Shown here piece after piece: positions 1 to 64,000 of a stretch of DNA of 64,000 bases. Position numbers and translations under genes: made by a program. This stretch comes from a virus (lineage: Duplodnaviria > Caudoviricetes): the IMG/VR virus record IMGVR_UViG_3300025018_000142, positions 1 to 64,000 of that record; one strand, given 5' to 3'. Positions within the stretch are counted from its first letter, which is position 1. Every line of letters begins with the position of its first letter. The notes beneath the pieces were generated by a model. It was not told where the DNA came from. It searched no databases and saw nothing but the letters and a program-made list of their open reading frames with translations.

Positions 1-127
1 TACAGATTTTAATTATTTCTGCACGAGCTTCTTCTAATGTTATCTCCCTAAGTGCAAATTTCAACAGTATTCTCTCTATCTCTATTTGCATAATTTTGTC
101 GTTTAGTATCTGAATTTCGGTCATGCT
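1..127 (+). repeat. 127-bp direct repeat, copy 1
   Basis: tacagatttt...ggtcatgct identical to 43892-44018; diverges at the next base. Confidence 0.97.
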
Positions 128-152
128 ATTTATAACTAGATTAACTTAAATG

Positions 153-181
153 AATATACTACAATTAGATATCCTTGTCAA
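153..181 (-). promoter_or_regulatory. sigma70-type promoter driving the 43878-44015 ORF and the Macro-pentapeptide gene across the circular junction
   Basis: TTGACA(181-176)-17 bp-TATATT(158-153). Confidence 0.75.
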
Positions 182-208
182 TGGTTGTTTAGAGTGGAAA
201 TATAAGAA

Positions 209-306
209 GCCGGTTTCGGATTTGCACCGTTTGAGTTGGCCGCTAAGCCTAGTCACTTCCCTATGGGAGCAACCCCATAAACATAGAACTACACTATGAT
301 ACCGGC
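209..306 (-). ncRNA. candidate cloverleaf (tRNA-like) structured RNA
   Basis: Closing helix GCCGGT/ACCGGC, CATAG/CTATG hairpin, TATGGG/CCCATA hairpin, CGG-TGCAAAT-CCG T-loop-like hairpin; no CCA, non-canonical loop sizes. Confidence 0.35.
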
Positions 307-314
307 ACTATTGA

Positions 315-617
315 TTATCTTTTCTTTTTATGTGGACCGGAAGCGTTTTTGTTTCCTTTACCAGCACCGCCACCATGCCCAAACTTTGCAACCTTTAGGT
401 TCCCTTTCGAGTTATCTTTTGGATTGCCATTTGAGTGATGTATTTCTTTGTGCCTCAGTGCTCCCTTGCCCATTTTCTTTACCATTTCTCTTCGTGCTTG
501 TATACGAGAAACGGTATCGGCTGAGTGCTCTTTGTTGTATTTAGCAACCTTATCTGCATGTTTAACACGATACCGCCTCGTATACGCCTTTTTGGTATCT
601 TTGTATAGTTTTTTCAT
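315..617 (-). CDS. small basic protein with HNH-like motif
   Basis: HKEIHHSNGNPKDNSKGNL resembles the HNH core; Lys-rich ends. Confidence 0.55.
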   Translation of the reverse strand: MKKLYKDTKKAYTRRYRVKHADKVAKYNKEHSADTVSRIQARREMVKKMGKGALRHKEIHHSNGNPKDNSKGNLKVAKFGHGGGAGKGNKNASGPHKKKR

Positions 618-619
618 TA

Positions 620-919
620 CTATATTTTAGCACTTCCAAATAAGCGTTGCCAGAAACTTATTTGTCTTTGAGATACCAGTGGCTTTATTCTGGTAGGCTT
701 TGTATAAATACCCTCATATATTTTCAGTTGCTCCATGTCCAGAACGTATTGACAGCTATGGTCTTTTTGAGCAATGGATTTGATTACATATCCATCCTTC
801 TTCAATGCAAACACAATTGCCCCCATTCTTGGTATGAAGTTTCTATATCCCCAAAAACTATTTACCCCCACATCTCCCGCATCAATAAGCTCCTCTAGAA
901 CTTTCTCTCTTTGTGACAT
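620..919 (-). CDS. winged helix-turn-helix protein
   Basis: RMGAIVFALKKDGYVI pattern of small phage wHTH proteins. Confidence 0.55.
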   Translation of the reverse strand: MSQREKVLEELIDAGDVGVNSFWGYRNFIPRMGAIVFALKKDGYVIKSIAQKDHSCQYVLDMEQLKIYEGIYTKPTRIKPLVSQRQISFWQRLFGSAKI

Positions 920-936
920 TTGATAGGACAGTTAAA

Positions 937-1950
937 TTAGATATCTTTCATTGTAGCGAATACGTCATCGTTGTCGGTGAGTTTTCCGTCTACAACTTCT
1001 ACCGGTTCAATATCAGCTTCGGAGTCTACAATCTCTTGAACTTGCTCCAATAGGTCTGGATACTCGGACAGCATTTTTAGTGCCGCCTTTGCCTTACCTG
1101 TTACGGTCTTAATTTCTTCATCTGTAGTCGCCCTCTTAAATCTTTCCTGAAGATTCGCGACAGACCTTGCATACTTGAGTTTTACGTCAACAGACTCCTG
1201 TTTGGTGATTGCCGGTGCAGTAGTTTCCTCTTGTTTGTCCTTCTCTGTTGGTAAGCCGGCAGCAAACGCCTTAATTGGCTCCTGTGGCTTCTCTTCTTTT
1301 ATCTGAACTGTCTTTGCCTCTGATACTCTATCTTTGGTTTCTACAGGCAATTCATCGTCAGTATAGGGTAGTCCGCCCACTTGGTCTGGGAATACCCAAC
1401 GGAGTGCCTGTTCCAATCCTACTTTCTTTCCCATATACTGTGGTTGTTTCTTCCATGGTTGTGAGTATTGGATGATTTCATTAAGGAATACCTCGTGCTC
1501 ATACGGTTGCTTCCAATCCTTCCGGTGAACCGTTACGGTAATCTTAGAGTTGCTGTAATAGATTCCTGCGGCTGGTTGCTTGTGCACGAATACCCATGTA
1601 TATCTTGGTTCATCACAATATACCCATTCATTAGGGATTACCTCGCTTTTGATTGTGAACCCGCCCCACTTGCCACTTTCCTCTGCACGCTTTAGGTACA
1701 CCTCGTACCCTGTGATAATCGTGAGGTTATATGTGCCGGTTTGTTTGTCATAGTGAGGTACAGCGTGGATTTCTCGCTTGAATGGATTAAGTCCAAATGC
1801 CCTTGCTACTTGGAAGAACGCTTCAACCTTTGCTGGTCCGACCTTCTGGAATAGGTCGTTACTCGCAACGAATGATTTTAATGCTTTCTCCAATTCGTCT
1901 TTGTCAACCCCATTGTTAAGGGTGGAAATTGCTTTTGTATTTTCTTTCAT
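937..1950 (-). CDS. bet: single-strand annealing protein, Bet/RecT family
   Basis: FGLNPFKREIHAV, ITGYEVYLKRAE, W+KQPQYMGKKVGLEQALRWVFP motifs; acidic C-terminus. Confidence 0.85.
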   Translation of the reverse strand: MKENTKAISTLNNGVDKDELEKALKSFVASNDLFQKVGPAKVEAFFQVARAFGLNPFKREIHAVPHYDKQTGTYNLTIITGYEVYLKRAEESGKWGGFTIKSEVIPNEWVYCDEPRYTWVFVHKQPAAGIYYSNSKITVTVHRKDWKQPYEHEVFLNEIIQYSQPWKKQPQYMGKKVGLEQALRWVFPDQVGGLPYTDDELPVETKDRVSEAKTVQIKEEKPQEPIKAFAAGLPTEKDKQEETTAPAITKQESVDVKLKYARSVANLQERFKRATTDEEIKTVTGKAKAALKMLSEYPDLLEQVQEIVDSEADIEPVEVVDGKLTDNDDVFATMKDI

Positions 1951-1967
1951 GATGTTTCGTGTTAATC

Positions 1968-2159
1968 TTATTTTTTATTGCCTCTTGCATCTAGTAGTTT
2001 GTGTAATTTCTTCCATCTGTTTATACATACTCTGCCCGTTGTCTTAACGTCTGGCATGTCGTTTTCATCTACTGTGACTATAGTGGAGAGTAAGTCCCTC
2101 TGTATATCCTCTGCCCGCCTCTTTTCTGCATTTCTAGCTTCTTTTATTTTTTCGTTCAT
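1968..2159 (-). CDS. hypothetical protein
   Basis: ORF with AGGAG SD upstream. Confidence 0.6.
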   Translation of the reverse strand: MNEKIKEARNAEKRRAEDIQRDLLSTIVTVDENDMPDVKTTGRVCINRWKKLHKLLDARGNKK

Positions 2160-2174
2160 AATTCTCCTGTTTAA

Positions 2175-2489
2175 TTATTTTCTGTTATCTTCTTCGTCTA
2201 AAACCGTAATCGTTACTGCTATACCTTTTCTGAAGTACTCGATAACTGGATACTCCGACCTAATGATAAAGAATGCACCGTTGTCAAATGAATACTTCTG
2301 ATAGCGAGTAAGACCCTTGCTTGCATTCCTGAGAATATCTATTGCTATGCTTTCGTCAGTAACGGGCTCTACTAATTTTACCGGTTGAGAATACTTACTG
2401 TTAAGCCATTCCTTCTTTTTCTTCCAAGCCTGTCTAATAGCCCTTCCCCGGGCTTTCCTCTGTTTTTCTGTCCATATTCCGTGTGACAT
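2175..2489 (-). CDS. hypothetical protein
   Basis: ORF tiling the early operon. Confidence 0.6.
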   Translation of the reverse strand: MSHGIWTEKQRKARGRAIRQAWKKKKEWLNSKYSQPVKLVEPVTDESIAIDILRNASKGLTRYQKYSFDNGAFFIIRSEYPVIEYFRKGIAVTITVLDEEDNRK

Positions 2490-2510
2490 ATTTTATAAAT
2501 AATAAATTAA

Positions 2511-2735
2511 CTAGTCCTTCTGCTCATTGACAATAAAATTGTCTACTGGAACCCATCCATTATCAGTTCTTATCTGACAACCGACAAGGTTGTTCTGCCA
2601 TCTCGTTTCGTAACCTGTATATCCTGAACCACAAAAACTCTTTGCGATTGCTATAATCCCAAAACATGCAATCGTGACAATCAGTGCGAACGGTATTGCT
2701 ACCCATTTTACAAACGACATAAAATCACTTTCCAT
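2511..2735 (-). CDS. small membrane-anchored protein
   Basis: N-terminal hydrophobic helix, two Cys. Confidence 0.6.
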   Translation of the reverse strand: MESDFMSFVKWVAIPFALIVTIACFGIIAIAKSFCGSGYTGYETRWQNNLVGCQIRTDNGWVPVDNFIVNEQKD

Positions 2736-2752
2736 CTTTTGCTTCTAATAAC

Positions 2753-3058
2753 TTATCTTACTACTACCCTTGCCAAATACTGACAAGCCTGTATATCGCC
2801 CATGTTGCCGCCTTTGATTGTACCAACAGGAGACACTAAATCTTCTCTGTCTTTGCAAAGAATTGCGATAATCTTCGGTACGATATAAAGTACGTTTTCG
2901 ACTCTCGGCGGTAGGTTCGTCTCGTCCTGTTGCAGATACTCAAAGGCATTGCCCTTGTCGAACTCAACTGAACTGGGAATCCTAACCACCACTCCGCTTG
3001 GGGGATATTCATTTCCATCACACACTAACTTATGCCTCAATAAACTTTTGTAAATCAC
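2753..3058 (-). CDS. conserved-looking phage hypothetical protein
   Basis: AAGGAGGT SD before GTG; LPP-x5-YIVP-x8-REDLVSP pattern. Confidence 0.65.
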   Translation of the reverse strand: MIYKSLLRHKLVCDGNEYPPSGVVVRIPSSVEFDKGNAFEYLQQDETNLPPRVENVLYIVPKIIAILCKDREDLVSPVGTIKGGNMGDIQACQYLARVVVR

Positions 3059-3085
3059 AACACCTCCTTCTTATTTATTTTATAT

Positions 3086-3114
3086 CTTATACTATATCTA
3101 CATTACATTGTCAA
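3086..3114 (-). promoter_or_regulatory. sigma70-type promoter
   Basis: TTGACA(3114-3109)-17-TATAAG. Confidence 0.55.
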
Positions 3115-3350
3115 GCATACCTAAAGTCGGTAACTCCCATGTAGATTAGTCTGATTTCTTTCTTATCGAAATCTACCTCTACGGTACGGAATAAGCCCAT
3201 AGCGTGAGATAGCATTTCCTTAACCGTTATCTCGTCAAACTTGTATTTTGCTGTTAGTATCATATTAGTCTTGATGAAAAATTAGTCCGAACACTACAAT
3301 GATTGCTAGTGCATAGATTGCCACACCGATTATGGTGGAAAATGCCTCAA

Positions 3351-3578
3351 TCATGATGTTTCCCCTGATACATACTTCCATATTTCTTTTTCTTGAACTA
3401 CGGAGACTTTTGCCAACACCTTCATGAACTCGTGAATATTGATTGTTCTATCATCTATCTGCGAGCCGAGCAGTCTCCACAATCCGTTCTGCAACCTCTC
3501 TGCAAAATTGCTGTTCTGACCGTCTATCAATGCCCTCCGCAGCCATGTGGTTAATTCTCTATTGGTTAGTTCTCGCAT
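3351..3578 (-). CDS. hypothetical protein
   Basis: ORF tiling the early operon. Confidence 0.55.
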   Translation of the reverse strand: MRELTNRELTTWLRRALIDGQNSNFAERLQNGLWRLLGSQIDDRTINIHEFMKVLAKVSVVQEKEIWKYVSGETS

Positions 3579-3808
3579 ACTATCTCTCTGCTTAATTTAA
3601 TTGCCTGTTTTCTTGGCATATTCTGGACAATCCAGCATTGCATAACTTCTGCAATCTTTCTGACCGCCTTATTTACGTTGAACTGTTGGATGCTGGTCAT
3701 TTCTCTCTTTGGTAGGTTAAAATGATTGCCCGTCTTCGCAAAGAATACATCAAGGTTCTCATTGAGTGCCTTGTATATTTCCTCTACTGTGTAAATGTGC
3801 TTCTCCAT
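3566..3808 (-). CDS. hypothetical protein
   Basis: ORF tiling the early operon, GAGGT SD. Confidence 0.6.
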   Translation of the reverse strand: MEKHIYTVEEIYKALNENLDVFFAKTGNHFNLPKREMTSIQQFNVNKAVRKIAEVMQCWIVQNMPRKQAIKLSREIVCEN

Positions 3809-3809
3809 A

Positions 3810-4028
3810 TTATTCTACCTCCTCTAAAATTAAATCTTTGTTGTACCATACAGTATCGCCTGTTTCGTCATCCGCGATACAGTCAAGAACCATGTTTCTA
3901 TTGCACTCTTCCGCATCGAAGCCTAATTCCCTCTTGTCGAATTTCTTGATTACGTCTTTTACGTCTTCTGCTTCAACGCACTCCATTGTCGTGACGGTGT
4001 GCTGTATGTAAACTTGATAAGTTTTCAT
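3810..4028 (-). CDS. small acidic hypothetical protein
   Basis: ORF directly downstream of the repeated intergenic cassette. Confidence 0.65.
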   Translation of the reverse strand: MKTYQVYIQHTVTTMECVEAEDVKDVIKKFDKRELGFDAEECNRNMVLDCIADDETGDTVWYNKDLILEEVE

Positions 4029-4076
4029 GTTTTTATATTTGATAATTTAATTGTTTGTAGTGGAAATTTATTTGCC
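4029..4076 (-). repeat. about 50-bp intergenic cassette, copy 1 (contains TTTCCAC)
   Basis: ttttatatttgataatttaattgtttgtagtggaaatttatttgc aligns with 5455-5500. Confidence 0.7.
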
Positions 4077-4078
4077 TA

Positions 4079-4327
4079 TTAGTTTTCCTCCTCTCTTAAT
4101 TTAGCCACTTGTGCCTTTAGGTGGCTTACTTGCCACGGTGTCCAACCTATTTCGTGGTCGTCTTCTACGGTGTTGTCTTCATAGACAATGCAAGCGTAGT
4201 ATTCTATGCCTTGCATATCAAGGGTTTCCGCCCTAGACTGATAATCACTATGAAGTTCGTATACCTCGGTTGCCTTCATTCCTTTGTGGTCATCAATTCG
4301 TATTTCGTAGTGGTCGATTGTTTTCAT
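4079..4327 (-). CDS. small acidic hypothetical protein
   Basis: GAGAGGA SD. Confidence 0.65.
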   Translation of the reverse strand: MKTIDHYEIRIDDHKGMKATEVYELHSDYQSRAETLDMQGIEYYACIVYEDNTVEDDHEIGWTPWQVSHLKAQVAKLREEEN

Positions 4328-4887
4328 AATCCTCTCGTTAATAATTTAACATACTCCAATGCCACCCTCAAACTATATGTTTCATTTATGTTCTCCGATT
4401 TCTTTCTACGTTTCCTAGAGTCTAGGAAAATAAACTCTTGTATTTCTCTCGACAAGGCAAATACTGCTTCTTCTGTTTTGCTCATGTTAGTAAAGTATTA
4501 GATTATTTGGATACCATGTAACTTCTCTGTCAGTCGTGATATCGCTATGGCAATAGATTGTTACCGTGTTATGGTCGCAAAACCCTCCAACTACTATCTC
4601 ATCAATTACAAAGGTTCTTTCGCTTCCTGTTGATTCTCTGCTTCAATGATAACATTCTTCTCGACTGTTTCTTTGTAGCGCATGAGATATTCCATGTTTT
4701 CTTTCTTATAATTTAAGTAAAAATGTTGTCTTCCTATCTATAATCATGACTTGCTTATCATGACTCTTTGACTGTTGCCACTCTTGCGGAGTTACAATTC
4801 TATAGATTTTATCATCTATAAGCACCCTGTTTTTGTCTATAAGTTTCATTGTAAATGGTGGAAATTATCTTAATTTTTGTGTACTGC

Positions 4888-5454
4888 TTATGCGTAGCAC
4901 GTTTTATACATTGGTTCTCCTCCCCATGTATTTGCACTTGCGTAACTTGTCAGTTTTATCCCGTATTTACCAGCGATTTTAGTCATCGGTTCATCTATCT
5001 TCTTCGTTGTATCTGCCGTAACTCTATACGATTCGTAGCCCGTACATTCCAATATTTTTGAGCCTATCTGTTGAATAGTTACCATTTTCTCGCCAACGAG
5101 TGCGGTGATTTGGTAAAAGTCTATGTTGGTTTGGTCGTAACCCCACGATGAATAGAGTATATCGCCTACTTTATAACTATGTTTCCATTGTTTTCGTTCC
5201 TCTTTCGCCTTGTTTCTTCTTGCCACCCAGCCCCTAACCTTTGCCATAAATTGCTCGGTATACTTCTCCCTCTGTTCTTTTGTTTCAAAACGATAATTTG
5301 CATCAGGTTTTGACCTTTTTTCTCCAAAGTATTTACCTATGTAGTAGTCTTTCCCGTTGTAACTTTTCGTTAAGTAGTAAATTTCCCACAAGTTTTTGAC
5401 CTCTATTTTTTGGTCGTATTCAGTTGGAATGAATATCTGTCTTTCTAGTTTCAT
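4888..5454 (-). CDS. phage hypothetical protein
   Basis: 188-aa ORF; YKVGDILYSSWGYDQTNIDFYQI motif (SH3-like pattern seen in mobile-element proteins). Confidence 0.75.
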   Translation of the reverse strand: MKLERQIFIPTEYDQKIEVKNLWEIYYLTKSYNGKDYYIGKYFGEKRSKPDANYRFETKEQREKYTEQFMAKVRGWVARRNKAKEERKQWKHSYKVGDILYSSWGYDQTNIDFYQITALVGEKMVTIQQIGSKILECTGYESYRVTADTTKKIDEPMTKIAGKYGIKLTSYASANTWGGEPMYKTCYA

Positions 5455-5500
5455 TTTATAATTTGATAAGTTAGTTTGTTGTTGGTGGAAACTATTTGCA
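5455..5500 (-). repeat. about 50-bp intergenic cassette, copy 2
   Basis: ttttataatttgataagttagtttgttgttggtggaaactatttgc. Confidence 0.7.
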
Positions 5501-5520
5501 GTTTGCGTGAAACATTTAAG

Positions 5521-5703
5521 TTAGTTATCGTAAGCACCCATGACTTTTATCCATAATGCTTGCGGATACTTTACGAACAATTCTTTTTCGGCAATCTTTC
5601 GGGCTTGCTGTTCGTTGTTTGCTTGTACCAAGTAAGCTCCTCGCTTGTTATTGAGAGTGCCAAACTTAATGATGTATTCGACATACATGGGTTTCGTATT
5701 CAT
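5521..5703 (-). CDS. hypothetical protein
   Basis: 60-aa ORF in operon. Confidence 0.55.
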   Translation of the reverse strand: MNTKPMYVEYIIKFGTLNNKRGAYLVQANNEQQARKIAEKELFVKYPQALWIKVMGAYDN

Positions 5704-5857
5704 AACGTTTTACTGTTAGTTTATAATTCTTAATCGTCAATCTCTCAGTGCTTGCTATACCATGAAATTATTTGCCCACTACGTTGATGCGGTACGATTT
5801 GTTACCACGAGTCAACGTGATTCTGAAAACTCTTTTCATAATTGAACCAAGTAAAAT

Positions 5858-5893
5858 TATATAATAGGATACTTTGCAATATCCTATTGTATA
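5858..5893. terminator. long A/T-rich inverted repeat (terminator or operator)
   Basis: tatataataggata-ctttgcaa-tatcctattgtata, 14-bp arms with one mismatch. Confidence 0.5.
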
Positions 5894-6209
5894 ACGTGTT
5901 ATGAGGTAAAACTTCTTACATTTCAACCGCGTCTAATTTCAGCGGTACTACTGTAATCTTTACATCTCAATGCTTGCATAATTCTCTTATGCTTTGCACG
6001 CTACCTTCCAAGTCCCGCAACGGTGTTCCCCGTTGGCGTTTTACCGCGTAGCCCGTTCACTTGCCAAGCAGTCAGCATCAAGCCAGTCATGGTAATAGAA
6101 TCCGCCATGCTGTCGTTCTTTTATCTGACCGTGTTTCTCAAACGGTTCGATTCTTGCTCCTCTTATTTTTTAACACTTTTTTCGTGTAATGTTTTACTAC
6201 ACTAGGAAC

Positions 6210-6238
6210 ATTGTACAGTATCTCAATCCGAATGTCAA
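6210..6238 (-). promoter_or_regulatory. strong sigma70 promoter
   Basis: TTGACA(6238-6233)-17-TACAAT(6215-6210). Confidence 0.8.
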
Positions 6239-6430
6239 TAGCACTATATTACTGCATAAGATAATCAATACCTATGGGAATATATCCCATGCCCTAAGGC
6301 GTAACAAGTAAACGCTATACAGGGGTGAACCCATACAGCAAAATGATAATCAATAGCAACAATGCCACTAACTCTCCTAGCTGGTAATACTGTTAAAGTT
6401 CTCGTGATGTATTTCTACTACACTGAGAAT

Positions 6431-6459
6431 AGTATACATGAAATTAATAACAATGTCAA
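6431..6459 (-). promoter_or_regulatory. strong sigma70 promoter
   Basis: TTGACA(6459-6454)-17-TATACT(6436-6431). Confidence 0.8.
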
Positions 6460-6460
6460 G

Positions 6461-6612
6461 TACTATTATATATATATTACTTATATATATACTATATATT
6501 GTATTATTCGTTAGTAATAACTATATACTACTTATAAATATATAGTTACTGGTATATATAGTAATAGACTATATACTAACTATAATAAATATATATAAGC
6601 ATATAATACTAT
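6461..6612. repeat. extremely A/T-rich low-complexity tract with CTATATA repeats
   Basis: CTATATA at 6492, 6521, 6569; inverted TATATAG at 6539, 6555. Confidence 0.8.
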
Positions 6613-6889
6613 TTAGAAGCCAACAGACCACCGTGGGTGAAGGGAAAGTACCCGCCAGATACAGTACAGGGTATAGAGTAGTCCAACCGGCTTCGAATAG
6701 TTTAACCTTCTTCTCAGCAGTCTAGGGTTATGCTTTTAGGACTATCGTTAATATGGTACCTAAATATATGAATAGTATTCTAGTGTCTAAAATGGTAGTA
6801 AAATCTAACGGGTATAGGGGTTTGGGACATTTACCCAAAACAGTACCTATGGGAGGGAGATGAGGCAAAATCTTTAGAAATAAAGTATA

Positions 6890-7135
6890 TCAGGAGGAGG
6901 TGGGGGGGGTTCTATCTTTCATTTGGATAAAGGCGTCTAGTTTTTTATCTTGGAGGATTATGTGGGGGAATTGGGTGAGGGTTACGGCGGCTTTTTTCTT
7001 ATAGTAGTGGGAGAGGGAGTCTTTGGCGGTACAAATTTTGCACCAGCTGCGCCTCATGCGTTTTGTCTCTAATCGGGGGCCGAAGCTATCCGATAGTTTA
7101 TAGATTTTACACTTACTACAGCGGATTCTTGCCAA
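6890..7135 (-). CDS. zinc-finger protein
   Basis: CSKC...F...WCKIC (two CxxC). Confidence 0.6.
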   Translation of the reverse strand: MARIRCSKCKIYKLSDSFGPRLETKRMRRSWCKICTAKDSLSHYYKKKAAVTLTQFPHIILQDKKLDAFIQMKDRTPPTSS

Positions 7136-7136
7136 A

Positions 7137-7547
7137 CTAGTTACAGTCCAGTTTATTTATGGCGTCTCTAGCGGACCTGAGTTGGTTAACGCTAAAGCCA
7201 ATCCACGAGCAGGACGCCGACATGGGAACCGCTGCGCAGATATTTTCTGTTGATTTGGTGATACCGACCATGGAGCTTGCGAGTACCTTCTTTTGCTTGC
7301 AGACCCCTTTTATCGTATTTTTAACGGAATCGTTTGTTGCTTTCAGAACTTTATTCTCGGCAATCAACTTGACGCTCTCCTGGTTTTGAGCGAAGGATAA
7401 CTGGGCTATCTCATCGGTCTGCTTGCTCATCGCGGCTGCATCTTGGACTGAGGCGGTAAAATACCCAATACCAAAGCCAAAAGAAACTAGAATTAGCCAG
7501 CCCACTACCTTGGCCAACCGCTTGCCTATACTAACACGTTCTCGCAT
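7137..7547 (-). CDS. membrane-anchored coiled-coil protein
   Basis: N-terminal TM helix, Cys residues in C-terminal half. Confidence 0.7.
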   Translation of the reverse strand: MRERVSIGKRLAKVVGWLILVSFGFGIGYFTASVQDAAAMSKQTDEIAQLSFAQNQESVKLIAENKVLKATNDSVKNTIKGVCKQKKVLASSMVGITKSTENICAAVPMSASCSWIGFSVNQLRSARDAINKLDCN

Positions 7548-7549
7548 GC

Positions 7550-7708
7550 TTATCCTCGCTTAAATTTAACTGGTTTGGCCGTTTTTTCCTCACGAGTAAG
7601 AGGGTAGAAACAGTCAAAGTGCGCTACCTTGGTCTTTCCCTTCTCGTTCTCGTACCAGTACAACGCTCCGCCGGCCCTTATATCCCCCTTGCAAATGGAA
7701 CAGTTCAT
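7550..7708 (-). CDS. 52-aa zinc-binding protein (not in ORF track)
   Basis: MNCSICKGDI...AHFDCF: CxxC/HxxC; fills the gap between neighbours. Confidence 0.55.
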   Translation of the reverse strand: MNCSICKGDIRAGGALYWYENEKGKTKVAHFDCFYPLTREEKTAKPVKFKRG

Positions 7709-7739
7709 CGCATCCACGTTTAGCTTATACTACTACCAA

Positions 7740-8501
7740 CTATACAGGTTCTGGTTTGGGTGTCAAGACCTTCCCCGCCATGATTTCCCTAAAAGTTTTT
7801 ACGGAGCCAACACGCTCCGATTTTTCTGGAGGTGGCACAAATCGGGCACCTGTTGTGATAATTTTTCTCAGGCCAGTTCCATTCTCTACACATCTTCGAC
7901 ACCAATTCCTCATAAATGCTTCATAGTCCTTGTAAGCCTTCCCCATGCTCTTAACCCAATCCATAGCCTTCACATACTCCCTCTCAACATCCACCGTAGG
8001 GAACTCTTCAGTGAGCTTTTCCAAAAAAGAGGGTAGGGTATTATATTTCTTTACAATCTCTACACTCTCTACACTCTTATCTATATAGCTTTTCGAATTG
8101 ATTTGCGACTGATTTCGATTTGATTTTGATTTGATTTGCGAATTGATTTTCATATCAACAAGGTCATCATAGTTTTCTATCGTTACTTCCATGCCATACG
8201 ACTTCCGACTGATTTGCAGTTTGATTTGCAGTTTTCCCGAAGTGAGTAGTTGCAGGGTCTGAGAAACTCTGTTTTTTGATATTCCGCTCTGTTTACAGAA
8301 TTTGTCTATTGCAAATACACATTGCCCCTTTTTAAGTTGATGCCAAAATCTTTTATTCCCATTCCATAGTTCCTCTGGTGATTCCATGTCAGTGTTTCTC
8401 GCTGAAAGCATTATTTCAACAAACACTATTCTCGTTATGAGGTCGAATTGATTACACTCCGTTGTTATCGGTTGTTTCCACATATTCATTTTGTAATTCA
8501 A
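7740..8501 (-). CDS. phage replication initiator (replisome organiser type)
   Basis: N-terminal wHTH (LKKGQCVFAIDKFCKQSGISKNRV), repeat-encoded linker, C-terminal helical domain (YKDYEAFMRNW). Confidence 0.75.
   Translation of the reverse strand: MNYKMNMWKQPITTECNQFDLITRIVFVEIMLSARNTDMESPEELWNGNKRFWHQLKKGQCVFAIDKFCKQSGISKNRVSQTLQLLTSGKLQIKLQISRKSYGMEVTIENYDDLVDMKINSQIKSKSNRNQSQINSKSYIDKSVESVEIVKKYNTLPSFLEKLTEEFPTVDVEREYVKAMDWVKSMGKAYKDYEAFMRNWCRRCVENGTGLRKIITTGARFVPPPEKSERVGSVKTFREIMAGKVLTPKPEPV
8100..8230. repeat. GATTT(GC) iteron-like repeats inside the initiator gene
   Basis: GATTT at 8100, 8111, 8117, 8122, 8128, 8133, 8145, 8211, 8223. Confidence 0.55.
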
Positions 8502-8712
8502 CTAAGATATTTTTTATATCCTTCACGAGATATTCATACGCATCCAACATTTCCTTGGAAGTTTGGCCATCCATTCCGTCTATGTCGTATTTTTGCTCTA
8601 ATTTACTGACAGTCCATGAAAGATTCTGCACTTTTTTGAAGGTGTTGCGAATGCGAAGAAGTTTTGCGTACGTTACTATATTGTTCATTCTGAGTATTTC
8701 AACTAATTTCAA
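8452..8712 (-). CDS. hypothetical protein (start possibly ATG 8688)
   Basis: First gene of the leftward operon. Confidence 0.55.
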   Translation of the reverse strand: MKLVEILRMNNIVTYAKLLRIRNTFKKVQNLSWTVSKLEQKYDIDGMDGQTSKEMLDAYEYLVKDIKNILVELQNEYVETTDNNGV

Positions 8713-8720
8713 CTTTCATT

Positions 8721-8749
8721 ATGCTATATCTTAAATCCAACCCTGTCAA
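8721..8749 (-). promoter_or_regulatory. leftward promoter at the early/late divergence
   Basis: TTGACA(8749-8744)-17-TAGCAT. Confidence 0.6.
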
Positions 8750-8754
8750 GGTCC

Positions 8755-8786
8755 GCCAGTCACCTCTCCAAGACTGGCATTTTTAT
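8755..8786 (+). terminator. hairpin plus T-run
   Basis: GCCAGTC-10 nt-GACTGGC-ATTTTTATT. Confidence 0.55.
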
Positions 8787-8869
8787 TATCTATCTGGTAA
8801 AATAATTCAGTCAGGTCAGGTTAAGTTGTTAGACGGAGCTTCGTCTTAGTTAAGTTTATTTGTTTAGTT

Positions 8870-9226
8870 ATGCAGAAAGAAAAAACATTATTGACCACAG
8901 CTTTGTGGTACAACATTTCAGCGTATACCCACACAGAAATCAATGAAAATCTGTTGGGAAAAATTCTCACTATTTTAGACGCATCTATACAGGATGTAGT
9001 TCAGCGTAAGGCTCTCAAGGATATTGTTCGACAGGCGTTTTACCATCAGGAAAATGAGCTAGAGGATATTGTCCGTGCAGCACTTACCAGGGCCCATAAT
9101 TTACTAGAAAAGGATAGTAAAACTGGGTCTACGGAAGATTGGCACGCACACTTTAGCCCAGATGCACCACCTCAAGTCGGTGTAGATTGGATTGCCAAAG
9201 ATGAAGACATAGATATCACAGGGTAG
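8870..9226 (+). CDS. hypothetical protein, first gene of the rightward arm
   Basis: 118-aa helical ORF. Confidence 0.7.
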   Translation: MQKEKTLLTTALWYNISAYTHTEINENLLGKILTILDASIQDVVQRKALKDIVRQAFYHQENELEDIVRAALTRAHNLLEKDSKTGSTEDWHAHFSPDAPPQVGVDWIAKDEDIDITG

Positions 9227-9248
9227 AAAATCCTAACCTGACTAACCA

Positions 9249-9277
9249 TTTACAAGAAACTACAACTGCGGTAGAAT
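9249..9277 (+). promoter_or_regulatory. leaderless-type promoter for 9283
   Basis: TTTACA-17-TAGAAT-5 nt-ATG. Confidence 0.7.
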
Positions 9278-9282
9278 GTCTT

Positions 9283-9645
9283 ATGATGGAAAAACAATTT
9301 TTGAAGTTCCTTTATGTAAAGTCTCTCAATATCGGGAGTGTTACGGCGAGGCGAGGGGCCAAGGGGAATTTCCTCGTGGGTACGATACAGTTTAACGGGG
9401 CGTATTACAGCTGTGCGATATTTCCTGATAGCAGAAAACCTGGGCAGATGAACATAACGGTAGAACTTCCGATGTACGATACCTATTCGTACAAGAGGGA
9501 CCAACAAGCGGCTAGGGAGACCGAGGAAACGCAGGGTGCAGAAATCGCGGGAAAGCAACTAGACGAAGAGACGGTAGAAACGGTGGACCCAGAGGGAATA
9601 AAAGATGCACCTGAGATGGAAGACGTTGAGGACTTATTTAAGTAG
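9283..9645 (+). CDS. small beta-rich protein with acidic tail (SSB-like or small terminase candidate)
   Basis: Beta-strand pattern followed by E/D-rich tail ending EDVEDLFK; directly upstream of TerL. Confidence 0.6.
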   Translation: MMEKQFLKFLYVKSLNIGSVTARRGAKGNFLVGTIQFNGAYYSCAIFPDSRKPGQMNITVELPMYDTYSYKRDQQAARETEETQGAEIAGKQLDEETVETVDPEGIKDAPEMEDVEDLFK

Positions 9646-9654
9646 GCGTACCCC

Positions 9655-11388
9655 TTGGAACTAGAATTAAAAAAACTCATTGAGCCGTACTATGCGACTT
9701 CTGAAGAACTTGCACCACTCAATGCTGAAGAGAAGCAGCTCAGGGCGATTATAGATAACAGTTTCATTGATTTTTTCAAGACAATCTTTGAGGATAGGGC
9801 AACTGATGCGTTTTCCGAGAGGGTGATTGCAGCGATTGATGACACGGTGTTCACGATGAACTCGGTACAGAAAGCGGCAAGGGCTTGGCCTAGAGGTTTC
9901 GGCAAGACAACCTTGTTTTCAATTGCCTTTATGATTTGGTTGATTGTGACTAGGAGAATCAGGTTCGGGGTGATTGTTGGTTCGTCCCAGACGTGGGCCA
10001 ATAGTCAGCTACTTGCTATTCAGGAGGAATTTCTGGGCAACAGGAAGCTCCGTAAGCTTTACGGGGACTTCAAGGAAGGAGACAAGTGGTCCCAAAACGA
10101 TTTTGTAGTGAAGGGGTTTAGGGGAACGTCAAAATGGAGCACCAAATGCTTAGCACTAGGTCGTGGTGGTTCTATCCGAGGTCAGTTATTCAAAATCCGT
10201 CCGCAGTTTGTTCTTTTGGATGATATTGAGAAGCTGGAGGAGTCGTATTCGGCACGCTTAATTGAAAAGACGCTCAACTGGGTAGCCAATACGGTTCTTA
10301 AAATGGGTAACATGGAAACTCGTTACCTGTGGCTGGGTACTGTGCTGGAAAGGGACTGTGCATTTGACCGGATACTGAAGGGAGAGCTCGGATTCTTTTC
10401 GGGCAGGTACTCAGCAGTTATCAAGTGGAGCAAAAATCAACACTTGTGGGAAGAGTGGGGTAAGCTTTTACAGCTAGACATCAGGCACAAGGATAAAAAG
10501 CTCAGTATATCGGAATCCTTTTACACAAAGAATAAAGAGAAGATGATGGAGGGTGTGGTGGTCTTGTGGGAGCAGCACCGTAACTACAAATACCTCATGT
10601 ATCAGTTCTACACGGAAGGAGCCACGTCTTTCTACAAGGAAATGCAGAATGACCCGAAGAGCACCCGTTCTGGCTTCTTCACTCCGCACTTCAGGAAGAT
10701 TTTGCCAGAAGAGGTAAAACAAATGGTTCGGTACTGCGTGGTGGACCCGTCTTTGGGAAAGGTTATGCCTTCGGCTATAGTCGATTTTGGGTTCAATATC
10801 AAAGGCGGAAGCGGTGTCTGCTCGGTATTCGATGCTTCAATTAAGCATCGAAACCCGGACGTACTGATTCTGGCGGTTATCGACCACCTCAGACGGCACG
10901 ACATTCATACTCTTATCATCGAAACAATACAATATCAGGACTTTCTGCGTATGGTTATTGACGAACGGCTCAAAGCGCTCAAGATGAAGGTGTTAGTACT
11001 TCCCTTCCACAGCTCTGAGCAGAAGGAATCGAGAATCGAGGCGCAACAACCGCTTATCAATACGGGCAGAGTCGAGTTTGACGAATCTTTGAAGGGAAAG
11101 CAGATGGGTATAGAGCTTTTCTCTTATCCTGCCAGTCAGTTTGTGGACGGGCTAGATGCTTTATCTATGGGGATTATTAAAGTCAAGGATAGTATCATGG
11201 GATTTGGCGATATGCAGGTGGTGAAAATACGAAATGACTTGCTTTATATTACAAACAACTATAAAATTGACAGTGAAGGCAGAACTCCTGTCATGAGGAA
11301 ACTTATGGAGCAGAAGAAGCGCTTGGAAAAAAATAAAATGCGTGAGGCTCTGAGCATCAAAGATGAACAAATTGAAAGGAATGAATGA
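9655..11388 (+). CDS. terL: terminase large subunit
   Basis: Walker A (WPRGFGKTT), Walker B (VLLDDIE), FYKEMQNDP, nuclease VVDPS, DGLDALS. Confidence 0.93.
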   Translation: MELELKKLIEPYYATSEELAPLNAEEKQLRAIIDNSFIDFFKTIFEDRATDAFSERVIAAIDDTVFTMNSVQKAARAWPRGFGKTTLFSIAFMIWLIVTRRIRFGVIVGSSQTWANSQLLAIQEEFLGNRKLRKLYGDFKEGDKWSQNDFVVKGFRGTSKWSTKCLALGRGGSIRGQLFKIRPQFVLLDDIEKLEESYSARLIEKTLNWVANTVLKMGNMETRYLWLGTVLERDCAFDRILKGELGFFSGRYSAVIKWSKNQHLWEEWGKLLQLDIRHKDKKLSISESFYTKNKEKMMEGVVVLWEQHRNYKYLMYQFYTEGATSFYKEMQNDPKSTRSGFFTPHFRKILPEEVKQMVRYCVVDPSLGKVMPSAIVDFGFNIKGGSGVCSVFDASIKHRNPDVLILAVIDHLRRHDIHTLIIETIQYQDFLRMVIDERLKALKMKVLVLPFHSSEQKESRIEAQQPLINTGRVEFDESLKGKQMGIELFSYPASQFVDGLDALSMGIIKVKDSIMGFGDMQVVKIRNDLLYITNNYKIDSEGRTPVMRKLMEQKKRLEKNKMREALSIKDEQIERNE

Positions 11389-13726
11389 CGAGGAAAAGTA
11401 CACGACCGCCCATGCGGATGTCAGAAAGTTCAAGGAATTTAGAGATAGCGAGACAGTCCTCTACGAAGAGGGGCTCGAGAAAATGTGGGACTTAACCCGT
11501 AAGCGGGCTATACAATACTCAAGGGTCCATACTGATGAGTTCGGGCGCGAGAGATTTAATACCAAGTCCCCGTATATAGCGTCTACAGTTGACGCGTTCA
11601 TGGCCGAGTATACTAAGCGCAACCTTTCTTATGTTTTCAGCGAGCGTGTTCCCGTTGCGAATACGGACAGACTCTTTTTAACCAATGCTGTATTTAACGC
11701 ACTGATGTTCAGTAGATATAAGCTCAAAGAGAAATTGTTTCCGGTCGTTAAAGACGCTGCCACAACGGGCATGGCCTATGTGAGCGTAGGTTACTCTTAC
11801 CGCGCCAGAGATGTAAGCCTGTTCAAAGACAACGCGTGGGAACTCTGGAAGAAAGGCGATAGGGATATTTTCAAGAAGAAAGAGATTGTCGATTACGATG
11901 GTGTAGAGATTACCCCACTCGCTCCAGAAGATGTTTACTTCTCGTGGGATGGAACTGACTTTGGTACAGGGAACGGGTATATCTCAAGAGCCGCGGTTAT
12001 CCGATACATGGACCTAGATGAACTGAAGGACCAGCTTAAAGGGAATCCGTTTAGCAAAAACCTAGAGTCAATGAAAGCGCAAGGTTCCATGATTAACGAT
12101 GGCAACATCTTCCAACCGATTAGAACAAACAAACACTTCGACAATATGGACGAAGTAATCGACTACTACGACCAACGCCAAGACTTATACTTGATATTGG
12201 CCGGCGGAAAAGTGGTGCTCGAAATGCCTATTCCAAACAGTATCAAGCGAATCCCGATTGTGGCTATCAAGCCTTTTCCTATTCAGTATTCACCGTGGTC
12301 GCTTGGCTATGGAGCGAAATTACTCTCTACCTCAGATTATTACGAGAAACTTTATGACGCAATTCTTGAAGGTGTTAGTTATTCTCTTATGGATATTTAC
12401 GCTACTTCTCCGCAATCTCACGAGCAATTAGTAGACGGGTATCTTAATGCAGATGGTGTTACCTTCATTCCACTTGAGGGTGGCTCCGACAGTGTCAAGC
12501 GGCTCGATAAGAGCAACTTACCTATTGCAGAAGTGTCGAAGGTACTGCAAGACATGGAGAAAGAAGCGGTCTTAAAGACAGGCGTGGACCAACGAGCGAT
12601 GGGATTTGCAACGAAGTCGGCAACGGCAACTGACGCAGCGCTCAACAAAGAAGCAACCACCGCCATGCTCGACTTACCGTTCATGCAGATTCAGCACGCA
12701 ATTAGCCAGATAGGGGAATTGTCATACTGTATTATTAAAGATTTTATGGCTATTCCAGAGCTGCTCGCTAAAAAGGTACAGGAAAAAGAAACGCTAGATA
12801 ATAGCAAGATAGTGCCTGTTGATGGAGTTGAAGTAATACAAAACGAGAGTGGCGAGTATATAGTGACAAAGAAAAGTGGCGTAAAGGCTAGTGTCGTATT
12901 GACAAAGGAATTATTCGATTTTGATATGGACCAAATAGAAGTGCACGCTGAGGGCGTACCTTCTATGTCAAAAGGAATGCAGATGAAAAAGTCTGAAGAG
13001 TTGTTTGCTTTGGCCGCTCCTTACGCCGGAGACACATCAGCACCTCCCGTGCAGGGACAGCCAGCACCTTATATCGAAATGAGAGACCTACTTAGGGCAA
13101 CCTTCAAGTCGCACGATTACGACATCGGCTTGATTGCGAACAAGGGCGGCACTATAGAAGAAGCAATTAAACGAGCGTATATCCAACAGGACTCGCTCAA
13201 GAAAGGAGAACCGGTAGAACCGATGCCGGGTGAACCGCCACAACACGTTGAAATTCACGAGAAGGCACTTGCTATTGGTAGGCAAAAACTAGAGCAACTG
13301 GCAGAAACCGCCGAGAACATGGAGGATTTATCAATCGTTACTGAATATCTTGATGCGCTACAGGAACACACGGCAGGAGATACCATGCAACCAGCAGAGT
13401 TCTTTGCCCAGAATAGTGGAGACGAACAAACGACTCCCGGACCTGACGGGACCACGCCACAAGATATGTTACCAGCAGGAGAGATAGGAGCCGAGGGAAT
13501 GCCGCCAGAGATGCAGGGCATGACGCCTCCAATGGACCAGGTAGCCACGGTGTCTACAATGGACCCAGGCGAGGCAATCCGTAAAATGATGGCAAATGGG
13601 AGACCAGACATGGCACAAAACCCGATGCAAGCCGGAGTCGGTATGCCAATGCAAGATAACGCAATCAGTGGTAATCAACGGCTACAGTCGGAAGATGCTG
13701 GGGGAATGTTACCCCCGAACATGTAA
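11363..13726 (+). CDS. portal protein, P22/podovirus-like with long acidic Pro/Met-rich C-tail (start may be 11381)
   Basis: Position after TerL, 787 aa, KTGVDQRAMG...TATDAAL stem motif. Confidence 0.85.
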   Translation: MNKLKGMNDEEKYTTAHADVRKFKEFRDSETVLYEEGLEKMWDLTRKRAIQYSRVHTDEFGRERFNTKSPYIASTVDAFMAEYTKRNLSYVFSERVPVANTDRLFLTNAVFNALMFSRYKLKEKLFPVVKDAATTGMAYVSVGYSYRARDVSLFKDNAWELWKKGDRDIFKKKEIVDYDGVEITPLAPEDVYFSWDGTDFGTGNGYISRAAVIRYMDLDELKDQLKGNPFSKNLESMKAQGSMINDGNIFQPIRTNKHFDNMDEVIDYYDQRQDLYLILAGGKVVLEMPIPNSIKRIPIVAIKPFPIQYSPWSLGYGAKLLSTSDYYEKLYDAILEGVSYSLMDIYATSPQSHEQLVDGYLNADGVTFIPLEGGSDSVKRLDKSNLPIAEVSKVLQDMEKEAVLKTGVDQRAMGFATKSATATDAALNKEATTAMLDLPFMQIQHAISQIGELSYCIIKDFMAIPELLAKKVQEKETLDNSKIVPVDGVEVIQNESGEYIVTKKSGVKASVVLTKELFDFDMDQIEVHAEGVPSMSKGMQMKKSEELFALAAPYAGDTSAPPVQGQPAPYIEMRDLLRATFKSHDYDIGLIANKGGTIEEAIKRAYIQQDSLKKGEPVEPMPGEPPQHVEIHEKALAIGRQKLEQLAETAENMEDLSIVTEYLDALQEHTAGDTMQPAEFFAQNSGDEQTTPGPDGTTPQDMLPAGEIGAEGMPPEMQGMTPPMDQVATVSTMDPGEAIRKMMANGRPDMAQNPMQAGVGMPMQDNAISGNQRLQSEDAGGMLPPNM

Positions 13727-13727
13727 C

Positions 13728-13756
13728 TTGACGAAACTAACAATCCTTGCTAAACT
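13728..13756 (+). promoter_or_regulatory. leaderless-type promoter for 13763
   Basis: TTGACG-17-TAAACT-6 nt-ATG. Confidence 0.7.
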
Positions 13757-13762
13757 CTGTCA

Positions 13763-14128
13763 ATGAGCGATTTAGAAAATACTGTCAATATCCTTAAAGA
13801 GATTAAGACTGTCGATAAAAAGACGGGCATGAGTTTTCGTGGGCTATATGGAATCGAACTGGCAAGTGATGCCGATTTAGAAGCGTTAGTGCGACTAGGG
13901 GAGTCTCCTGTATTCGAGGCACTGCGCAAGATATACTCGTATTCTGAGGCGAACTCCATGAGGAAAGCGTGGCAGATATTTTCCAAAAATAAAGAGGTGG
14001 GAGAAACATTTACCTCGGTCGATTGGCTTGAGGGTTTCGGTGTTGTGCTGGGAATACCCTACGCGGCTATGGTAGAGATAGCCAAAAGGAAAAAAGTTAA
14101 GGAGCAGTTAGTTAAGAAAAAGAAATAA
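13763..14128 (+). CDS. small head-module protein
   Basis: Between portal and scaffold; Lys-rich tail. Confidence 0.65.
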   Translation: MSDLENTVNILKEIKTVDKKTGMSFRGLYGIELASDADLEALVRLGESPVFEALRKIYSYSEANSMRKAWQIFSKNKEVGETFTSVDWLEGFGVVLGIPYAAMVEIAKRKKVKEQLVKKKK

Positions 14129-14144
14129 TTTTTATTAAATAGTC

Positions 14145-14963
14145 ATGGCAGAAGAAGTAATTGTACCCCCAGTAGTTGAACCAGTAGTGCCTCCAGTAGA
14201 AGCACCAGTTGAGGAGCCCGCTGCACCAGTTGATGAACCTGTTGCAACTCCCGTTGAGGAAGTTGAAGGTGCAGAAGGTGGAGAAGGTGGAGAAGAGCTA
14301 CCAAAGACAGATGAAAAGTCTTCTGCTGCTGAAGCATTACGCTTACTAGCAGAAAATAAAAAGATTCAACCTTTTGCCAATGTGGGTTATGCCGCGGCAA
14401 AGCTGGCCGAGAAGAATCCAGAGGTTAGAAAAGCAATCAACGACATAATGACGGCGGTTAGCGAGGGGAAAGATATTGATGAAGCTGTTGCAGCTTTGGG
14501 AACAAAGATGAAGGAAGCTGGGACTGAACCGGTAACTGCTCCAGTAACTGCCCCAGAGGCAGCAGTTGCACCGACAACCGAGAGAGAAATAAAATACGCA
14601 TTGACAAAATTATCAGAAAGCTACCCGCAAATTATCACTGGCGGACCGGATTCCGAGAAACTTGGTAAGAGGGCGTATGAACTGTATGAGTCCAAAGGTC
14701 TTCCCATGATGGAAGCATGGGAACAATCTGCGCGAGAAGTGTACGGGAATCCTGTTAGTATTGAGGCGAGTAAGTTCATGCAAAGCACTGTCGCTGGATT
14801 AGGCGGCTCTGGAACGGTAGGCAATCCTGGGCAGTCATCAGACAAGAAACAGTTGGCGGCACAGAACGTTAATAAGGCGCAGCCGAAGATTAGTGTCGAG
14901 GAGGCCAGAAAGCTGATTGACTCTGGTGCACTAGACAACTGGGAAGACTATCTCGAAGAGTAG
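14145..14963 (+). CDS. capsid scaffolding protein
   Basis: P/V/E-rich disordered N-terminus, helical core, upstream of capsid genes. Confidence 0.8.
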   Translation: MAEEVIVPPVVEPVVPPVEAPVEEPAAPVDEPVATPVEEVEGAEGGEGGEELPKTDEKSSAAEALRLLAENKKIQPFANVGYAAAKLAEKNPEVRKAINDIMTAVSEGKDIDEAVAALGTKMKEAGTEPVTAPVTAPEAAVAPTTEREIKYALTKLSESYPQIITGGPDSEKLGKRAYELYESKGLPMMEAWEQSAREVYGNPVSIEASKFMQSTVAGLGGSGTVGNPGQSSDKKQLAAQNVNKAQPKISVEEARKLIDSGALDNWEDYLEE

Positions 14964-14966
14964 TTC

Positions 14967-14996
14967 TTGACATTTCCTGAACAATTAGATTACAAT
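14967..14996 (+). promoter_or_regulatory. promoter of the capsid operon
   Basis: TTGACA-18-TACAAT. Confidence 0.65.
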
Positions 14997-15106
14997 TAGA
15001 TACTTATGTTTCCGTAAGCTTGGGTTTTTCCCTTGCGTGGTAGCATAATAAATCTCACTACACCTTGAATAAAGGTTTATTTTCAGTTAATTTAATTGTT
15101 TTATAC

Positions 15107-15580
15107 ATGGCAGGATTTTTACATGTACGAGGGAAACAGGAACTCAGAAAAGTTCTTATTACCAACAGTGCGGCTATTAAAGTAGGTGCACCAGTTAAAC
15201 TCACCGCAGCTCTTGCGGTTCCTTCAACGGCAGGGGCAGCAGACGCATTGGGAATGTGTGTTGGCGTTTGTAATATAGAAGGAAAACCGGTAGCAGATAT
15301 TGACTACGGTGATACATTCACCGCAGAAGCAGATAATCAAACTGTCGACCAAATCTACGCGATTGTAGACACGAGCAAAGAATCAGAATGGGAAGTTGCC
15401 CCAGATGCAGCATTGGGAACAACGACCACTTCGGCGTTGCCATTCCAATTCTTCGACATTACCTCAGCTATTAACGTAATAGACGAATCGAGTGTATCGG
15501 CAACGACCGGTACCTTCTTCTCGCTTGCGGTATTAGATAACGGTAATTTGATTGTTAAATTCAACGAGCTTTTGGCTTAG
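15107..15580 (+). CDS. capsid decoration/cement-like protein (ATG 15107 preferred over TTG 15065)
   Basis: AIKVGAPVKL...ALGMCVG pattern; directly before MCP. Confidence 0.7.
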   Translation: MAGFLHVRGKQELRKVLITNSAAIKVGAPVKLTAALAVPSTAGAADALGMCVGVCNIEGKPVADIDYGDTFTAEADNQTVDQIYAIVDTSKESEWEVAPDAALGTTTTSALPFQFFDITSAINVIDESSVSATTGTFFSLAVLDNGNLIVKFNELLA

Positions 15581-15613
15581 TTGATTAGAATTTAATTTTA
15601 TAGAAAAGATATT

Positions 15614-16582
15614 ATGGAAAATCTTGCATTGATGCAGAAATACCTCAGGGGTATTAACCCAGAGTTTGCAAAGGTGTTCGTGGAAGGCAAAGACAAATAT
15701 GAACCATTTGTAATGGGGAAAGAAGTCAAGCTCTTCAACTACGAGACAGAAGCTGACTACGTTTCAACGGAATCAGAATTTACACCTTACGGCTATTTGC
15801 CAAAGGTAGAAGTAGACGGTGCAAACCGTACTTTAGTAGACCGAGTCATGGGCTACGATACAAGTTGGACACAAGAAATGTACTCCAAGGGAGTTGAAGT
15901 TTCTTATATGGCAGCGAAGTTCGGTAAGTACAAAGAGCAATTAAATGCTTTTAAAGGACTTGTTACTGGAGCACAGAAAACAAAAGACAAGATTGCATTC
16001 GACCTTCTTGTTAATGCTGACACGACCCTATTGGCCGATGGTCAGACGCTATTAGACCCAGCACATCCATACCCAGCAGGGTCGGTGATGGCTGCTTCTA
16101 CATGGTCAAATGTCATTATGAACGGTGCAGTTCAGGCCGAATTAGGCCCAGAAGCATTGCGTCTTGCTAAAAAGGCCTTGATGTCTCACTTGCTCTCAGA
16201 CGGTACTTATGCAACTTCAGGTGTGAGTAATCTCGCATTGGTTGTTGGTCCAGAACTCGCAGAACTTGCACAAGTTTTCGCAGGAACTGACAAAGCACCT
16301 CTTAGTGCAAACAACGACATCAACACCTATAAGGGAATCATGAAAGTTGTAGTTTCTCCTTACCTCTCAACGGCTAATGGTGGAAATGACAATATGTGGT
16401 TCTTGGCAGACCTTGATGCGGTAGACCTTAGAATTAAAGTTTCAGAAGACATTACTAAGACAGAAGACATGGATACAAAAAATCTTACTAAGTCTTATTA
16501 TGTTCATGAGATTTTAGCTGCAAAGGCTGCTTCGGCTCGTGGAATTGCTGGTGCTATGGTGCCAGGTTCTGCATGGAGCTAA
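15614..16582 (+). CDS. major capsid protein (HK97 fold)
   Basis: 322 aa; LLADGQTLLDPAHP, LVVGPEL, VVVSPYL...WFLAD motifs. Confidence 0.85.
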   Translation: MENLALMQKYLRGINPEFAKVFVEGKDKYEPFVMGKEVKLFNYETEADYVSTESEFTPYGYLPKVEVDGANRTLVDRVMGYDTSWTQEMYSKGVEVSYMAAKFGKYKEQLNAFKGLVTGAQKTKDKIAFDLLVNADTTLLADGQTLLDPAHPYPAGSVMAASTWSNVIMNGAVQAELGPEALRLAKKALMSHLLSDGTYATSGVSNLALVVGPELAELAQVFAGTDKAPLSANNDINTYKGIMKVVVSPYLSTANGGNDNMWFLADLDAVDLRIKVSEDITKTEDMDTKNLTKSYYVHEILAAKAASARGIAGAMVPGSAWS

Positions 16583-16591
16583 GGGAGTTTG

Positions 16592-16621
16592 CTACGGGGG
16601 GGAGGTAACTTCTCTCCGTAG
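16592..16621 (+). terminator. hairpin after MCP
   Basis: CTACGGGGGGGAG-GTAA-CTTCTCTCCGTAG. Confidence 0.7.
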
Positions 16622-16645
16622 TTATCTTATTTAATTGGAACTAAT

Positions 16646-17485
16646 ATGGACGAAAAAATGGGAACAAGACTCCACATTAACGATAGAGTAAAAACCCAGA
16701 CTGGAGCCGGTAACGGTGAAACTCTGGAAACCTACGACAACGGTCGTGGCTTTGGTGTTGTACTTTATGACTGTGGTGGAGCATCTCGAACTGGCGTTAT
16801 TTTGGAAGCAGGAAGGGTTGATGGACAGCGTGTATTTGTGACTAATATCTCAGATGCTGCTGAAACGATTACTTTTGCTACCGCTGCGACATCTAATGTT
16901 GCAAACGGTACTGCTATGATAGTTGCTCGTTATGAGTCAGTGCCTTTTATTTGGAGTGAGACTCTTGGTAAATGGCAAGCTGCATTGGGCGGTGGTACAA
17001 CCCTCGCTGACAACACAGTTACAACTGCAACGATAGTTGACGAGAATGTTACATCTGCGAAAATTGACCCAACTGTTATTCAAGCGGTTACTGTTGATAT
17101 AACGGCAACAGAAATTGTTGGTACAGCGGCTGGTGACATTGGTCACTCAGCGGGTGCGGTACTAGTTGCAGCACCGGGAGCAGGATATATCCACGAATTT
17201 ATTTCAGCTACTCTTTCTTATACTTTCGCAACAGCGGCGTATACAGGAGGAAATAACGACCTTGTTATAAGACAGGGTACAACTGCGGTTTCGGCTGCAA
17301 TTGCTGATGCAGATTTGATTGGTGATTCGGCTTCTGACATTGCTTATGTTGGTTCGTTAGCAGCGGCTGATATTAAACTCACCGCAAACAGTACGTTAAA
17401 CCTAGCAGGGACAGCGTACACACAACCGGGTACAGCAGCAGGAACCTTAAAGGTTCATGTTCTTTATAGAACAGTTGCAGCCTAG
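16646..17485 (+). CDS. putative head decoration/fibre protein
   Basis: A/T/G-rich beta protein after MCP. Confidence 0.65.
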   Translation: MDEKMGTRLHINDRVKTQTGAGNGETLETYDNGRGFGVVLYDCGGASRTGVILEAGRVDGQRVFVTNISDAAETITFATAATSNVANGTAMIVARYESVPFIWSETLGKWQAALGGGTTLADNTVTTATIVDENVTSAKIDPTVIQAVTVDITATEIVGTAAGDIGHSAGAVLVAAPGAGYIHEFISATLSYTFATAAYTGGNNDLVIRQGTTAVSAAIADADLIGDSASDIAYVGSLAAADIKLTANSTLNLAGTAYTQPGTAAGTLKVHVLYRTVAA

Positions 17486-17503
17486 CAGTAACTAGAAAGT
17501 AGC

Positions 17504-17540
17504 TACACAGAGAGGGGAGATAAGGCTCCCTTCTTGTGTG
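17504..17540 (+). terminator. hairpin
   Basis: TACACAGAGAGGGGAG-ATAAGG-CTCCCTTCTTGTGTG. Confidence 0.7.
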
Positions 17541-17593
17541 GGTATTAACCACTTAATTTATTAAGGAAGCGAGTAATCCTCAAGCTCGGCGAT

Positions 17594-17941
17594 ATGGGAG
17601 TGAATTATAATAGTCGCGGAAGAGTTGCCCCAGAGGTTGTCGAATACAAGTCACTGGGAACTGATGCGGCAATATCTGTTGCAATAGCACCGGTACACAA
17701 ATTTAGAATACTGAACATTACGGCACATGGTGCATCTGCTGTTACAGAGCCTTTAACTTTGACGCTAAATGCCTCTCAGGGAGCCGCTTACGATACGGTT
17801 CTATATTCCGATGCCACATGGACAAACCTGTTTAAGAAAGGCGAACCGTCAGAGGTCTTTGAGGCCGGGGACTCCTTAACTCTTGGTTGTACGAACTCGG
17901 CTATTGTCAAAGGTGTAGTCGTAAGAATAGAACTCCTCTAA
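17594..17941 (+). CDS. small virion protein
   Basis: Beta-rich ORF in structural cluster. Confidence 0.6.
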   Translation: MGVNYNSRGRVAPEVVEYKSLGTDAAISVAIAPVHKFRILNITAHGASAVTEPLTLTLNASQGAAYDTVLYSDATWTNLFKKGEPSEVFEAGDSLTLGCTNSAIVKGVVVRIELL

Positions 17942-17975
17942 GTGGGGAATAACCTAAGTTTGACTACAATAGAAT

Positions 17976-20558
<2,583 letters not shown>

Positions 20559-20559
20559 T

Positions 20560-21156
20560 ATGACCTCATGGAACTCTTGTGATGCAAATACTGGCTGGGC
20601 CTATTCCGAGGGTGGAACTGTTGGTATAGACTCAACCACTAAGTATCAGGGCACAGGCTCGATAAAACTCAAAAAAACGGCTACTGTCCTGGCATATAGC
20701 GGTACATCCAAGACTGATATGACCTCTATTAGCATTAGCACGACTGTGGGATGTATAACGGTAAAGTTGTATATCGTAGACCAGGCGACTAAAGATAAGC
20801 TTGGCTCGGAGTTTCTTTATATAGGAAGCAGTGCCGATAATAGCAATAGTGGATACTGGGTTTGGAGTCCAGCCTCTATACCGGTAGCGACTTGGACGAC
20901 ATTGGTCTTCCCATGGGCAAACCGCACAGGCAACTTCGGTACTCCGAACGCGGCGGCTCTAATCTTCTTTTCGCTCTATGTTGGAGTAACTACGGCGGCG
21001 ACAACATATACAGAAGGAAGTATCCTTATGGACGATATACAGTATGGTACTCCCACAACATTGAAGATTGGCGGGACCAGCTTATATCAAATCGCAAAGG
21101 CGGGTGGAAAGGTAAACACGAGCCTGGGAAAGGTTGGCTCCGTGACAGTATTTTAA
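20560..21156 (+). CDS. putative carbohydrate-binding virion protein
   Basis: S/T/G/W-rich beta-sandwich pattern. Confidence 0.6.
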   Translation: MTSWNSCDANTGWAYSEGGTVGIDSTTKYQGTGSIKLKKTATVLAYSGTSKTDMTSISISTTVGCITVKLYIVDQATKDKLGSEFLYIGSSADNSNSGYWVWSPASIPVATWTTLVFPWANRTGNFGTPNAAALIFFSLYVGVTTAATTYTEGSILMDDIQYGTPTTLKIGGTSLYQIAKAGGKVNTSLGKVGSVTVF

Positions 21157-21171
21157 TTATATGAACTTACC

Positions 21172-21429
21172 ATGGCTGTGCTTATAGATAGTTATAGTGA
21201 AAGCAATTACAATTTTAACTGGAATGTTGCGGGTACTAAAAACCCTGCGGACAATACCAAATTATTGAACATAGGAAACTTTGGATTAAATGGAGCAACC
21301 GAGACAGGGAGGTATTTCAACGGAAAAATGGATGATATTTCTATATTTGATGTAGATATGAGTGCCGCGCAGGTACTTGCCTTATACACAGTACAGGTTA
21401 AAAAGTTTATGGGGGGGGCTAATACATAA
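21172..21429 (+). CDS. 85-aa LamG/concanavalin C-terminal remnant
   Basis: LNIG...YFNGKMDDISIFDVDMSAAQVLALY is the LamG_3 C-terminal signature. Confidence 0.6.
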   Translation: MAVLIDSYSESNYNFNWNVAGTKNPADNTKLLNIGNFGLNGATETGRYFNGKMDDISIFDVDMSAAQVLALYTVQVKKFMGGANT

Positions 21430-22469
21430 TGGCAACACTTATTGATAGCTATGCAGGAGCAAATGCAGATAGTGGTTACATTGCCGGAGCTGATACTTCT
21501 TATTTTGGCCAGTCGTTTGCTATTGGCTCTACCTCGAACAATCGAATAACACAGGTTAGTTTTGCTGCAAAGAAAGTGGGGAGTCCAACAGGGACAATGT
21601 ACTGTGAGATATACACACATAGTGGCACTTTTGGAACGAACTCTGTTCCTACTGGCTCTCCACTGATAACATCGGTGGGGCAGGATATAGCGGATTTGAA
21701 CACTGTGGTCGCGTGGGTTGACTCCCTCTTTGACAACATTCCCCCTATCTGTTTAGACGGTAGCACAAATTATTGTGCAGTCTTTAAAATTGCGTATACA
21801 TTTAGAGATGCTTCCAACTACGCCGTGGTATATTTTGACGCATCCTCCCCGACCCATAATGGTAATTTCTCCTATTATAATGGGTCGTGGGTAGCAGAAA
21901 GTGGAAAAGATGCTGTGTTTTATGTCTATGGCGACATTGCGGTCACCGCAAGCCCAGGAACAATGGCAGATGATAGCGCAGTGGGAACACAGGCATGGAG
22001 CGATGTTGACAACGCCAAGACAAATAATACTGTTTATGCAACAGCGGGAAGTAGCGGCAGTACAACACACTATTTGAAAGCCACAAACTTTGGGTTTTCT
22101 ATACCAGCAGGTGCCACCGTTGGTGGTATATTTGTAGAGGTTAAACGGTACTCGCCCGGCATGGGTAGGTCATCGGATTCGGTGGCTAAGATAGTCAAAG
22201 GAGGAACCGTTGGTGCCACAGACAAAAGTATTGTCGGATATTGGGACGGTGAAGACACTGGCGTGTACTTCAGATATGGGGCATCGGATGACCTATGGTC
22301 GGAAACTTGGTCAGCATCTGACATAAACTCCACGGACTTTGGTTTTGTATTATCAGCAACAGTTGGGGCGCAAACTCCATCTGTTGACCATATCCGCATA
22401 ACCGTGTATTACACCCCAACCAACAGTATTACAGGTCCCTTCCCCACCTCACGTCTCGACCTTCTGTAA
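21429..22469 (+). CDS. two-domain beta-rich virion/adhesin protein
   Basis: GQSF...ITQVSFAAKKVGSP domain plus THYLKATNFGFSIPAGATVGGIFVEV domain. Confidence 0.7.
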   Translation: MATLIDSYAGANADSGYIAGADTSYFGQSFAIGSTSNNRITQVSFAAKKVGSPTGTMYCEIYTHSGTFGTNSVPTGSPLITSVGQDIADLNTVVAWVDSLFDNIPPICLDGSTNYCAVFKIAYTFRDASNYAVVYFDASSPTHNGNFSYYNGSWVAESGKDAVFYVYGDIAVTASPGTMADDSAVGTQAWSDVDNAKTNNTVYATAGSSGSTTHYLKATNFGFSIPAGATVGGIFVEVKRYSPGMGRSSDSVAKIVKGGTVGATDKSIVGYWDGEDTGVYFRYGASDDLWSETWSASDINSTDFGFVLSATVGAQTPSVDHIRITVYYTPTNSITGPFPTSRLDLL

Positions 22470-22475
22470 CGATAC

Positions 22476-22504
22476 TTGACTGTACAATACAGAAGTAGTA
22501 CACT
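22476..22504 (+). promoter_or_regulatory. promoter for the methyltransferase-glycosyltransferase pair
   Basis: TTGACT-17-TACACT-8 nt-ATG. Confidence 0.7.
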
Positions 22505-22512
22505 TTCTTTAT

Positions 22513-23121
22513 ATGAAAACAGAATGGGAAAAGGCACAAGAGTTTGAGAAAAATTGGCACAATAACCAGCAATTTAATACCTATAATGAGGAAACCAAGC
22601 AATATACTTACGCTTCCCTGATGGGGTTAGATGAGTATAAAACAAACCATTTTAACCAAAGTGGGTGGGACTTTGGAGATAAATACATAATCGACATCGG
22701 TGGTGGGGAACAGTCGATTTTACTCAAAAGTAAAGCAAAGGAAAGGACCGTGATAGACCCATGCAAGTATCCAGAATGGACCATGCTTCGATATAAGGAG
22801 GCTGGTATAAAGTTCTGTGACTGGAAGGGCGAGGATATACCAACAGAGAATATACAGGTAGATATGTGTTTTATTTACAACTGTCTACAGCACACGGAGG
22901 ACCCCGAAAAGATTATCCAAAATGCGAAGAAGATGTGCAAGACACTCCATATTTTTGAGTGGATAGACATAGGGCTTTCCGAAGGGCATATTCACAACCT
23001 GAAAGAGGAGGAGCTAAACAAGTGGCTGGGTGGAATTGGACAGACGAAACAGTTGAACCAAGATGGACTTTTTGGAAGGTGCTATTTTGGAGTTTTTTTG
23101 GGTTCACACTACGGAGAATAA
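22513..23121 (+). CDS. class I SAM-dependent methyltransferase
   Basis: IIDIGGG motif I, VIDP, FIYNCLQHTEDPEKIIQNAKK. Confidence 0.85.
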   Translation: MKTEWEKAQEFEKNWHNNQQFNTYNEETKQYTYASLMGLDEYKTNHFNQSGWDFGDKYIIDIGGGEQSILLKSKAKERTVIDPCKYPEWTMLRYKEAGIKFCDWKGEDIPTENIQVDMCFIYNCLQHTEDPEKIIQNAKKMCKTLHIFEWIDIGLSEGHIHNLKEEELNKWLGGIGQTKQLNQDGLFGRCYFGVFLGSHYGE

Positions 23122-24359
23122 TGACATTTCATCTCTTGGGACTTTCGCATTTACCTTGGTCCAGAGAGTATAATTCGTGCGCATTTTCGCAGAAAAATTT
23201 GAAACTCGCGAAGATGCTGACATCCTTAAATCATACAGTTTACGCTTATGGAGCAAAGGCCTCCCTTTATATGTATAGTGCGGAAAGTTACGTCAATTCA
23301 GACAAATTTCACTTTATAGAGACACATACAGTAGATGATATTGCTAGAGATTGGGGGGATGGGCGAAATGACTTCGAGGTGGGATATAATTGGACCCAAG
23401 AGCAATATAGACACGACTTTAATACCGAGAAGAAACCCAGCACCTTAAAACTATACACAGTAGCAAGCCAGTACATTAACGCACACAGGAAACCAGATGA
23501 CTTCCTTTTAAGAACAATGGGGGTGTACCATGATGTAGTTGCTAATGCCACGGGTTTAGCTTTAGATTGTGAGAGCGGAATTGGTTATACGGGTTCAGAA
23601 GCAGGAACACCAGAACACCCACGTTACCGCTGCTTTGAGAGCTCCGCTATGATGCACTTTTCCTATGGTGCGGAGTTTGGCAAAGGAGTTACTCCAACAG
23701 GTAACTATTACGACAGGGTGATTCCAAACTACTTCGACGATGCAGACTTTACTCCAAGATATAAGAAAAAGGATTACTTTCTATTTATTGGACGACTAAT
23801 AGTGGCAAAGGGAATCTGGATTGCCGTAGAGACCGCAAGAATACTAGGTAAGAAGCTAATCATTGTGGGACAAGGGGCTAAAGTAGATAATCGCGGACAC
23901 CTTGTTGGGGACGGCTTTGATATCCCACCTTCAACTTGGGAATTTCAAGGGTACGCAGACGCAGAGAAACGGAAGGAGCTTTACGCAAACGCAGCCATTA
24001 CCTTCGTGCCTACTTGGTATATTGAACCCTTTGGGGGGACAAACGTAGAAAGCAGACTATCAGGAACTCCTGTTCTTTGCTCTAACTTTGGGGCTTTTCC
24101 TGAACAAGTTACTAATGGATTAGATGGGTACTGCTGCGATACTCTAGATGACTATGTGGCAAAGGCGAAGGAGCTCCTTGTGTGGGCCCCAGAAAAACTA
24201 AAACAGGTCAGAAAACGAGCGGAAAAATATCTAATGGATAATGTACGTTGGGATTACCAGAAATGGTTCGAGGACCTACAAATACTCTTTCACAACAAGG
24301 AGGGGGTGAATTATATTAGGGAGGAGAATCCAGAGTGGAGACAGAGAATCAGTTGGTAG
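23121..24359 (+). CDS. GT-B glycosyltransferase, GT4-like (start ATG 23121 overlaps the MTase stop, TAATG)
   Basis: FLFIGRLIVAKG, FVPTWYIEPFGGTNVESRLSGTPVL (E-x7-E), NGLDGY. Confidence 0.88.
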   Translation: MTFHLLGLSHLPWSREYNSCAFSQKNLKLAKMLTSLNHTVYAYGAKASLYMYSAESYVNSDKFHFIETHTVDDIARDWGDGRNDFEVGYNWTQEQYRHDFNTEKKPSTLKLYTVASQYINAHRKPDDFLLRTMGVYHDVVANATGLALDCESGIGYTGSEAGTPEHPRYRCFESSAMMHFSYGAEFGKGVTPTGNYYDRVIPNYFDDADFTPRYKKKDYFLFIGRLIVAKGIWIAVETARILGKKLIIVGQGAKVDNRGHLVGDGFDIPPSTWEFQGYADAEKRKELYANAAITFVPTWYIEPFGGTNVESRLSGTPVLCSNFGAFPEQVTNGLDGYCCDTLDDYVAKAKELLVWAPEKLKQVRKRAEKYLMDNVRWDYQKWFEDLQILFHNKEGVNYIREENPEWRQRISW

Positions 24360-24387
24360 ATAACTTTGGTTAGTGCTAAAATAGTCT

Positions 24388-25293
24388 ATGGACTTTACAA
24401 ATCACGCGCTATCAACCACAGGAATTAAGATAGTTGATGCGACCACCAGCTTTACCGTACCTACGGCAGATGCGGATAAATTCCCCACTGCAAATTTCAT
24501 AATGACGGTATGGGGTAGCTCGTACCTACGACCCAGAGATGATAACAATGTGGAGATAATCGAATGCGCTCGTTCTGGAGCAACAATAACTATTGTGACT
24601 CGTGCTATGGAAGGTACTACACAGGTAGACCACGCAGCAGGAAGTTGGTGCGGAGTATTTTTGACTGCTGGTATTCTTAATGATTTGCGGGACTTGGCTG
24701 ATGCTAGTTTTCTGCCCGATATGGCTACGGCTTCTGGTGAGTATTTGACAAATAATGGTACTATCCCTTCGTGGGATGACACAGTTCTCACCGAAACGAA
24801 CACTAAGGTATCAACCAATAAGACTTTCACGACTCCTGTTATAAACAGTGCAACGGGTGTTGGGGTTGTGCAAACTGCATATTGTACGACTCAACTGGAT
24901 GTAGTGAATAGCATTGTCGTTGCCAAGGTGGTAGGAACAGACCTTGTTGTGGAGTCCGGCAAGGTCTATAAGGTACACATAGTTCTTTATACGACAAGCG
25001 GGGCGGGCGGCGGAGTTAAGCCCTCAACAGGTGGGGGGGCAACAACGACAACGTGGTTATCGCAAGGCATTGTTTATAGTGGAAATGCTATTGTGCAGAA
25101 CACAAGAGGTACAAGCAGGACGGGGTCGCTTGCCGGTGCCACCGCAGTAACCGCTGCGTTTATTGTTATAGACGCATACTTCCTCGTGAATGTAGGCGGA
25201 ACGCTCTGGGTAACATTTGCACAAAATGCGTCAGATGCGGCAACAAGCTCGGTGCTAGTTGGTTCATTTATAACAATACAACAACTTAGTTAA
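24388..25293 (+). CDS. fibre/adhesin protein sharing its N-terminal domain with 17976
   Basis: FPTAN..T.W...YLRP.DD.N.EI.EC.RSG motif; TGnTAAAAT-5 nt-ATG upstream. Confidence 0.75.
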   Translation: MDFTNHALSTTGIKIVDATTSFTVPTADADKFPTANFIMTVWGSSYLRPRDDNNVEIIECARSGATITIVTRAMEGTTQVDHAAGSWCGVFLTAGILNDLRDLADASFLPDMATASGEYLTNNGTIPSWDDTVLTETNTKVSTNKTFTTPVINSATGVGVVQTAYCTTQLDVVNSIVVAKVVGTDLVVESGKVYKVHIVLYTTSGAGGGVKPSTGGGATTTTWLSQGIVYSGNAIVQNTRGTSRTGSLAGATAVTAAFIVIDAYFLVNVGGTLWVTFAQNASDAATSSVLVGSFITIQQLS

Positions 25294-25303
25294 ATAGCAT
25301 GAC

Positions 25304-25642
25304 ATGGCTGTAATCAAACGAGCAATCACAACATCGAATAGTATCGACAAGAAGAAAATAAACATCGGCTACTTCACAAACTTACTTGAATACGAGTGGG
25401 GAAATGCCCTATTAAACGATATTCTTACAACAGATGACTCAGTAGAGGACAGAATTATAACTGCGACAAATACAATAGCGAAAAAGACACTTGAACATCT
25501 GTTGGTATTTACGAACATCATGGAGTATACGTTAGGAGAAGTCCCGATGGGGATGTCGCTAATGCTGTCCAGCAAATCGATAAACGACCGAAGTATCACG
25601 GCAGGAAATACGGTAACTAAGCGAACCATAACAGCATCGTGA
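25304..25642 (+). CDS. small internally repeated protein
   Basis: [KD]RxITxxNxxxK[KR] x3 alternating with two FTN[LI][LM]EYxxG units. Confidence 0.65.
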   Translation: MAVIKRAITTSNSIDKKKINIGYFTNLLEYEWGNALLNDILTTDDSVEDRIITATNTIAKKTLEHLLVFTNIMEYTLGEVPMGMSLMLSSKSINDRSITAGNTVTKRTITAS

Positions 25643-26454
25643 AAGATTTATGCTATCCGTACAACATCAAACTGTCCGTAGTGACGGGGTTCGCCGTGGT
25701 TATTCCTATCTGGGGGAAGCACGGCGGATATGATTTCTCAATAAAACCGCTGATAGGCAAGCCGTTAGCGCAGCAAGCTATCCATTCCCCGTGGGAAGGA
25801 GAGGTACTTGTAGCTAAGTTGGCCGGCGATAATAGCGGGTGGTATGTCTGTATTTACTCTGCCAAAGAAAACGTTACATTCGTTGTCTGGCACATAAACA
25901 AAAAACTAATGGTAAAGGCTGGGCAGAAAGTGAAGAAAGGTCAGATACTTGGGTATGCGGAGACATCGGATTACAGTCCTGCACATAATCATGTACAATT
26001 TAACAAAGGAAAGGTAACAAGGGGTAGCTGGAACTCAGCAGTCCTTGACCCACAACCGTTCTTTAATAGAATGGAGCTGTGGTCTAATTTAACAGAAGAC
26101 CCAATGAAAATAGCAGCACTGGAGAAGAAGGTGGCTGAACTTACAAAGGCAAATAACGATATGCAGGCGAATTTCAATGCGAGTGTTGCAACGATGCAAT
26201 ACCAGATAGACAAAATGATAACAGATTTGAACATATTGAACGGACAGATTCATGATATGAATGCTGATGTGCTTAAATGGAAGTCCATAGCTATTGATAT
26301 CGCGAGTATGGTTGGTTATATACTAGACCCGGTATCAGACTGGGGGACTCAAAGATATGGAATAAGGGAGAGAGTTGCGCGGATTCCATACGATTTGTCT
26401 TACAGCAATTTAATAGGTATAATCTTAAATAAACTTATTTCTAGGAAGAAATGA
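25639..26454 (+). CDS. M23 family peptidase endolysin with coiled-coil C-terminus
   Basis: HGGYD (HxxxD), VKAGQKVKKGQILG, HNH (HxH). Confidence 0.85.
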   Translation: MKDLCYPYNIKLSVVTGFAVVIPIWGKHGGYDFSIKPLIGKPLAQQAIHSPWEGEVLVAKLAGDNSGWYVCIYSAKENVTFVVWHINKKLMVKAGQKVKKGQILGYAETSDYSPAHNHVQFNKGKVTRGSWNSAVLDPQPFFNRMELWSNLTEDPMKIAALEKKVAELTKANNDMQANFNASVATMQYQIDKMITDLNILNGQIHDMNADVLKWKSIAIDIASMVGYILDPVSDWGTQRYGIRERVARIPYDLSYSNLIGIILNKLISRKK

Positions 26455-26726
26455 CAAAGCTTGAACTGCTATATGTGAAGATAGATGCCTTCTGGGAATC
26501 AATCCCATCTCCAATCAAGGTTCCAATTTATCAGTTAGTATCAGCTGGAATTTTGCTTCTTGCTGATACGTTGACGGGTAAAGCTATAACTAAAGACATG
26601 TGGGGTGCTATTTTGTCAGCCTTTATCGCAAATGAAGCGGCTGTTGTTGTGGAGTATGTACGAAAGCAAAGCGAGAAGCTAGAGGAGCTAAAGATAGAAT
26701 ACAACAGGACATTACTAGATAGATAG
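26451..26726 (+). CDS. putative holin
   Basis: Two hydrophobic segments, charged C-tail, overlaps the lysin stop. Confidence 0.65.
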   Translation: MTKLELLYVKIDAFWESIPSPIKVPIYQLVSAGILLLADTLTGKAITKDMWGAILSAFIANEAAVVVEYVRKQSEKLEELKIEYNRTLLDR

Positions 26727-26727
26727 C

Positions 26728-27111
26728 ATGACTTTCCTCTTCGAGCTAGAGGGAAAACTTCCGGGTCTTAACGACATTATTAACAGCCGTGCTAGACATT
26801 GGTCTATTTACGCAAAACAAAAAAAGGAGTGGACAGCAAAAATTATAGAAGCCGTGTCTGAAAATGGCTCATTTTCAAACGATGGCGGTCCAATAGCGTT
26901 ATTTATCATCTGGGGCATCAGAACGAACGCAGACCTGGATAATTGTACGGCAAAGTTCATACTTGATGCCATGGTTGAGATGGGGCTTATTGAAGATGAT
27001 AACTGTAAATTTGTAAAGAAGATTACACATGAGGTACAGATTAGTAAGACATCGTTTGTCAAGGTATATGTAGACAACTATTTACCTTCCAACTTGGTTG
27101 CTGTACAATAA
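26728..27111 (+). CDS. rusA: RusA-like Holliday junction resolvase
   Basis: LPGLNDII, DLDN...KFILDAMVEMGLIEDDN. Confidence 0.8.
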   Translation: MTFLFELEGKLPGLNDIINSRARHWSIYAKQKKEWTAKIIEAVSENGSFSNDGGPIALFIIWGIRTNADLDNCTAKFILDAMVEMGLIEDDNCKFVKKITHEVQISKTSFVKVYVDNYLPSNLVAVQ

Positions 27112-27118
27112 AATACTT

Positions 27119-27442
27119 ATGGAAGCACAGAACAGCACAACAACAAACGCGCAGACAGTTTCAAGGGACTATTCTGCAACGTCAGCGATGCCCGTTTGGG
27201 ATGCGATTAAGTCCAATCTATCGACCATCGTAGCTATATGTGCCATCGTCGGTTTGTTTTATGTGCTATTTTATCGTGTCGAATTATTGGAGGGCGTACA
27301 GGCCAACCAGGACACACAACAGTTGGCCATAGAAACGAACCAGCGAGAGATACTAACAAGACTTGCCGTTATGGAAACAAAGCAGGACCGAAACGCAGAA
27401 GATATTAAAGAGATATTACAGGCGATTAAGGAATTGAAATAG
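27119..27442 (+). CDS. membrane protein with coiled coil (lysis accessory; ATG 27119 preferred)
   Basis: One TM helix plus heptads; TTTACC-17-TACAAT upstream. Confidence 0.6.
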   Translation: MEAQNSTTTNAQTVSRDYSATSAMPVWDAIKSNLSTIVAICAIVGLFYVLFYRVELLEGVQANQDTQQLAIETNQREILTRLAVMETKQDRNAEDIKEILQAIKELK

Positions 27443-27500
27443 CGACAATTATCCACTGTTCGACCCGGGTGGTCGTTTCTAGAGCAATAAGATAACTCTA

Positions 27501-27866
27501 TTGTTTATGTCACCATTTACAGGGGATGGGCTTAAAGAAATTAAGACACGCAGCCATGGTAGGTCAGAGTTATCGAGTAGAACAGATAGACCACTTCATT
27601 GTATGCATTTCGACCACACGAGAAATCCCCTCTACAACGAAGCAAACAGGGGATTAAGAGTAACAGTAATAGAGCATCAGGCGTACCATATGTTTTACAG
27701 GGGCAACGAGGCAGAGCTGGGCTTAAAACCCTGTCAGAATGATTACGCAATAGATATGCTTAATAGGGAATCGGTAGCGTTTATGCACAAGATAGGGAAG
27801 CTGGACCAATTTGACGACGAACTCGCGGATGCGGTTTTAATGTGGGAACAGCTACTAAGTCGTTAG
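27501..27866 (+). CDS. HNH-like protein
   Basis: LHCMHFDH...YN...GLRVTVIEHQAYH. Confidence 0.5.
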   Translation: MFMSPFTGDGLKEIKTRSHGRSELSSRTDRPLHCMHFDHTRNPLYNEANRGLRVTVIEHQAYHMFYRGNEAELGLKPCQNDYAIDMLNRESVAFMHKIGKLDQFDDELADAVLMWEQLLSR

Positions 27867-28130
27867 CGTTTTCTCCATGGCTTCCAGTTGTCTTTATCTT
27901 TATCCTTCGGTTTGTCTTTGTCAACTTGGTGTTTTCCCCAATCGCCTTTGTGGTCTTTCTTGTTACCAGCAGTTCTTCCGTCACCTTCAACCTTTTCTGA
28001 CTCTGTCTTTTTATTGGCTTGTTCACACATATACCCCCCCCAACGGGTTGGCCGTCAACTACAACGAAGCGTCTTGTTGCGTTTTCTTGTTCCACAGTGT
28101 AATTATATGGGCTTCTTTTGGATATGTAAG

Positions 28131-28159
28131 TTGACAGTATTGATGAGGAATAGTATAAT
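28131..28159 (+). promoter_or_regulatory. perfect consensus sigma70 promoter, leaderless
   Basis: TTGACA-17-TATAAT-5 nt-ATG(28165). Confidence 0.88.
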
Positions 28160-28164
28160 AGGCT

Positions 28165-28797
28165 ATGGCTAGAAGTAAAGAAGAGATTAAAAAAGTTACG
28201 GAAGCGTTTAGGCTTGGAGTATCTGCAAAGGATATGGGCAAGATGTTCATGATGAAGAGGGAGAATGTGTACTCATTGTTACGTTCCAATATGTCGAAAG
28301 AGGAATACATATCGCTCACGGTTAAGAGGCGTTCTGTTTATGACGGGCGAATTATGGATAAACGTAATGAAATAGTGAACCTAATCAAATCAGGCAAACT
28401 AATTTCTGATGTTGCTAAGGTTTACGGTATGTCGGAGTTTGCGGTGAGGTACTACTACTACAAGTATATTAAGCCCTCGGAGAGAAAGAAGTATCTGCTC
28501 AAGTCCGATGCTAAGAATAGCCAGAGAAGGCTTGTTAAGATTGCGAAGATTAAAGGCTTTGTCGAAAAACTGAAGGATACTTGCAGTGTTGAAAGACTGG
28601 CCGACATCGAAGGGAAGAAATATAATACCATGTGGGTGTATCTACGGAGGAACCGTGCTATTATTGAAGGATTGACGGGCATGGAGTATTCACAGTTCCT
28701 AACTTCTGTAAGAGGGTATTCTCATGATATTGACGTGGAATCTGTACTCGAAGGGGTCCTTGCGGAACGAGAGGCTCACGAAGCAAAACAGGCCTAG
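28165..28797 (+). CDS. multi-HTH DNA-binding protein
   Basis: Three HTH-like repeats (GVSAKDMGKMF, GKLISDVAKVYGMS, SVERLADIEGKK). Confidence 0.7.
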   Translation: MARSKEEIKKVTEAFRLGVSAKDMGKMFMMKRENVYSLLRSNMSKEEYISLTVKRRSVYDGRIMDKRNEIVNLIKSGKLISDVAKVYGMSEFAVRYYYYKYIKPSERKKYLLKSDAKNSQRRLVKIAKIKGFVEKLKDTCSVERLADIEGKKYNTMWVYLRRNRAIIEGLTGMEYSQFLTSVRGYSHDIDVESVLEGVLAEREAHEAKQA

Positions 28798-29215
28798 TTT
28801 TTATTTCGGTGAGGTAAAGGGGGCAAATCTACTACACCTACAGGGGGTGTGGAGAGATATACTCGGCATAGACGGTAAGGCCAACGTACTGACGGAATAC
28901 TATTACAACGATATTAGAACTATTGCGACTATTGATTGCGTGTCAAACGACTTCAGTATGCACATTATTAGGTTTACAAAACAACCGATTAGCAAATTCT
29001 CTTTGAATGTTATCAATTTTACTGCCTACGTTTACCTGCGAGACACTGGGGTACAGTTAGATTATGGGGTGCTGTATGCAATAAACCCACAAAGACCGCA
29101 AAACTACGAGCGAAAGGTACTTAGTATAACGCCGGAGTCGCTTGCAGATACAGAGCAAAAGCTATACAATCTTACAGATAGGTACAAGATGTTATTTATG
29201 GAGCCAACAATATGA
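28724..29215 (+). CDS. PD-(D/E)XK-fold-like protein, apparently catalytically degenerate
   Basis: IATIDC...HIIRFT...YVYL...DYGVLY matches the nuclease layout without (D/E)xK. Confidence 0.4.
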   Translation: MILTWNLYSKGSLRNERLTKQNRPSFYFGEVKGANLLHLQGVWRDILGIDGKANVLTEYYYNDIRTIATIDCVSNDFSMHIIRFTKQPISKFSLNVINFTAYVYLRDTGVQLDYGVLYAINPQRPQNYERKVLSITPESLADTEQKLYNLTDRYKMLFMEPTI

Positions 29216-29961
29216 CCATTACATTTGCAAATTTCAAGAAAAGGGTAGCCAGTTCCATTAACCAGACGGATTCGGCGGGAAACTTTATCTCAGCGTTCGC
29301 ATTGTCTAATGAGCTTCTGCGTTACACGAACGATGGGCTCCGCGAGAAGGTGGAGCTCCTTGGCGTCAAGATGCGCTACATGTACTTGCAATATGGGTAT
29401 ATCGACCTAGAGCTAGACCAAGCATACTACAGAATTGATACCGGAGATTCTGCCGCCAATCGTTATCTGCTTTCACATTTATATGTAAAATGGAATACTA
29501 CAGACACCGACTACACTCCTACTAATATGGTGACGTTAGATGACCTAGAATCGGGCCGTCTAATCGGTACAGCGGGAAGTCCACTTTGGGCATACGCTCA
29601 AACAGATGCCGGTGACGGTATTAACCACCTGGGTATAAAGCTCAGTCCAACACCATCCAGTAATGCGACCGAGGGAATTATGATTGCGTACCCAGAATAT
29701 CCGGTAGAGATTACCGGCGATGCGGACCTTATTTATTTCCATTCGCAGAGTGAGCTTGAATGGCTAACCTATTATGTTGCCATGAAGACTGCGATTAAAA
29801 GTAAAGATGCTGAGTCGTACCAAGTATTAAAGACGGAGTTTCAGATAAAAGAGCAGCAGTTAATCACACAATTCGCTCCTAGAGCGTTAACCGGCACGCA
29901 ACCTATCCGTTCTTTACGTCAAGCTTCGAGGTCAATACTAAAATCTAAGGGTTTGATTTAA
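29212..29961 (+). CDS. head-tail adaptor protein (podovirus type)
   Basis: TFANFKKRV...ELLRYTNDG, LSPTP, LTYYVAMK pattern. Confidence 0.7.
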   Translation: MTITFANFKKRVASSINQTDSAGNFISAFALSNELLRYTNDGLREKVELLGVKMRYMYLQYGYIDLELDQAYYRIDTGDSAANRYLLSHLYVKWNTTDTDYTPTNMVTLDDLESGRLIGTAGSPLWAYAQTDAGDGINHLGIKLSPTPSSNATEGIMIAYPEYPVEITGDADLIYFHSQSELEWLTYYVAMKTAIKSKDAESYQVLKTEFQIKEQQLITQFAPRALTGTQPIRSLRQASRSILKSKGLI

Positions 29962-31487
29962 TGGCTACGAGCACAATTAAGTTCTACAGATTACATGACA
30001 TTTGCAGTGGTGGTGTCCAGCAACGTGTCGATGATTTATTATCAAAAAACAATGAAGCTTGGGATATTAAGAATGCTAGTATACAGAAAATTGGGAATAT
30101 CACCTCACAGAAATTGCACGGCACCCACACGGCCACGGGCCAATTTGACGGCATCTTCGAGTTAGTTACTACTGCTAGTCGTGCGCTACAAAGGGCTAAT
30201 GGTGGAAACCTGCAAAAGTATTCAGGTGGCTCTTGGGCAACAGTCACAGGCGGTAGTGCCGCTTTTACTAATAGTGTCTATGTCGGATTCGCTCCCCTTC
30301 TCACAGTATCTGGTACAACAACAACCGAAGGGTATATTGCGGCAGGAAGTAATGGACTTACTAAAATGGTATTCTGTAATGGAACGACCGCGAGTACGGT
30401 TCAATACGCCGCCACGGGATACTACTTATATGCAAGGTGTGTCGCAGCTATCGGGAACATAGCGTTCGCTGGAGGTGTAAAATTTATAAACGCTACACCA
30501 ACAACGTATAACTATTCTAATAGGATTTACATCTCCAAGCCAGGTACATTAACATTTTGGAATACCACGGAAACCACAGCAGTTACCGCCTCAACCCGCT
30601 ATGTAGAAGTGACAGGAACTATTAAGGCGATGGCTGTCATCAATAAATATCTAGTTGTATTTTCTGATGTAGTGAACATAATCAATCCGAGTACATTCGA
30701 GCAATTTGTATTGTCGGATTATTCGTGCGTTAATGCTGGGGCAGTTGCAGTTGGAAACGATGCAATAACTTGGATTTCACTAGAGGGAGTGTTCGTCTGG
30801 CAGGGGACAGGAAGGCCAACGAAGATTTCTCGCTCCATACAGACGTCCTATTCAGACGGATACTGGGACTATGTACAGCTGGACGAATATGCAAAATTCC
30901 GTGTTGCTATGGCAGATGACTCGTTCCTGTATTATGTTGTGGCAAACGAAGGTGGCTCGGATTTCGATGAAGTTTTAGAATACGACTGGGCAGCAAAAGC
31001 GTGGAAGCGAGATACTGGTTATATGATTACTTGCTCTACCCGTTCATTACAGGCGAATAAAATTGTGACCGTATTTGGGACCAATGCTGGCGCTTTTACG
31101 TTCAGGCAAGGAACTACCTATGGAAGCTTGGTGTTCGAGACGCGAAATATCTATCTTGATAGTATTGATAAGATAAGAAAAATAGACCGTATTTACATAC
31201 TCTACAGAGCCACCACAGATTATCTAAAAGTAGAATACACAATCAATGAGGACTTAACAACATGGGCTACACTTACTGAACACGCTGGCACCAATATGGT
31301 ACTCAACTCTACGGATGGGAAGCAAATTCTCGGAAGGATAGACTTAGGCGGGATAATGTGTTCATCTATCCGATTCAAGTTTTCCTGTGCTGATGCAGCA
31401 AGTTTTATAGACTTAGCTGGAATCGTGCTAGAGTACCAAGGAGACGCGTCAAGTGCCAAGGGATATAACATAACCAGTAACGAATAA
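29961..31487 (+). CDS. tail nozzle / DNA stabilisation beta-propeller protein
   Basis: 508 aa beta-rich; RIYISKPG, ITWISLEGVF, VFETR. Confidence 0.7.
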   Translation: MATSTIKFYRLHDICSGGVQQRVDDLLSKNNEAWDIKNASIQKIGNITSQKLHGTHTATGQFDGIFELVTTASRALQRANGGNLQKYSGGSWATVTGGSAAFTNSVYVGFAPLLTVSGTTTTEGYIAAGSNGLTKMVFCNGTTASTVQYAATGYYLYARCVAAIGNIAFAGGVKFINATPTTYNYSNRIYISKPGTLTFWNTTETTAVTASTRYVEVTGTIKAMAVINKYLVVFSDVVNIINPSTFEQFVLSDYSCVNAGAVAVGNDAITWISLEGVFVWQGTGRPTKISRSIQTSYSDGYWDYVQLDEYAKFRVAMADDSFLYYVVANEGGSDFDEVLEYDWAAKAWKRDTGYMITCSTRSLQANKIVTVFGTNAGAFTFRQGTTYGSLVFETRNIYLDSIDKIRKIDRIYILYRATTDYLKVEYTINEDLTTWATLTEHAGTNMVLNSTDGKQILGRIDLGGIMCSSIRFKFSCADAASFIDLAGIVLEYQGDASSAKGYNITSNE

Positions 31488-31705
31488 TGTTAGCGAAATC
31501 GTATGAGGTTTATCAAAAAGAGAGCTATGTTTCTACTGGATTTAGAGAGGTTGGGTTACTGCGAGAACTAGAACAGGATTCGGATATGTGGAGTATAGAC
31601 CCACAGACCATCATGCCGTACAGGGCCAGAATTATGACCGGTGTGACACAGATTTCGGACGGAAACTACATTCGTGCTCAATTTGGCTCTAAGGGAATAA
31701 GTTAA
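31487..31705 (+). CDS. small tail protein
   Basis: Translationally coupled in the tail operon. Confidence 0.55.
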   Translation: MLAKSYEVYQKESYVSTGFREVGLLRELEQDSDMWSIDPQTIMPYRARIMTGVTQISDGNYIRAQFGSKGIS

Positions 31706-32484
31706 TGTGCAAATTCTTGGAAGACGTACTCCAGATAATTAGGTCGGGTTTGGGTGTAGGTGGAGTAGATTCTGCCGATGTAGGTACAGCAGATTTCCCA
31801 ACATTAAAGATAATCGCAAGCGGTATGCACGACTTTATGACGCTTACGGGCGTTGAAACTGTCTATACGCATGGAGTCGGTTCTTACTTGGCGTTTGCGG
31901 TATGGAATACTGACGGTAGCTTTAATGGTGACGCTCTTGCTTTCAGAATGAGTACAACGGCGCTGAGTATTGATACTGATAGATGGCCTGGGGATGACGG
32001 AACGACCTCGCTTTCCATGTCTGTATATTACGAGATTTACGCAGTTGATGTTTTTGCCACTGTGGAATACACCTCTGTAAACAGTGGAACCGATTTTACC
32101 CCCGGTTCCGATATAAACAGTGTTTATGCAGTATCGCAACAGGACATGAATATAGCAGAGATGAGTGCGTTTACTACAGCACTCGATAATCAGTACAGGG
32201 GCTTTCTTGTCCACAGTGTTATCAACAAGGTAAATACATGGACAGGTTCGTGGTCAACCCCACTTTTTACACAGGCACACGGGTTGACTTATCCACCTTC
32301 TTATTTGGCGTATATTAAGACTGCAGCGAACAGCTATATGATTCAGATTTATTCTGATGAGCTTCCTGCGTTTTATATGACGAGTACGAACATAGTCGCC
32401 TTTCCGTATGGTGGCATAACATGGGCGGAAACCTTTACTATGGCGTTTGTAATACTTAAAGACCCAGTAATGCTGGCAAAATAA
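31705..32484 (+). CDS. tail accessory protein (two related beta domains)
   Basis: THGVGSYLAF / AHGLTYPPSYLAY repeats. Confidence 0.6.
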   Translation: MCKFLEDVLQIIRSGLGVGGVDSADVGTADFPTLKIIASGMHDFMTLTGVETVYTHGVGSYLAFAVWNTDGSFNGDALAFRMSTTALSIDTDRWPGDDGTTSLSMSVYYEIYAVDVFATVEYTSVNSGTDFTPGSDINSVYAVSQQDMNIAEMSAFTTALDNQYRGFLVHSVINKVNTWTGSWSTPLFTQAHGLTYPPSYLAYIKTAANSYMIQIYSDELPAFYMTSTNIVAFPYGGITWAETFTMAFVILKDPVMLAK

Positions 32485-32485
32485 T

Positions 32486-32911
32486 ATGGCAGAATATGTA
32501 TCAACAAGCATAGGTGGGGTAGATGTGCTAGAGGCTAACGCGCTGCAACTATCCACCTCATCGGTGTATCCCTCTGTACAAATCGAAGAAGATATGTACG
32601 GGATTGTGAATCATGTAATCAATTACGATGTCGGGATTGGAGTCACCACCGTGGCAACAATACCACACAAATATAGTGGCGTACCAACGTCTTTGATTTA
32701 TGTAGATACGGATGACGGCACGGAGCATTATACGGTAATTCTCCCTTGGGCTCGCGGAATGTCGATGTTTTATATCTATGCCTATGCCGATAGCAGTAAT
32801 GTGTACATAAAGATAAACAACCAAACGGGCGCTACACTGGTGCATAATACCGACTTTGACGATATAACCTGTGTATTTAAGTATTTTATATTTCCTAAGC
32901 TTGTTGCATAG
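32486..32911 (+). CDS. tail accessory protein
   Basis: IPHKYSGVPTSLIYV, related to the preceding domains. Confidence 0.6.
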   Translation: MAEYVSTSIGGVDVLEANALQLSTSSVYPSVQIEEDMYGIVNHVINYDVGIGVTTVATIPHKYSGVPTSLIYVDTDDGTEHYTVILPWARGMSMFYIYAYADSSNVYIKINNQTGATLVHNTDFDDITCVFKYFIFPKLVA

Positions 32912-32935
32912 GAGCGAAAGGTGGTAAAATAATAA

Positions 32936-33496
32936 ATGGCTGTAACCTACAAAGTAAAAAAAGGAGATACCTTATATGCTATAGGGCGGCGATATGGTAT
33001 TCCGTGGACCGCTATTTTCAATGCAAATAGAAGCGTGGTGCCTAGTGCGAGAACGTTGGGGATTGGTACAACTCTGATTATACCTACGAGCAAAAATACC
33101 CCAGGTGCAACCAATACTAACACGGGTACCGAGATTGCAAGGAAGGCATTTAGTGAAGCGGTGCCGTGGGAGAAGTTTCTACCAACGGACTCAATAAACA
33201 AATTCTCCGAATCGCGCGTAAACCCAGAATATCAAAGGTCTGGGGAAGCTGCGACTAATCGAAACGCATGGCAAACCGGTCTTGCCAATACCTTTAGGAG
33301 TGGATTCGCACAGAAACAGGCGCAGGATATTGTAGATGCAAACGAAAGGGCAAGAAAAGGAGCACTGGCAGATTATGTGCAACAGCAAACAAATCTATTT
33401 AGTGACTTGTATGCGAAGGAGTGGGATAAGTACGATAAGAACCCAGCGAACTACTTGCCGCAATACGACCGATGGGCACAAAGCATATTGAAGTAA
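32936..33496 (+). CDS. LysM-domain virion protein
   Basis: YKVKKGDTLYAIGRRYGIPWTAIFNAN...IGTTLIIP. Confidence 0.9.
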   Translation: MAVTYKVKKGDTLYAIGRRYGIPWTAIFNANRSVVPSARTLGIGTTLIIPTSKNTPGATNTNTGTEIARKAFSEAVPWEKFLPTDSINKFSESRVNPEYQRSGEAATNRNAWQTGLANTFRSGFAQKQAQDIVDANERARKGALADYVQQQTNLFSDLYAKEWDKYDKNPANYLPQYDRWAQSILK

Positions 33497-33521
33497 ATTG
33501 AATTAAGAAGTACAATAGAAC

Positions 33522-34133
33522 ATGGCAAACCTTAGTGCATTAGAAAGAACGATTGCGAAGTACGATGCTCAGGCACCAAACATTCAGCAAGATATCAAGA
33601 ATAAAATCAATGCGCAGTTTGATAACGGCAAGCCATGGCTCGAAGATACAGCACGTTGGGAGCGAGATATTCTTCCGGCATTCTACAAGCAATTTGCAGA
33701 ACAAGGTACAGGTGCATCGGATTTATCCCCAGCACAACAACTGCTACAAGGTTCACAGAACACTGCAAGAAGCGGTAGACTTGCTGATGTTGGTTCGGGT
33801 ATTTACGCACGGCAGCAAGATAGGGAATCGGAGATGTTAAGGAATCGGTTGGCTGCGTGGCAAATGGCTAGGCAAACTGCTACCGATGCTTGGAGCAGGG
33901 AAATGCAAAGACAAGCAGCGGCAAGGGCATCGAGGACACCAACTAATCCGTGGGATAACTTTGATTTTACGGGGGATGATACTGCCGATACATCTACGGG
34001 CGCCTCCGTGTCACTGCCAAAGTTGTCGGCTGGTGCTCCAGCTGTCCGGAGTACGCAAAATCAACTGATAGGAGCTATTCCCGATGTAATAAAAAGCTTT
34101 CTTCCTAACTTCTTAAAGATATTCAAAAGATAA
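33522..34133 (+). CDS. putative internal virion/ejection protein
   Basis: Q/A-rich helical protein; TTGAAG-17-TACAAT-5 nt-ATG upstream. Confidence 0.6.
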   Translation: MANLSALERTIAKYDAQAPNIQQDIKNKINAQFDNGKPWLEDTARWERDILPAFYKQFAEQGTGASDLSPAQQLLQGSQNTARSGRLADVGSGIYARQQDRESEMLRNRLAAWQMARQTATDAWSREMQRQAAARASRTPTNPWDNFDFTGDDTADTSTGASVSLPKLSAGAPAVRSTQNQLIGAIPDVIKSFLPNFLKIFKR

Positions 34134-34134
34134 T

Positions 34135-34788
34135 ATGGCGAAGAAACAAACAATAAAGATTAAAGACCCAGAGGTTTTACAGTATCTGCAAATACTTCAG
34201 ACCATGGGGAGGGCAGACCCAGAGAACGCTTCCCAGTATCTTACACAGGCGATGGGTGTCTACACCTCTTACCTAGATTCACAGAAACCAGAGAACAAAG
34301 TTGCAAAGATTTACGGCGCAGATATAGCCCCGGCGTTGTTGGGCTCAGGACTGAAGCCGGAGGCACTTGCCGATGAAAGGTATGCAGATTTTGCAAAGCC
34401 GTTAGTTACGCAGTTTATGACACTTAGAAACAAGTATACCCAGGGTACTGCTAATAAGAACGAAATAAAGAAAATGACCGCACTGGAGGGTCTTATCAAT
34501 AACCCATCAAGAATATCTGAGTACCAATACTACAAGCCAGACGCGAACGACAAACAAGGCGTGATAGATAGCAATCTTTTTAGAAAGTCGCTACAGCAAA
34601 CAGGAAAGGACATGATTCCAAAGAATCCGCTATCTTGGCTGACTCCAGGTGGATTCGTAGGAAATGTTGGGAAATCCGCTGTGGGATTAGCTGCACAGGG
34701 ATTTGCTCAACCAAGTGATTTGGCGATGAAAAACAACGCATTCAAAGACATTACAGGAGACATAGGAAATATAAATCCTTTACAGTAA
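34135..34788 (+). CDS. putative internal virion/ejection protein
   Basis: Helical; between LysM and the large ejection protein. Confidence 0.6.
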   Translation: MAKKQTIKIKDPEVLQYLQILQTMGRADPENASQYLTQAMGVYTSYLDSQKPENKVAKIYGADIAPALLGSGLKPEALADERYADFAKPLVTQFMTLRNKYTQGTANKNEIKKMTALEGLINNPSRISEYQYYKPDANDKQGVIDSNLFRKSLQQTGKDMIPKNPLSWLTPGGFVGNVGKSAVGLAAQGFAQPSDLAMKNNAFKDITGDIGNINPLQ

Positions 34789-34813
34789 TGGACAGTCGCT
34801 ATACAATAGAGTT

Positions 34814-37800
34814 ATGGCAGACTTTAGTTTCACAGAAGCATCTCAGAAATTCAGTAAAAAAAGAAAGAAATCTATCTCTACTAAGATGGCTGCTACTACA
34901 GCAGCCCCACAGATGTCGTTGGATGAGATAGTAACAAAGCTTTCAGAAGACCCAAATTTCAAGACAGAAAATACCAAGGCGAACCTTCTCACTAGATTAG
35001 GCTCAGGGCTCGGTGCGCTCAGTTTGACACCACAGTTGGCTGACGTTGCCAGTGGCGAGAAGGGTGGTGCGCAAGCTGCTATTGACTATTTCCCGCAAGT
35101 ATTCGATAGGTTAGTAAAGACGTTTAAGCCAAGTACCTCACAATCTGATTTAGAAAAATATAACGATTCTGCTAGTAGACTTGTATCAAATCTCGGTGGA
35201 GATGCTATCAACGATATTCCCTTCGTGGGGAAACCTTTACGTTTTTTGGCTGATGTAGCAACCGATATTGGGTTTGACCTAGGTACATACCTCCCGTTGG
35301 AGGGGCTACTGGGTATTGGTGGTAAAGTTGCCAATAAAGTCGCTCCAGTTATTAAAACAGCGAAGGGGACCTATAAGATTGCAGAAAAAGGATTACCTCT
35401 ATACGACAACGTAATAAATGCGGTTACTAGAGTTATGGGTAAGGGTAGTGAATACGCAGATGACTTTATTAGAAAATTGGATACCGCATATCCGGGTATG
35501 GCTACGAAAGTACGGGTTTTATTTGGTAAAAGTGATGCTGCTCCGTTGGCGGGGAAGGTTGTTGATGATGTCGCTAGTGCCGTAGACAATGTGGTGGGTG
35601 ATGCAGTTAAAGTAGTAGATTCTCCTGTGGCCTCCGATATTATGAAGAGTACAGTAAAGAAAGGTGGGAAATTAGAACAGACATTTGAACAATTCAAGAA
35701 GGCTGTTATTAAAAATACAGGGCAGTTTTCTTCCAAAGATGCACAGACTTGGTATGATATGGCTAAAAATGCCAGAAGTACAAAGGTAACTAAGAAATCA
35801 CTTAACGCTGCTGAGTCATTTACAAATGCTGCCGATAAGAAAGCGATGAGGGAAGTAGAGAAACTCACGAAAGCGGCAGGATTAGGAAAGGGAGAGGCAG
35901 ACGATGCGGTTCGCAGAATTAAACAATTAGGGGGTACAAACGAACTTACCGAACTGTCCTCTGTAACTGCCAGAAATGAAGCGGCCTTGGAGATATCACA
36001 AACTGTGTACGGTGAAATGATTGAAAATGGCGGAGTATCAAAACTGCTCAATACACTACCCGATGAGATTGCGGCACCTATTAGGGAGATGGTTTCTAAG
36101 ATGAACGTAGCAGACTTGCACTATGGTGGAAATCCTGTTAAGCCTATGATTGACTTGGCGAAATTCGGACAAGAATCTAGGGCTGTACTTCACAAAGCGT
36201 TATCCACATTACCGAAGCCATTGTTTGATATGTTAAAATCGACTAAGGTTGGATTGACCGCAGCATTTGATAACTTCCCAGTCATGAAAGATTGGCCTAT
36301 TGTAAGAGATGCGTTTCAAAAGATGCTCAACTCTAATAGAGGAGCTAGGGAATATGGACAATCGGTGCTTCGTTATATGACTAGGGAGCTTGATAATGTA
36401 CTAAAAGCAAAAGGATTTACAGGAACTGATGTTGTGAGTGCAGTTGAATACATTGGAAGACCAGCATGGAGAAAAAGAATCTTAAAGAACGTGCCGAATG
36501 TAATGGAGATTATCAACGATAAAGAGATGTCTCCACTTCTTAACACAATCACGCAGTTATTCAATGAAAAAGAAACGCTAGGACTTCTTGGAATCAGGGA
36601 GAACGCAGGATACTTTGCTCGTATGATTGACCCAGACAATGCAGAAGCGATGGCGGCATACAAGAAGGCTGGGCTACTTAAATCTCCAAAGGCAAAACTC
36701 AGCGGATTCGCTAAAGAACGCGCATACAATATCCCGTTCAACGAAGCACAGACAGAACTTGCAAAGTTGGGTGGTAAATATAAAGAAGATATGGCCTATG
36801 TGCTGGCTACCTATGCTACTAAAATGGCACAGTCCAAAAACACACTATCCTTCTTTGCAACGCTCATGGACACCCCGTTGGTAAAACTGGCCGAGGACGC
36901 GCCTGACAATTTTGTTGCTATTAGCGAGAAGACAATACCCCTGTTCAAAGGGTACAAGGTACACCCAGAAGTTGCTGGTGTCATGCAGAAGATAGTCGAG
37001 GTCACACAGGGCAAGTATAACCCAGCGGGGATATTAAAAATTACTGACTATATAACAAACCTATTCAAGTCCAGTGTTACCGTATATTTTCCAGCATTCC
37101 ACTTCAGGAACTTAATGTCTAACGTATTTAATATCGCAGTGTCTGGACAGAATCCGGCAGGAATACCCAGGCTGTTCCGTAAGGCCCTTGATATTGCTAA
37201 ATACGGGAAGATGTTAGAAGAAGGGAAAGATGTGGCAAAGTTTGGTGAGAAGATTCTCTCAACCGTCCGAGGGAAATCCTATACAGTCGCTGACCTATTT
37301 GAACTCACAAGAGTGAACGGAGTACGAGGTGGACAGGTTATTGAATCCATTGGAAAGGGAAACGCGTTAGATGAAATTGGAAAGAACACTCTTGGCAGAT
37401 TGAAAGATGTTGCACAAAACGCGGGTAAAAGAGTGGAAGGTGATTCTCGTGTTGCTATGTTTCTATCTGGGTTAGAGCGAGGTGCTACCCCAAGTAACGC
37501 CGCGGGAATGGTTAAGAAGTTCCTGTTTAATTACGATGAACTCACGGACTTTGAAAGGAACTGGATGAAGCGCCTAATACCCTTCTATTCGTATATGCGA
37601 TTCAATATCGAGTTGCAGTTACAGCTCATGGTGCAGAATCCAAAGCTGTACTCGAAGTTACTAAAAGCTGGAAACGCTTTGGCTGGCCCTGAAAACGAAG
37701 AGAATGTGCTGCCAGATTGGACCAAGCAAACGCTAGGATTGGACCTAAATGGACTTCCCGGATTACCAAACGCCACATCTGGTACACAGATATTTTCTCC

Positions 37801-38386
37801 TGGACTTGGATTGCCCCCAGAGCAACTCAATAGTATATTCGGTAGAACTCCGCGAGAAAGTGGCGAGAACCTACTCGGTTCACTTAACCCACTGCTAAAA
37901 GTACCCCTAGAGCAGATATTTGACTACAATCTGTTTAAGGGAAAGAAAATTAGCGAAGATACTGACGGAACACAGTTCAAGAATGCACCCCTCGCAATCA
38001 AGAAATTCATGGGCTATAAGGAAACAGCCGTTGAAATGAAAGACCGAGACGGGAATATCAAGAAGTCAACACGGTATACCGTAGACGCACAAAAGAAGTA
38101 TATGCTTAACGCCTCCGTTGGTAGGGGTAGTTCTACAACACTGAGGTTGGTGGATTTGCTTAATAATGTAAATAGTGGAAAAGGCTCGTGGGTAGACATA
38201 CTTCCGTTATTTACGGGGATAAAGACCTACAGCTTCAATATAGCAGACGAACAGGCGAAGCGAGAAGCAGAGAAAAAGAAACGGGTACTTAACAAATTAT
38301 TAGAAGAAGGATACGGGAAGAGTTATACGAGTTCCTCTTTAGATGCAGAGGCAAGACAACAGGTGATTGACAAGTATCTACAGTAG
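34814..38386 (+). CDS. large internal virion/DNA ejection protein (1190 aa)
   Basis: Largest ORF, helical; FHFRN...N and ELTDFE...KRLIPFYSYMRFN motifs typical of podoviral ejection/polyvalent proteins; TTTACA-17-TACAAT-6 nt-ATG. Confidence 0.72.
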   Translation: MADFSFTEASQKFSKKRKKSISTKMAATTAAPQMSLDEIVTKLSEDPNFKTENTKANLLTRLGSGLGALSLTPQLADVASGEKGGAQAAIDYFPQVFDRLVKTFKPSTSQSDLEKYNDSASRLVSNLGGDAINDIPFVGKPLRFLADVATDIGFDLGTYLPLEGLLGIGGKVANKVAPVIKTAKGTYKIAEKGLPLYDNVINAVTRVMGKGSEYADDFIRKLDTAYPGMATKVRVLFGKSDAAPLAGKVVDDVASAVDNVVGDAVKVVDSPVASDIMKSTVKKGGKLEQTFEQFKKAVIKNTGQFSSKDAQTWYDMAKNARSTKVTKKSLNAAESFTNAADKKAMREVEKLTKAAGLGKGEADDAVRRIKQLGGTNELTELSSVTARNEAALEISQTVYGEMIENGGVSKLLNTLPDEIAAPIREMVSKMNVADLHYGGNPVKPMIDLAKFGQESRAVLHKALSTLPKPLFDMLKSTKVGLTAAFDNFPVMKDWPIVRDAFQKMLNSNRGAREYGQSVLRYMTRELDNVLKAKGFTGTDVVSAVEYIGRPAWRKRILKNVPNVMEIINDKEMSPLLNTITQLFNEKETLGLLGIRENAGYFARMIDPDNAEAMAAYKKAGLLKSPKAKLSGFAKERAYNIPFNEAQTELAKLGGKYKEDMAYVLATYATKMAQSKNTLSFFATLMDTPLVKLAEDAPDNFVAISEKTIPLFKGYKVHPEVAGVMQKIVEVTQGKYNPAGILKITDYITNLFKSSVTVYFPAFHFRNLMSNVFNIAVSGQNPAGIPRLFRKALDIAKYGKMLEEGKDVAKFGEKILSTVRGKSYTVADLFELTRVNGVRGGQVIESIGKGNALDEIGKNTLGRLKDVAQNAGKRVEGDSRVAMFLSGLERGATPSNAAGMVKKFLFNYDELTDFERNWMKRLIPFYSYMRFNIELQLQLMVQNPKLYSKLLKAGNALAGPENEENVLPDWTKQTLGLDLNGLPGLPNATSGTQIFSPGLGLPPEQLNSIFGRTPRESGENLLGSLNPLLKVPLEQIFDYNLFKGKKISEDTDGTQFKNAPLAIKKFMGYKETAVEMKDRDGNIKKSTRYTVDAQKKYMLNASVGRGSSTTLRLVDLLNNVNSGKGSWVDILPLFTGIKTYSFNIADEQAKREAEKKKRVLNKLLEEGYGKSYTSSSLDAEARQQVIDKYLQ

Positions 38387-38395
38387 CGGTAGAAT
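38367..38395 (+). promoter_or_regulatory. leaderless-type promoter for 38401
   Basis: TTGACA-17-TAGAAT-5 nt-ATG. Confidence 0.8.
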
Positions 38396-38400
38396 AGTTC

Positions 38401-38895
38401 ATGAAAACATTAGATGTAAAGGCAATCAAGATTCCGCAGAATTTTCTATATCAACCTGGGTTATTCAATAAGCAGGAAGAGATTGAGAAATGGGTGGAAG
38501 AAGAGGTGTATAACAAGACGCGCAACGATGATGTAGTCGTATTCAAGCTTGGCGATAAGGTAGCCGAGTCCAAAGTATTTATATCTGTTATCAGCGATGA
38601 ATCCTTCATGTTGACAAAGGCTGGCGGTAAAGCGGCACTTATAGATAGAAAGAATCTATTTGGGAGGGATATGCGATGGGGAATTTACGGTGCTATGCAG
38701 ACGAATCTTTATGCTGATTTAATCGTGATTATACTGAGGAAACTTATTGGGTTGCACAACAATGAGATTGCTCCAGTCAAAAAGGAAGAGGAGCTTAACA
38801 AGATGGTTGATGCTATGGTCCCGGAGTTTACTAAACCGAAGGTGAATCTGTTTGCGAAGAAGAAAAAGAAGAGGGCGGTTCGCAAGAAGAAATAA
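38401..38895 (+). CDS. hypothetical protein with very basic tail
   Basis: Ends AKKKKKRAVRKKK. Confidence 0.7.
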   Translation: MKTLDVKAIKIPQNFLYQPGLFNKQEEIEKWVEEEVYNKTRNDDVVVFKLGDKVAESKVFISVISDESFMLTKAGGKAALIDRKNLFGRDMRWGIYGAMQTNLYADLIVIILRKLIGLHNNEIAPVKKEEELNKMVDAMVPEFTKPKVNLFAKKKKKRAVRKKK

Positions 38896-39490
38896 AGTCG
38901 TCGAACTCTCCGCACTCTAATCTCCATGAAATATCGTAGAGGCAGTTCTTTACTTGCTCATACATTTCACCTATTTTTCTGTCCGACATGGTAACACACA
39001 GTGGCTTGCCGTTTGCTACTGCGGTTTGATAATCTTGGTCCCACCGAATAGGCACCACATATCCCTCGTCAACGGGGATTCCCTTCACCATTCTAGCAAG
39101 AACGGCGTAGAAAACAATTTGCTTACCGTAGTACGGATAGAGTTTCCCCGACTTGTAATCAATAATCTTTCCGATATTGTTTCTAAAGATAATCAGCTTA
39201 TCAAGTTGACCTACCATCATACCCTCATCTCCAATAGGCAGTTCAAGTTTCATTTGCGATTCAGAGTAGATAGTGACGGGTTCTTCATCAAATTTCAGTA
39301 TCAACTCGTTTTCTACAGCCGTGTGTAGGTCCACGCCAGTTCTCATGGCACCAGTATAAACACCTGCCATTTCAGCCAAGTAGGTCCAGAGTTGCTTGTA
39401 TTGCCCTGCTTCCCAGAAGTGAAAGGCAGTCCAAGATACACGGATTCTTGGGAACAACCTACGGTACTTAGAGTATTTTGCGTCAATCAT
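38831..39490 (-). CDS. PD-(D/E)XK nuclease
   Basis: GVDLHTAVE, GQLD...IIDYKSG...QIVFYA. Confidence 0.8.
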   Translation of the reverse strand: MIDAKYSKYRRLFPRIRVSWTAFHFWEAGQYKQLWTYLAEMAGVYTGAMRTGVDLHTAVENELILKFDEEPVTIYSESQMKLELPIGDEGMMVGQLDKLIIFRNNIGKIIDYKSGKLYPYYGKQIVFYAVLARMVKGIPVDEGYVVPIRWDQDYQTAVANGKPLCVTMSDRKIGEMYEQVKNCLYDISWRLECGEFDDFISSCEPPSSFSSSQTDSPSV

Positions 39491-39494
39491 AATA

Positions 39495-39875
39495 CTACAA
39501 CTTGTATGTAAACTTAAAAAGCAGTCTCTGTGATGCCCATAATTTTAACTCGCTCACATCCCATGTCAGGATGCGAAGAGTCTCCCTGTAGTCATCAATG
39601 ATTTTCAATAGACTATTGTAGCGTTCATTGGCGTATTTGACGTTTTCATTTAATCTTCGTAAGACCTCAATTTGAGCATCGTCAAAACTGGAGAACACCA
39701 CACTTCTCTGCACTATCTCCACACTCTTGTTCGTGTCAATAAAGCAATTGAGGCTTACCATGTCTTGCGTAAGAAACTTCCCACTAAATAGGAACATGTA
39801 GCCATCCATTCTTTCGCCTATACACCACACTACCTTACCCTTCATAGTATTTAGTTTCATATTACTCCTTTCCAA
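39495..39875 (-). CDS. hypothetical protein
   Basis: ORF tiling the operon. Confidence 0.55.
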   Translation of the reverse strand: MERSNMKLNTMKGKVVWCIGERMDGYMFLFSGKFLTQDMVSLNCFIDTNKSVEIVQRSVVFSSFDDAQIEVLRRLNENVKYANERYNSLLKIIDDYRETLRILTWDVSELKLWASQRLLFKFTYKL

Positions 39876-40203
39876 ATCTTATCGTTAAACTCGGTTCACT
39901 AACCTTGCTGGTAAGACCAGATGGGACTGCGGATGTAGCGTGTTTATTTTGCCACTTTGTCACCTCGGCAACCGATACCGATTTAGTTAATGTGATTTCC
40001 TCCGGAATAATTGCATCATCTACAATTTCATAAGAAGTCCTTACGGTTATGTTTGCACTGACACCCTCGCCAATCATCTTGTCCACTCCTTTGGTTTTCA
40101 TGTGAGCCATGATGACTTCTTTCGCCTCGTCTGATTTTTCTTTGAGGGAAACTTCCGCCTCTTTGATTTTCTTTAATTTGATAAATGCTTCTTCGACTGT
40201 CAT
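39862..40203 (-). CDS. Gp157/Gam-like coiled-coil protein
   Basis: LKKIKEAEVSLKEKSDEAKEVIMAHM...IPEE...SLTIR pattern; next to the nuclease. Confidence 0.55.
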   Translation of the reverse strand: MTVEEAFIKLKKIKEAEVSLKEKSDEAKEVIMAHMKTKGVDKMIGEGVSANITVRTSYEIVDDAIIPEEITLTKSVSVAEVTKWQNKHATSAVPSGLTSKVSEPSLTIRFGKE

Positions 40204-40601
40204 GATTCTCTGTTTAATAAAGTTAGTAACAAATATCCTAATACCTCTCCAAAGTTTTCGTTGGAGTATTTTACAATCTCTCCCTTGTACTTTATCGCTC
40301 CTTCATAAATTATTTTATTGAAGAGATACTCGTACCCCTTCTTTACTCCAATCGTAAACTCATCGTCTCTGTCCGTAAAATCTAAAATCTCTTTCAGAAC
40401 TTGCCATAGTGGAAATGCAGGAACATCTTTTTCTGTTTTGCCTGTCCAAAGTAGCCTACCAGACCTCCAGAAGTATTTGCTCTGAGACACTATATGGTGG
40501 CCAAGAGCTAAACTCCCCGTTTCCGGAACAAACCCAGACAGTAAATGTGCCGTCCTATCTCTTCTGACCGTTTTTGACACCATTTTAGCCACGATGCCCA
40601 A
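40200..40601 (-). CDS. hypothetical protein
   Basis: ORF tiling the operon. Confidence 0.55.
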   Translation of the reverse strand: MGIVAKMVSKTVRRDRTAHLLSGFVPETGSLALGHHIVSQSKYFWRSGRLLWTGKTEKDVPAFPLWQVLKEILDFTDRDDEFTIGVKKGYEYLFNKIIYEGAIKYKGEIVKYSNENFGEVLGYLLLTLLNRES

Positions 40602-40733
40602 GTTACCGTGCCTTTAGTTTATCTATTGCCTTGCTCCACTGTTCCTTGGTCCCAAAAGACTTCCTGTATTTTGTTGGTACTCCGTTTCTCTTCGCCAGTT
40701 TGTTAAACAAGTGCTTCTTAGTGTCTTTCATAA

Positions 40734-40928
40734 CTATTTCCTGAACTTAGATAATATACTTTCGATAATCAACGCTGGAACTACCCACACCCATTGATAC
40801 CACTTTAACTTCGGTACGTCAAAATCACCTTCCATACTTTCCCGGTTTAATTTATCGTTTCTTGTCTTTGTGATTATTGTGATTCGGTTGATTTGATTTA
40901 CTTCTTTCTTTGTGTCCGCCTTTGTCAT
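40734..40928 (-). CDS. small membrane protein
   Basis: WYQWVWVVPALII hydrophobic segment. Confidence 0.5.
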   Translation of the reverse strand: MTKADTKKEVNQINRITIITKTRNDKLNRESMEGDFDVPKLKWYQWVWVVPALIIESILSKFRK

Positions 40929-41211
40929 AAGACGGTGTACCCCTCTCTCTTCGTACCCATGACGGCTTTGATGGCTTCTTAATTTTCTGTACGTTTGCCT
41001 GTTCGCACATATAGCCGTGAAACGCTACCTGCAACGGTGTACGCTCCTCAATATACGGTCCGCCTTCGCAGACACTTCCCTGCTCATCTTCTGGCATATT
41101 CCTACTTTTTTAACTTATTGTTTCTTGCTCTTAAATGCGTCTTTGCGACCTGTGCCCTTTTTAGCCTTTTCGCCTCTAGGCTCTTTCTGCGCCTTTCCTG
41201 TACGTCTTGTT

Positions 41212-41709
41212 TCATTTTACTTTATCAATCAACTTATGAACCGCCTTCACTAATTCGTTTACTTTTCTCCACAACTTCCTTATAAGCTCCTCGTTATCTC
41301 CAGTACCCCCTAGTTCCTCAATCCTCTCACTGGTGGCTTCAGAGTTGGCGGACTGAGCTGGTTTAATATCTTCAACTTTTAACAGCTCTCTTTCTTTCAT
41401 TGACTTACCTGTTTTATCACAGCTGTAACCAGTTGCTCTTGGGGTACTAAGGAATATAGGCTCAAAGCAATACGGGCAAAATCTCAGATTATCCTTAGCT
41501 TCACTATAGGTAAAATCTTTTTCTTCCTGTTCCTTCGGTGGGGATACTGGGACTTGCAATCTTGGTACACCTGCTTTAGCCAGTATTTTGTCCTCTATGT
41601 CTTTGTCGTAGCAAGACTTGTGATACCAAGGGTCTGAACAGGTCTGAAAGCTACTCTGTATTATAGCCAATTTTCTTCCAAGACCTTTTTTACATATTTC
41701 GCAATTCAT
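41212..41709 (-). CDS. zinc-finger protein
   Basis: CEIC...HKSC and CPYC...C motifs. Confidence 0.7.
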   Translation of the reverse strand: MNCEICKKGLGRKLAIIQSSFQTCSDPWYHKSCYDKDIEDKILAKAGVPRLQVPVSPPKEQEEKDFTYSEAKDNLRFCPYCFEPIFLSTPRATGYSCDKTGKSMKERELLKVEDIKPAQSANSEATSERIEELGGTGDNEELIRKLWRKVNELVKAVHKLIDKVK

Positions 41710-41737
41710 ACTTCTTTCCCCTCGCTAATTTATTCAA

Positions 41738-41920
41738 CTATTCCTTTCTAACATCTTGCACATATTCCGTGGGTGTCTTTGTCCCTTCTAGCTCAAATAT
41801 AGGAAACACGATAAGCCTTAACCTTTGTTCTTTGGTTAAAGAATAATACAGCTTCCGACCAATGTCTTTTTTCAGCCGTGCCAGTTCCTCTCTGTCAGTT
41901 CCTTTGACAATTAGTTTCAT
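41738..41920 (-). CDS. hypothetical protein
   Basis: 60-aa ORF downstream of the structured island. Confidence 0.55.
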   Translation of the reverse strand: MKLIVKGTDREELARLKKDIGRKLYYSLTKEQRLRLIVFPIFELEGTKTPTEYVQDVRKE

Positions 41921-41968
41921 GATGTCTGTACTTATAATTTATTTAACTTTCACCCCAGTATTCAATGT

Positions 41969-42202
41969 CCTCTCCTTTTTCCTTTCGGAAGGGCGAGAGG
42001 TGTTCCCTTATTACAGGGGTTAGCCTGCAATGGCTAAAACTGTGGTGTCATCAATACCACCCGCTTTTGGAAGAAGCAGTAAACTTTCTCTACGAGACCA
42101 GTCCATTTACCGTTTGGACAAACGTGAGTAAAGCACTCAGGGGAGCTGTTCAGTGTGCGACACTGCTCACAACTCGTTTTTTAGACGTGTCCCAGCTCCC
42201 CT
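41969..42202 (-). ncRNA. candidate structured non-coding RNA
   Basis: About nine back-to-back helices including a 10-bp AGGGGAGCTG/CAGCTCCCCT helix and a TCC-GAAA-GGA GNRA hairpin on the transcribed strand. Confidence 0.55.
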
Positions 42203-42404
42203 CAATCCTCTATAAAATAGCTCACATCTGGGTAGGGGTATGGCATACGTTTCATAGTCCCATATAAACATTATGCACCCATCGGTATGCGTTAGAACCA
42301 GACATACCTAAGTTTCTACCCAGTTATCAACCATCTTTCAATTGTTTCAAAGAGCCACTGTACTCCTCTTACCATAACCTTTTCCCCAATCTGTATTGCA
42401 TTTT

Positions 42405-42719
42405 TCATTTTGTTTTCTCACCCTCCAAGCCCTGCAACTTACGCAATTCGGGGGTAATATATTCCCTAATAAAGTTTGCAATCTTTACCTTTTCCACATT
42501 CCCATCGAGAAAGTGCAAAACACTCATTATATCTTGGTCAAATTGCATAACAGCCTTCTGCTCAGCCTGTGCGATTAACTGCTCGATGTAGGCTAACAAT
42601 TCTAGTTTCTCAAATCCAATATAGTCGTATGGCTTATCATCGGAGCCAAGTCTGATACCACTTTTTACAGCCATATTGTCTAATCCAGTTCTTTGTTCCT
42701 CATTCAGTTTATTCGCCAT
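42405..42719 (-). CDS. hypothetical protein
   Basis: GGAGAG SD; ORF in operon. Confidence 0.6.
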   Translation of the reverse strand: MANKLNEEQRTGLDNMAVKSGIRLGSDDKPYDYIGFEKLELLAYIEQLIAQAEQKAVMQFDQDIMSVLHFLDGNVEKVKIANFIREYITPELRKLQGLEGEKTK

Positions 42720-42730
42720 GCTATTTGTAA

Positions 42731-43876
42731 TTATCTTAAAACCTCTTTAATAACCTTGAACCGCTTTACTCGGACTTTTTCCCCATCACTTGGGATACAG
42801 ACAAAATCAATCAGGTCAACCTCAACCTGTAGAGTCTTTTGCCCATACTGTCCTGCCAGCTCCTTTGTAGGACAGACACTTAGTCCGTTTCCGCATTCTT
42901 CCTGCACATGAAAATTGCAAAACTCCTCTTCGTATTGTTTGCCTATCTCATAAGTGTTCTCTCCAATTATAGGCGAAGTGCCGTCTTCGTTAACACCCTT
43001 GTACATAGTCAGTCTACCTTTGGATATTCTCAATGTGTATTTATCTATAAACTGCCTCAGTGTTAGACCGTCAAACGGAGACGAGCTTAGGTTAGCATAG
43101 CTTAGGTCAGCAGAGCTTAGGTTAGCAGAGCGTAGGTTAGCAGAGCGTAGGTCGGCAGATTGTAGGTCAGCAAAGCGTAGGTTAGCAGAGCTTAGGTCAG
43201 CACAGCTTAGGTTAGCAGAGCTTAGGTTAGCAGAGCTTAGGTTAGCACAGCTTAGGTCAGCATAGCGTAGGTTAGCAGAGCTTAGGTCAGCATATTGTAG
43301 GTCAGCAAAGCTTAGGTTAGCGGAGCGTAGGTCAGCAGAGCTTAGGTCAGCAGAGCTTAGGTCAGCAGAGCTTAGGTCAGCAGAGCTTAGGTCAGCAGAG
43401 CTTAGGTCAGCAGAGCTTAGGTCAGCAGAGCTTAGGTCAGCACGCAGTACATTTTCCAATAACTTACAAAAGTTATTGACACTCAAACCGCCAATACCTG
43501 TGCCAATACCTGTAAGAACTACTCGTGACTCGTTTCTTAAAAGCAAGAAGACTAACGATAGAGAGCGCATTACACGCCATTCCTCTGCACATCTGTCTTT
43601 GCCTACCGAAACAACTGGAAACAAGTTATCGGCTTTGACACCCTCCTTCAAGTCTTTCCACTGGCTCTTAAACCTCTTGGCTAAAACACCATCAACACCA
43701 CCACCAGCCAAAAACTCCGGGTTACTTGCAGTTACGAATATACCATCTCTCTCTTTTGAAATGTCCCCCACCCTTGCCTCCAATTCGTAATCCCATTTAT
43801 TTGTTTTGTACTTCTCAAAGAGGGCTGACACCCTACGAACCAACTCTTCGTTTTTGTCTATAAATACAAGCTTCAT
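42731..43876 (-). CDS. Macro domain + pentapeptide repeat + C-terminal Cys-containing domain fusion
   Basis: VGDIS...VTASNPEFLAGGGVDG...GIGTGIGG (Macro); about 24 xxA[DN]L pentapeptides; MYKGV...YEIG...ECGNGL C-domain. Confidence 0.85.
   Translation of the reverse strand: MKLVFIDKNEELVRRVSALFEKYKTNKWDYELEARVGDISKERDGIFVTASNPEFLAGGGVDGVLAKRFKSQWKDLKEGVKADNLFPVVSVGKDRCAEEWRVMRSLSLVFLLLRNESRVVLTGIGTGIGGLSVNNFCKLLENVLRADLSSADLSSADLSSADLSSADLSSADLSSADLSSADLRSANLSFADLQYADLSSANLRYADLSCANLSSANLSSANLSCADLSSANLRFADLQSADLRSANLRSANLSSADLSYANLSSSPFDGLTLRQFIDKYTLRISKGRLTMYKGVNEDGTSPIIGENTYEIGKQYEEEFCNFHVQEECGNGLSVCPTKELAGQYGQKTLQVEVDLIDFVCIPSDGEKVRVKRFKVIKEVLR
43331..43442. repeat. 15-bp tandem repeat (7 perfect copies plus partial) encoding SSADL
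   Basis: gtcagcagagcttag x7. Confidence 0.95.
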
Positions 43877-43877
43877 G

Positions 43878-44015
43878 TTATTTGCTCTCCTTACAGATTT
43901 TAATTATTTCTGCACGAGCTTCTTCTAATGTTATCTCCCTAAGTGCAAATTTCAACAGTATTCTCTCTATCTCTATTTGCATAATTTTGTCGTTTAGTAT
44001 CTGAATTTCGGTCAT
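43878..44015 (-). CDS. 45-aa protein spanning the assembly junction (not in ORF track)
   Basis: MTEIQILNDKIMQIEIERILLKFALREITLEEARAEIIKICKESK; start also at 124, downstream of the 153-181 promoter. Confidence 0.6.
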   Translation of the reverse strand: MTEIQILNDKIMQIEIERILLKFALREITLEEARAEIIKICKESK

Positions 44016-44018
44016 GCT
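43892..44018 (+). repeat. 127-bp direct repeat, copy 2 (end of contig A)
   Basis: Identical to 1-127. Confidence 0.97.
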
Positions 44019-44063
44019 GTTTACCCCTTAATTTATGTAGCTCCGCCCCTTTCTTCAACTCCC

Positions 44064-44852
44064 CTAAACTTTAATAATGGCACTGATAGTTTTCAGTTTT
44101 GGAATTATTGTTGGTACTCCCAGCAATTCTCCACACCTTAATACACGCTCAGTCAGTGCAGTTTTATCCTCTTCTGGAACTTCGAAGCGCATGATGTTTA
44201 TATTCTTGTAAAAGCCACAATCAACCAAATATGGAAGCTCATCGTCTTGTGCATTGTTGATCCAAGCGAATTGAAACTGGGCTGCAGAATCTATATTACA
44301 GGCATAATCCCTAATTCCCTGAAGCTCGCTTAAGTATGGACAATATACAATTAACTCTGCAAACTTCGTCTGATCGAGAATAGAATTACTTACAATTTGC
44401 CAGTAGTATGTTTCGCCCTGTGCGTGTTTTTCTCGAATTTTATTCATTGCATCCATGCCAGTCAATCCATCATAGAGAGGATCAACTAATTGACAAAAGC
44501 TCTTCATAGTCATTGGGCATTTAAACTCGACAACGGTTTTCCCTTCGTCAAATTTGCTCCCGTCAGGACTTCCTGCCCAGAATGGAATAGTGGAATGCGT
44601 TAGTGTTTCTTGGCTCACAAGCTGATATTCTGTTCCAAGTAGGTCAAATATCCTCTGCTCCATAAGCTTGCCCCACGTTAGTGGTTTTGTTCGAGATTCG
44701 CTATCCAGTGAGCGCCCTAGTCTACGCTCCATTTTCTTTTCATCGATGTAGGTGTACGCAGGTGCGCCTAATCCGCCCACCTTATCTTTCTTCATCAACG
44801 CAGCGATATCTGAGCTTGTAAAGTTACCAATACGATTTTCATTGTGTATCAT
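44064..44852 (-). CDS. YqaJ/lambda-exonuclease family protein
   Basis: RIGNFTSS, WGKLME, AGSPDG, VEFKCP, YYWQ. Confidence 0.85.
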   Translation of the reverse strand: MIHNENRIGNFTSSDIAALMKKDKVGGLGAPAYTYIDEKKMERRLGRSLDSESRTKPLTWGKLMEQRIFDLLGTEYQLVSQETLTHSTIPFWAGSPDGSKFDEGKTVVEFKCPMTMKSFCQLVDPLYDGLTGMDAMNKIREKHAQGETYYWQIVSNSILDQTKFAELIVYCPYLSELQGIRDYACNIDSAAQFQFAWINNAQDDELPYLVDCGFYKNINIMRFEVPEEDKTALTERVLRCGELLGVPTIIPKLKTISAIIKV

Positions 44853-44853
44853 A

Positions 44854-45753
44854 TTATTTGCCTTGAAGCAGTGATCTTAGTTTCGAGTAGCTTCTCTCTT
44901 CTTTTGTGTCAATAATACGCTGTGCGTTTTTCTGCTCTTCTGGTGTGCATGCTGATTTCTTCGCTTCGTAAAGCGCAGTTAAGTCTTCAATGAGGATTTT
45001 CTCGTTGCCACCTCGGAATGCGTTCTCGACTGTTGTATCACCATCCTTAATTGCTTGGTAGATTCCAAGGAGGCTTACCAAATCTTCTCGTGTTAGTTGT
45101 GAGATTGATGCTTTACCGACAGCGGTGAGTACTTCAGATTCCTTTACGCTGTAAGATTGCATAATTTCGTCTACGATTTTCTTTCGTCTTGCGACCAGCT
45201 TGGTTTCATCTGATACGTCTCCTGCGATTACATTGAGCGCAGTATTATAAACTTTGTCTACAATTCCCCTCGGAATTACTGCCAATATAGCGTTCCTGAG
45301 TGCAATTGCATTGGCTGCATTACCCGTCACTGTGATCATATCGTCATTAAATCGCCCCATCTTACCAACTATGGAGCGTTTAACCTCTACTTTTATGGCT
45401 AAATTGTTCTCTAAATCGAAGGCTACAGCCTGAGAAGTGATCTGCTTATCATCAACGCCGACAACCTTTGCTTCGATTCTCATATTTCCCCAATTTTGTG
45501 CGAGAATTTTTGCGAGATGTACGCTCGGCCCACTGATACTCTTGCCACTTCTAGGCAAAGAATATGTACAAACTCGTGCTGTTGCTTCATCCATGGTCAC
45601 TATTGCTAGTGCGTTCTCAGTTGCCCTCTTAATGTTACGTGGGTAAGCCTTTGCTGTTGATATCTGCATATCGATTGCAGCTTTATCTTGCTGGTAGATT
45701 GTCTCTAGAGAGGCATTTTCTACCGAAACCATCGTTTCATTGTCGTCTGGCAT
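44854..45753 (-). CDS. putative single-strand annealing protein
   Basis: QISTAKAYPR...YSLPR...GPSVHLA...WGN pattern; paired with the exonuclease. Confidence 0.65.
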   Translation of the reverse strand: MPDDNETMVSVENASLETIYQQDKAAIDMQISTAKAYPRNIKRATENALAIVTMDEATARVCTYSLPRSGKSISGPSVHLAKILAQNWGNMRIEAKVVGVDDKQITSQAVAFDLENNLAIKVEVKRSIVGKMGRFNDDMITVTGNAANAIALRNAILAVIPRGIVDKVYNTALNVIAGDVSDETKLVARRKKIVDEIMQSYSVKESEVLTAVGKASISQLTREDLVSLLGIYQAIKDGDTTVENAFRGGNEKILIEDLTALYEAKKSACTPEEQKNAQRIIDTKEERSYSKLRSLLQGK

Positions 45754-45817
45754 TGCTAAATATAATAAACTTAAGTATGAACAGTTTACTACGGTGTGCC
45801 GTAGTTGTCAAGAGCGG

Positions 45818-46189
45818 CTATTCGATCACATATTCATATTTTACATAACCCATCTTTTTGAATTTTACCGGTCGCAATGCCGAAATTGCTACATAGTATT
45901 GAGTACCCTCACCGTAGTGCGCTTCCCTGCATAGCTTCATAAACTTCATTGTAGATATTGAGTAAGATTCCTTCCTCGTGATATCCGTAAATCTAATGCT
46001 TCTTATAAGATCCTTGACATCATCCACCGCTTTCTTATCAATAGACACCTCATGAGTCTGCCACAAGACAGCCCTACTAAAACCGAATTCTCTGTACAGA
46101 ATTTTCCCGATAACTTTTCCACAAAAAAACTTCTTTATACCTGTTTTTCTGACAATAGCAAAACTTCTATACAATCTTATATTTTTCAT
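45818..46189 (-). CDS. hypothetical protein
   Basis: ORF in the early operon. Confidence 0.55.
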   Translation of the reverse strand: MKNIRLYRSFAIVRKTGIKKFFCGKVIGKILYREFGFSRAVLWQTHEVSIDKKAVDDVKDLIRSIRFTDITRKESYSISTMKFMKLCREAHYGEGTQYYVAISALRPVKFKKMGYVKYEYVIE

Positions 46190-46213
46190 ATCTTTTTAAT
46201 TCTCTTAAGTTAC

Positions 46214-46496
46214 CATGAGAGGGAGGCTTCGCACCTCCATAGGCCACTAATTGGATGCAAAACAATAAGCCATTACATTTCGCCACTATTGCCTTATTAA
46301 TAGACAGCCTCAGGTTATTTCATTCCGTCTAGCGACTTCCTTTCGCTACTCTCACGCTTTGCACCGCATACCGTGCATGTTGTATTGCTCTGCATCTCTC
46401 GGCTACGAGCTTAACGCCAATACAATCACTGAGCTAAATAGCTCATAGCTGCGCAGGCACACTGCCCCAAGCGCCCACGTAGAAGTGAACCGTCTA
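46214..46496 (-). ncRNA. candidate structured non-coding RNA
   Basis: At least seven helices in an ORF-free gap of about 300 nt. Confidence 0.45.
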
Positions 46497-46497
46497 A

Positions 46498-46881
46498 TTA
46501 CCTCCTAACTACCTTTACCGCCGGACAGCGTTTGCACGATTTTCTTATTAATTTAGAATGCGAGTTAACCGACTGCTCTGCACTTACAACACTCCATTTG
46601 TGAACACCTTTTGCGCATAAGTTCTGGCCGTAATTATAAAGATATACTTGAACTGCAATCTTAAGTTTTCTGAATGCTGCTTGTAGTGGTTTAGCAATAG
46701 CTTGTGCAGTTCTGCGCAGTGTGATCTTAAGAGCAATCTTTTGTCCTTCCTGTGTGCGCCATGCATCTGCGTACATTTCTGGCATTAGATTCGACATCTT
46801 ATAGTACTCTCTAATCGCTTTTCGCCACTCAATATCATTACTTTTCATAATAAATCTATTTAAATAAGTTTCTAAATACAT
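46498..46881 (-). CDS. hypothetical protein with C-terminal metal-binding motif
   Basis: CAKGVHKW...CKRC. Confidence 0.55.
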   Translation of the reverse strand: MYLETYLNRFIMKSNDIEWRKAIREYYKMSNLMPEMYADAWRTQEGQKIALKITLRRTAQAIAKPLQAAFRKLKIAVQVYLYNYGQNLCAKGVHKWSVVSAEQSVNSHSKLIRKSCKRCPAVKVVRR

Positions 46882-47167
46882 AATTCAGGCATGAAAAGCA
46901 GAGACATACCGGAGCCTTCACTCTTCCGAACTGAATAGCTTTATCCACAAACTGTCCACACTCGTGGCATTGAGGTCTTGTCCAAGTTACGTTGTTCAGT
47001 AACTTTTCAATATCGTCAGGATTTGGCTTATCACCAAGCTTAACCAGCTTATTGTAAGTTGCTTCGGTATCCATTATCGCCTCAGCCCATTTTCCATCTT
47101 GGAAATATTGTGCATAGTACTTGTCTTTCACTAGCCGAGCCAATGAAAACTTTGTTATAATTTTCAT
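46856..47167 (-). CDS. zinc-finger protein
   Basis: CHEC...CFSC. Confidence 0.65.
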   Translation of the reverse strand: MKIITKFSLARLVKDKYYAQYFQDGKWAEAIMDTEATYNKLVKLGDKPNPDDIEKLLNNVTWTRPQCHECGQFVDKAIQFGRVKAPVCLCFSCLNYVFRNLFK

Positions 47168-48270
47168 ACTACCTCCTTTCTATCTGCAGTCAACCATTGA
47201 TTGCAGAAGTTGGTAATTGCTTCTTCAGCAGTTTTACCAGCACCAGATACGCCACTGTTATGCTTGGCCCAGAATACCCCTGTAGTTTCAACCGAAACCA
47301 CTATTGAGTTTGCCCTCATTTCGTCAATTAACCGGTCATGCTCTTTACGTGCTTCTTCTTCTTTGACCTGTTGTTCTGCTCGTTGTTTTTGTAGCTCTAA
47401 ATCCTTACGAACCTTCTCTACGGCAAGCTTGTGTTCCAAGTCAGCCTTCTCTTTTGAGGACTTTTCCTCTTGTAGTTTTCTAGCTTCCTCGGCAATTCGC
47501 TTCTGTTCGTCAAGCTCTTTCTGCGCTTTTTCGGCTTGTTCTTTTTGTTCTTTTTCGTGCTTTAATCTAGCTTCCTCAGCAGACTTTCGCTCCGCTTCTA
47601 GCTCCTTTTCTTTTGTCTCAGCTTCTTTTTGTAGTCGAATATTCTCTAGTCTGATACGCTCTCGCTCCTTTGCGTCTGCTTCTTCTTTAGCAATGCGCTC
47701 CTTCTCGATTCGAATTGATGCTTGTGTCTTGGACTCGAGGCCGACTATTATTGCATTGAAGGATTCGTCTGCCATTTCCAGCAAATCAAGTCCTTCACCT
47801 GTATGCGCATATACTGCAAGTTGCTTTAGACGATCTTCTTTACGAGCGCTTTTCCTGTTAGCTTCCTGAATTTCAATGAAATGCTCCTGTCTATCTAGGT
47901 GCTCTTCGATTGGAATAATTAATGCCTTCAATATATTAGCAATTCCTTCAATTGCTTTTCCCTCTCGGGTTGATTGTTCTTTCAGTGCTACCCGAGTGTG
48001 TTCTACTTCGACTCGTTTCTGCTTTAGGAATAGCCTCGCTTCTCGAGCCATCTTCATTTCTGTGACCTGATCGGCGGAGGTTACATTCAGGTTCTTTGCT
48101 TTCTGTTCCCACTCTGCAGCGAGCTTAAAGAAGTTCGAGAAGTTGTCTAGCATTACTTGCGCCTTAGATTTTTCGAGTCCACTCTCCTCAATAATTTTCG
48201 CTAATGGTGATATTTCTATTTTGTTGTCCATATTTTCAATAAACAATATTATTTTTATTTGCAGTATCAA
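47164..48270 (-). CDS. long coiled-coil protein (DUF1351-like N-terminus)
   Basis: ARLFLKQKRVEVEHTRVALKE...E/K/R-rich heptads. Confidence 0.75.
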   Translation of the reverse strand: MILQIKIILFIENMDNKIEISPLAKIIEESGLEKSKAQVMLDNFSNFFKLAAEWEQKAKNLNVTSADQVTEMKMAREARLFLKQKRVEVEHTRVALKEQSTREGKAIEGIANILKALIIPIEEHLDRQEHFIEIQEANRKSARKEDRLKQLAVYAHTGEGLDLLEMADESFNAIIVGLESKTQASIRIEKERIAKEEADAKERERIRLENIRLQKEAETKEKELEAERKSAEEARLKHEKEQKEQAEKAQKELDEQKRIAEEARKLQEEKSSKEKADLEHKLAVEKVRKDLELQKQRAEQQVKEEEARKEHDRLIDEMRANSIVVSVETTGVFWAKHNSGVSGAGKTAEEAITNFCNQWLTADRKEVV

Positions 48271-48418
48271 AGTCGTTTCCCAATGGCCCAGATACTTCGT
48301 AGCGAATCGGATCCTTTGTTAGTGGTTCTGGCTGTTTCCATTGCCAGCTATTCACGCAGGTAATCAATAGTATTGCTAGAATTGAATAGATTAACCACCT
48401 AACAACAGTGTTATTCAT
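48236..48418 (-). CDS. small membrane protein
   Basis: RWLIYSILAILLITCV TM segment; ATG 48418 preferred. Confidence 0.5.
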   Translation of the reverse strand: MNNTVVRWLIYSILAILLITCVNSWQWKQPEPLTKDPIRYEVSGPLGNDFDTANKNNIVY

Positions 48419-48726
48419 AATCCTCGAGCCTCCTGCTCCTCGTACCACCAGTTTTTCTTTGATTCGCCCAGTGCTTCACGAAGCCCGGCGTTTATTTCAT
48501 CAAGCTTTTTGCTTAACTCTTTAATGATTACTTTTCGGTTATCAAATGTTATAAAGAAGGGCATTGATACATCGTCAAGGAAGTACCCCTCGCCCTCGAC
48601 TGTTAAAAGATTACATCCGACTTCTATTTTTCGGATTCCATACATTACCCATGCGAATGTGTACCCTTCTGCGAGTGGTAAATCCAACTCACTTTCAAAT
48701 CCTAAGATCTTTATTGGCTTGATCAT
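48415..48726 (-). CDS. hypothetical protein, first early gene
   Basis: Directly downstream of the promoter. Confidence 0.65.
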   Translation of the reverse strand: MIKPIKILGFESELDLPLAEGYTFAWVMYGIRKIEVGCNLLTVEGEGYFLDDVSMPFFITFDNRKVIIKELSKKLDEINAGLREALGESKKNWWYEEQEARGL

Positions 48727-48753
48727 AGTTCTGTATATCTAAATTAGTATTAG

Positions 48754-48782
48754 AATATACTACGGTATGCCATATATGTCAA
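48754..48782 (-). promoter_or_regulatory. sigma70 promoter of the phage B early operon
   Basis: TTGACA(48782-48777)-17-TATATT; same GTAGTATATT context as the 153-181 promoter. Confidence 0.75.
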
Positions 48783-48814
48783 GTACACGAAACGTGCCCA
48801 CAGTTCGGAGATTC

Positions 48815-49105
48815 TTAGAGGACAGTATTCGCCACTTTATTGTTTGGAAGTTGTTTTTTAATAAGTTCAGCAATGGTGATCAGAAAGAAATTGATACCAC
48901 CAGTGACTTCAGGAACTCCTAACTTCACTCCAATCCACGAAGAAAGCGATGGTGTAACAAGGGCAGCGACTATTGCAGAAGGGATTATATAGACAATCAA
49001 TATTTTCACGCCCTTTAATAACGTAGCCAATAGATCCTTAAACCACTTCAAAACCATTAATTTGATTTCATCCCACAAGAGATCCGTTTCATTATTTGGT
49101 TCCAT
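48815..49105 (-). CDS. putative holin
   Basis: Two hydrophobic helices; follows the amidase. Confidence 0.65.
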   Translation of the reverse strand: MEPNNETDLLWDEIKLMVLKWFKDLLATLLKGVKILIVYIIPSAIVAALVTPSLSSWIGVKLGVPEVTGGINFFLITIAELIKKQLPNNKVANTVL

Positions 49106-49967
49106 TCTTTCTGTTCTTTATATTACTAATTATCGCTAGTATACCATTTCCCAATTGTTTTGCCCATCCCGTCCATTTATCATAGGCATCAACTTTCAAC
49201 TTAACACTCTTCAGAAAATCGATGAATTCAACATCATCCCCAGTGAATCCTAAAACGATTTTAGCCGAAGCGAACTTCCCCTCCAAATCAGAAATGATTA
49301 ACTCCTTCTCGTTTTTGTAGGCATCGAATATATCCTGTAACTCCTTCAACTTCTCTGCATCCGTCTTTACTGGTGGAACTGGCGGAGGGGGTGGAACAAC
49401 AACGGGAGGAACCAATAGATTCTCATACTTTGAACGATTATTGAACATATCCTTCAATATTGGCATTTGCGTTTGAATTTTGCCCGGACAAGCCGTTCCA
49501 GTCTGTGAAACTTCCTTATGTCCTCTAATCAATAAATTCCCACCCAATCTTTTATCCAAATAGATGAAACTATCGGTAATTAATAACAGCGCTTTTGGAT
49601 CAATGGTCTTATACGAATAATCCCCACATATTTCAATATTAATCCCATGTTGATTCACCGGCCAATTTCCAGCACCCCACGAAACATTCAATTCAGGATC
49701 ACGAATTAATAAAACCAATCTCCACCCATACTTATTCTTATCCCCCGAATATCGATGAAGCGCATAATGAGCTTGAGCAAAAGTTTCCTTTCCAGTCCTC
49801 GGATCATAATGGTACGAATGGGCATAATTCTTATATCCCCTTCCTTTCCCGACTGAAGAATACCAATCAGCGACTTCCCGATCAGATCCTTCGCTAAACG
49901 CTGGCCCTGCAGAGTGATGAATTATCAAATAATTAATCGGATTTACCCTATTTCCATCATTTGCCAT
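49092..49967 (-). CDS. N-acetylmuramoyl-L-alanine amidase (Amidase_2) endolysin with Pro linker and coiled coil (ATG 49967 preferred)
   Basis: IIHHSAG, GAGNWPVNQHGINIEICG, IRGHKEV...TACPG. Confidence 0.88.
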   Translation of the reverse strand: MANDGNRVNPINYLIIHHSAGPAFSEGSDREVADWYSSVGKGRGYKNYAHSYHYDPRTGKETFAQAHYALHRYSGDKNKYGWRLVLLIRDPELNVSWGAGNWPVNQHGINIEICGDYSYKTIDPKALLLITDSFIYLDKRLGGNLLIRGHKEVSQTGTACPGKIQTQMPILKDMFNNRSKYENLLVPPVVVPPPPPVPPVKTDAEKLKELQDIFDAYKNEKELIISDLEGKFASAKIVLGFTGDDVEFIDFLKSVKLKVDAYDKWTGWAKQLGNGILAIISNIKNRKNGTK

Positions 49968-49985
49968 AAACAATTATACAATAAA

Positions 49986-50657
49986 TTATTCTTCCTCATC
50001 CGAACTTTGCATCAGAACATCAGCATCCACCCATCCTTTCTTCTTCTTTCTCTCCCCTTCGACATGTTTATAAAACTTCAGGGCTTCAGATTCTACATTT
50101 TTCTGAATCTTCTTCCCCAAATCTTCTTCATTTCTCTTCTCAATTCCCTTTTCCTGATTAATTCTCTTAACAAAACTTGGAATCACAACGGGGATTTCTG
50201 TTTTCTCTTCTCTGTTTTCAGATTTCTTATTTCTTATTTCTTCTTTTAGCCTAGTCGGAAGGGAGTTGACAACTAGTTGACAACCAGTTGGCAAGTAATT
50301 ACAAACTAATAATTGAATAGATTCTGGCAACCTCAATAATTCCATGATAAATCCTTTTCTTTGATTCTCATTTTTAGATTCATCTTTCGCATAAAACTGA
50401 TATTTGAAAACATTCACAATAAAAATATAATTATTCTGATATACTACCTTCCCCTCTAATTCTTTAATCACACGATCAAACTCTTCTTTCTTTATATCGA
50501 GAATGGCCATAACACTCCGATCCAATAATTCAAAAGTACCAGTTAACTCCAATTTAGGATTAGTAATAAAGAACAGAAACATTCTTTGAGCATTGGCTGA
50601 TAAAGAAACGAACCAAGAATCTTCCCATATCCTCGTTTGTACAACTCTTGTTTTCAT
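49986..50657 (-). CDS. phage replication initiator
   Basis: VQTRIWEDSWF..LS.NAQRMFLFFITNP wHTH pattern; internal iterons. Confidence 0.75.
   Translation of the reverse strand: MKTRVVQTRIWEDSWFVSLSANAQRMFLFFITNPKLELTGTFELLDRSVMAILDIKKEEFDRVIKELEGKVVYQNNYIFIVNVFKYQFYAKDESKNENQRKGFIMELLRLPESIQLLVCNYLPTGCQLVVNSLPTRLKEEIRNKKSENREEKTEIPVVIPSFVKRINQEKGIEKRNEEDLGKKIQKNVESEALKFYKHVEGERKKKKGWVDADVLMQSSDEEE
50264..50296. repeat. three tandem 11-bp palindromic iterons in the initiator gene
   Basis: agttgacaact agttgacaacc agttggcaagt, adjacent to tttcttatttcttattt. Confidence 0.7.
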
Positions 50658-50698
50658 ATTGTTCTGGCAGGTAAAATTATTTCTTCAAAAAGAATCAC

Positions 50699-50796
50699 AA
50701 GGGGGAACATTTACCAGTCAATCCCTACCAAAAAATTAACCAGTTATTCCCCCTTATCATTCCTTTTTATTCTGAAATCCTCTTGATTGGTAGGGA
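50699..50796 (-). promoter_or_regulatory. structured 5' leader of the replication gene (interleaved helices)
   Basis: TCCCTACCAA/TTGGTAGGGA and AAGGGGGAA/TTCCCCCTT pairs in A-B-A'-B' order. Confidence 0.6.
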
Positions 50797-50804
50797 CATG
50801 GCTA

Positions 50805-50833
50805 AATCTACCACTATGTGATACCATTGTCAA
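50805..50833 (-). promoter_or_regulatory. sigma70 promoter for the replication gene
   Basis: TTGACA(50833-50828)-17-TAGATT. Confidence 0.7.
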
Positions 50834-50860
50834 TCTACTAATCTTAACCCACAACTATCA

Positions 50861-51187
50861 ATGAAATTGACGATTAAACCGCTATCGGTAAACAGATGCT
50901 GGCAAGGAAAACGATTTAAGACGAGAGGGTACATCCTCTATGAGCGACTGATACTTGCAATCCTTCCTAATGACATTGTTATTCCTGCAGGAAAGTTGCA
51001 GGCTAGGTATACATTCGGAGTCAGCAGCAAAAACGCCGATAATGATAATCCAGTTAAGCCATTCCAAGACATCTTACAAAAGAAATACGGATTCAATGAT
51101 CACCGAATATATAAAACGATTGTAGAGAAAACAGATGTCCCCAAGGGGGGGGAATTTATTGAGTTCTCTCTTACTGCGTATCCTTAG
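50861..51187 (+). CDS. rusA: RusA-like resolvase (only plus-strand gene of phage B)
   Basis: KPLSVN, DNDNPVKPFQDIL...FND..I. Confidence 0.8.
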   Translation: MKLTIKPLSVNRCWQGKRFKTRGYILYERLILAILPNDIVIPAGKLQARYTFGVSSKNADNDNPVKPFQDILQKKYGFNDHRIYKTIVEKTDVPKGGEFIEFSLTAYP

Positions 51188-51452
51188 GAGGGATATAGCG
51201 CAGGTCAAAGTTCTTCAGTAACATATCCAATTTACCATTAATCTGCTTGATGTCCTGTTCGTTTGTATATTTTGACTGCTCCAAAGTGTAAATCTTATCC
51301 TGCTGTGCGTCCACGGTCAAGATTAAATTGTTCTGTTTAATATTGTTTGAAACGATGTATGCAACAAGCGAACCAATTGCAATAATTACTGACAAATTCT
51401 TCTGTAGAAATGCGAGTAACTCTGAGGTCTCTTTTTCTGCTGCATCTTTCAT
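51171..51452 (-). CDS. membrane protein with coiled coil
   Basis: TM helix plus IKQINGKLDMLL. Confidence 0.6.
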   Translation of the reverse strand: MKDAAEKETSELLAFLQKNLSVIIAIGSLVAYIVSNNIKQNNLILTVDAQQDKIYTLEQSKYTNEQDIKQINGKLDMLLKNFDLRYIPPKDTQ

Positions 51453-51748
51453 GTTTTATTTAACACTAAAGGGTTAGGTAAAACAATCCATTCAACAAAT
51501 TCTCTGTTTTCTTCAATGAATAATAGAAGCTCATCTTTATAAATGATCAAATCACCATTCTCATCTATTGCTTCTGTACGATACTTATAGCTTGGATCAA
51601 CCAATTTCTCGTTTCTCCATTCGCAGAATTTTGTGAACTTTGTAAATACATCCCTGTAGTCATAACAATTCTTGAGCTTAGTACTAGCAGCTAGTTTGAT
51701 CTCAGCAAGATTAAGGAGTTCCTCTGTTGTTCGTATTTTTTTGTTCAT
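51449..51748 (-). CDS. hypothetical protein
   Basis: ORF starting just past the IS end. Confidence 0.55.
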   Translation of the reverse strand: MNKKIRTTEELLNLAEIKLAASTKLKNCYDYRDVFTKFTKFCEWRNEKLVDPSYKYRTEAIDENGDLIIYKDELLLFIEENREFVEWIVLPNPLVLNKT

Positions 51749-51763
51749 GGCAATAATGAAGAA

Positions 51764-52223
51764 CCCCGCAGCAAGCTGACGGGGTATCTAGCGGTTAATT
51801 TATTTCATACTCAAAGAATGTGAGCTGATTTCGCTCAATTAAGTCCTATTGTTGCCCTTGCTTTTGTACGTACTCCCTAATCACATTCTCGTTTCCATAT
51901 TGTCCAACTGTAGTTGCATAGTATCCGCTACTCCAGAAGCTTCCTCCCCACAAGAATTTTTTCACTTCCTTGTGTCGCCGAAAGATTTCCCTCGCGGTAA
52001 GACTCTTTGTTATCTGTACGATATCTTTTACCTTCAGCACAAATTTCACGAAGACTCAGAGTTACCGCCTCGGTAAATACTTTTCGTCTGTATCGTACAG
52101 GATACACCATGTGGTACAAAAGCAGGGTTTTGTTATGACTCTTTTTAATGTGCTCCACCATTCTTTGATCTTAGCACGGTTCCCGTGCTAACAACTCCAA
52201 CCGCAGCAAGCTGCGGGGAAATC
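51764..52223 (-). mobile_element. IS200/IS605-family element (tnpA only), defective
   Basis: Subterminal hairpins CCCCGCAGC-AA-GCTG(A)CGGGG (51764-51784) and CCGCAGC-AA-GCTGCGG (52201-52216); 9-bp hairpin 52171-52191 before tnpA. Confidence 0.85.
51846..52161 (-). pseudogene. tnpA: Y1 HUH transposase pseudogene
   Basis: LLYHMVYPVRYRRKVF and KSLTAREIF...WGGSFWSSGYYATTVG...YVQKQG in different frames; HUH (DHVH) segment absent; in-frame TAG before the QLTFF tail. Confidence 0.88.
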
Positions 52224-52285
52224 TTCTCGATTATATTAAGGTAGGAAATAATGTGCTCTAAAGTTAAATTCATCATATCTTCTTA

Positions 52286-53023
52286 CTACAAATCAGTCAA
52301 CAAAATTCCCGTTATTGCCATATTGTCATTCATGGCCCACGTGAACGGAGAAGTGTTTTGAATATAGGCGTTAGCATAGGTAGGGTACACAAAGGCAGCG
52401 GAAGTGAATGCTCCAAACCCATAAGGAGCTGTGCCGGAATCATCCCCCCTCGCACTCATCGAACTCACAGCCGCACCGGTGAACGGAAGTGTGAAACTCC
52501 ATATTCCTGTACCAAACGTGGTTGCACTCCCCGCAGACCAGTTAATAATAATAAGAGCAAACTTCCCTTGCAAATTGAACTTCCCCGTCAGAACCCCATT
52601 GCCTAATACCGGCGGAGTACCTGATGTAGCCCAATTCGGAGTGTAGGAATGATAGGCAGGAAATCCTAGTGGATTCTCCACACGCGAATAATAATTAGCT
52701 GATATTGCAGCATTAGCAACAGTATAATTAGTCCCGCCTGTTACCGTCAGTAGCGTACTCGTGACCGCAGTAACATAGAAATACTTTACCGTTGTTTGAG
52801 TAAATTTTATCTTGTCACCCACCTTGTACTTTGATGTGGCTCCGGTTGGAACAGTGATAGTTGTGGCAGAAGCATAAGTCCATGTTTCATTAGCAGGAAT
52901 CCAACCAGTTTCGATATTATTAATGGCCGTATAGAAACCAGCATCATTTGTACCCAATAGATTCCACTTCGCAGCGGTAGGTACTTCGAAAGCTACAACA
53001 GACCATGCATTATAACCAGTCAT
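52286..53023 (-). CDS. tail fibre / receptor-binding protein
   Basis: YKVGDKIKFTQ...YSRVENPLGFP; YTPNW...LGNGVLTGKF domain. Confidence 0.75.
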   Translation of the reverse strand: MTGYNAWSVVAFEVPTAAKWNLLGTNDAGFYTAINNIETGWIPANETWTYASATTITVPTGATSKYKVGDKIKFTQTTVKYFYVTAVTSTLLTVTGGTNYTVANAAISANYYSRVENPLGFPAYHSYTPNWATSGTPPVLGNGVLTGKFNLQGKFALIIINWSAGSATTFGTGIWSFTLPFTGAAVSSMSARGDDSGTAPYGFGAFTSAAFVYPTYANAYIQNTSPFTWAMNDNMAITGILLTDL

Positions 53024-53442
53024 TACAGCTTCTTGATAATAAAGTTATCGATATTCTGTTCACCATTCTCCAGCTTATACTCTGAAGGCTTTGAACTAAC
53101 CCTTCCCAACACTTTCTCAATATCCTTCTTCGTAACATGATTCTCCTCAATCCCTTTCACGCCCTTTTCCTGCTCACTCAATCGACTATCATTCCCACAT
53201 AGGCACTGAAATCCTAAATATCCATCCAAACGGTGACGAGTAGCCAACAGCCACATCTTTCCCCTCCCATCAACCTTCGGTTCGATTCTGCCGTCTTTAT
53301 ACACTTCGGCAACAACTCTTCCACACCCTCCACAAATAACCTGATCAATAACTTCACCCGAAATGATATTCTCAATAGTCTTTCGTTGACCTTCGGGCAA
53401 CTTATTTAATATTTTTCTCACTTCATCTATTCCCAATTTCAT
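53023..53442 (-). CDS. zinc-binding protein
   Basis: CGGCGR and FQCLCGND; TGnTAGAAT-5 nt-ATG upstream. Confidence 0.7.
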   Translation of the reverse strand: MKLGIDEVRKILNKLPEGQRKTIENIISGEVIDQVICGGCGRVVAEVYKDGRIEPKVDGRGKMWLLATRHRLDGYLGFQCLCGNDSRLSEQEKGVKGIEENHVTKKDIEKVLGRVSSKPSEYKLENGEQNIDNFIIKKL

Positions 53443-53473
53443 ACCCTATTCTAACAAAATTAGTTCCCTCTTA

Positions 53474-54268
53474 CTATATAACAACATACGGCTTTATAAT
53501 TGCCCTGATACCCGAACCCACAAAATATTGTCCAACATCACTCCAATCCGTACCATCTGCCTTTTCAAAGGTTAATGTTCTACCCAACCAAGTACTTACT
53601 ATTGCAGGAACATTCCCTGTTGGCCCATAAATCGATATCCTTTGTTCATAAACTTCTAATTCGTTAGGAGGAGGTTCGAGACTTACAATCGCCACCCCAC
53701 CAGGGAAAGGTATGGAGATAGTATTCCCCGATCCTGAAATGATATACCATCCTGACGAGAACTCATCAATCATTATTTCTCTTCCAATCTGCCTATAAGC
53801 AACATCAATCAAAGAGGTACTAATATCCAATGTCCCACTTCCGTTCCATACCGAAACATCCGTTACCGAATTATTTAATAACTGATAAGGCCATCCAGTA
53901 GGTTCAACAAACTTCGAGAACCGAATCTCCTGTATATCATTTGGAATAAAATCGTAATTACTTACATGAATCTTTCCTTCTTCAACAGCAAAAACAACCA
54001 AGTAATAATATCCATCAGAAGAGGGGGTTAAGTCCCCCGCATTCGCCCTAATTCTGATTCTATCTCCTATAGCGAACTGCACAAGAGCATTTCCTGTATA
54101 CGATAAATAGGTGTCAGCCACTCCAAACAAAGCAGGGTTCATCACTACCCAATCCGAATCAATAGGCAACAATTGATTTCTACCCGTATCATCAGCAGTC
54201 TTCAATTGACTATTACTTGAATATTTGTTCGAATCGGTTGTTATAACAGTTCCCATATTACGGTGCAA
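53474..54268 (-). CDS. tail fibre paralog
   Basis: FAIGDRIRIRA...FSKFVEPTGWP, paralogous to 52286-53023. Confidence 0.65.
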   Translation of the reverse strand: MHRNMGTVITTDSNKYSSNSQLKTADDTGRNQLLPIDSDWVVMNPALFGVADTYLSYTGNALVQFAIGDRIRIRANAGDLTPSSDGYYYLVVFAVEEGKIHVSNYDFIPNDIQEIRFSKFVEPTGWPYQLLNNSVTDVSVWNGSGTLDISTSLIDVAYRQIGREIMIDEFSSGWYIISGSGNTISIPFPGGVAIVSLEPPPNELEVYEQRISIYGPTGNVPAIVSTWLGRTLTFEKADGTDWSDVGQYFVGSGIRAIIKPYVVI

Positions 54269-55745
54269 TCATATCAGTTCCGCCAACGGCGGATACCCCT
54301 ATTGTAAAGTAATTAGAATTATCAAGCAATTTTCCGACAGTAACAATCTGCGTAAACTTCCCCGGTAATCCAATCCGATTAATAATCTTAATCACTCTGA
54401 ATACTTCAATCACTCCATTCAAATCGATTCTCACGGCATCTCCTAACTGTAACGTCATATCACCCTTAATTTCCAACTGCTTTATTTCTCCAACATCAGT
54501 AAAGGTATGCAGAATAATCAACGCTTTACTTTGTGCATTATCCACATCACCAAAGAAATCATTATTGATCGATAAAATCTTTTCTCCATATTTATCAACT
54601 GAACTCGAATCTTCCTCGCGAATATAAATATCCTGAACAGGAACTGCAGGGGTGGCAAATATAACGACACTCGTCACCCATAAATCAGCACTTCCGTTGT
54701 TAGTGAATACCAACTGCAAAGAAGTATCGAATAAATACGAACTCGACAACACAACACTACTTGAAGCAACCCCCGAACCATCTTGAAGCGTATTTACTTC
54801 ATAATATGAGGTTTTCTTGCTGGTAACATAAACAGGATCAACGGCACTCGTAACAGGTTCCTGAAAACTAATCCATATTGGAACACTCTGACCATGAAGA
54901 ATCTGAATAGGCTGTGTCAATTGACCGTACATCTGCAAAGATTGAACCTCACGAATCTTCCCCTCAACAACAACAACATTCACTAATTCATCATTACTTT
55001 TAGGCACTGAATTAACAATATTCCTATATGAATCCAAATACATCTTCACATCGGAACTATACCCCTGTCTGTTTTTAAAGGTGATTGCCCCATCTTCATC
55101 CATAAATAGTCTTCCGCCTTCTGCTTCCATTAACTTGAAAACAAGATCCCCCAAAACCTCTCCTTTTTTTGCATAGACAAACGGTATTCGATTAAGCCCG
55201 ACATCGAGATTCATTTGCACATCCAATACTCCTTGATCATTGAACAAAGTCCTCAATATCTCATCGGTTCTCTTGTCTATAAACATTGATGATTCATCCA
55301 GCGGTTTCTTTAAGAAATAAGATAAGAAATCGATTGCATGAAGAATAACGATCTTAGATTTCTCATTGACACTAGGCATTCCATCGGTAAGACCAACGAA
55401 CGACTGTACGACTTCACTTCCGAATCCGGAATATATCTTGACTGGCCTTGCTGGCAACATATAAATACTCAATACAGAGCTCCCATTTGGAGTGAACAAT
55501 CCATCATGATTATCTAGAATAATATCCGCCATCCCCGAAGATACAGATGCATACATTTGTTCCTCACGTGTCCATTCAACGTCAACAATACGGCCGCTAT
55601 AATCTGTATACAGATATTTATCCCAGTCTTGAATTCCTTGCAATGTTGGCTCTTGGAGTTTAGAGAACGATATAAAAACATCACCTCTAATTGGCCTAGC
55701 ATCTGAAGTTGCCAATGTTTTGAATAAGACCGAAGTGTTTTGCAT
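54258..55745 (-). CDS. tail hub/baseplate (Tal-like) protein
   Basis: After Dit; LMEAEGGRLFMDEDGAITFKNR, SVDKYGEK, LQLGDAVRI. Confidence 0.72.
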   Translation of the reverse strand: MQNTSVLFKTLATSDARPIRGDVFISFSKLQEPTLQGIQDWDKYLYTDYSGRIVDVEWTREEQMYASVSSGMADIILDNHDGLFTPNGSSVLSIYMLPARPVKIYSGFGSEVVQSFVGLTDGMPSVNEKSKIVILHAIDFLSYFLKKPLDESSMFIDKRTDEILRTLFNDQGVLDVQMNLDVGLNRIPFVYAKKGEVLGDLVFKLMEAEGGRLFMDEDGAITFKNRQGYSSDVKMYLDSYRNIVNSVPKSNDELVNVVVVEGKIREVQSLQMYGQLTQPIQILHGQSVPIWISFQEPVTSAVDPVYVTSKKTSYYEVNTLQDGSGVASSSVVLSSSYLFDTSLQLVFTNNGSADLWVTSVVIFATPAVPVQDIYIREEDSSSVDKYGEKILSINNDFFGDVDNAQSKALIILHTFTDVGEIKQLEIKGDMTLQLGDAVRIDLNGVIEVFRVIKIINRIGLPGKFTQIVTVGKLLDNSNYFTIGVSAVGGTDMIAP

Positions 55746-56116
55746 TATGAAAAAGCAAACTGCTCAGTAACGTTAAGCTTAAAGTCTTTAATGATGACCG
55801 CATTGTACTTAAGTTGTTGAGCGCTAATATCGAGAAGCACGGGGGCATTAATTCCGAATGCAGGAATCTGTAAAATAGGGAATGTGTGGTATGTAAAGCG
55901 CCATAAATAATAGTTATAGATGACATCGAAGTCCGAACGCATTAGATTGTCCCAGCTTATTACCCAAGAACGCCGTATATTCAGAAAATCCGTATACAAA
56001 GTACCCCCTAACGTTTCATTTACCGTCTCGTGTGCCTTGTAGTCACGAGTACAATTCGAATAGTTAGCCAGCTTCTGGCCATTAATATAAATCGACATAT
56101 CTAATGCTTCGTTCAT
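55745..56116 (-). CDS. distal tail (Dit-like) protein
   Basis: After tape measure; GGTLYTDF...RRSWVISW. Confidence 0.65.
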   Translation of the reverse strand: MNEALDMSIYINGQKLANYSNCTRDYKAHETVNETLGGTLYTDFLNIRRSWVISWDNLMRSDFDVIYNYYLWRFTYHTFPILQIPAFGINAPVLLDISAQQLKYNAVIIKDFKLNVTEQFAFS

Positions 56117-56120
56117 TCTA

Positions 56121-57923
56121 TCAACGTATTATCTTAACTTGTGGCCCATTTGCCCTCAATGCCTGATCAACTACTTCTTTGATTCTAAAACCAATTTCAC
56201 GTAGCTCACCTGCACTACTCGCAAGTACGCCCGTGAGAGGTATCGTCACATTGGTAACCTGCCCCGCAGAAAGGGATCCCTGCCTTCCCTCAACAGCTCC
56301 TGAAACTGTTTTCACTGCTCCCGCCATGCCCATTCGATTCTGGGCCGAAATTGAGGCTAATTCCGTAAACATGTCTGCGTAAGTATTTGTCATTTCGTTT
56401 GCGCCCTTATGTATCCAGTCAACTAAAGAAGGAGAATGACGTACAAATGGATTAAGTGCGTCATTAATTTTCTTCTTAATCTTGGTCATTAAATAATTCA
56501 AGTCATCCCAAGCCTTCCAAAACGGCTGCATTATCGCGTTATAAATGTTCTTTATTGCTTGCGTAATGGAGTTGGGCAAGCCTGCAAACCATCCCACCAC
56601 TTTTGCAGTTCCGTCTTTTATTCCCTTCCACATTGAGTTAAACCGATCAATCGAAAGGGTTACACTCTTAATGACAAGGCCAATCACGTAAACAATGGCC
56701 AAGAAAGCTGCGTACAAAACAACACCGATAACCTGTGCTATAAACTTCAATACAGGTATTAATATAGGCGATAGGATGTCCCACAATTTCTTAAGTGCAG
56801 GAATTAGCCCATTTTTACCAACAAACGCTTCCTTTAAATTGTTAAGTGCAGGAATTAGTGTTGGAGATATAATGTCCCACAACTGTTTGAGTGTTGTCTT
56901 TACGGCCTTCATCAGATTATCCCAGCCACCGAATTTGTCAACGAGTAACTTGAGAGCTAACCCAAGGAGTGCACCAACGGCGATAAAGGGAAGAAGAGGA
57001 GCCATTGTGGCCCATAAACTCGCAGCCAGTGCTGTTAATGCTGGGAGTAATGCGATTGTAATTGCTCCTGCAACCATATAAAGCGCTGCCTTATTATCGT
57101 CAAGTAGATTGTTAAAATAATCCCACACCGTTCCATCGCCAAGTATATTATCCATTAACTCAACTAATTGTTCCTTGAAAGGAGTAAGTCCATTATCGAT
57201 GGCCTCCCCAATCTGTTCCTGAATATTGCCAAACTGTACTCCAAGATGCGCATCGAGACCCTGGGATGTTTGCATTGCTACTTCGTTTGTAAATTTTAAG
57301 TTTTGTGCAAAGCCCTTGGTGATTGCTTTGACTTTGTCTGATTCTTTCCCGAACTGAATCATCTTCCTTTGCGCATCAGTGAAGCGGATACCTGACTTTT
57401 CCAGTACTCCGAATTGACCGTTAAGTGCTTTTGCAATCATATTCGCCGACTGTGCAACCTGTTCACCAGAAGCATTTACGCCGAACTGATTTACCGTTAA
57501 GTCAGCAAGCGATCCTCCCAAGTTTTGTACTGCCTTATTCGTAAGTCCAAATGTGGAAAGCTGTGCAAGCCCCGTTTTAATCGCATCATCATCAAGGACT
57601 CCTTTTGCAGACAATCTTTCAGCGAGGTATCCTGTCTGTTTTAGCTGTTCTTTTGTAGCCTTTGATACGCCAATAACTGCGTGTTCCAACTGTGCCTGTG
57701 CGGTTTGAGAGTCTTGGTAAGCAGCAACGGATTTAACCCCGAATGCGACAATCCCAACTGCGAGTCCCGTAACACCGGCAAGAAGAGCATTCGAACCTTG
57801 CTCGGCGTCTTTAAACGAGCCACGAAGTCCACCCATTAAGCCTCTTGCTTTGGTAACTTTACCTTCAAATTTTTTATCTTGAAGATCTAAATCGTAGTGT
57901 ACTCCTCCTATTGATTCTGACAT
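56121..57923 (-). CDS. tape measure protein (600 aa)
   Basis: Helical A/G-rich with a hydrophobic segment and W-periodic repeats; follows the chaperone. Confidence 0.9.
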   Translation of the reverse strand: MSESIGGVHYDLDLQDKKFEGKVTKARGLMGGLRGSFKDAEQGSNALLAGVTGLAVGIVAFGVKSVAAYQDSQTAQAQLEHAVIGVSKATKEQLKQTGYLAERLSAKGVLDDDAIKTGLAQLSTFGLTNKAVQNLGGSLADLTVNQFGVNASGEQVAQSANMIAKALNGQFGVLEKSGIRFTDAQRKMIQFGKESDKVKAITKGFAQNLKFTNEVAMQTSQGLDAHLGVQFGNIQEQIGEAIDNGLTPFKEQLVELMDNILGDGTVWDYFNNLLDDNKAALYMVAGAITIALLPALTALAASLWATMAPLLPFIAVGALLGLALKLLVDKFGGWDNLMKAVKTTLKQLWDIISPTLIPALNNLKEAFVGKNGLIPALKKLWDILSPILIPVLKFIAQVIGVVLYAAFLAIVYVIGLVIKSVTLSIDRFNSMWKGIKDGTAKVVGWFAGLPNSITQAIKNIYNAIMQPFWKAWDDLNYLMTKIKKKINDALNPFVRHSPSLVDWIHKGANEMTNTYADMFTELASISAQNRMGMAGAVKTVSGAVEGRQGSLSAGQVTNVTIPLTGVLASSAGELREIGFRIKEVVDQALRANGPQVKIIR

Positions 57924-57932
57924 AGTTCTTTA

Positions 57933-58237
57933 TTACCTCTGATTAAATGCTTTTTTTATTTCTTCGGTAGTCGACTGATTTTCCTCAGATAAATCTAGTA
58001 TATCATCTGTGCGACTTTTGAACGAGTCCAACACCTCTTTGCCACTGCCTTGCTCTAAATGCGGAAAGCTCACAACTGCCATATCAGTCAGTCGTATTCC
58101 TGCATCGACAGCGTAGGATTCGTTAAGTAGTGTAAAAAAAACAAATGCCGATTCATTCATGAGCGAATCGTATGTATATCCTGGATAGAAATGAAGAAAC
58201 CAAGCTATCTCACGGATGAGATTGTAGCTTTTTTTTT
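57933..58237 (-). CDS. tail assembly chaperone, -1 frameshift extension (GT)
   Basis: -1 frame opens exactly at the A9 run and reads KKSYNLIREIAWFLHFYPGYTYDSLMNESAF... Confidence 0.8.
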
Positions 58238-58660
58238 ATGAGTGTTTACCGAGATTCCTCTTCGTTCGAGTTCCTTAAGCTGTGCCGGTTTCGCAAGTCC
58301 CATGGCAACAGTTACAACCGACATGAGATTATCAATTGACAGCTCATACCCTTTAATTGCGGGGATAATCGCCTCAATATTATTGATGAATTCTTCAACG
58401 AGATCTAAAGTTTCCTCTGCATTAAGCGTGCCGCCTTTTTCGTTTTTCCTGTCTGATGACACTTTTTTCCACTTCTTCATCATTGTGCCCAGCCTGATTA
58501 ACGACTGCAGTGAGGGGGATGTGAGAATTACAGTATCGCCTTCTACATTTTGCTCACCTTTTTTTATACGAGCTTTTTGATTATCATTCAAAGGCATACG
58601 GATGTGTGCTTGTGGTTGTTCTACTGTTGAGAGGTCTAGATCTATGTGTTGGTCAGCCAT
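58205..58660 (-). CDS. tail assembly chaperone (G)
   Basis: Between tail tube and TMP; A_AAA_AAA slippery site near the end. Confidence 0.82.
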   Translation of the reverse strand: MADQHIDLDLSTVEQPQAHIRMPLNDNQKARIKKGEQNVEGDTVILTSPSLQSLIRLGTMMKKWKKVSSDRKNEKGGTLNAEETLDLVEEFINNIEAIIPAIKGYELSIDNLMSVVTVAMGLAKPAQLKELERRGISVNTHKKKATISSVR

Positions 58661-58671
58661 ATTTCTATTGG

Positions 58672-59199
58672 TTAAGAAATATCTTCATCACCAATTCGGC
58701 CAAGGATTGTTCCTTCTGGTTGTGTTTCATCTACTAAGGCCTCAAATGTCGATTCAAAGACCAATTGTTCGTCAACTTTAAATGGTAATTCGACTGATTC
58801 GCCTGCAGAGACTGCTTTGAATAGATAAATATCTTCTGAACGATCAGATGCAACCAAACGATTAGGATGTAAACGAATAAGTCCTGCACCTGCGAGTAGT
58901 GAATATCCTGCACTACAGCCGAAGCCTAACTTATCATCACCGCCTCCGTCTGTATAAGCACCTTCTGGGAGTACTTTTGTGAGGATTGCTTCGACTGGTT
59001 CTGCAAGAATAAGCTTCACTTTGGCACGCGTACCAACAATAACTTTGTCGACTGGAGTATCTCCCCACTTATCGACTGTCATATCGACAATTTTTCGTTC
59101 AATAGTTAAGGTGCTTCCACCTTTTGTGTGGCCCAATGAGATTTCTTTGAAGAATGCCTCGTATGCGCCAATTCTTAGGTTGTTTGTATTTAGTGCCAT
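58672..59199 (-). CDS. major tail (tube) protein
   Basis: LGHTKGG, VKLILAE, FESTFEALVD. Confidence 0.82.
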   Translation of the reverse strand: MALNTNNLRIGAYEAFFKEISLGHTKGGSTLTIERKIVDMTVDKWGDTPVDKVIVGTRAKVKLILAEPVEAILTKVLPEGAYTDGGGDDKLGFGCSAGYSLLAGAGLIRLHPNRLVASDRSEDIYLFKAVSAGESVELPFKVDEQLVFESTFEALVDETQPEGTILGRIGDEDIS

Positions 59200-59209
59200 A
59201 AATTTTGTT

Positions 59210-59608
59210 TTATGAAATTAACCCTGTGATAATAAATACTACACTAAGCTTCAACATTTTTCTACCCTCACCGTCACGGTCAAGATCTAGTATCTGGCCA
59301 GCACAATATGAGAAGTGAACAGTGTAAGAGTCAGTATTATAGTGATGTTTCTGATGTAGGTAGTCGTAAATGGCTCTCAAATAGTCGCTCGCCACCTTCG
59401 CATTTTTGAACACTGCCCAGAAATCTAGAGTGTGGTACTCAACTGCAGTGTATCTATCCGGCTCCGGGGATGCTCCCTCAACTACGAATACGCCATCAAT
59501 GCCACGAACCAGCTCGCCAACCTTTACGTTCGAATCACCCGGGCCGAATGTCAAACCGGGGATATTTGGTGCTAGTAACGTGCAAAGGGCAAATGCAAAT
59601 GATTCCAT
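59210..59608 (-). CDS. tail terminator / minor capsid protein
   Basis: Position; LDLDRDGEGR motif. Confidence 0.7.
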   Translation of the reverse strand: MESFAFALCTLLAPNIPGLTFGPGDSNVKVGELVRGIDGVFVVEGASPEPDRYTAVEYHTLDFWAVFKNAKVASDYLRAIYDYLHQKHHYNTDSYTVHFSYCAGQILDLDRDGEGRKMLKLSVVFIITGLIS

Positions 59609-59614
59609 GTTTTA

Positions 59615-59989
59615 TTATACTGATTTTCTAAATTTCTGCACAGCTTGTTTTAGATATTCGAGTGCATTCTTCTCTAGGTAATCGCCAGCCTTGCGTAAGA
59701 AACCCTTACCAGTATTCGGCGTTGAGTACTTTTTCACAATATGCGTGCCGTCTTTTCGCTTCCCGGCCTCCTGATAAGCAGCATAAGGAGTTTCAACTTT
59801 GATACGATGTTTCATTATATCGAGCCGTTCGTGCGTTGTATTATCCGAAAGTTTGCCGGTTTCACCAATAGGCACGGTTTGTTTCACTTTCAGAACGCCA
59901 TCGTCTGCCATAGTTGATAATGCTGAGTCCATGACACCTTTGTTTTTTCTAACAAACTCTTCGGATCTGTCCGTAAAGATGAGGCTCAT
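59615..59989 (-). CDS. HK97 gp10-like tail completion protein
   Basis: VPIGETGKL, TPYAAYQEAG, GKGFLRKA. Confidence 0.75.
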   Translation of the reverse strand: MSLIFTDRSEEFVRKNKGVMDSALSTMADDGVLKVKQTVPIGETGKLSDNTTHERLDIMKHRIKVETPYAAYQEAGKRKDGTHIVKKYSTPNTGKGFLRKAGDYLEKNALEYLKQAVQKFRKSV

Positions 59990-60312
59990 GATATATTCAC
60001 ATCGGTTACCTTTAGATCGGCTTTCACAAACTGTACCTCTGTTTCACCTAATCTTCGTGCGAAAGTAATTCGTTCGACTTGATAGTAAGTACCCTCGAAA
60101 TTGATAATCGAACCTTTTACGACACTGGTTGTTGGAGCAAGGTGCAGTAACGCATCAGAATCCAGTATCTCTTGCTGTGGCGCTCTTCGAAGAGTTGTTA
60201 TTTCCCTAAATCTACAAGCCTCAGCAACACGGGACACCTCAGTATAGTCGCTATATTCGTTGCGACCCATCGTTATAACGTAACACGCTTGTACTAAGTA
60301 TTCTTCGAGCAT
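59986..60312 (-). CDS. head closure protein
   Basis: Position after connector; beta-rich. Confidence 0.65.
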   Translation of the reverse strand: MLEEYLVQACYVITMGRNEYSDYTEVSRVAEACRFREITTLRRAPQQEILDSDALLHLAPTTSVVKGSIINFEGTYYQVERITFARRLGETEVQFVKADLKVTDVNIS

Positions 60313-60902
60313 TATATTAATATGTCATCCTTTATGTAACCGGCCAATATGGCATCAATTATATCTTTTTTAGTTGATAGTTCACCCGATGCCAATGAAA
60401 CCGCAAAGGCCCTACTGTAGCCCTCGATTCCTTCGGACATTAACTTACCATTCATACCCTCTACCACCATGCCAGAGACTAGGGTAGTCGCAACGAACTT
60501 AATGTCATCTGGAAGTGCACCCAGAGAAAACTTAGCTGTAACAGCAATACGAGCAAGGCCTGCTGGAAAACAACCCGATCGGCTTTCTAGCCATGTTTTA
60601 ATGTCATCATTTTGTGGGAGTGCTTCGTATTGCTCGTGAAGAATATATGTGTCGACTTCAGTTAAAGAACTATCAAGCAATTTCACACTAGAGATATCGG
60701 TACAAGGGTCAATATCAATAATCTTACTTCCCCCCGGATAATACATCGTGGAAAGTGACGGAGTTGTATCGAATGAACTGCCAGTATAACTGTCAATGTA
60801 GGCCTTTACTGCTGCAAGCCAGCTTGGAAGCATGACGAGTTCGTTTGCGGTTAATACCCTTTTTATCTGAGCCTCGATGTCCGCCTGAGTTGTGTAATCC
60901 AT
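60312..60902 (-). CDS. head-tail connector (gp6-like)
   Basis: YTTQADIE, YIDSYTG, LPDDIKFVA, SEGIEGYSR. Confidence 0.78.
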   Translation of the reverse strand: MDYTTQADIEAQIKRVLTANELVMLPSWLAAVKAYIDSYTGSSFDTTPSLSTMYYPGGSKIIDIDPCTDISSVKLLDSSLTEVDTYILHEQYEALPQNDDIKTWLESRSGCFPAGLARIAVTAKFSLGALPDDIKFVATTLVSGMVVEGMNGKLMSEGIEGYSRAFAVSLASGELSTKKDIIDAILAGYIKDDILI

Positions 60903-61052
60903 TTTTCTTTTTACCTTTAGTTAATTCAGGCTCGAGAATAGCAGAATGATAAATGTCGCTCTTCTTAAGCATTCTCTATTATGCCACATAAGTAGAAAAA
61001 GGGCAGAGCTAATTAAAGCCCCACCCCAGTTCTATCCTTAATCGCCGATTAC

Positions 61053-62354
61053 TCAGCTTACCGTCCCAGTACCGACAACAACAAATTCCTCTGGGAACTT
61101 GTGCATCACAACCATTCTTACGGTTGCTCGGAGTGCAGTCATATCCTGTTTGAAGAGGTTTATGCTTACACCGTCTGCGTCAGTAACTGTTGCGTGTCGT
61201 GATTCCAAGAACTCGATCCCTCGCTTTCTGTAGAGACGAACTCGCTTCAAATCACCGAATACTGCGTAACCTTCGTTAGCATCTCCAATGTCAGTGATTG
61301 CTGGCATTGCATCAACTAATACGATACGAGTACCCCATGGTGTTTGCATACCCATCGACGGGAGCCAGAGATAGTGACCATCAGTTCCTTTGCACTTTCT
61401 GATAACGTTCCAGAATGATTTATGCATGTACCAACTACCAAGCTGCATTGTTCTGGTTGACACCATCACTTCTGCATCAAGTAGGTTATCCCAAATAGCA
61501 TCTGTTGGGTTTGCACCGATCGTTACTGCTTTAGTTCCGGCAATATGCAAAATACCTTCTTTGTTAGCGGTTCGGTCAGTGAAGACCATTATGTCTGCAA
61601 TACGAGCCATTTCTTCTGCAAAGCCATCTTGTACATCCATCCAAAAGTCGAGCGCTGCATCTTCGATAAGAAGGTCAGATGAAATTGCATACCCTGCAAA
61701 TTCACGAAGCTCAACCAATACCTGTTCGATCCCGAGTTTAGAAGCAGCCTTAATTCCACCTTCTGCAACTTCGGCCATGACTACATTACTACCACGCTTA
61801 TTAGACTTGATAGCATTTCTATCTGTTGGTCGGATAGTTGCTTCTGAGAATGCGATACCGTAATTCAAAGCAATCTTCTCAATTGCAACTTCGAATTCAG
61901 GATCCATAATCAAGTAGCCACCATCTGCATCAACCGTTTCGTTGTTATATCCTGCTTTTGCACGTAGCTCTAACGCTTTCGTGTTCCACTCGACTAAGCT
62001 TTTCTTCTCAGCCTTCATGCTGACAAGGTCAATCGCTGCTCGTGTGAAATAGAGGAACTTAGTAACACCAAAGTCTGCGCCTTCATCGGAAGCATCTTTG
62101 ATTTTCTTGTCCAAGACACCTTCAATTTTTTCAAGTTTCTTCATAAACTCTTCGTTCGCTGCTTTTACTGCCTCAACTGATTTCGCAGTGATAGCATCAA
62201 GTGCTTCATCGGTAACTTCAATGTCACCAGACTTCGCTTTCAATGCTTCGAGGTCAGATAATTCTTTTGCGTCTTTAACGCTTAATTCGAGACCTGCAAC
62301 TTTAGCACTTTGTAATGCTTTTAGTCTCGCCAACTGTTCTGCTGTGAGTTTCAT
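61053..62354 (-). CDS. major capsid protein, HK97 family
   Basis: Delta-domain coiled coil, DGGYLI, VAEG, WYMH, GTDGHYLW, VFGD, FKQDMTALRA. Confidence 0.93.
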   Translation of the reverse strand: MKLTAEQLARLKALQSAKVAGLELSVKDAKELSDLEALKAKSGDIEVTDEALDAITAKSVEAVKAANEEFMKKLEKIEGVLDKKIKDASDEGADFGVTKFLYFTRAAIDLVSMKAEKKSLVEWNTKALELRAKAGYNNETVDADGGYLIMDPEFEVAIEKIALNYGIAFSEATIRPTDRNAIKSNKRGSNVVMAEVAEGGIKAASKLGIEQVLVELREFAGYAISSDLLIEDAALDFWMDVQDGFAEEMARIADIMVFTDRTANKEGILHIAGTKAVTIGANPTDAIWDNLLDAEVMVSTRTMQLGSWYMHKSFWNVIRKCKGTDGHYLWLPSMGMQTPWGTRIVLVDAMPAITDIGDANEGYAVFGDLKRVRLYRKRGIEFLESRHATVTDADGVSINLFKQDMTALRATVRMVVMHKFPEEFVVVGTGTVS

Positions 62355-62360
62355 TTGTTT

Positions 62361-63125
62361 TTATTGTTTAGAACTTAATATAACCCGCCTTATTGTCGGT
62401 TGTTCATCCTTGGCATCAATGTGCTCTGCAGGTTTCGCTCCCTCCAACATACCTACTAATTCTTTAAGATTTACTAGGTACTTATTTCTATCATTCTCTG
62501 ATAGTCGACTGACCTTGTCAAGAGCAGCTGCTTTACTAAGCGCGTCTGAATACTGCTTTTTGAACTCAGATCGTGATATTCCAATGCTTTCAAAGTCTGA
62601 TTTCTTAAATGCTGACTTGGCCATAACGAGTGCATCAGGATTCGCTCCAACAGGTACTACTGAGAGTTCAACCATTTCGAGCTGCTTAATTACTGTAAAG
62701 TCATCGTTCCACTCTCGAACAATACCGCCGATTGAAACTGCGTTAATATACCCACCGAGCACCATCTGGTATACGGTATTTGCGAACTCGTAGATGTCGT
62801 AAGCAAAGTGGATTCTAGCCATAAGGTTTCCTGCGTCTTTCCATAGTTTCGTTATCTTTCCTATTGAAAGGTCTGAGTATTCGTGCGCCCATAATACGGT
62901 TGGATTGCGCTTTATTTGCGATGTATCAATTCCGTTAACGACAATCTTCTCACCGTGACGATCTAGAGTTGCATTGCTGACAACTACATCAATCTCACCT
63001 TCGCCCAAATCTGCACTTGGCGCTGCTTTTGATTTCGATTCTAATCCCTTTGTAACAGCGACAACCTCAATACCTGCAGTCAGGTCGACTCTCTCATTAA
63101 CTTTCTTTTTCATTTTGAACGGCAT
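62361..63125 (-). CDS. prohead protease, HK97 family
   Basis: DRHGEKI, VLWAHE, AVSIGG, ELSVVPVGANPDA. Confidence 0.92.
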   Translation of the reverse strand: MPFKMKKKVNERVDLTAGIEVVAVTKGLESKSKAAPSADLGEGEIDVVVSNATLDRHGEKIVVNGIDTSQIKRNPTVLWAHEYSDLSIGKITKLWKDAGNLMARIHFAYDIYEFANTVYQMVLGGYINAVSIGGIVREWNDDFTVIKQLEMVELSVVPVGANPDALVMAKSAFKKSDFESIGISRSEFKKQYSDALSKAAALDKVSRLSENDRNKYLVNLKELVGMLEGAKPAEHIDAKDEQPTIRRVILSSKQ

Positions 63126-63282
63126 CTTTTTCGTAATTAATTAAGCTTGCTCCCATCAATCCTTCGCTAGTAACGAAGTTGATTGTCACAAGTCGTTTAC
63201 AACCGTGGCACATCACCTCAATATTAGCAATTTTTGCTTTGAATAACAATTTTTTACAGTTCGGGCAATAGACGTTTTTCAT
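63097..63282 (-). CDS. com: Mu Com-like zinc-ribbon protein
   Basis: YCPNCKKLLFK...IEVMCHGCKRLVTI. Confidence 0.75.
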   Translation of the reverse strand: MKNVYCPNCKKLLFKAKIANIEVMCHGCKRLVTINFVTSEGLMGASLINYEKDAVQNEKES

Positions 63283-63980
63283 TTGATTGGTACCAACCTA
63301 CATTTACAATGAGGATGTAAGTCCGCATAACTTACATCAGCATAATCGTTATTATATTCACCACCATCTTTGCCGGCAACGCTTCCACCTTCAGGAACAA
63401 ACGGAGTTCCAATATCTACTTCTTGGCCAGCCATCGCCTCGCAGAATTCACAAGCATCTGGGTTTGGTTCCCAAGCGAGTCGAGTATAACCTTGGTCTTT
63501 ATAAACCTCTGCATTAGCAAAATTGACTGTTTTGTGAACCTCTGTATCAGCAATTCGTGTAGCTCTAAATCCCTTCGCCTCAGAATAGACGTCACCTACT
63601 CGTTGCGTTATTTGCTCGATCGGTTCACCTTTTTCTAGACCCTGAGAAATTTGCTGTTGTAAGAGTCGAGTAGTATCAGCGTTAAAAGACTTCATTAAAC
63701 GTTCTGTGGAGTTGAATATCCCATTACGCTGTGCTTGCTGTAGTATGAATTCTGCTGATGGTTTGCCTAGTGCTTCAAGAGCTGTTTCACCCGATTTCAC
63801 GAACGCACTGAGTAGCCATGCGACAAGATTTAGCGATACCTCTTCATCACTAAACTCCAATTCGAAATGAACGCCATCGTATTTTACTCCCTTTTCAATG
63901 CTCTTAGACGTATAGCGCTCTACCAAAGCAATGACTTCTTTCTTCTGTTCGTCAAGTAAACTTCGAAGTCCCCTGCGCAT
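63279..63980 (-). CDS. minor head protein, Mu gpF/SPP1 gp7-like (5' truncated by the window edge)
   Basis: RATRIADTE, CEFC, HPHCKC. Confidence 0.85.
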   Translation of the reverse strand: MRRGLRSLLDEQKKEVIALVERYTSKSIEKGVKYDGVHFELEFSDEEVSLNLVAWLLSAFVKSGETALEALGKPSAEFILQQAQRNGIFNSTERLMKSFNADTTRLLQQQISQGLEKGEPIEQITQRVGDVYSEAKGFRATRIADTEVHKTVNFANAEVYKDQGYTRLAWEPNPDACEFCEAMAGQEVDIGTPFVPEGGSVAGKDGGEYNNDYADVSYADLHPHCKCRLVPIK

Positions 63981-64000
63981 GAGGTTCGAGCTGTTGGCCT

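Follow-up and report, generated by a model that had tools for sequence, protein, structure and literature searches.

Host-type promoters abutting late gene starts predict leaderless first cistrons in a phage with few Shine-Dalgarno sites

Results

Promoters stand against gene starts in the structural arm

In the stretch of viral DNA analyzed here (64,000 nt, hereafter the window), promoter sequences lie immediately upstream of the start codons of genes in the late, structural arm of phage A. Judged by their sequence features, ten of these sites are sigma-70/sigma-A promoters for the host's primary RNA polymerase. They are predicted to divide this 30-kb arm into ten or more transcription units, each opening with a leaderless cistron. 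We consider the best explanation, and a probable one, to be that host-type promoters would give leaderless first cistrons as an adaptation to a host using few Shine-Dalgarno (SD) sites. Throughout, early and late are labels assigned by gene content only.

All ten sites lie on the plus strand, and their coordinates, hexamers, spacings and -35 boxes agree with those listed in an earlier, sequence-only reading of this DNA. The first (9249-9285) consists of TTTACA (9249-9254), a 17-nt spacer, TAGAAT (9272-9277), 5 nt and ATG 9283, the first start of the ORF of a 120-aa gene just 5′ of terminase. It is followed by TTGACG-17-TGn-TAAACT (13751-13756)-6-ATG 13763 (13728-13765) and by TACAAT (17965-17970)-AGAAT-ATG 17976 (17965-17978). 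The latter precedes a collagen-like fiber gene; lacking both a -35 box and TGn, it makes the weakest case for a promoter among the phage-A sites. A methyltransferase gene lies behind TTGACT-17-TACACT (22499-22504)-8-ATG 22513 (22476-22515), with a predicted leader of 1-2 nt, and a tail-fiber-like gene behind TTGGTA-18-TGn-TAAAAT (24377-24382)-AGTCT-ATG 24388 (24353-24390). The site at 28131-28167, TTGACA-17-TATAAT (28154-28159)-AGGCT-ATG 28165, is the sole 12/12 consensus promoter in the window. Its gene product is a helical protein of 210 aa with weak HTH hits, and two homologs (64% and 59% identity) preserve the N-terminus at 28165. Next, TGn-TAAAAT (32925-32930)-AATAA-ATG 32936 (32922-32938) opens an ORF with an endolysin/peptidoglycan-binding-like N-terminus. 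The last three sites have their -35 boxes within upstream ORFs: TTGAAG-17-TACAAT (33511-33516)-AGAAC-ATG 33522 (33488-33524); TTTACA-17-TACAAT (34802-34807)-AGAGTT-ATG 34814 (34779-34816), ahead of a 1190-aa gene; and TTGACA-17-TAGAAT (38390-38395)-AGTTC-ATG 38401 (38367-38403), an 11/12 match whose -35 box is inside the 1190-aa ORF.

These promoters are found in short intergenic gaps or within the final codons of the preceding gene, occupying 10 of about 17 late-arm gaps of at least 14 nt. The cistrons behind them are stacked, either overlapping or 1-16 nt apart. As had been noted earlier, six of the sites take the form TAnAAT-AG-N3-4-ATG, and a phage-B site at 53442 makes a seventh; the AG just after the -10 box is conserved among sites.

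Four further sites, one in phage A and three in phage B, occur on the minus strand. An extra phage-A site in the early arm, CTGGCA-18-TGn-TAAAAT (629-624)-6-ATG 617 (615-653), is of the same kind as the ten. The motif had also been reported at three phage-B genes, and all three occurrences are present, though they form the weaker part of the set, each being without a -35 box: an extended -10, TGn-TAGAAT (53453-53448)-AGGGT-ATG 53442 (53440-53456); TATAAT (49978-49973)-TGTTT-ATG 49967 (49965-49978), at an amidase endolysin gene; and TATAAT (59619-59614)-AAAAC-ATG 59608 (59606-59619). Because its hexamer includes the upstream gene's stop codon and it has no -35 box, 59608 is the most doubtful site. 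Two weaker candidates precede ATG 45753 and ATG 73969, the latter outside the window.

The hexamers have the properties of sigma-70 -10 boxes

Motif enrichment upstream of starts was among the checks proposed along with the sequence-only reading. TAnAAT is found 5 nt before nine and 6 nt before two of 110 curated gene starts, and each of the other spacings from 0 to 40 nt holds 0-2 occurrences. The Poisson p-value of this peak, confined to 5-6 nt, is 5e-13 against the genome-wide rate and about 1e-10 against the local upstream rate. The same crude motif test scores 10 of 92 ORFs here, as against 7 of 1713 ORFs across 111 other phage loci, and within the full set of 112 the contig is an outlier for the motif and for low SD alike.

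The upstream elements point to promoters. A -35 box matching TTGACA at five or more of six positions lies 16-18 nt away at six of the ten phage-A sites; among TAnnnT hexamers as a whole the proportion is 2.2% (p = 2.5e-8). Of the 55 perfect TTGACA hexamers, 14 are followed by a TAnnnT at this spacing. Compared with TATAAT, the -10 hexamers of the ten sites and the three phage-B sites match in at least five positions at 11 of 13 sites and in four at the remaining two. A TGn-extended -10 accompanies the weak -35 regions at 24388, 32936, 617 and 53442 (two or three of the four phage-A sites whose -35 is weaker) and occurs also at 13763; 17976, 49967 and 59608 have neither element. Across the plus strand of the late arm, the strongest promoter-like sites are the ones that abut an ATG, including the only 12/12 site. 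The Bacteroidetes-type motif TAnnTTTG showed no enrichment. Taken together, the -35 frequencies, the TGn compensation and the lone 12/12 site uphold the identification of the hexamers as sigma-70-type -10 boxes.

It is extremely improbable, in our judgment, that the hexamers are not promoters but an AT-rich context aiding SD-less initiation, or chance matches that include upstream stop codons. Upstream regions are indeed AT-rich across the contig and full of stop-codon words, the TATAAT at phage-B 59608 contains an upstream stop codon, and the phage-B sites are without -35 boxes. However, no upstream stop codon overlaps any of the ten hexamers of phage A, the positional peak stands far above the local AT-rich background, and a translation signal would leave both the TGn compensation and the 17-nt spacing of the phage-A -35 boxes unexplained.

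Promoter spacing predicts transcription starts at the start codon

At the 13 sites, the distance from the -10 box to the ATG is 5 nt in ten cases, 6 nt in two and 8 nt in one. At the phage-A sites, the A of the ATG is the sixth or seventh base after the -10 box, which should place the 5′ end of the message on the start codon itself or, at 22513, 1-2 nt ahead of it. All sites have ATG as the start codon, with no earlier in-frame start available to the ORF except at 49967, where a TTG lies two codons upstream. An in-frame stop is found at most three codons upstream of the ATG at seven of the ten phage-A sites, and a pyrimidine immediately precedes the ATG at 11 of the 13. No SD is present near the start at any of the 13 sites. 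Against the leaderless reading, the 5′ ends of promoter-adjacent ORFs show only a marginal reduction in structure relative to other genes (p = 0.058). The fixed 5-6 nt to the ATG is the geometry of a leaderless first cistron, as the sequence-only reading had argued, and in leaderless-rich genomes the Pribnow box lies a few nucleotides from the first gene of the operon (PMC6028130, PMC12340547). Transcription would then begin at the A of the ATG. Each unit's opening cistron would be translated without a leader, and the cistrons behind it by coupling or by SD-independent initiation.

The geometry could also arise from genome packing, with real booster promoters squeezed into gaps of 14-56 nt, starts falling a few bases off the A, transcripts serving chiefly the downstream cistrons, and the adjacent gene translated from read-through. 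Tight packing is evident where the -35 boxes at 33488, 34779 and 38367 overlap the 3′ ends of upstream ORFs, and the late arm also has leadered promoters, whose -10 boxes end at 8803, 14996 and 26423. Moreover, E. coli polymerase prefers to start at the seventh or eighth base after the -10 box and rarely starts at the sixth, which is where a 5-nt spacer puts the A of the ATG. For the dominant 5-nt spacer, this rule would make the T or G of the ATG the preferred start base. Packing alone, however, predicts a spread of distances rather than the observed concentration at 5 and 6 nt. Gaps of 56, 43, 36 and 34 nt could hold a leader, yet the -10 box adjoins the ATG, and a pyrimidine at -1 with an A at +1 favors a start at the A. 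Packing is accordingly a quite unlikely account.

The early arm differs in promoter geometry but not significantly in SD use

The sequence-only reading went further, contrasting leaderless late genes with early genes that use SD sites. We find this early-versus-late reading only partly supported. The asymmetry in promoter geometry is real: 10 of 36 late starts in phage A abut a promoter, compared with 1 of 31 early starts (p = 0.008). The named early genes at 2159, 3058, 4327 and 43876 do carry AGGAG, AGGAGG or GAGG, but SD sites precede only 8 of 31 early genes (26%), modestly above the 10.6% of random controls (p = 0.013). In the late arm the count is 3 of 36, no more than chance would give, and the two arms do not differ significantly (p = 0.096 overall). 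The same is true when the early genes are compared with late cistrons behind no such promoter, which have an SD in 3 of 26 cases (p = 0.19). Strong early promoters lie 21-51 nt before their genes, and the early leaders we inspected (7717, 45753, 48726 and 49105) are AT-rich and without SD. An example is TTGACA-16-TATAGT, 21 nt before GTG 7717 (7717-7766, minus strand), which would give a short SD-less leader.

These observations bear on the proposal of a temporal translational switch, in which early messages are leadered and carry SD sites, and leaderless late messages escape a phage- or defense-imposed shut-off or gain from a shift in initiation factors. Such a switch would fit the differing promoter-ATG geometry of the two phage-A arms and the modest SD excess found in the early arm only. 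The late promoters, moreover, are of near-consensus host type; nothing resembling a phage-specific late motif was seen among them, and a Sigma70_r4 domain was looked for in the contig and not found; together, these two features mean that timing would need another layer of control. There is also precedent in phage phiYS40, whose middle and late mRNAs are mostly leaderless, for which increased IF2 and decreased IF3 have been reported and a shift to leaderless-mRNA translation through these factors has already been proposed (PMC3594737).

Against a switch, an SD is missing from 23 of the 31 early genes, and the inspected early leaders and the non-significant difference between arms point the same way. 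A block on leadered initiation would also strike the 26 of 36 late cistrons that are not leaderless, those for terminase, portal and major capsid protein included. No gene for a translation-modifying factor was recognized, though most genes are without annotation. We regard the switch as unlikely, and as a contrast between early and late translation it is not supported by the sequence.

The whole contig is SD-poor, early genes included, and the design therefore most likely reflects a host with mostly SD-less initiation that accepts leaderless first genes. Host adaptation is thus more likely than a dedicated phage switch, a judgment drawn from the phage's own gene starts only.

Discussion

The design described here has already been shown in Thermus phages and predicted in mycobacteriophages, and the switch idea likewise has precedent. 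In the Thermus phages phiYS40 and Lalka27a, leaderless middle and late transcripts come from many host-polymerase promoters, as would be the case here. In Lalka27a, start sites follow a TAnnnT -10 box at a distance of six base pairs, and 16 late promoters are predicted (bioRxiv 10.64898/2026.04.20.719267). The late promoters of Lalka27a, however, have their own TAGGGT -10 and no -35, suggesting a phage factor there, whereas those in phage A are plain TTGACA-17-TAnAAT host promoters. The Thermus phages also infect a host phylum known to be leaderless-rich. Here the proteome looks mesophilic, and no Thermus phage was among the listed hits for TerL, portal or the 1190-aa structural protein.

Cluster O mycobacteriophages (Corndog and relatives) likewise have predicted SigA promoters giving leaderless mRNAs, and their genomes share with this one methyltransferase and glycosyltransferase genes amid the structural genes. 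Only three of their eight or nine promoters are described as leaderless, compared with ten in one arm here, and their host is a high-GC actinobacterium in which SD is used by the remaining genes, in contrast to the 42% GC and near absence of SD in this genome. A message that starts at the A of its AUG from a host sigma-70 promoter is known from lambda, where cI is transcribed from PRM; that case concerns a single regulatory gene of the lysogen, whereas here a series of structural-gene units would be involved.

Among cellular genomes, the layout can be compared with the leaderless first-gene-in-operon architecture of group C genomes (GeneMarkS-2) and Deinococcus-Thermus. Internal genes of group C, however, have SD ribosome-binding sites, and the internal cistrons here are SD-poor (3 of 26). 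A leaderless first gene combined with SD-less internal cistrons would bring this phage closer to SD-poor cyanobacteria, group X and low-SD phyla (PMC5397173).

A more far-reaching scheme, which we hold to be highly unlikely, would place the phage in a mesophilic, SD-poor host outside the known leaderless-rich phyla. The phage's whole virion program would run from plain host promoters, and a fixed module, TAnAAT-AG-N3-ATG, with an in-frame TAG one codon before the start, would yield leaderless first cistrons. The timing of virion synthesis would be set in translation, by a phage-induced shift to 70S/leaderless initiation, with no late transcription factor.

The promoters allow ten or more gene starts in this phage to be assigned confidently and mark out units within the structural arm. 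In phages of this type, gene callers that rely on SD sites will put starts in the wrong place. Many host-type promoters abutting the starts of virion genes have been shown experimentally only in Thermus phages, and here they appear in an unrelated lineage of 42% GC with almost no SD. Should the host prove not to be leaderless-rich, a phage-specific strategy would be far better supported.

Two phages on one contig

The full IMG/VR record is 74,352 bp long, and the window is its first 64 kb. Because positions 1-127 are an exact copy of 43892-44018, phage A, one of two phage modules in the record, is a 43,891-bp circle whose 127-bp end repeat is a circular-assembly signature. A near-identical repeat of ~245 bp (42429-42672, recurring at contig positions 74109-74352) links phage A to phage B, an unrelated module of ~31.7 kb. 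Together, the two repeats show that the record combines two phages, whether as a chimera made during assembly or as a cointegrate.

We assigned the arms of phage A as "late" or "early" by gene content only. The structural, late arm (8870-38895, plus strand) encodes a Mu-like large terminase, a major head protein, a collagen-like fibre, a methyltransferase and a GT4 glycosyltransferase. The early arm, on the minus strand from ~8700 through position 1 to 38831, encodes RecT, a pentapeptide-repeat protein and a nuclease, the last being a Pfam hit below cut-off. Phage B carries an HK97-type capsid protein, a prohead protease and an amidase on the minus strand. The pentapeptide-repeat gene of phage A (43099-43440, minus strand) includes a 15-bp unit repeated in tandem, with as many as seven perfect copies; in Pfam it matched pentapeptide families only, with no Macro domain at E <= 0.001. 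Elsewhere in this arm, an AT-rich block with TATATA-type repeats occupies 6480-6620, and near-consensus leftward promoters (6459-6431 and 6238-6210) lie beyond it, in a stretch of ~1 kb without a clear gene. This minus-strand region (6210-6620) could be an origin or control region.

Host-type promoter motifs close to late-gene start codons

The sequence-only reading had described -10 hexamers 5-8 nt before the ATGs of ten phage-A late genes (9283, 13763, 17976, 22513, 24388, 28165, 32936, 33522, 34814 and 38401) and three phage-B genes (53442, 49967 and 59608). All are present with the hexamers, spacers and -35 boxes it gave, confirming the observation. A further site lies in the early arm of phage A, at ATG 617. 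In each ORF the ATG is the earliest possible start, mostly with a stop codon no more than 3 codons upstream. Among 110 curated gene starts, TAnAAT lies 5 nt before nine and 6 nt before two, compared with 0-2 starts at any other spacing from 0 to 40 nt (Poisson P = 5e-13 at the genome-wide hexamer rate, 1e-10 at the higher upstream-region rate). We used 111 other loci from phages or prophages as an external control: they yielded 7 such starts among 1713 ORFs, compared with 10 among 92 for this contig under the same crude gene calling. One control locus with a high motif fraction (L145) proved to contain Shine-Dalgarno (SD) sites and miscalled starts. Within phage A, this geometry is found at 10 of 36 late starts and 1 of 31 early starts (P = 0.008); the asymmetry between the arms is real.

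By sequence, the hexamers of the phage-A sites are promoter -10 boxes. At six of the ten, a -35 box matching TTGACA at five or more of six positions lies at 16-18 nt, a feature of just 2.2% of the contig's TAnnnT hexamers overall (P = 2.5e-8). A TGn extension is found at the weak -35 sites 24388, 32936, 617 and 53442, and also at 13763. The window has a single promoter that matches the consensus at 12/12, TTGACA-17-TATAAT (28131-28159); it stops 5 nt short of ATG 28165, and an 11/12 promoter stops 5 nt short of ATG 38401. With mutually unrelated spacer sequences, the sites do not represent copies of a single repeat, and at several the -35 box falls within the last codons of the upstream ORF. 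Across the whole contig, TAnnnT follows 14 of 55 perfect TTGACA hexamers at 16-18 nt. We found no Sigma70_r4 domain in the contig, nor a tyrosine integrase or WhiB domain.

Immediately after the -10 hexamer, 7 of the 13 sites carry AG (17971, 24383, 28160, 33517, 34808, 38396 and 53447; P = 3e-6). Read with the hexamer's final T, it gives a TAG that is in frame with the downstream gene and sits one codon ahead of the ATG. This feature is absent from early promoters. The AG might affect start-site choice, or might stop ribosomes on read-through messages.

The site geometry matches that described for leaderless first genes in bacteria rich in such genes (PMC6028130; PMC12340547). At 11 of the 13 sites, the base immediately 5′ of the ATG is a pyrimidine. 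The commonest spacer, 5 nt, makes the A of the start codon just the 6th base past the -10 box, while E. coli polymerase prefers to start at the 7th or 8th. From promoter position, we infer that transcription starts at the ATG of these sites. A comparison of 5′-end structure, in which the predicted leaderless ORFs would be less structured, was not significant.

Late-arm units and gene starts

The sites take up 10 of the ~17 late-arm gaps of at least 14 nt, and the cistrons behind each are stacked, with overlaps of 1-26 nt or gaps of 1-16 nt. This splits the late arm into ten or more units, each with a predicted leaderless first cistron. Leadered promoters occur there as well; their -10 boxes end at 8803, 14996 and 26423. 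The best terminator-like site of the arm, a GC-rich 14-bp hairpin with a T-tract (16591-16622, plus strand), lies directly 3′ of the major head protein (capsid) gene. At 14967-15110 (plus strand), a strong promoter, TTGACA-18-TACAAT, is followed 9 nt past its -10 box by a three-codon ORF (ATG TTT CCG TAA), after which a ~100-nt leader precedes the likely real start, ATG 15108.

The large terminase (9655, plus strand) begins with a TTG 9 nt past the upstream gene and lacks an SD; same-length, full-coverage homologues back this N-terminus. Its translation is probably coupled to that of the predicted leaderless gene 9283-9645.

The start at ATG 28165 is supported by two homologues of its product (64% and 59% identity), both of which begin at the same methionine. 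This gene (28165-28797, plus strand), the one behind the sole perfect consensus promoter, has a 210-aa product that is all helical, with three modules resembling a helix-turn-helix. Pfam HTH matches are weak and below cut-off, and its fold gave no significant match in the PDB. The product may be a DNA-binding regulator inside the structural arm.

Shine-Dalgarno use and early-gene signals

We measured SD strength as duplex energy with the anti-SD sequence, taking -6 kcal/mol or lower as strong. Strong SDs precede 8 of 31 phage-A early genes, 3 of 36 phage-A late genes and 2 of 28 phage-B late genes, compared with 10.6% of random positions. SD occurrence in late genes is therefore at chance level, and early genes are modestly enriched (P = 0.013). 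Compared directly, early and late genes do not differ significantly in SD use (P = 0.096; P = 0.19 after exclusion of the leaderless-type late starts). No SD-like word appears among the enriched upstream k-mers, and the SD 4-mer fraction, 0.11 here, has a median of 0.41 across the control loci. The earlier claim that early genes use SD sites holds for about a quarter of them and fails for the rest.

Strong early promoters lie 21-51 nt before their genes, and no SD occurs in the AT-rich leaders at 7717, 45753, 48726 and 49105. At 22 of 31 early genes (minus-strand 315-8501 and 38831-44015; background 4.4%), a word of the form TAA-N1-3-TAA or TAAWTTA begins ~20-21 nt upstream of the ATG, and 24 of 31 have A at -3. 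This regular stop-spacer-start module (~17-18 nt) typifies early genes better than the SD does.

A proposed translational switch versus probable host adaptation

These patterns had been interpreted as leaderless late genes set against SD-led early genes, with a temporal translational switch in which late leaderless units escape a block on leadered initiation. That interpretation is partly supported: the promoter geometry of the two arms is asymmetric, but the contrast with SD-led early genes applies to just a quarter of the latter, and the sequence lends the switch itself no support. The switch also has an internal problem, as a block on leadered initiation would stop 26 of 36 late cistrons too, terminase, portal and capsid among them, unless coupling rescues them. 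On the simplest reading, the phage has adapted to a host whose initiation is mostly SD-independent and which tolerates leaderless first genes. SD poverty is common to both unrelated phages on the contig, with the motif weaker in phage B, and a trait set by the host fits this sharing.

In searches bearing on the host, nucleotide comparison of both contig halves with a phage collection found no match. TerL retrieved only Mu-like terminases of many hosts at ~30% identity, the portal gave no match and a 1190-aa protein gave a marginal match only; in a bacterial genome collection, neither TerL nor a 104-aa protein common to both phages had a match. Viral and metagenome contigs offered only relatives at ~30% identity or less, the closest TerL and RecT relatives came from Logan assemblies, and an Atlas search with the endolysin returned mixed taxa. 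One contig encoding a 41%-identical RecT (L166) has nothing else in common with the phage. We also rejected a Bacteroidota host: the Bacteroidetes-type motif TAnnTTTG is not enriched in the contig, and TTGACA-17-TAnnnT is clearly used. Amino-acid composition, a crude measure, does not suggest a thermophilic host. Canonical promoters combined with near-absent SDs point away from both Bacteroidota and Firmicutes.

Relation to known phages

Both the design and the switch idea are already known. In Thermus phage phiYS40, leaderless messages make up most of the middle and late mRNAs, and a shift towards more IF2 and less IF3 has been put forward as favouring them (PMC3594737). In Thermus phage Lalka27a, most transcripts are leaderless, 16 late promoters are predicted, and mapped starts lie six base pairs past the -10 element, on the start codon's first base (bioRxiv 10.64898/2026.04.20.719267); at our sites with a 5-nt spacer, the A of the ATG, the predicted start, is likewise the 6th base. 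Cluster O mycobacteriophages have predicted SigA promoters with +1 on the first codon (PMC4351075). New here are the lineage, late promoters that simply follow the host consensus, and their SD-free context.
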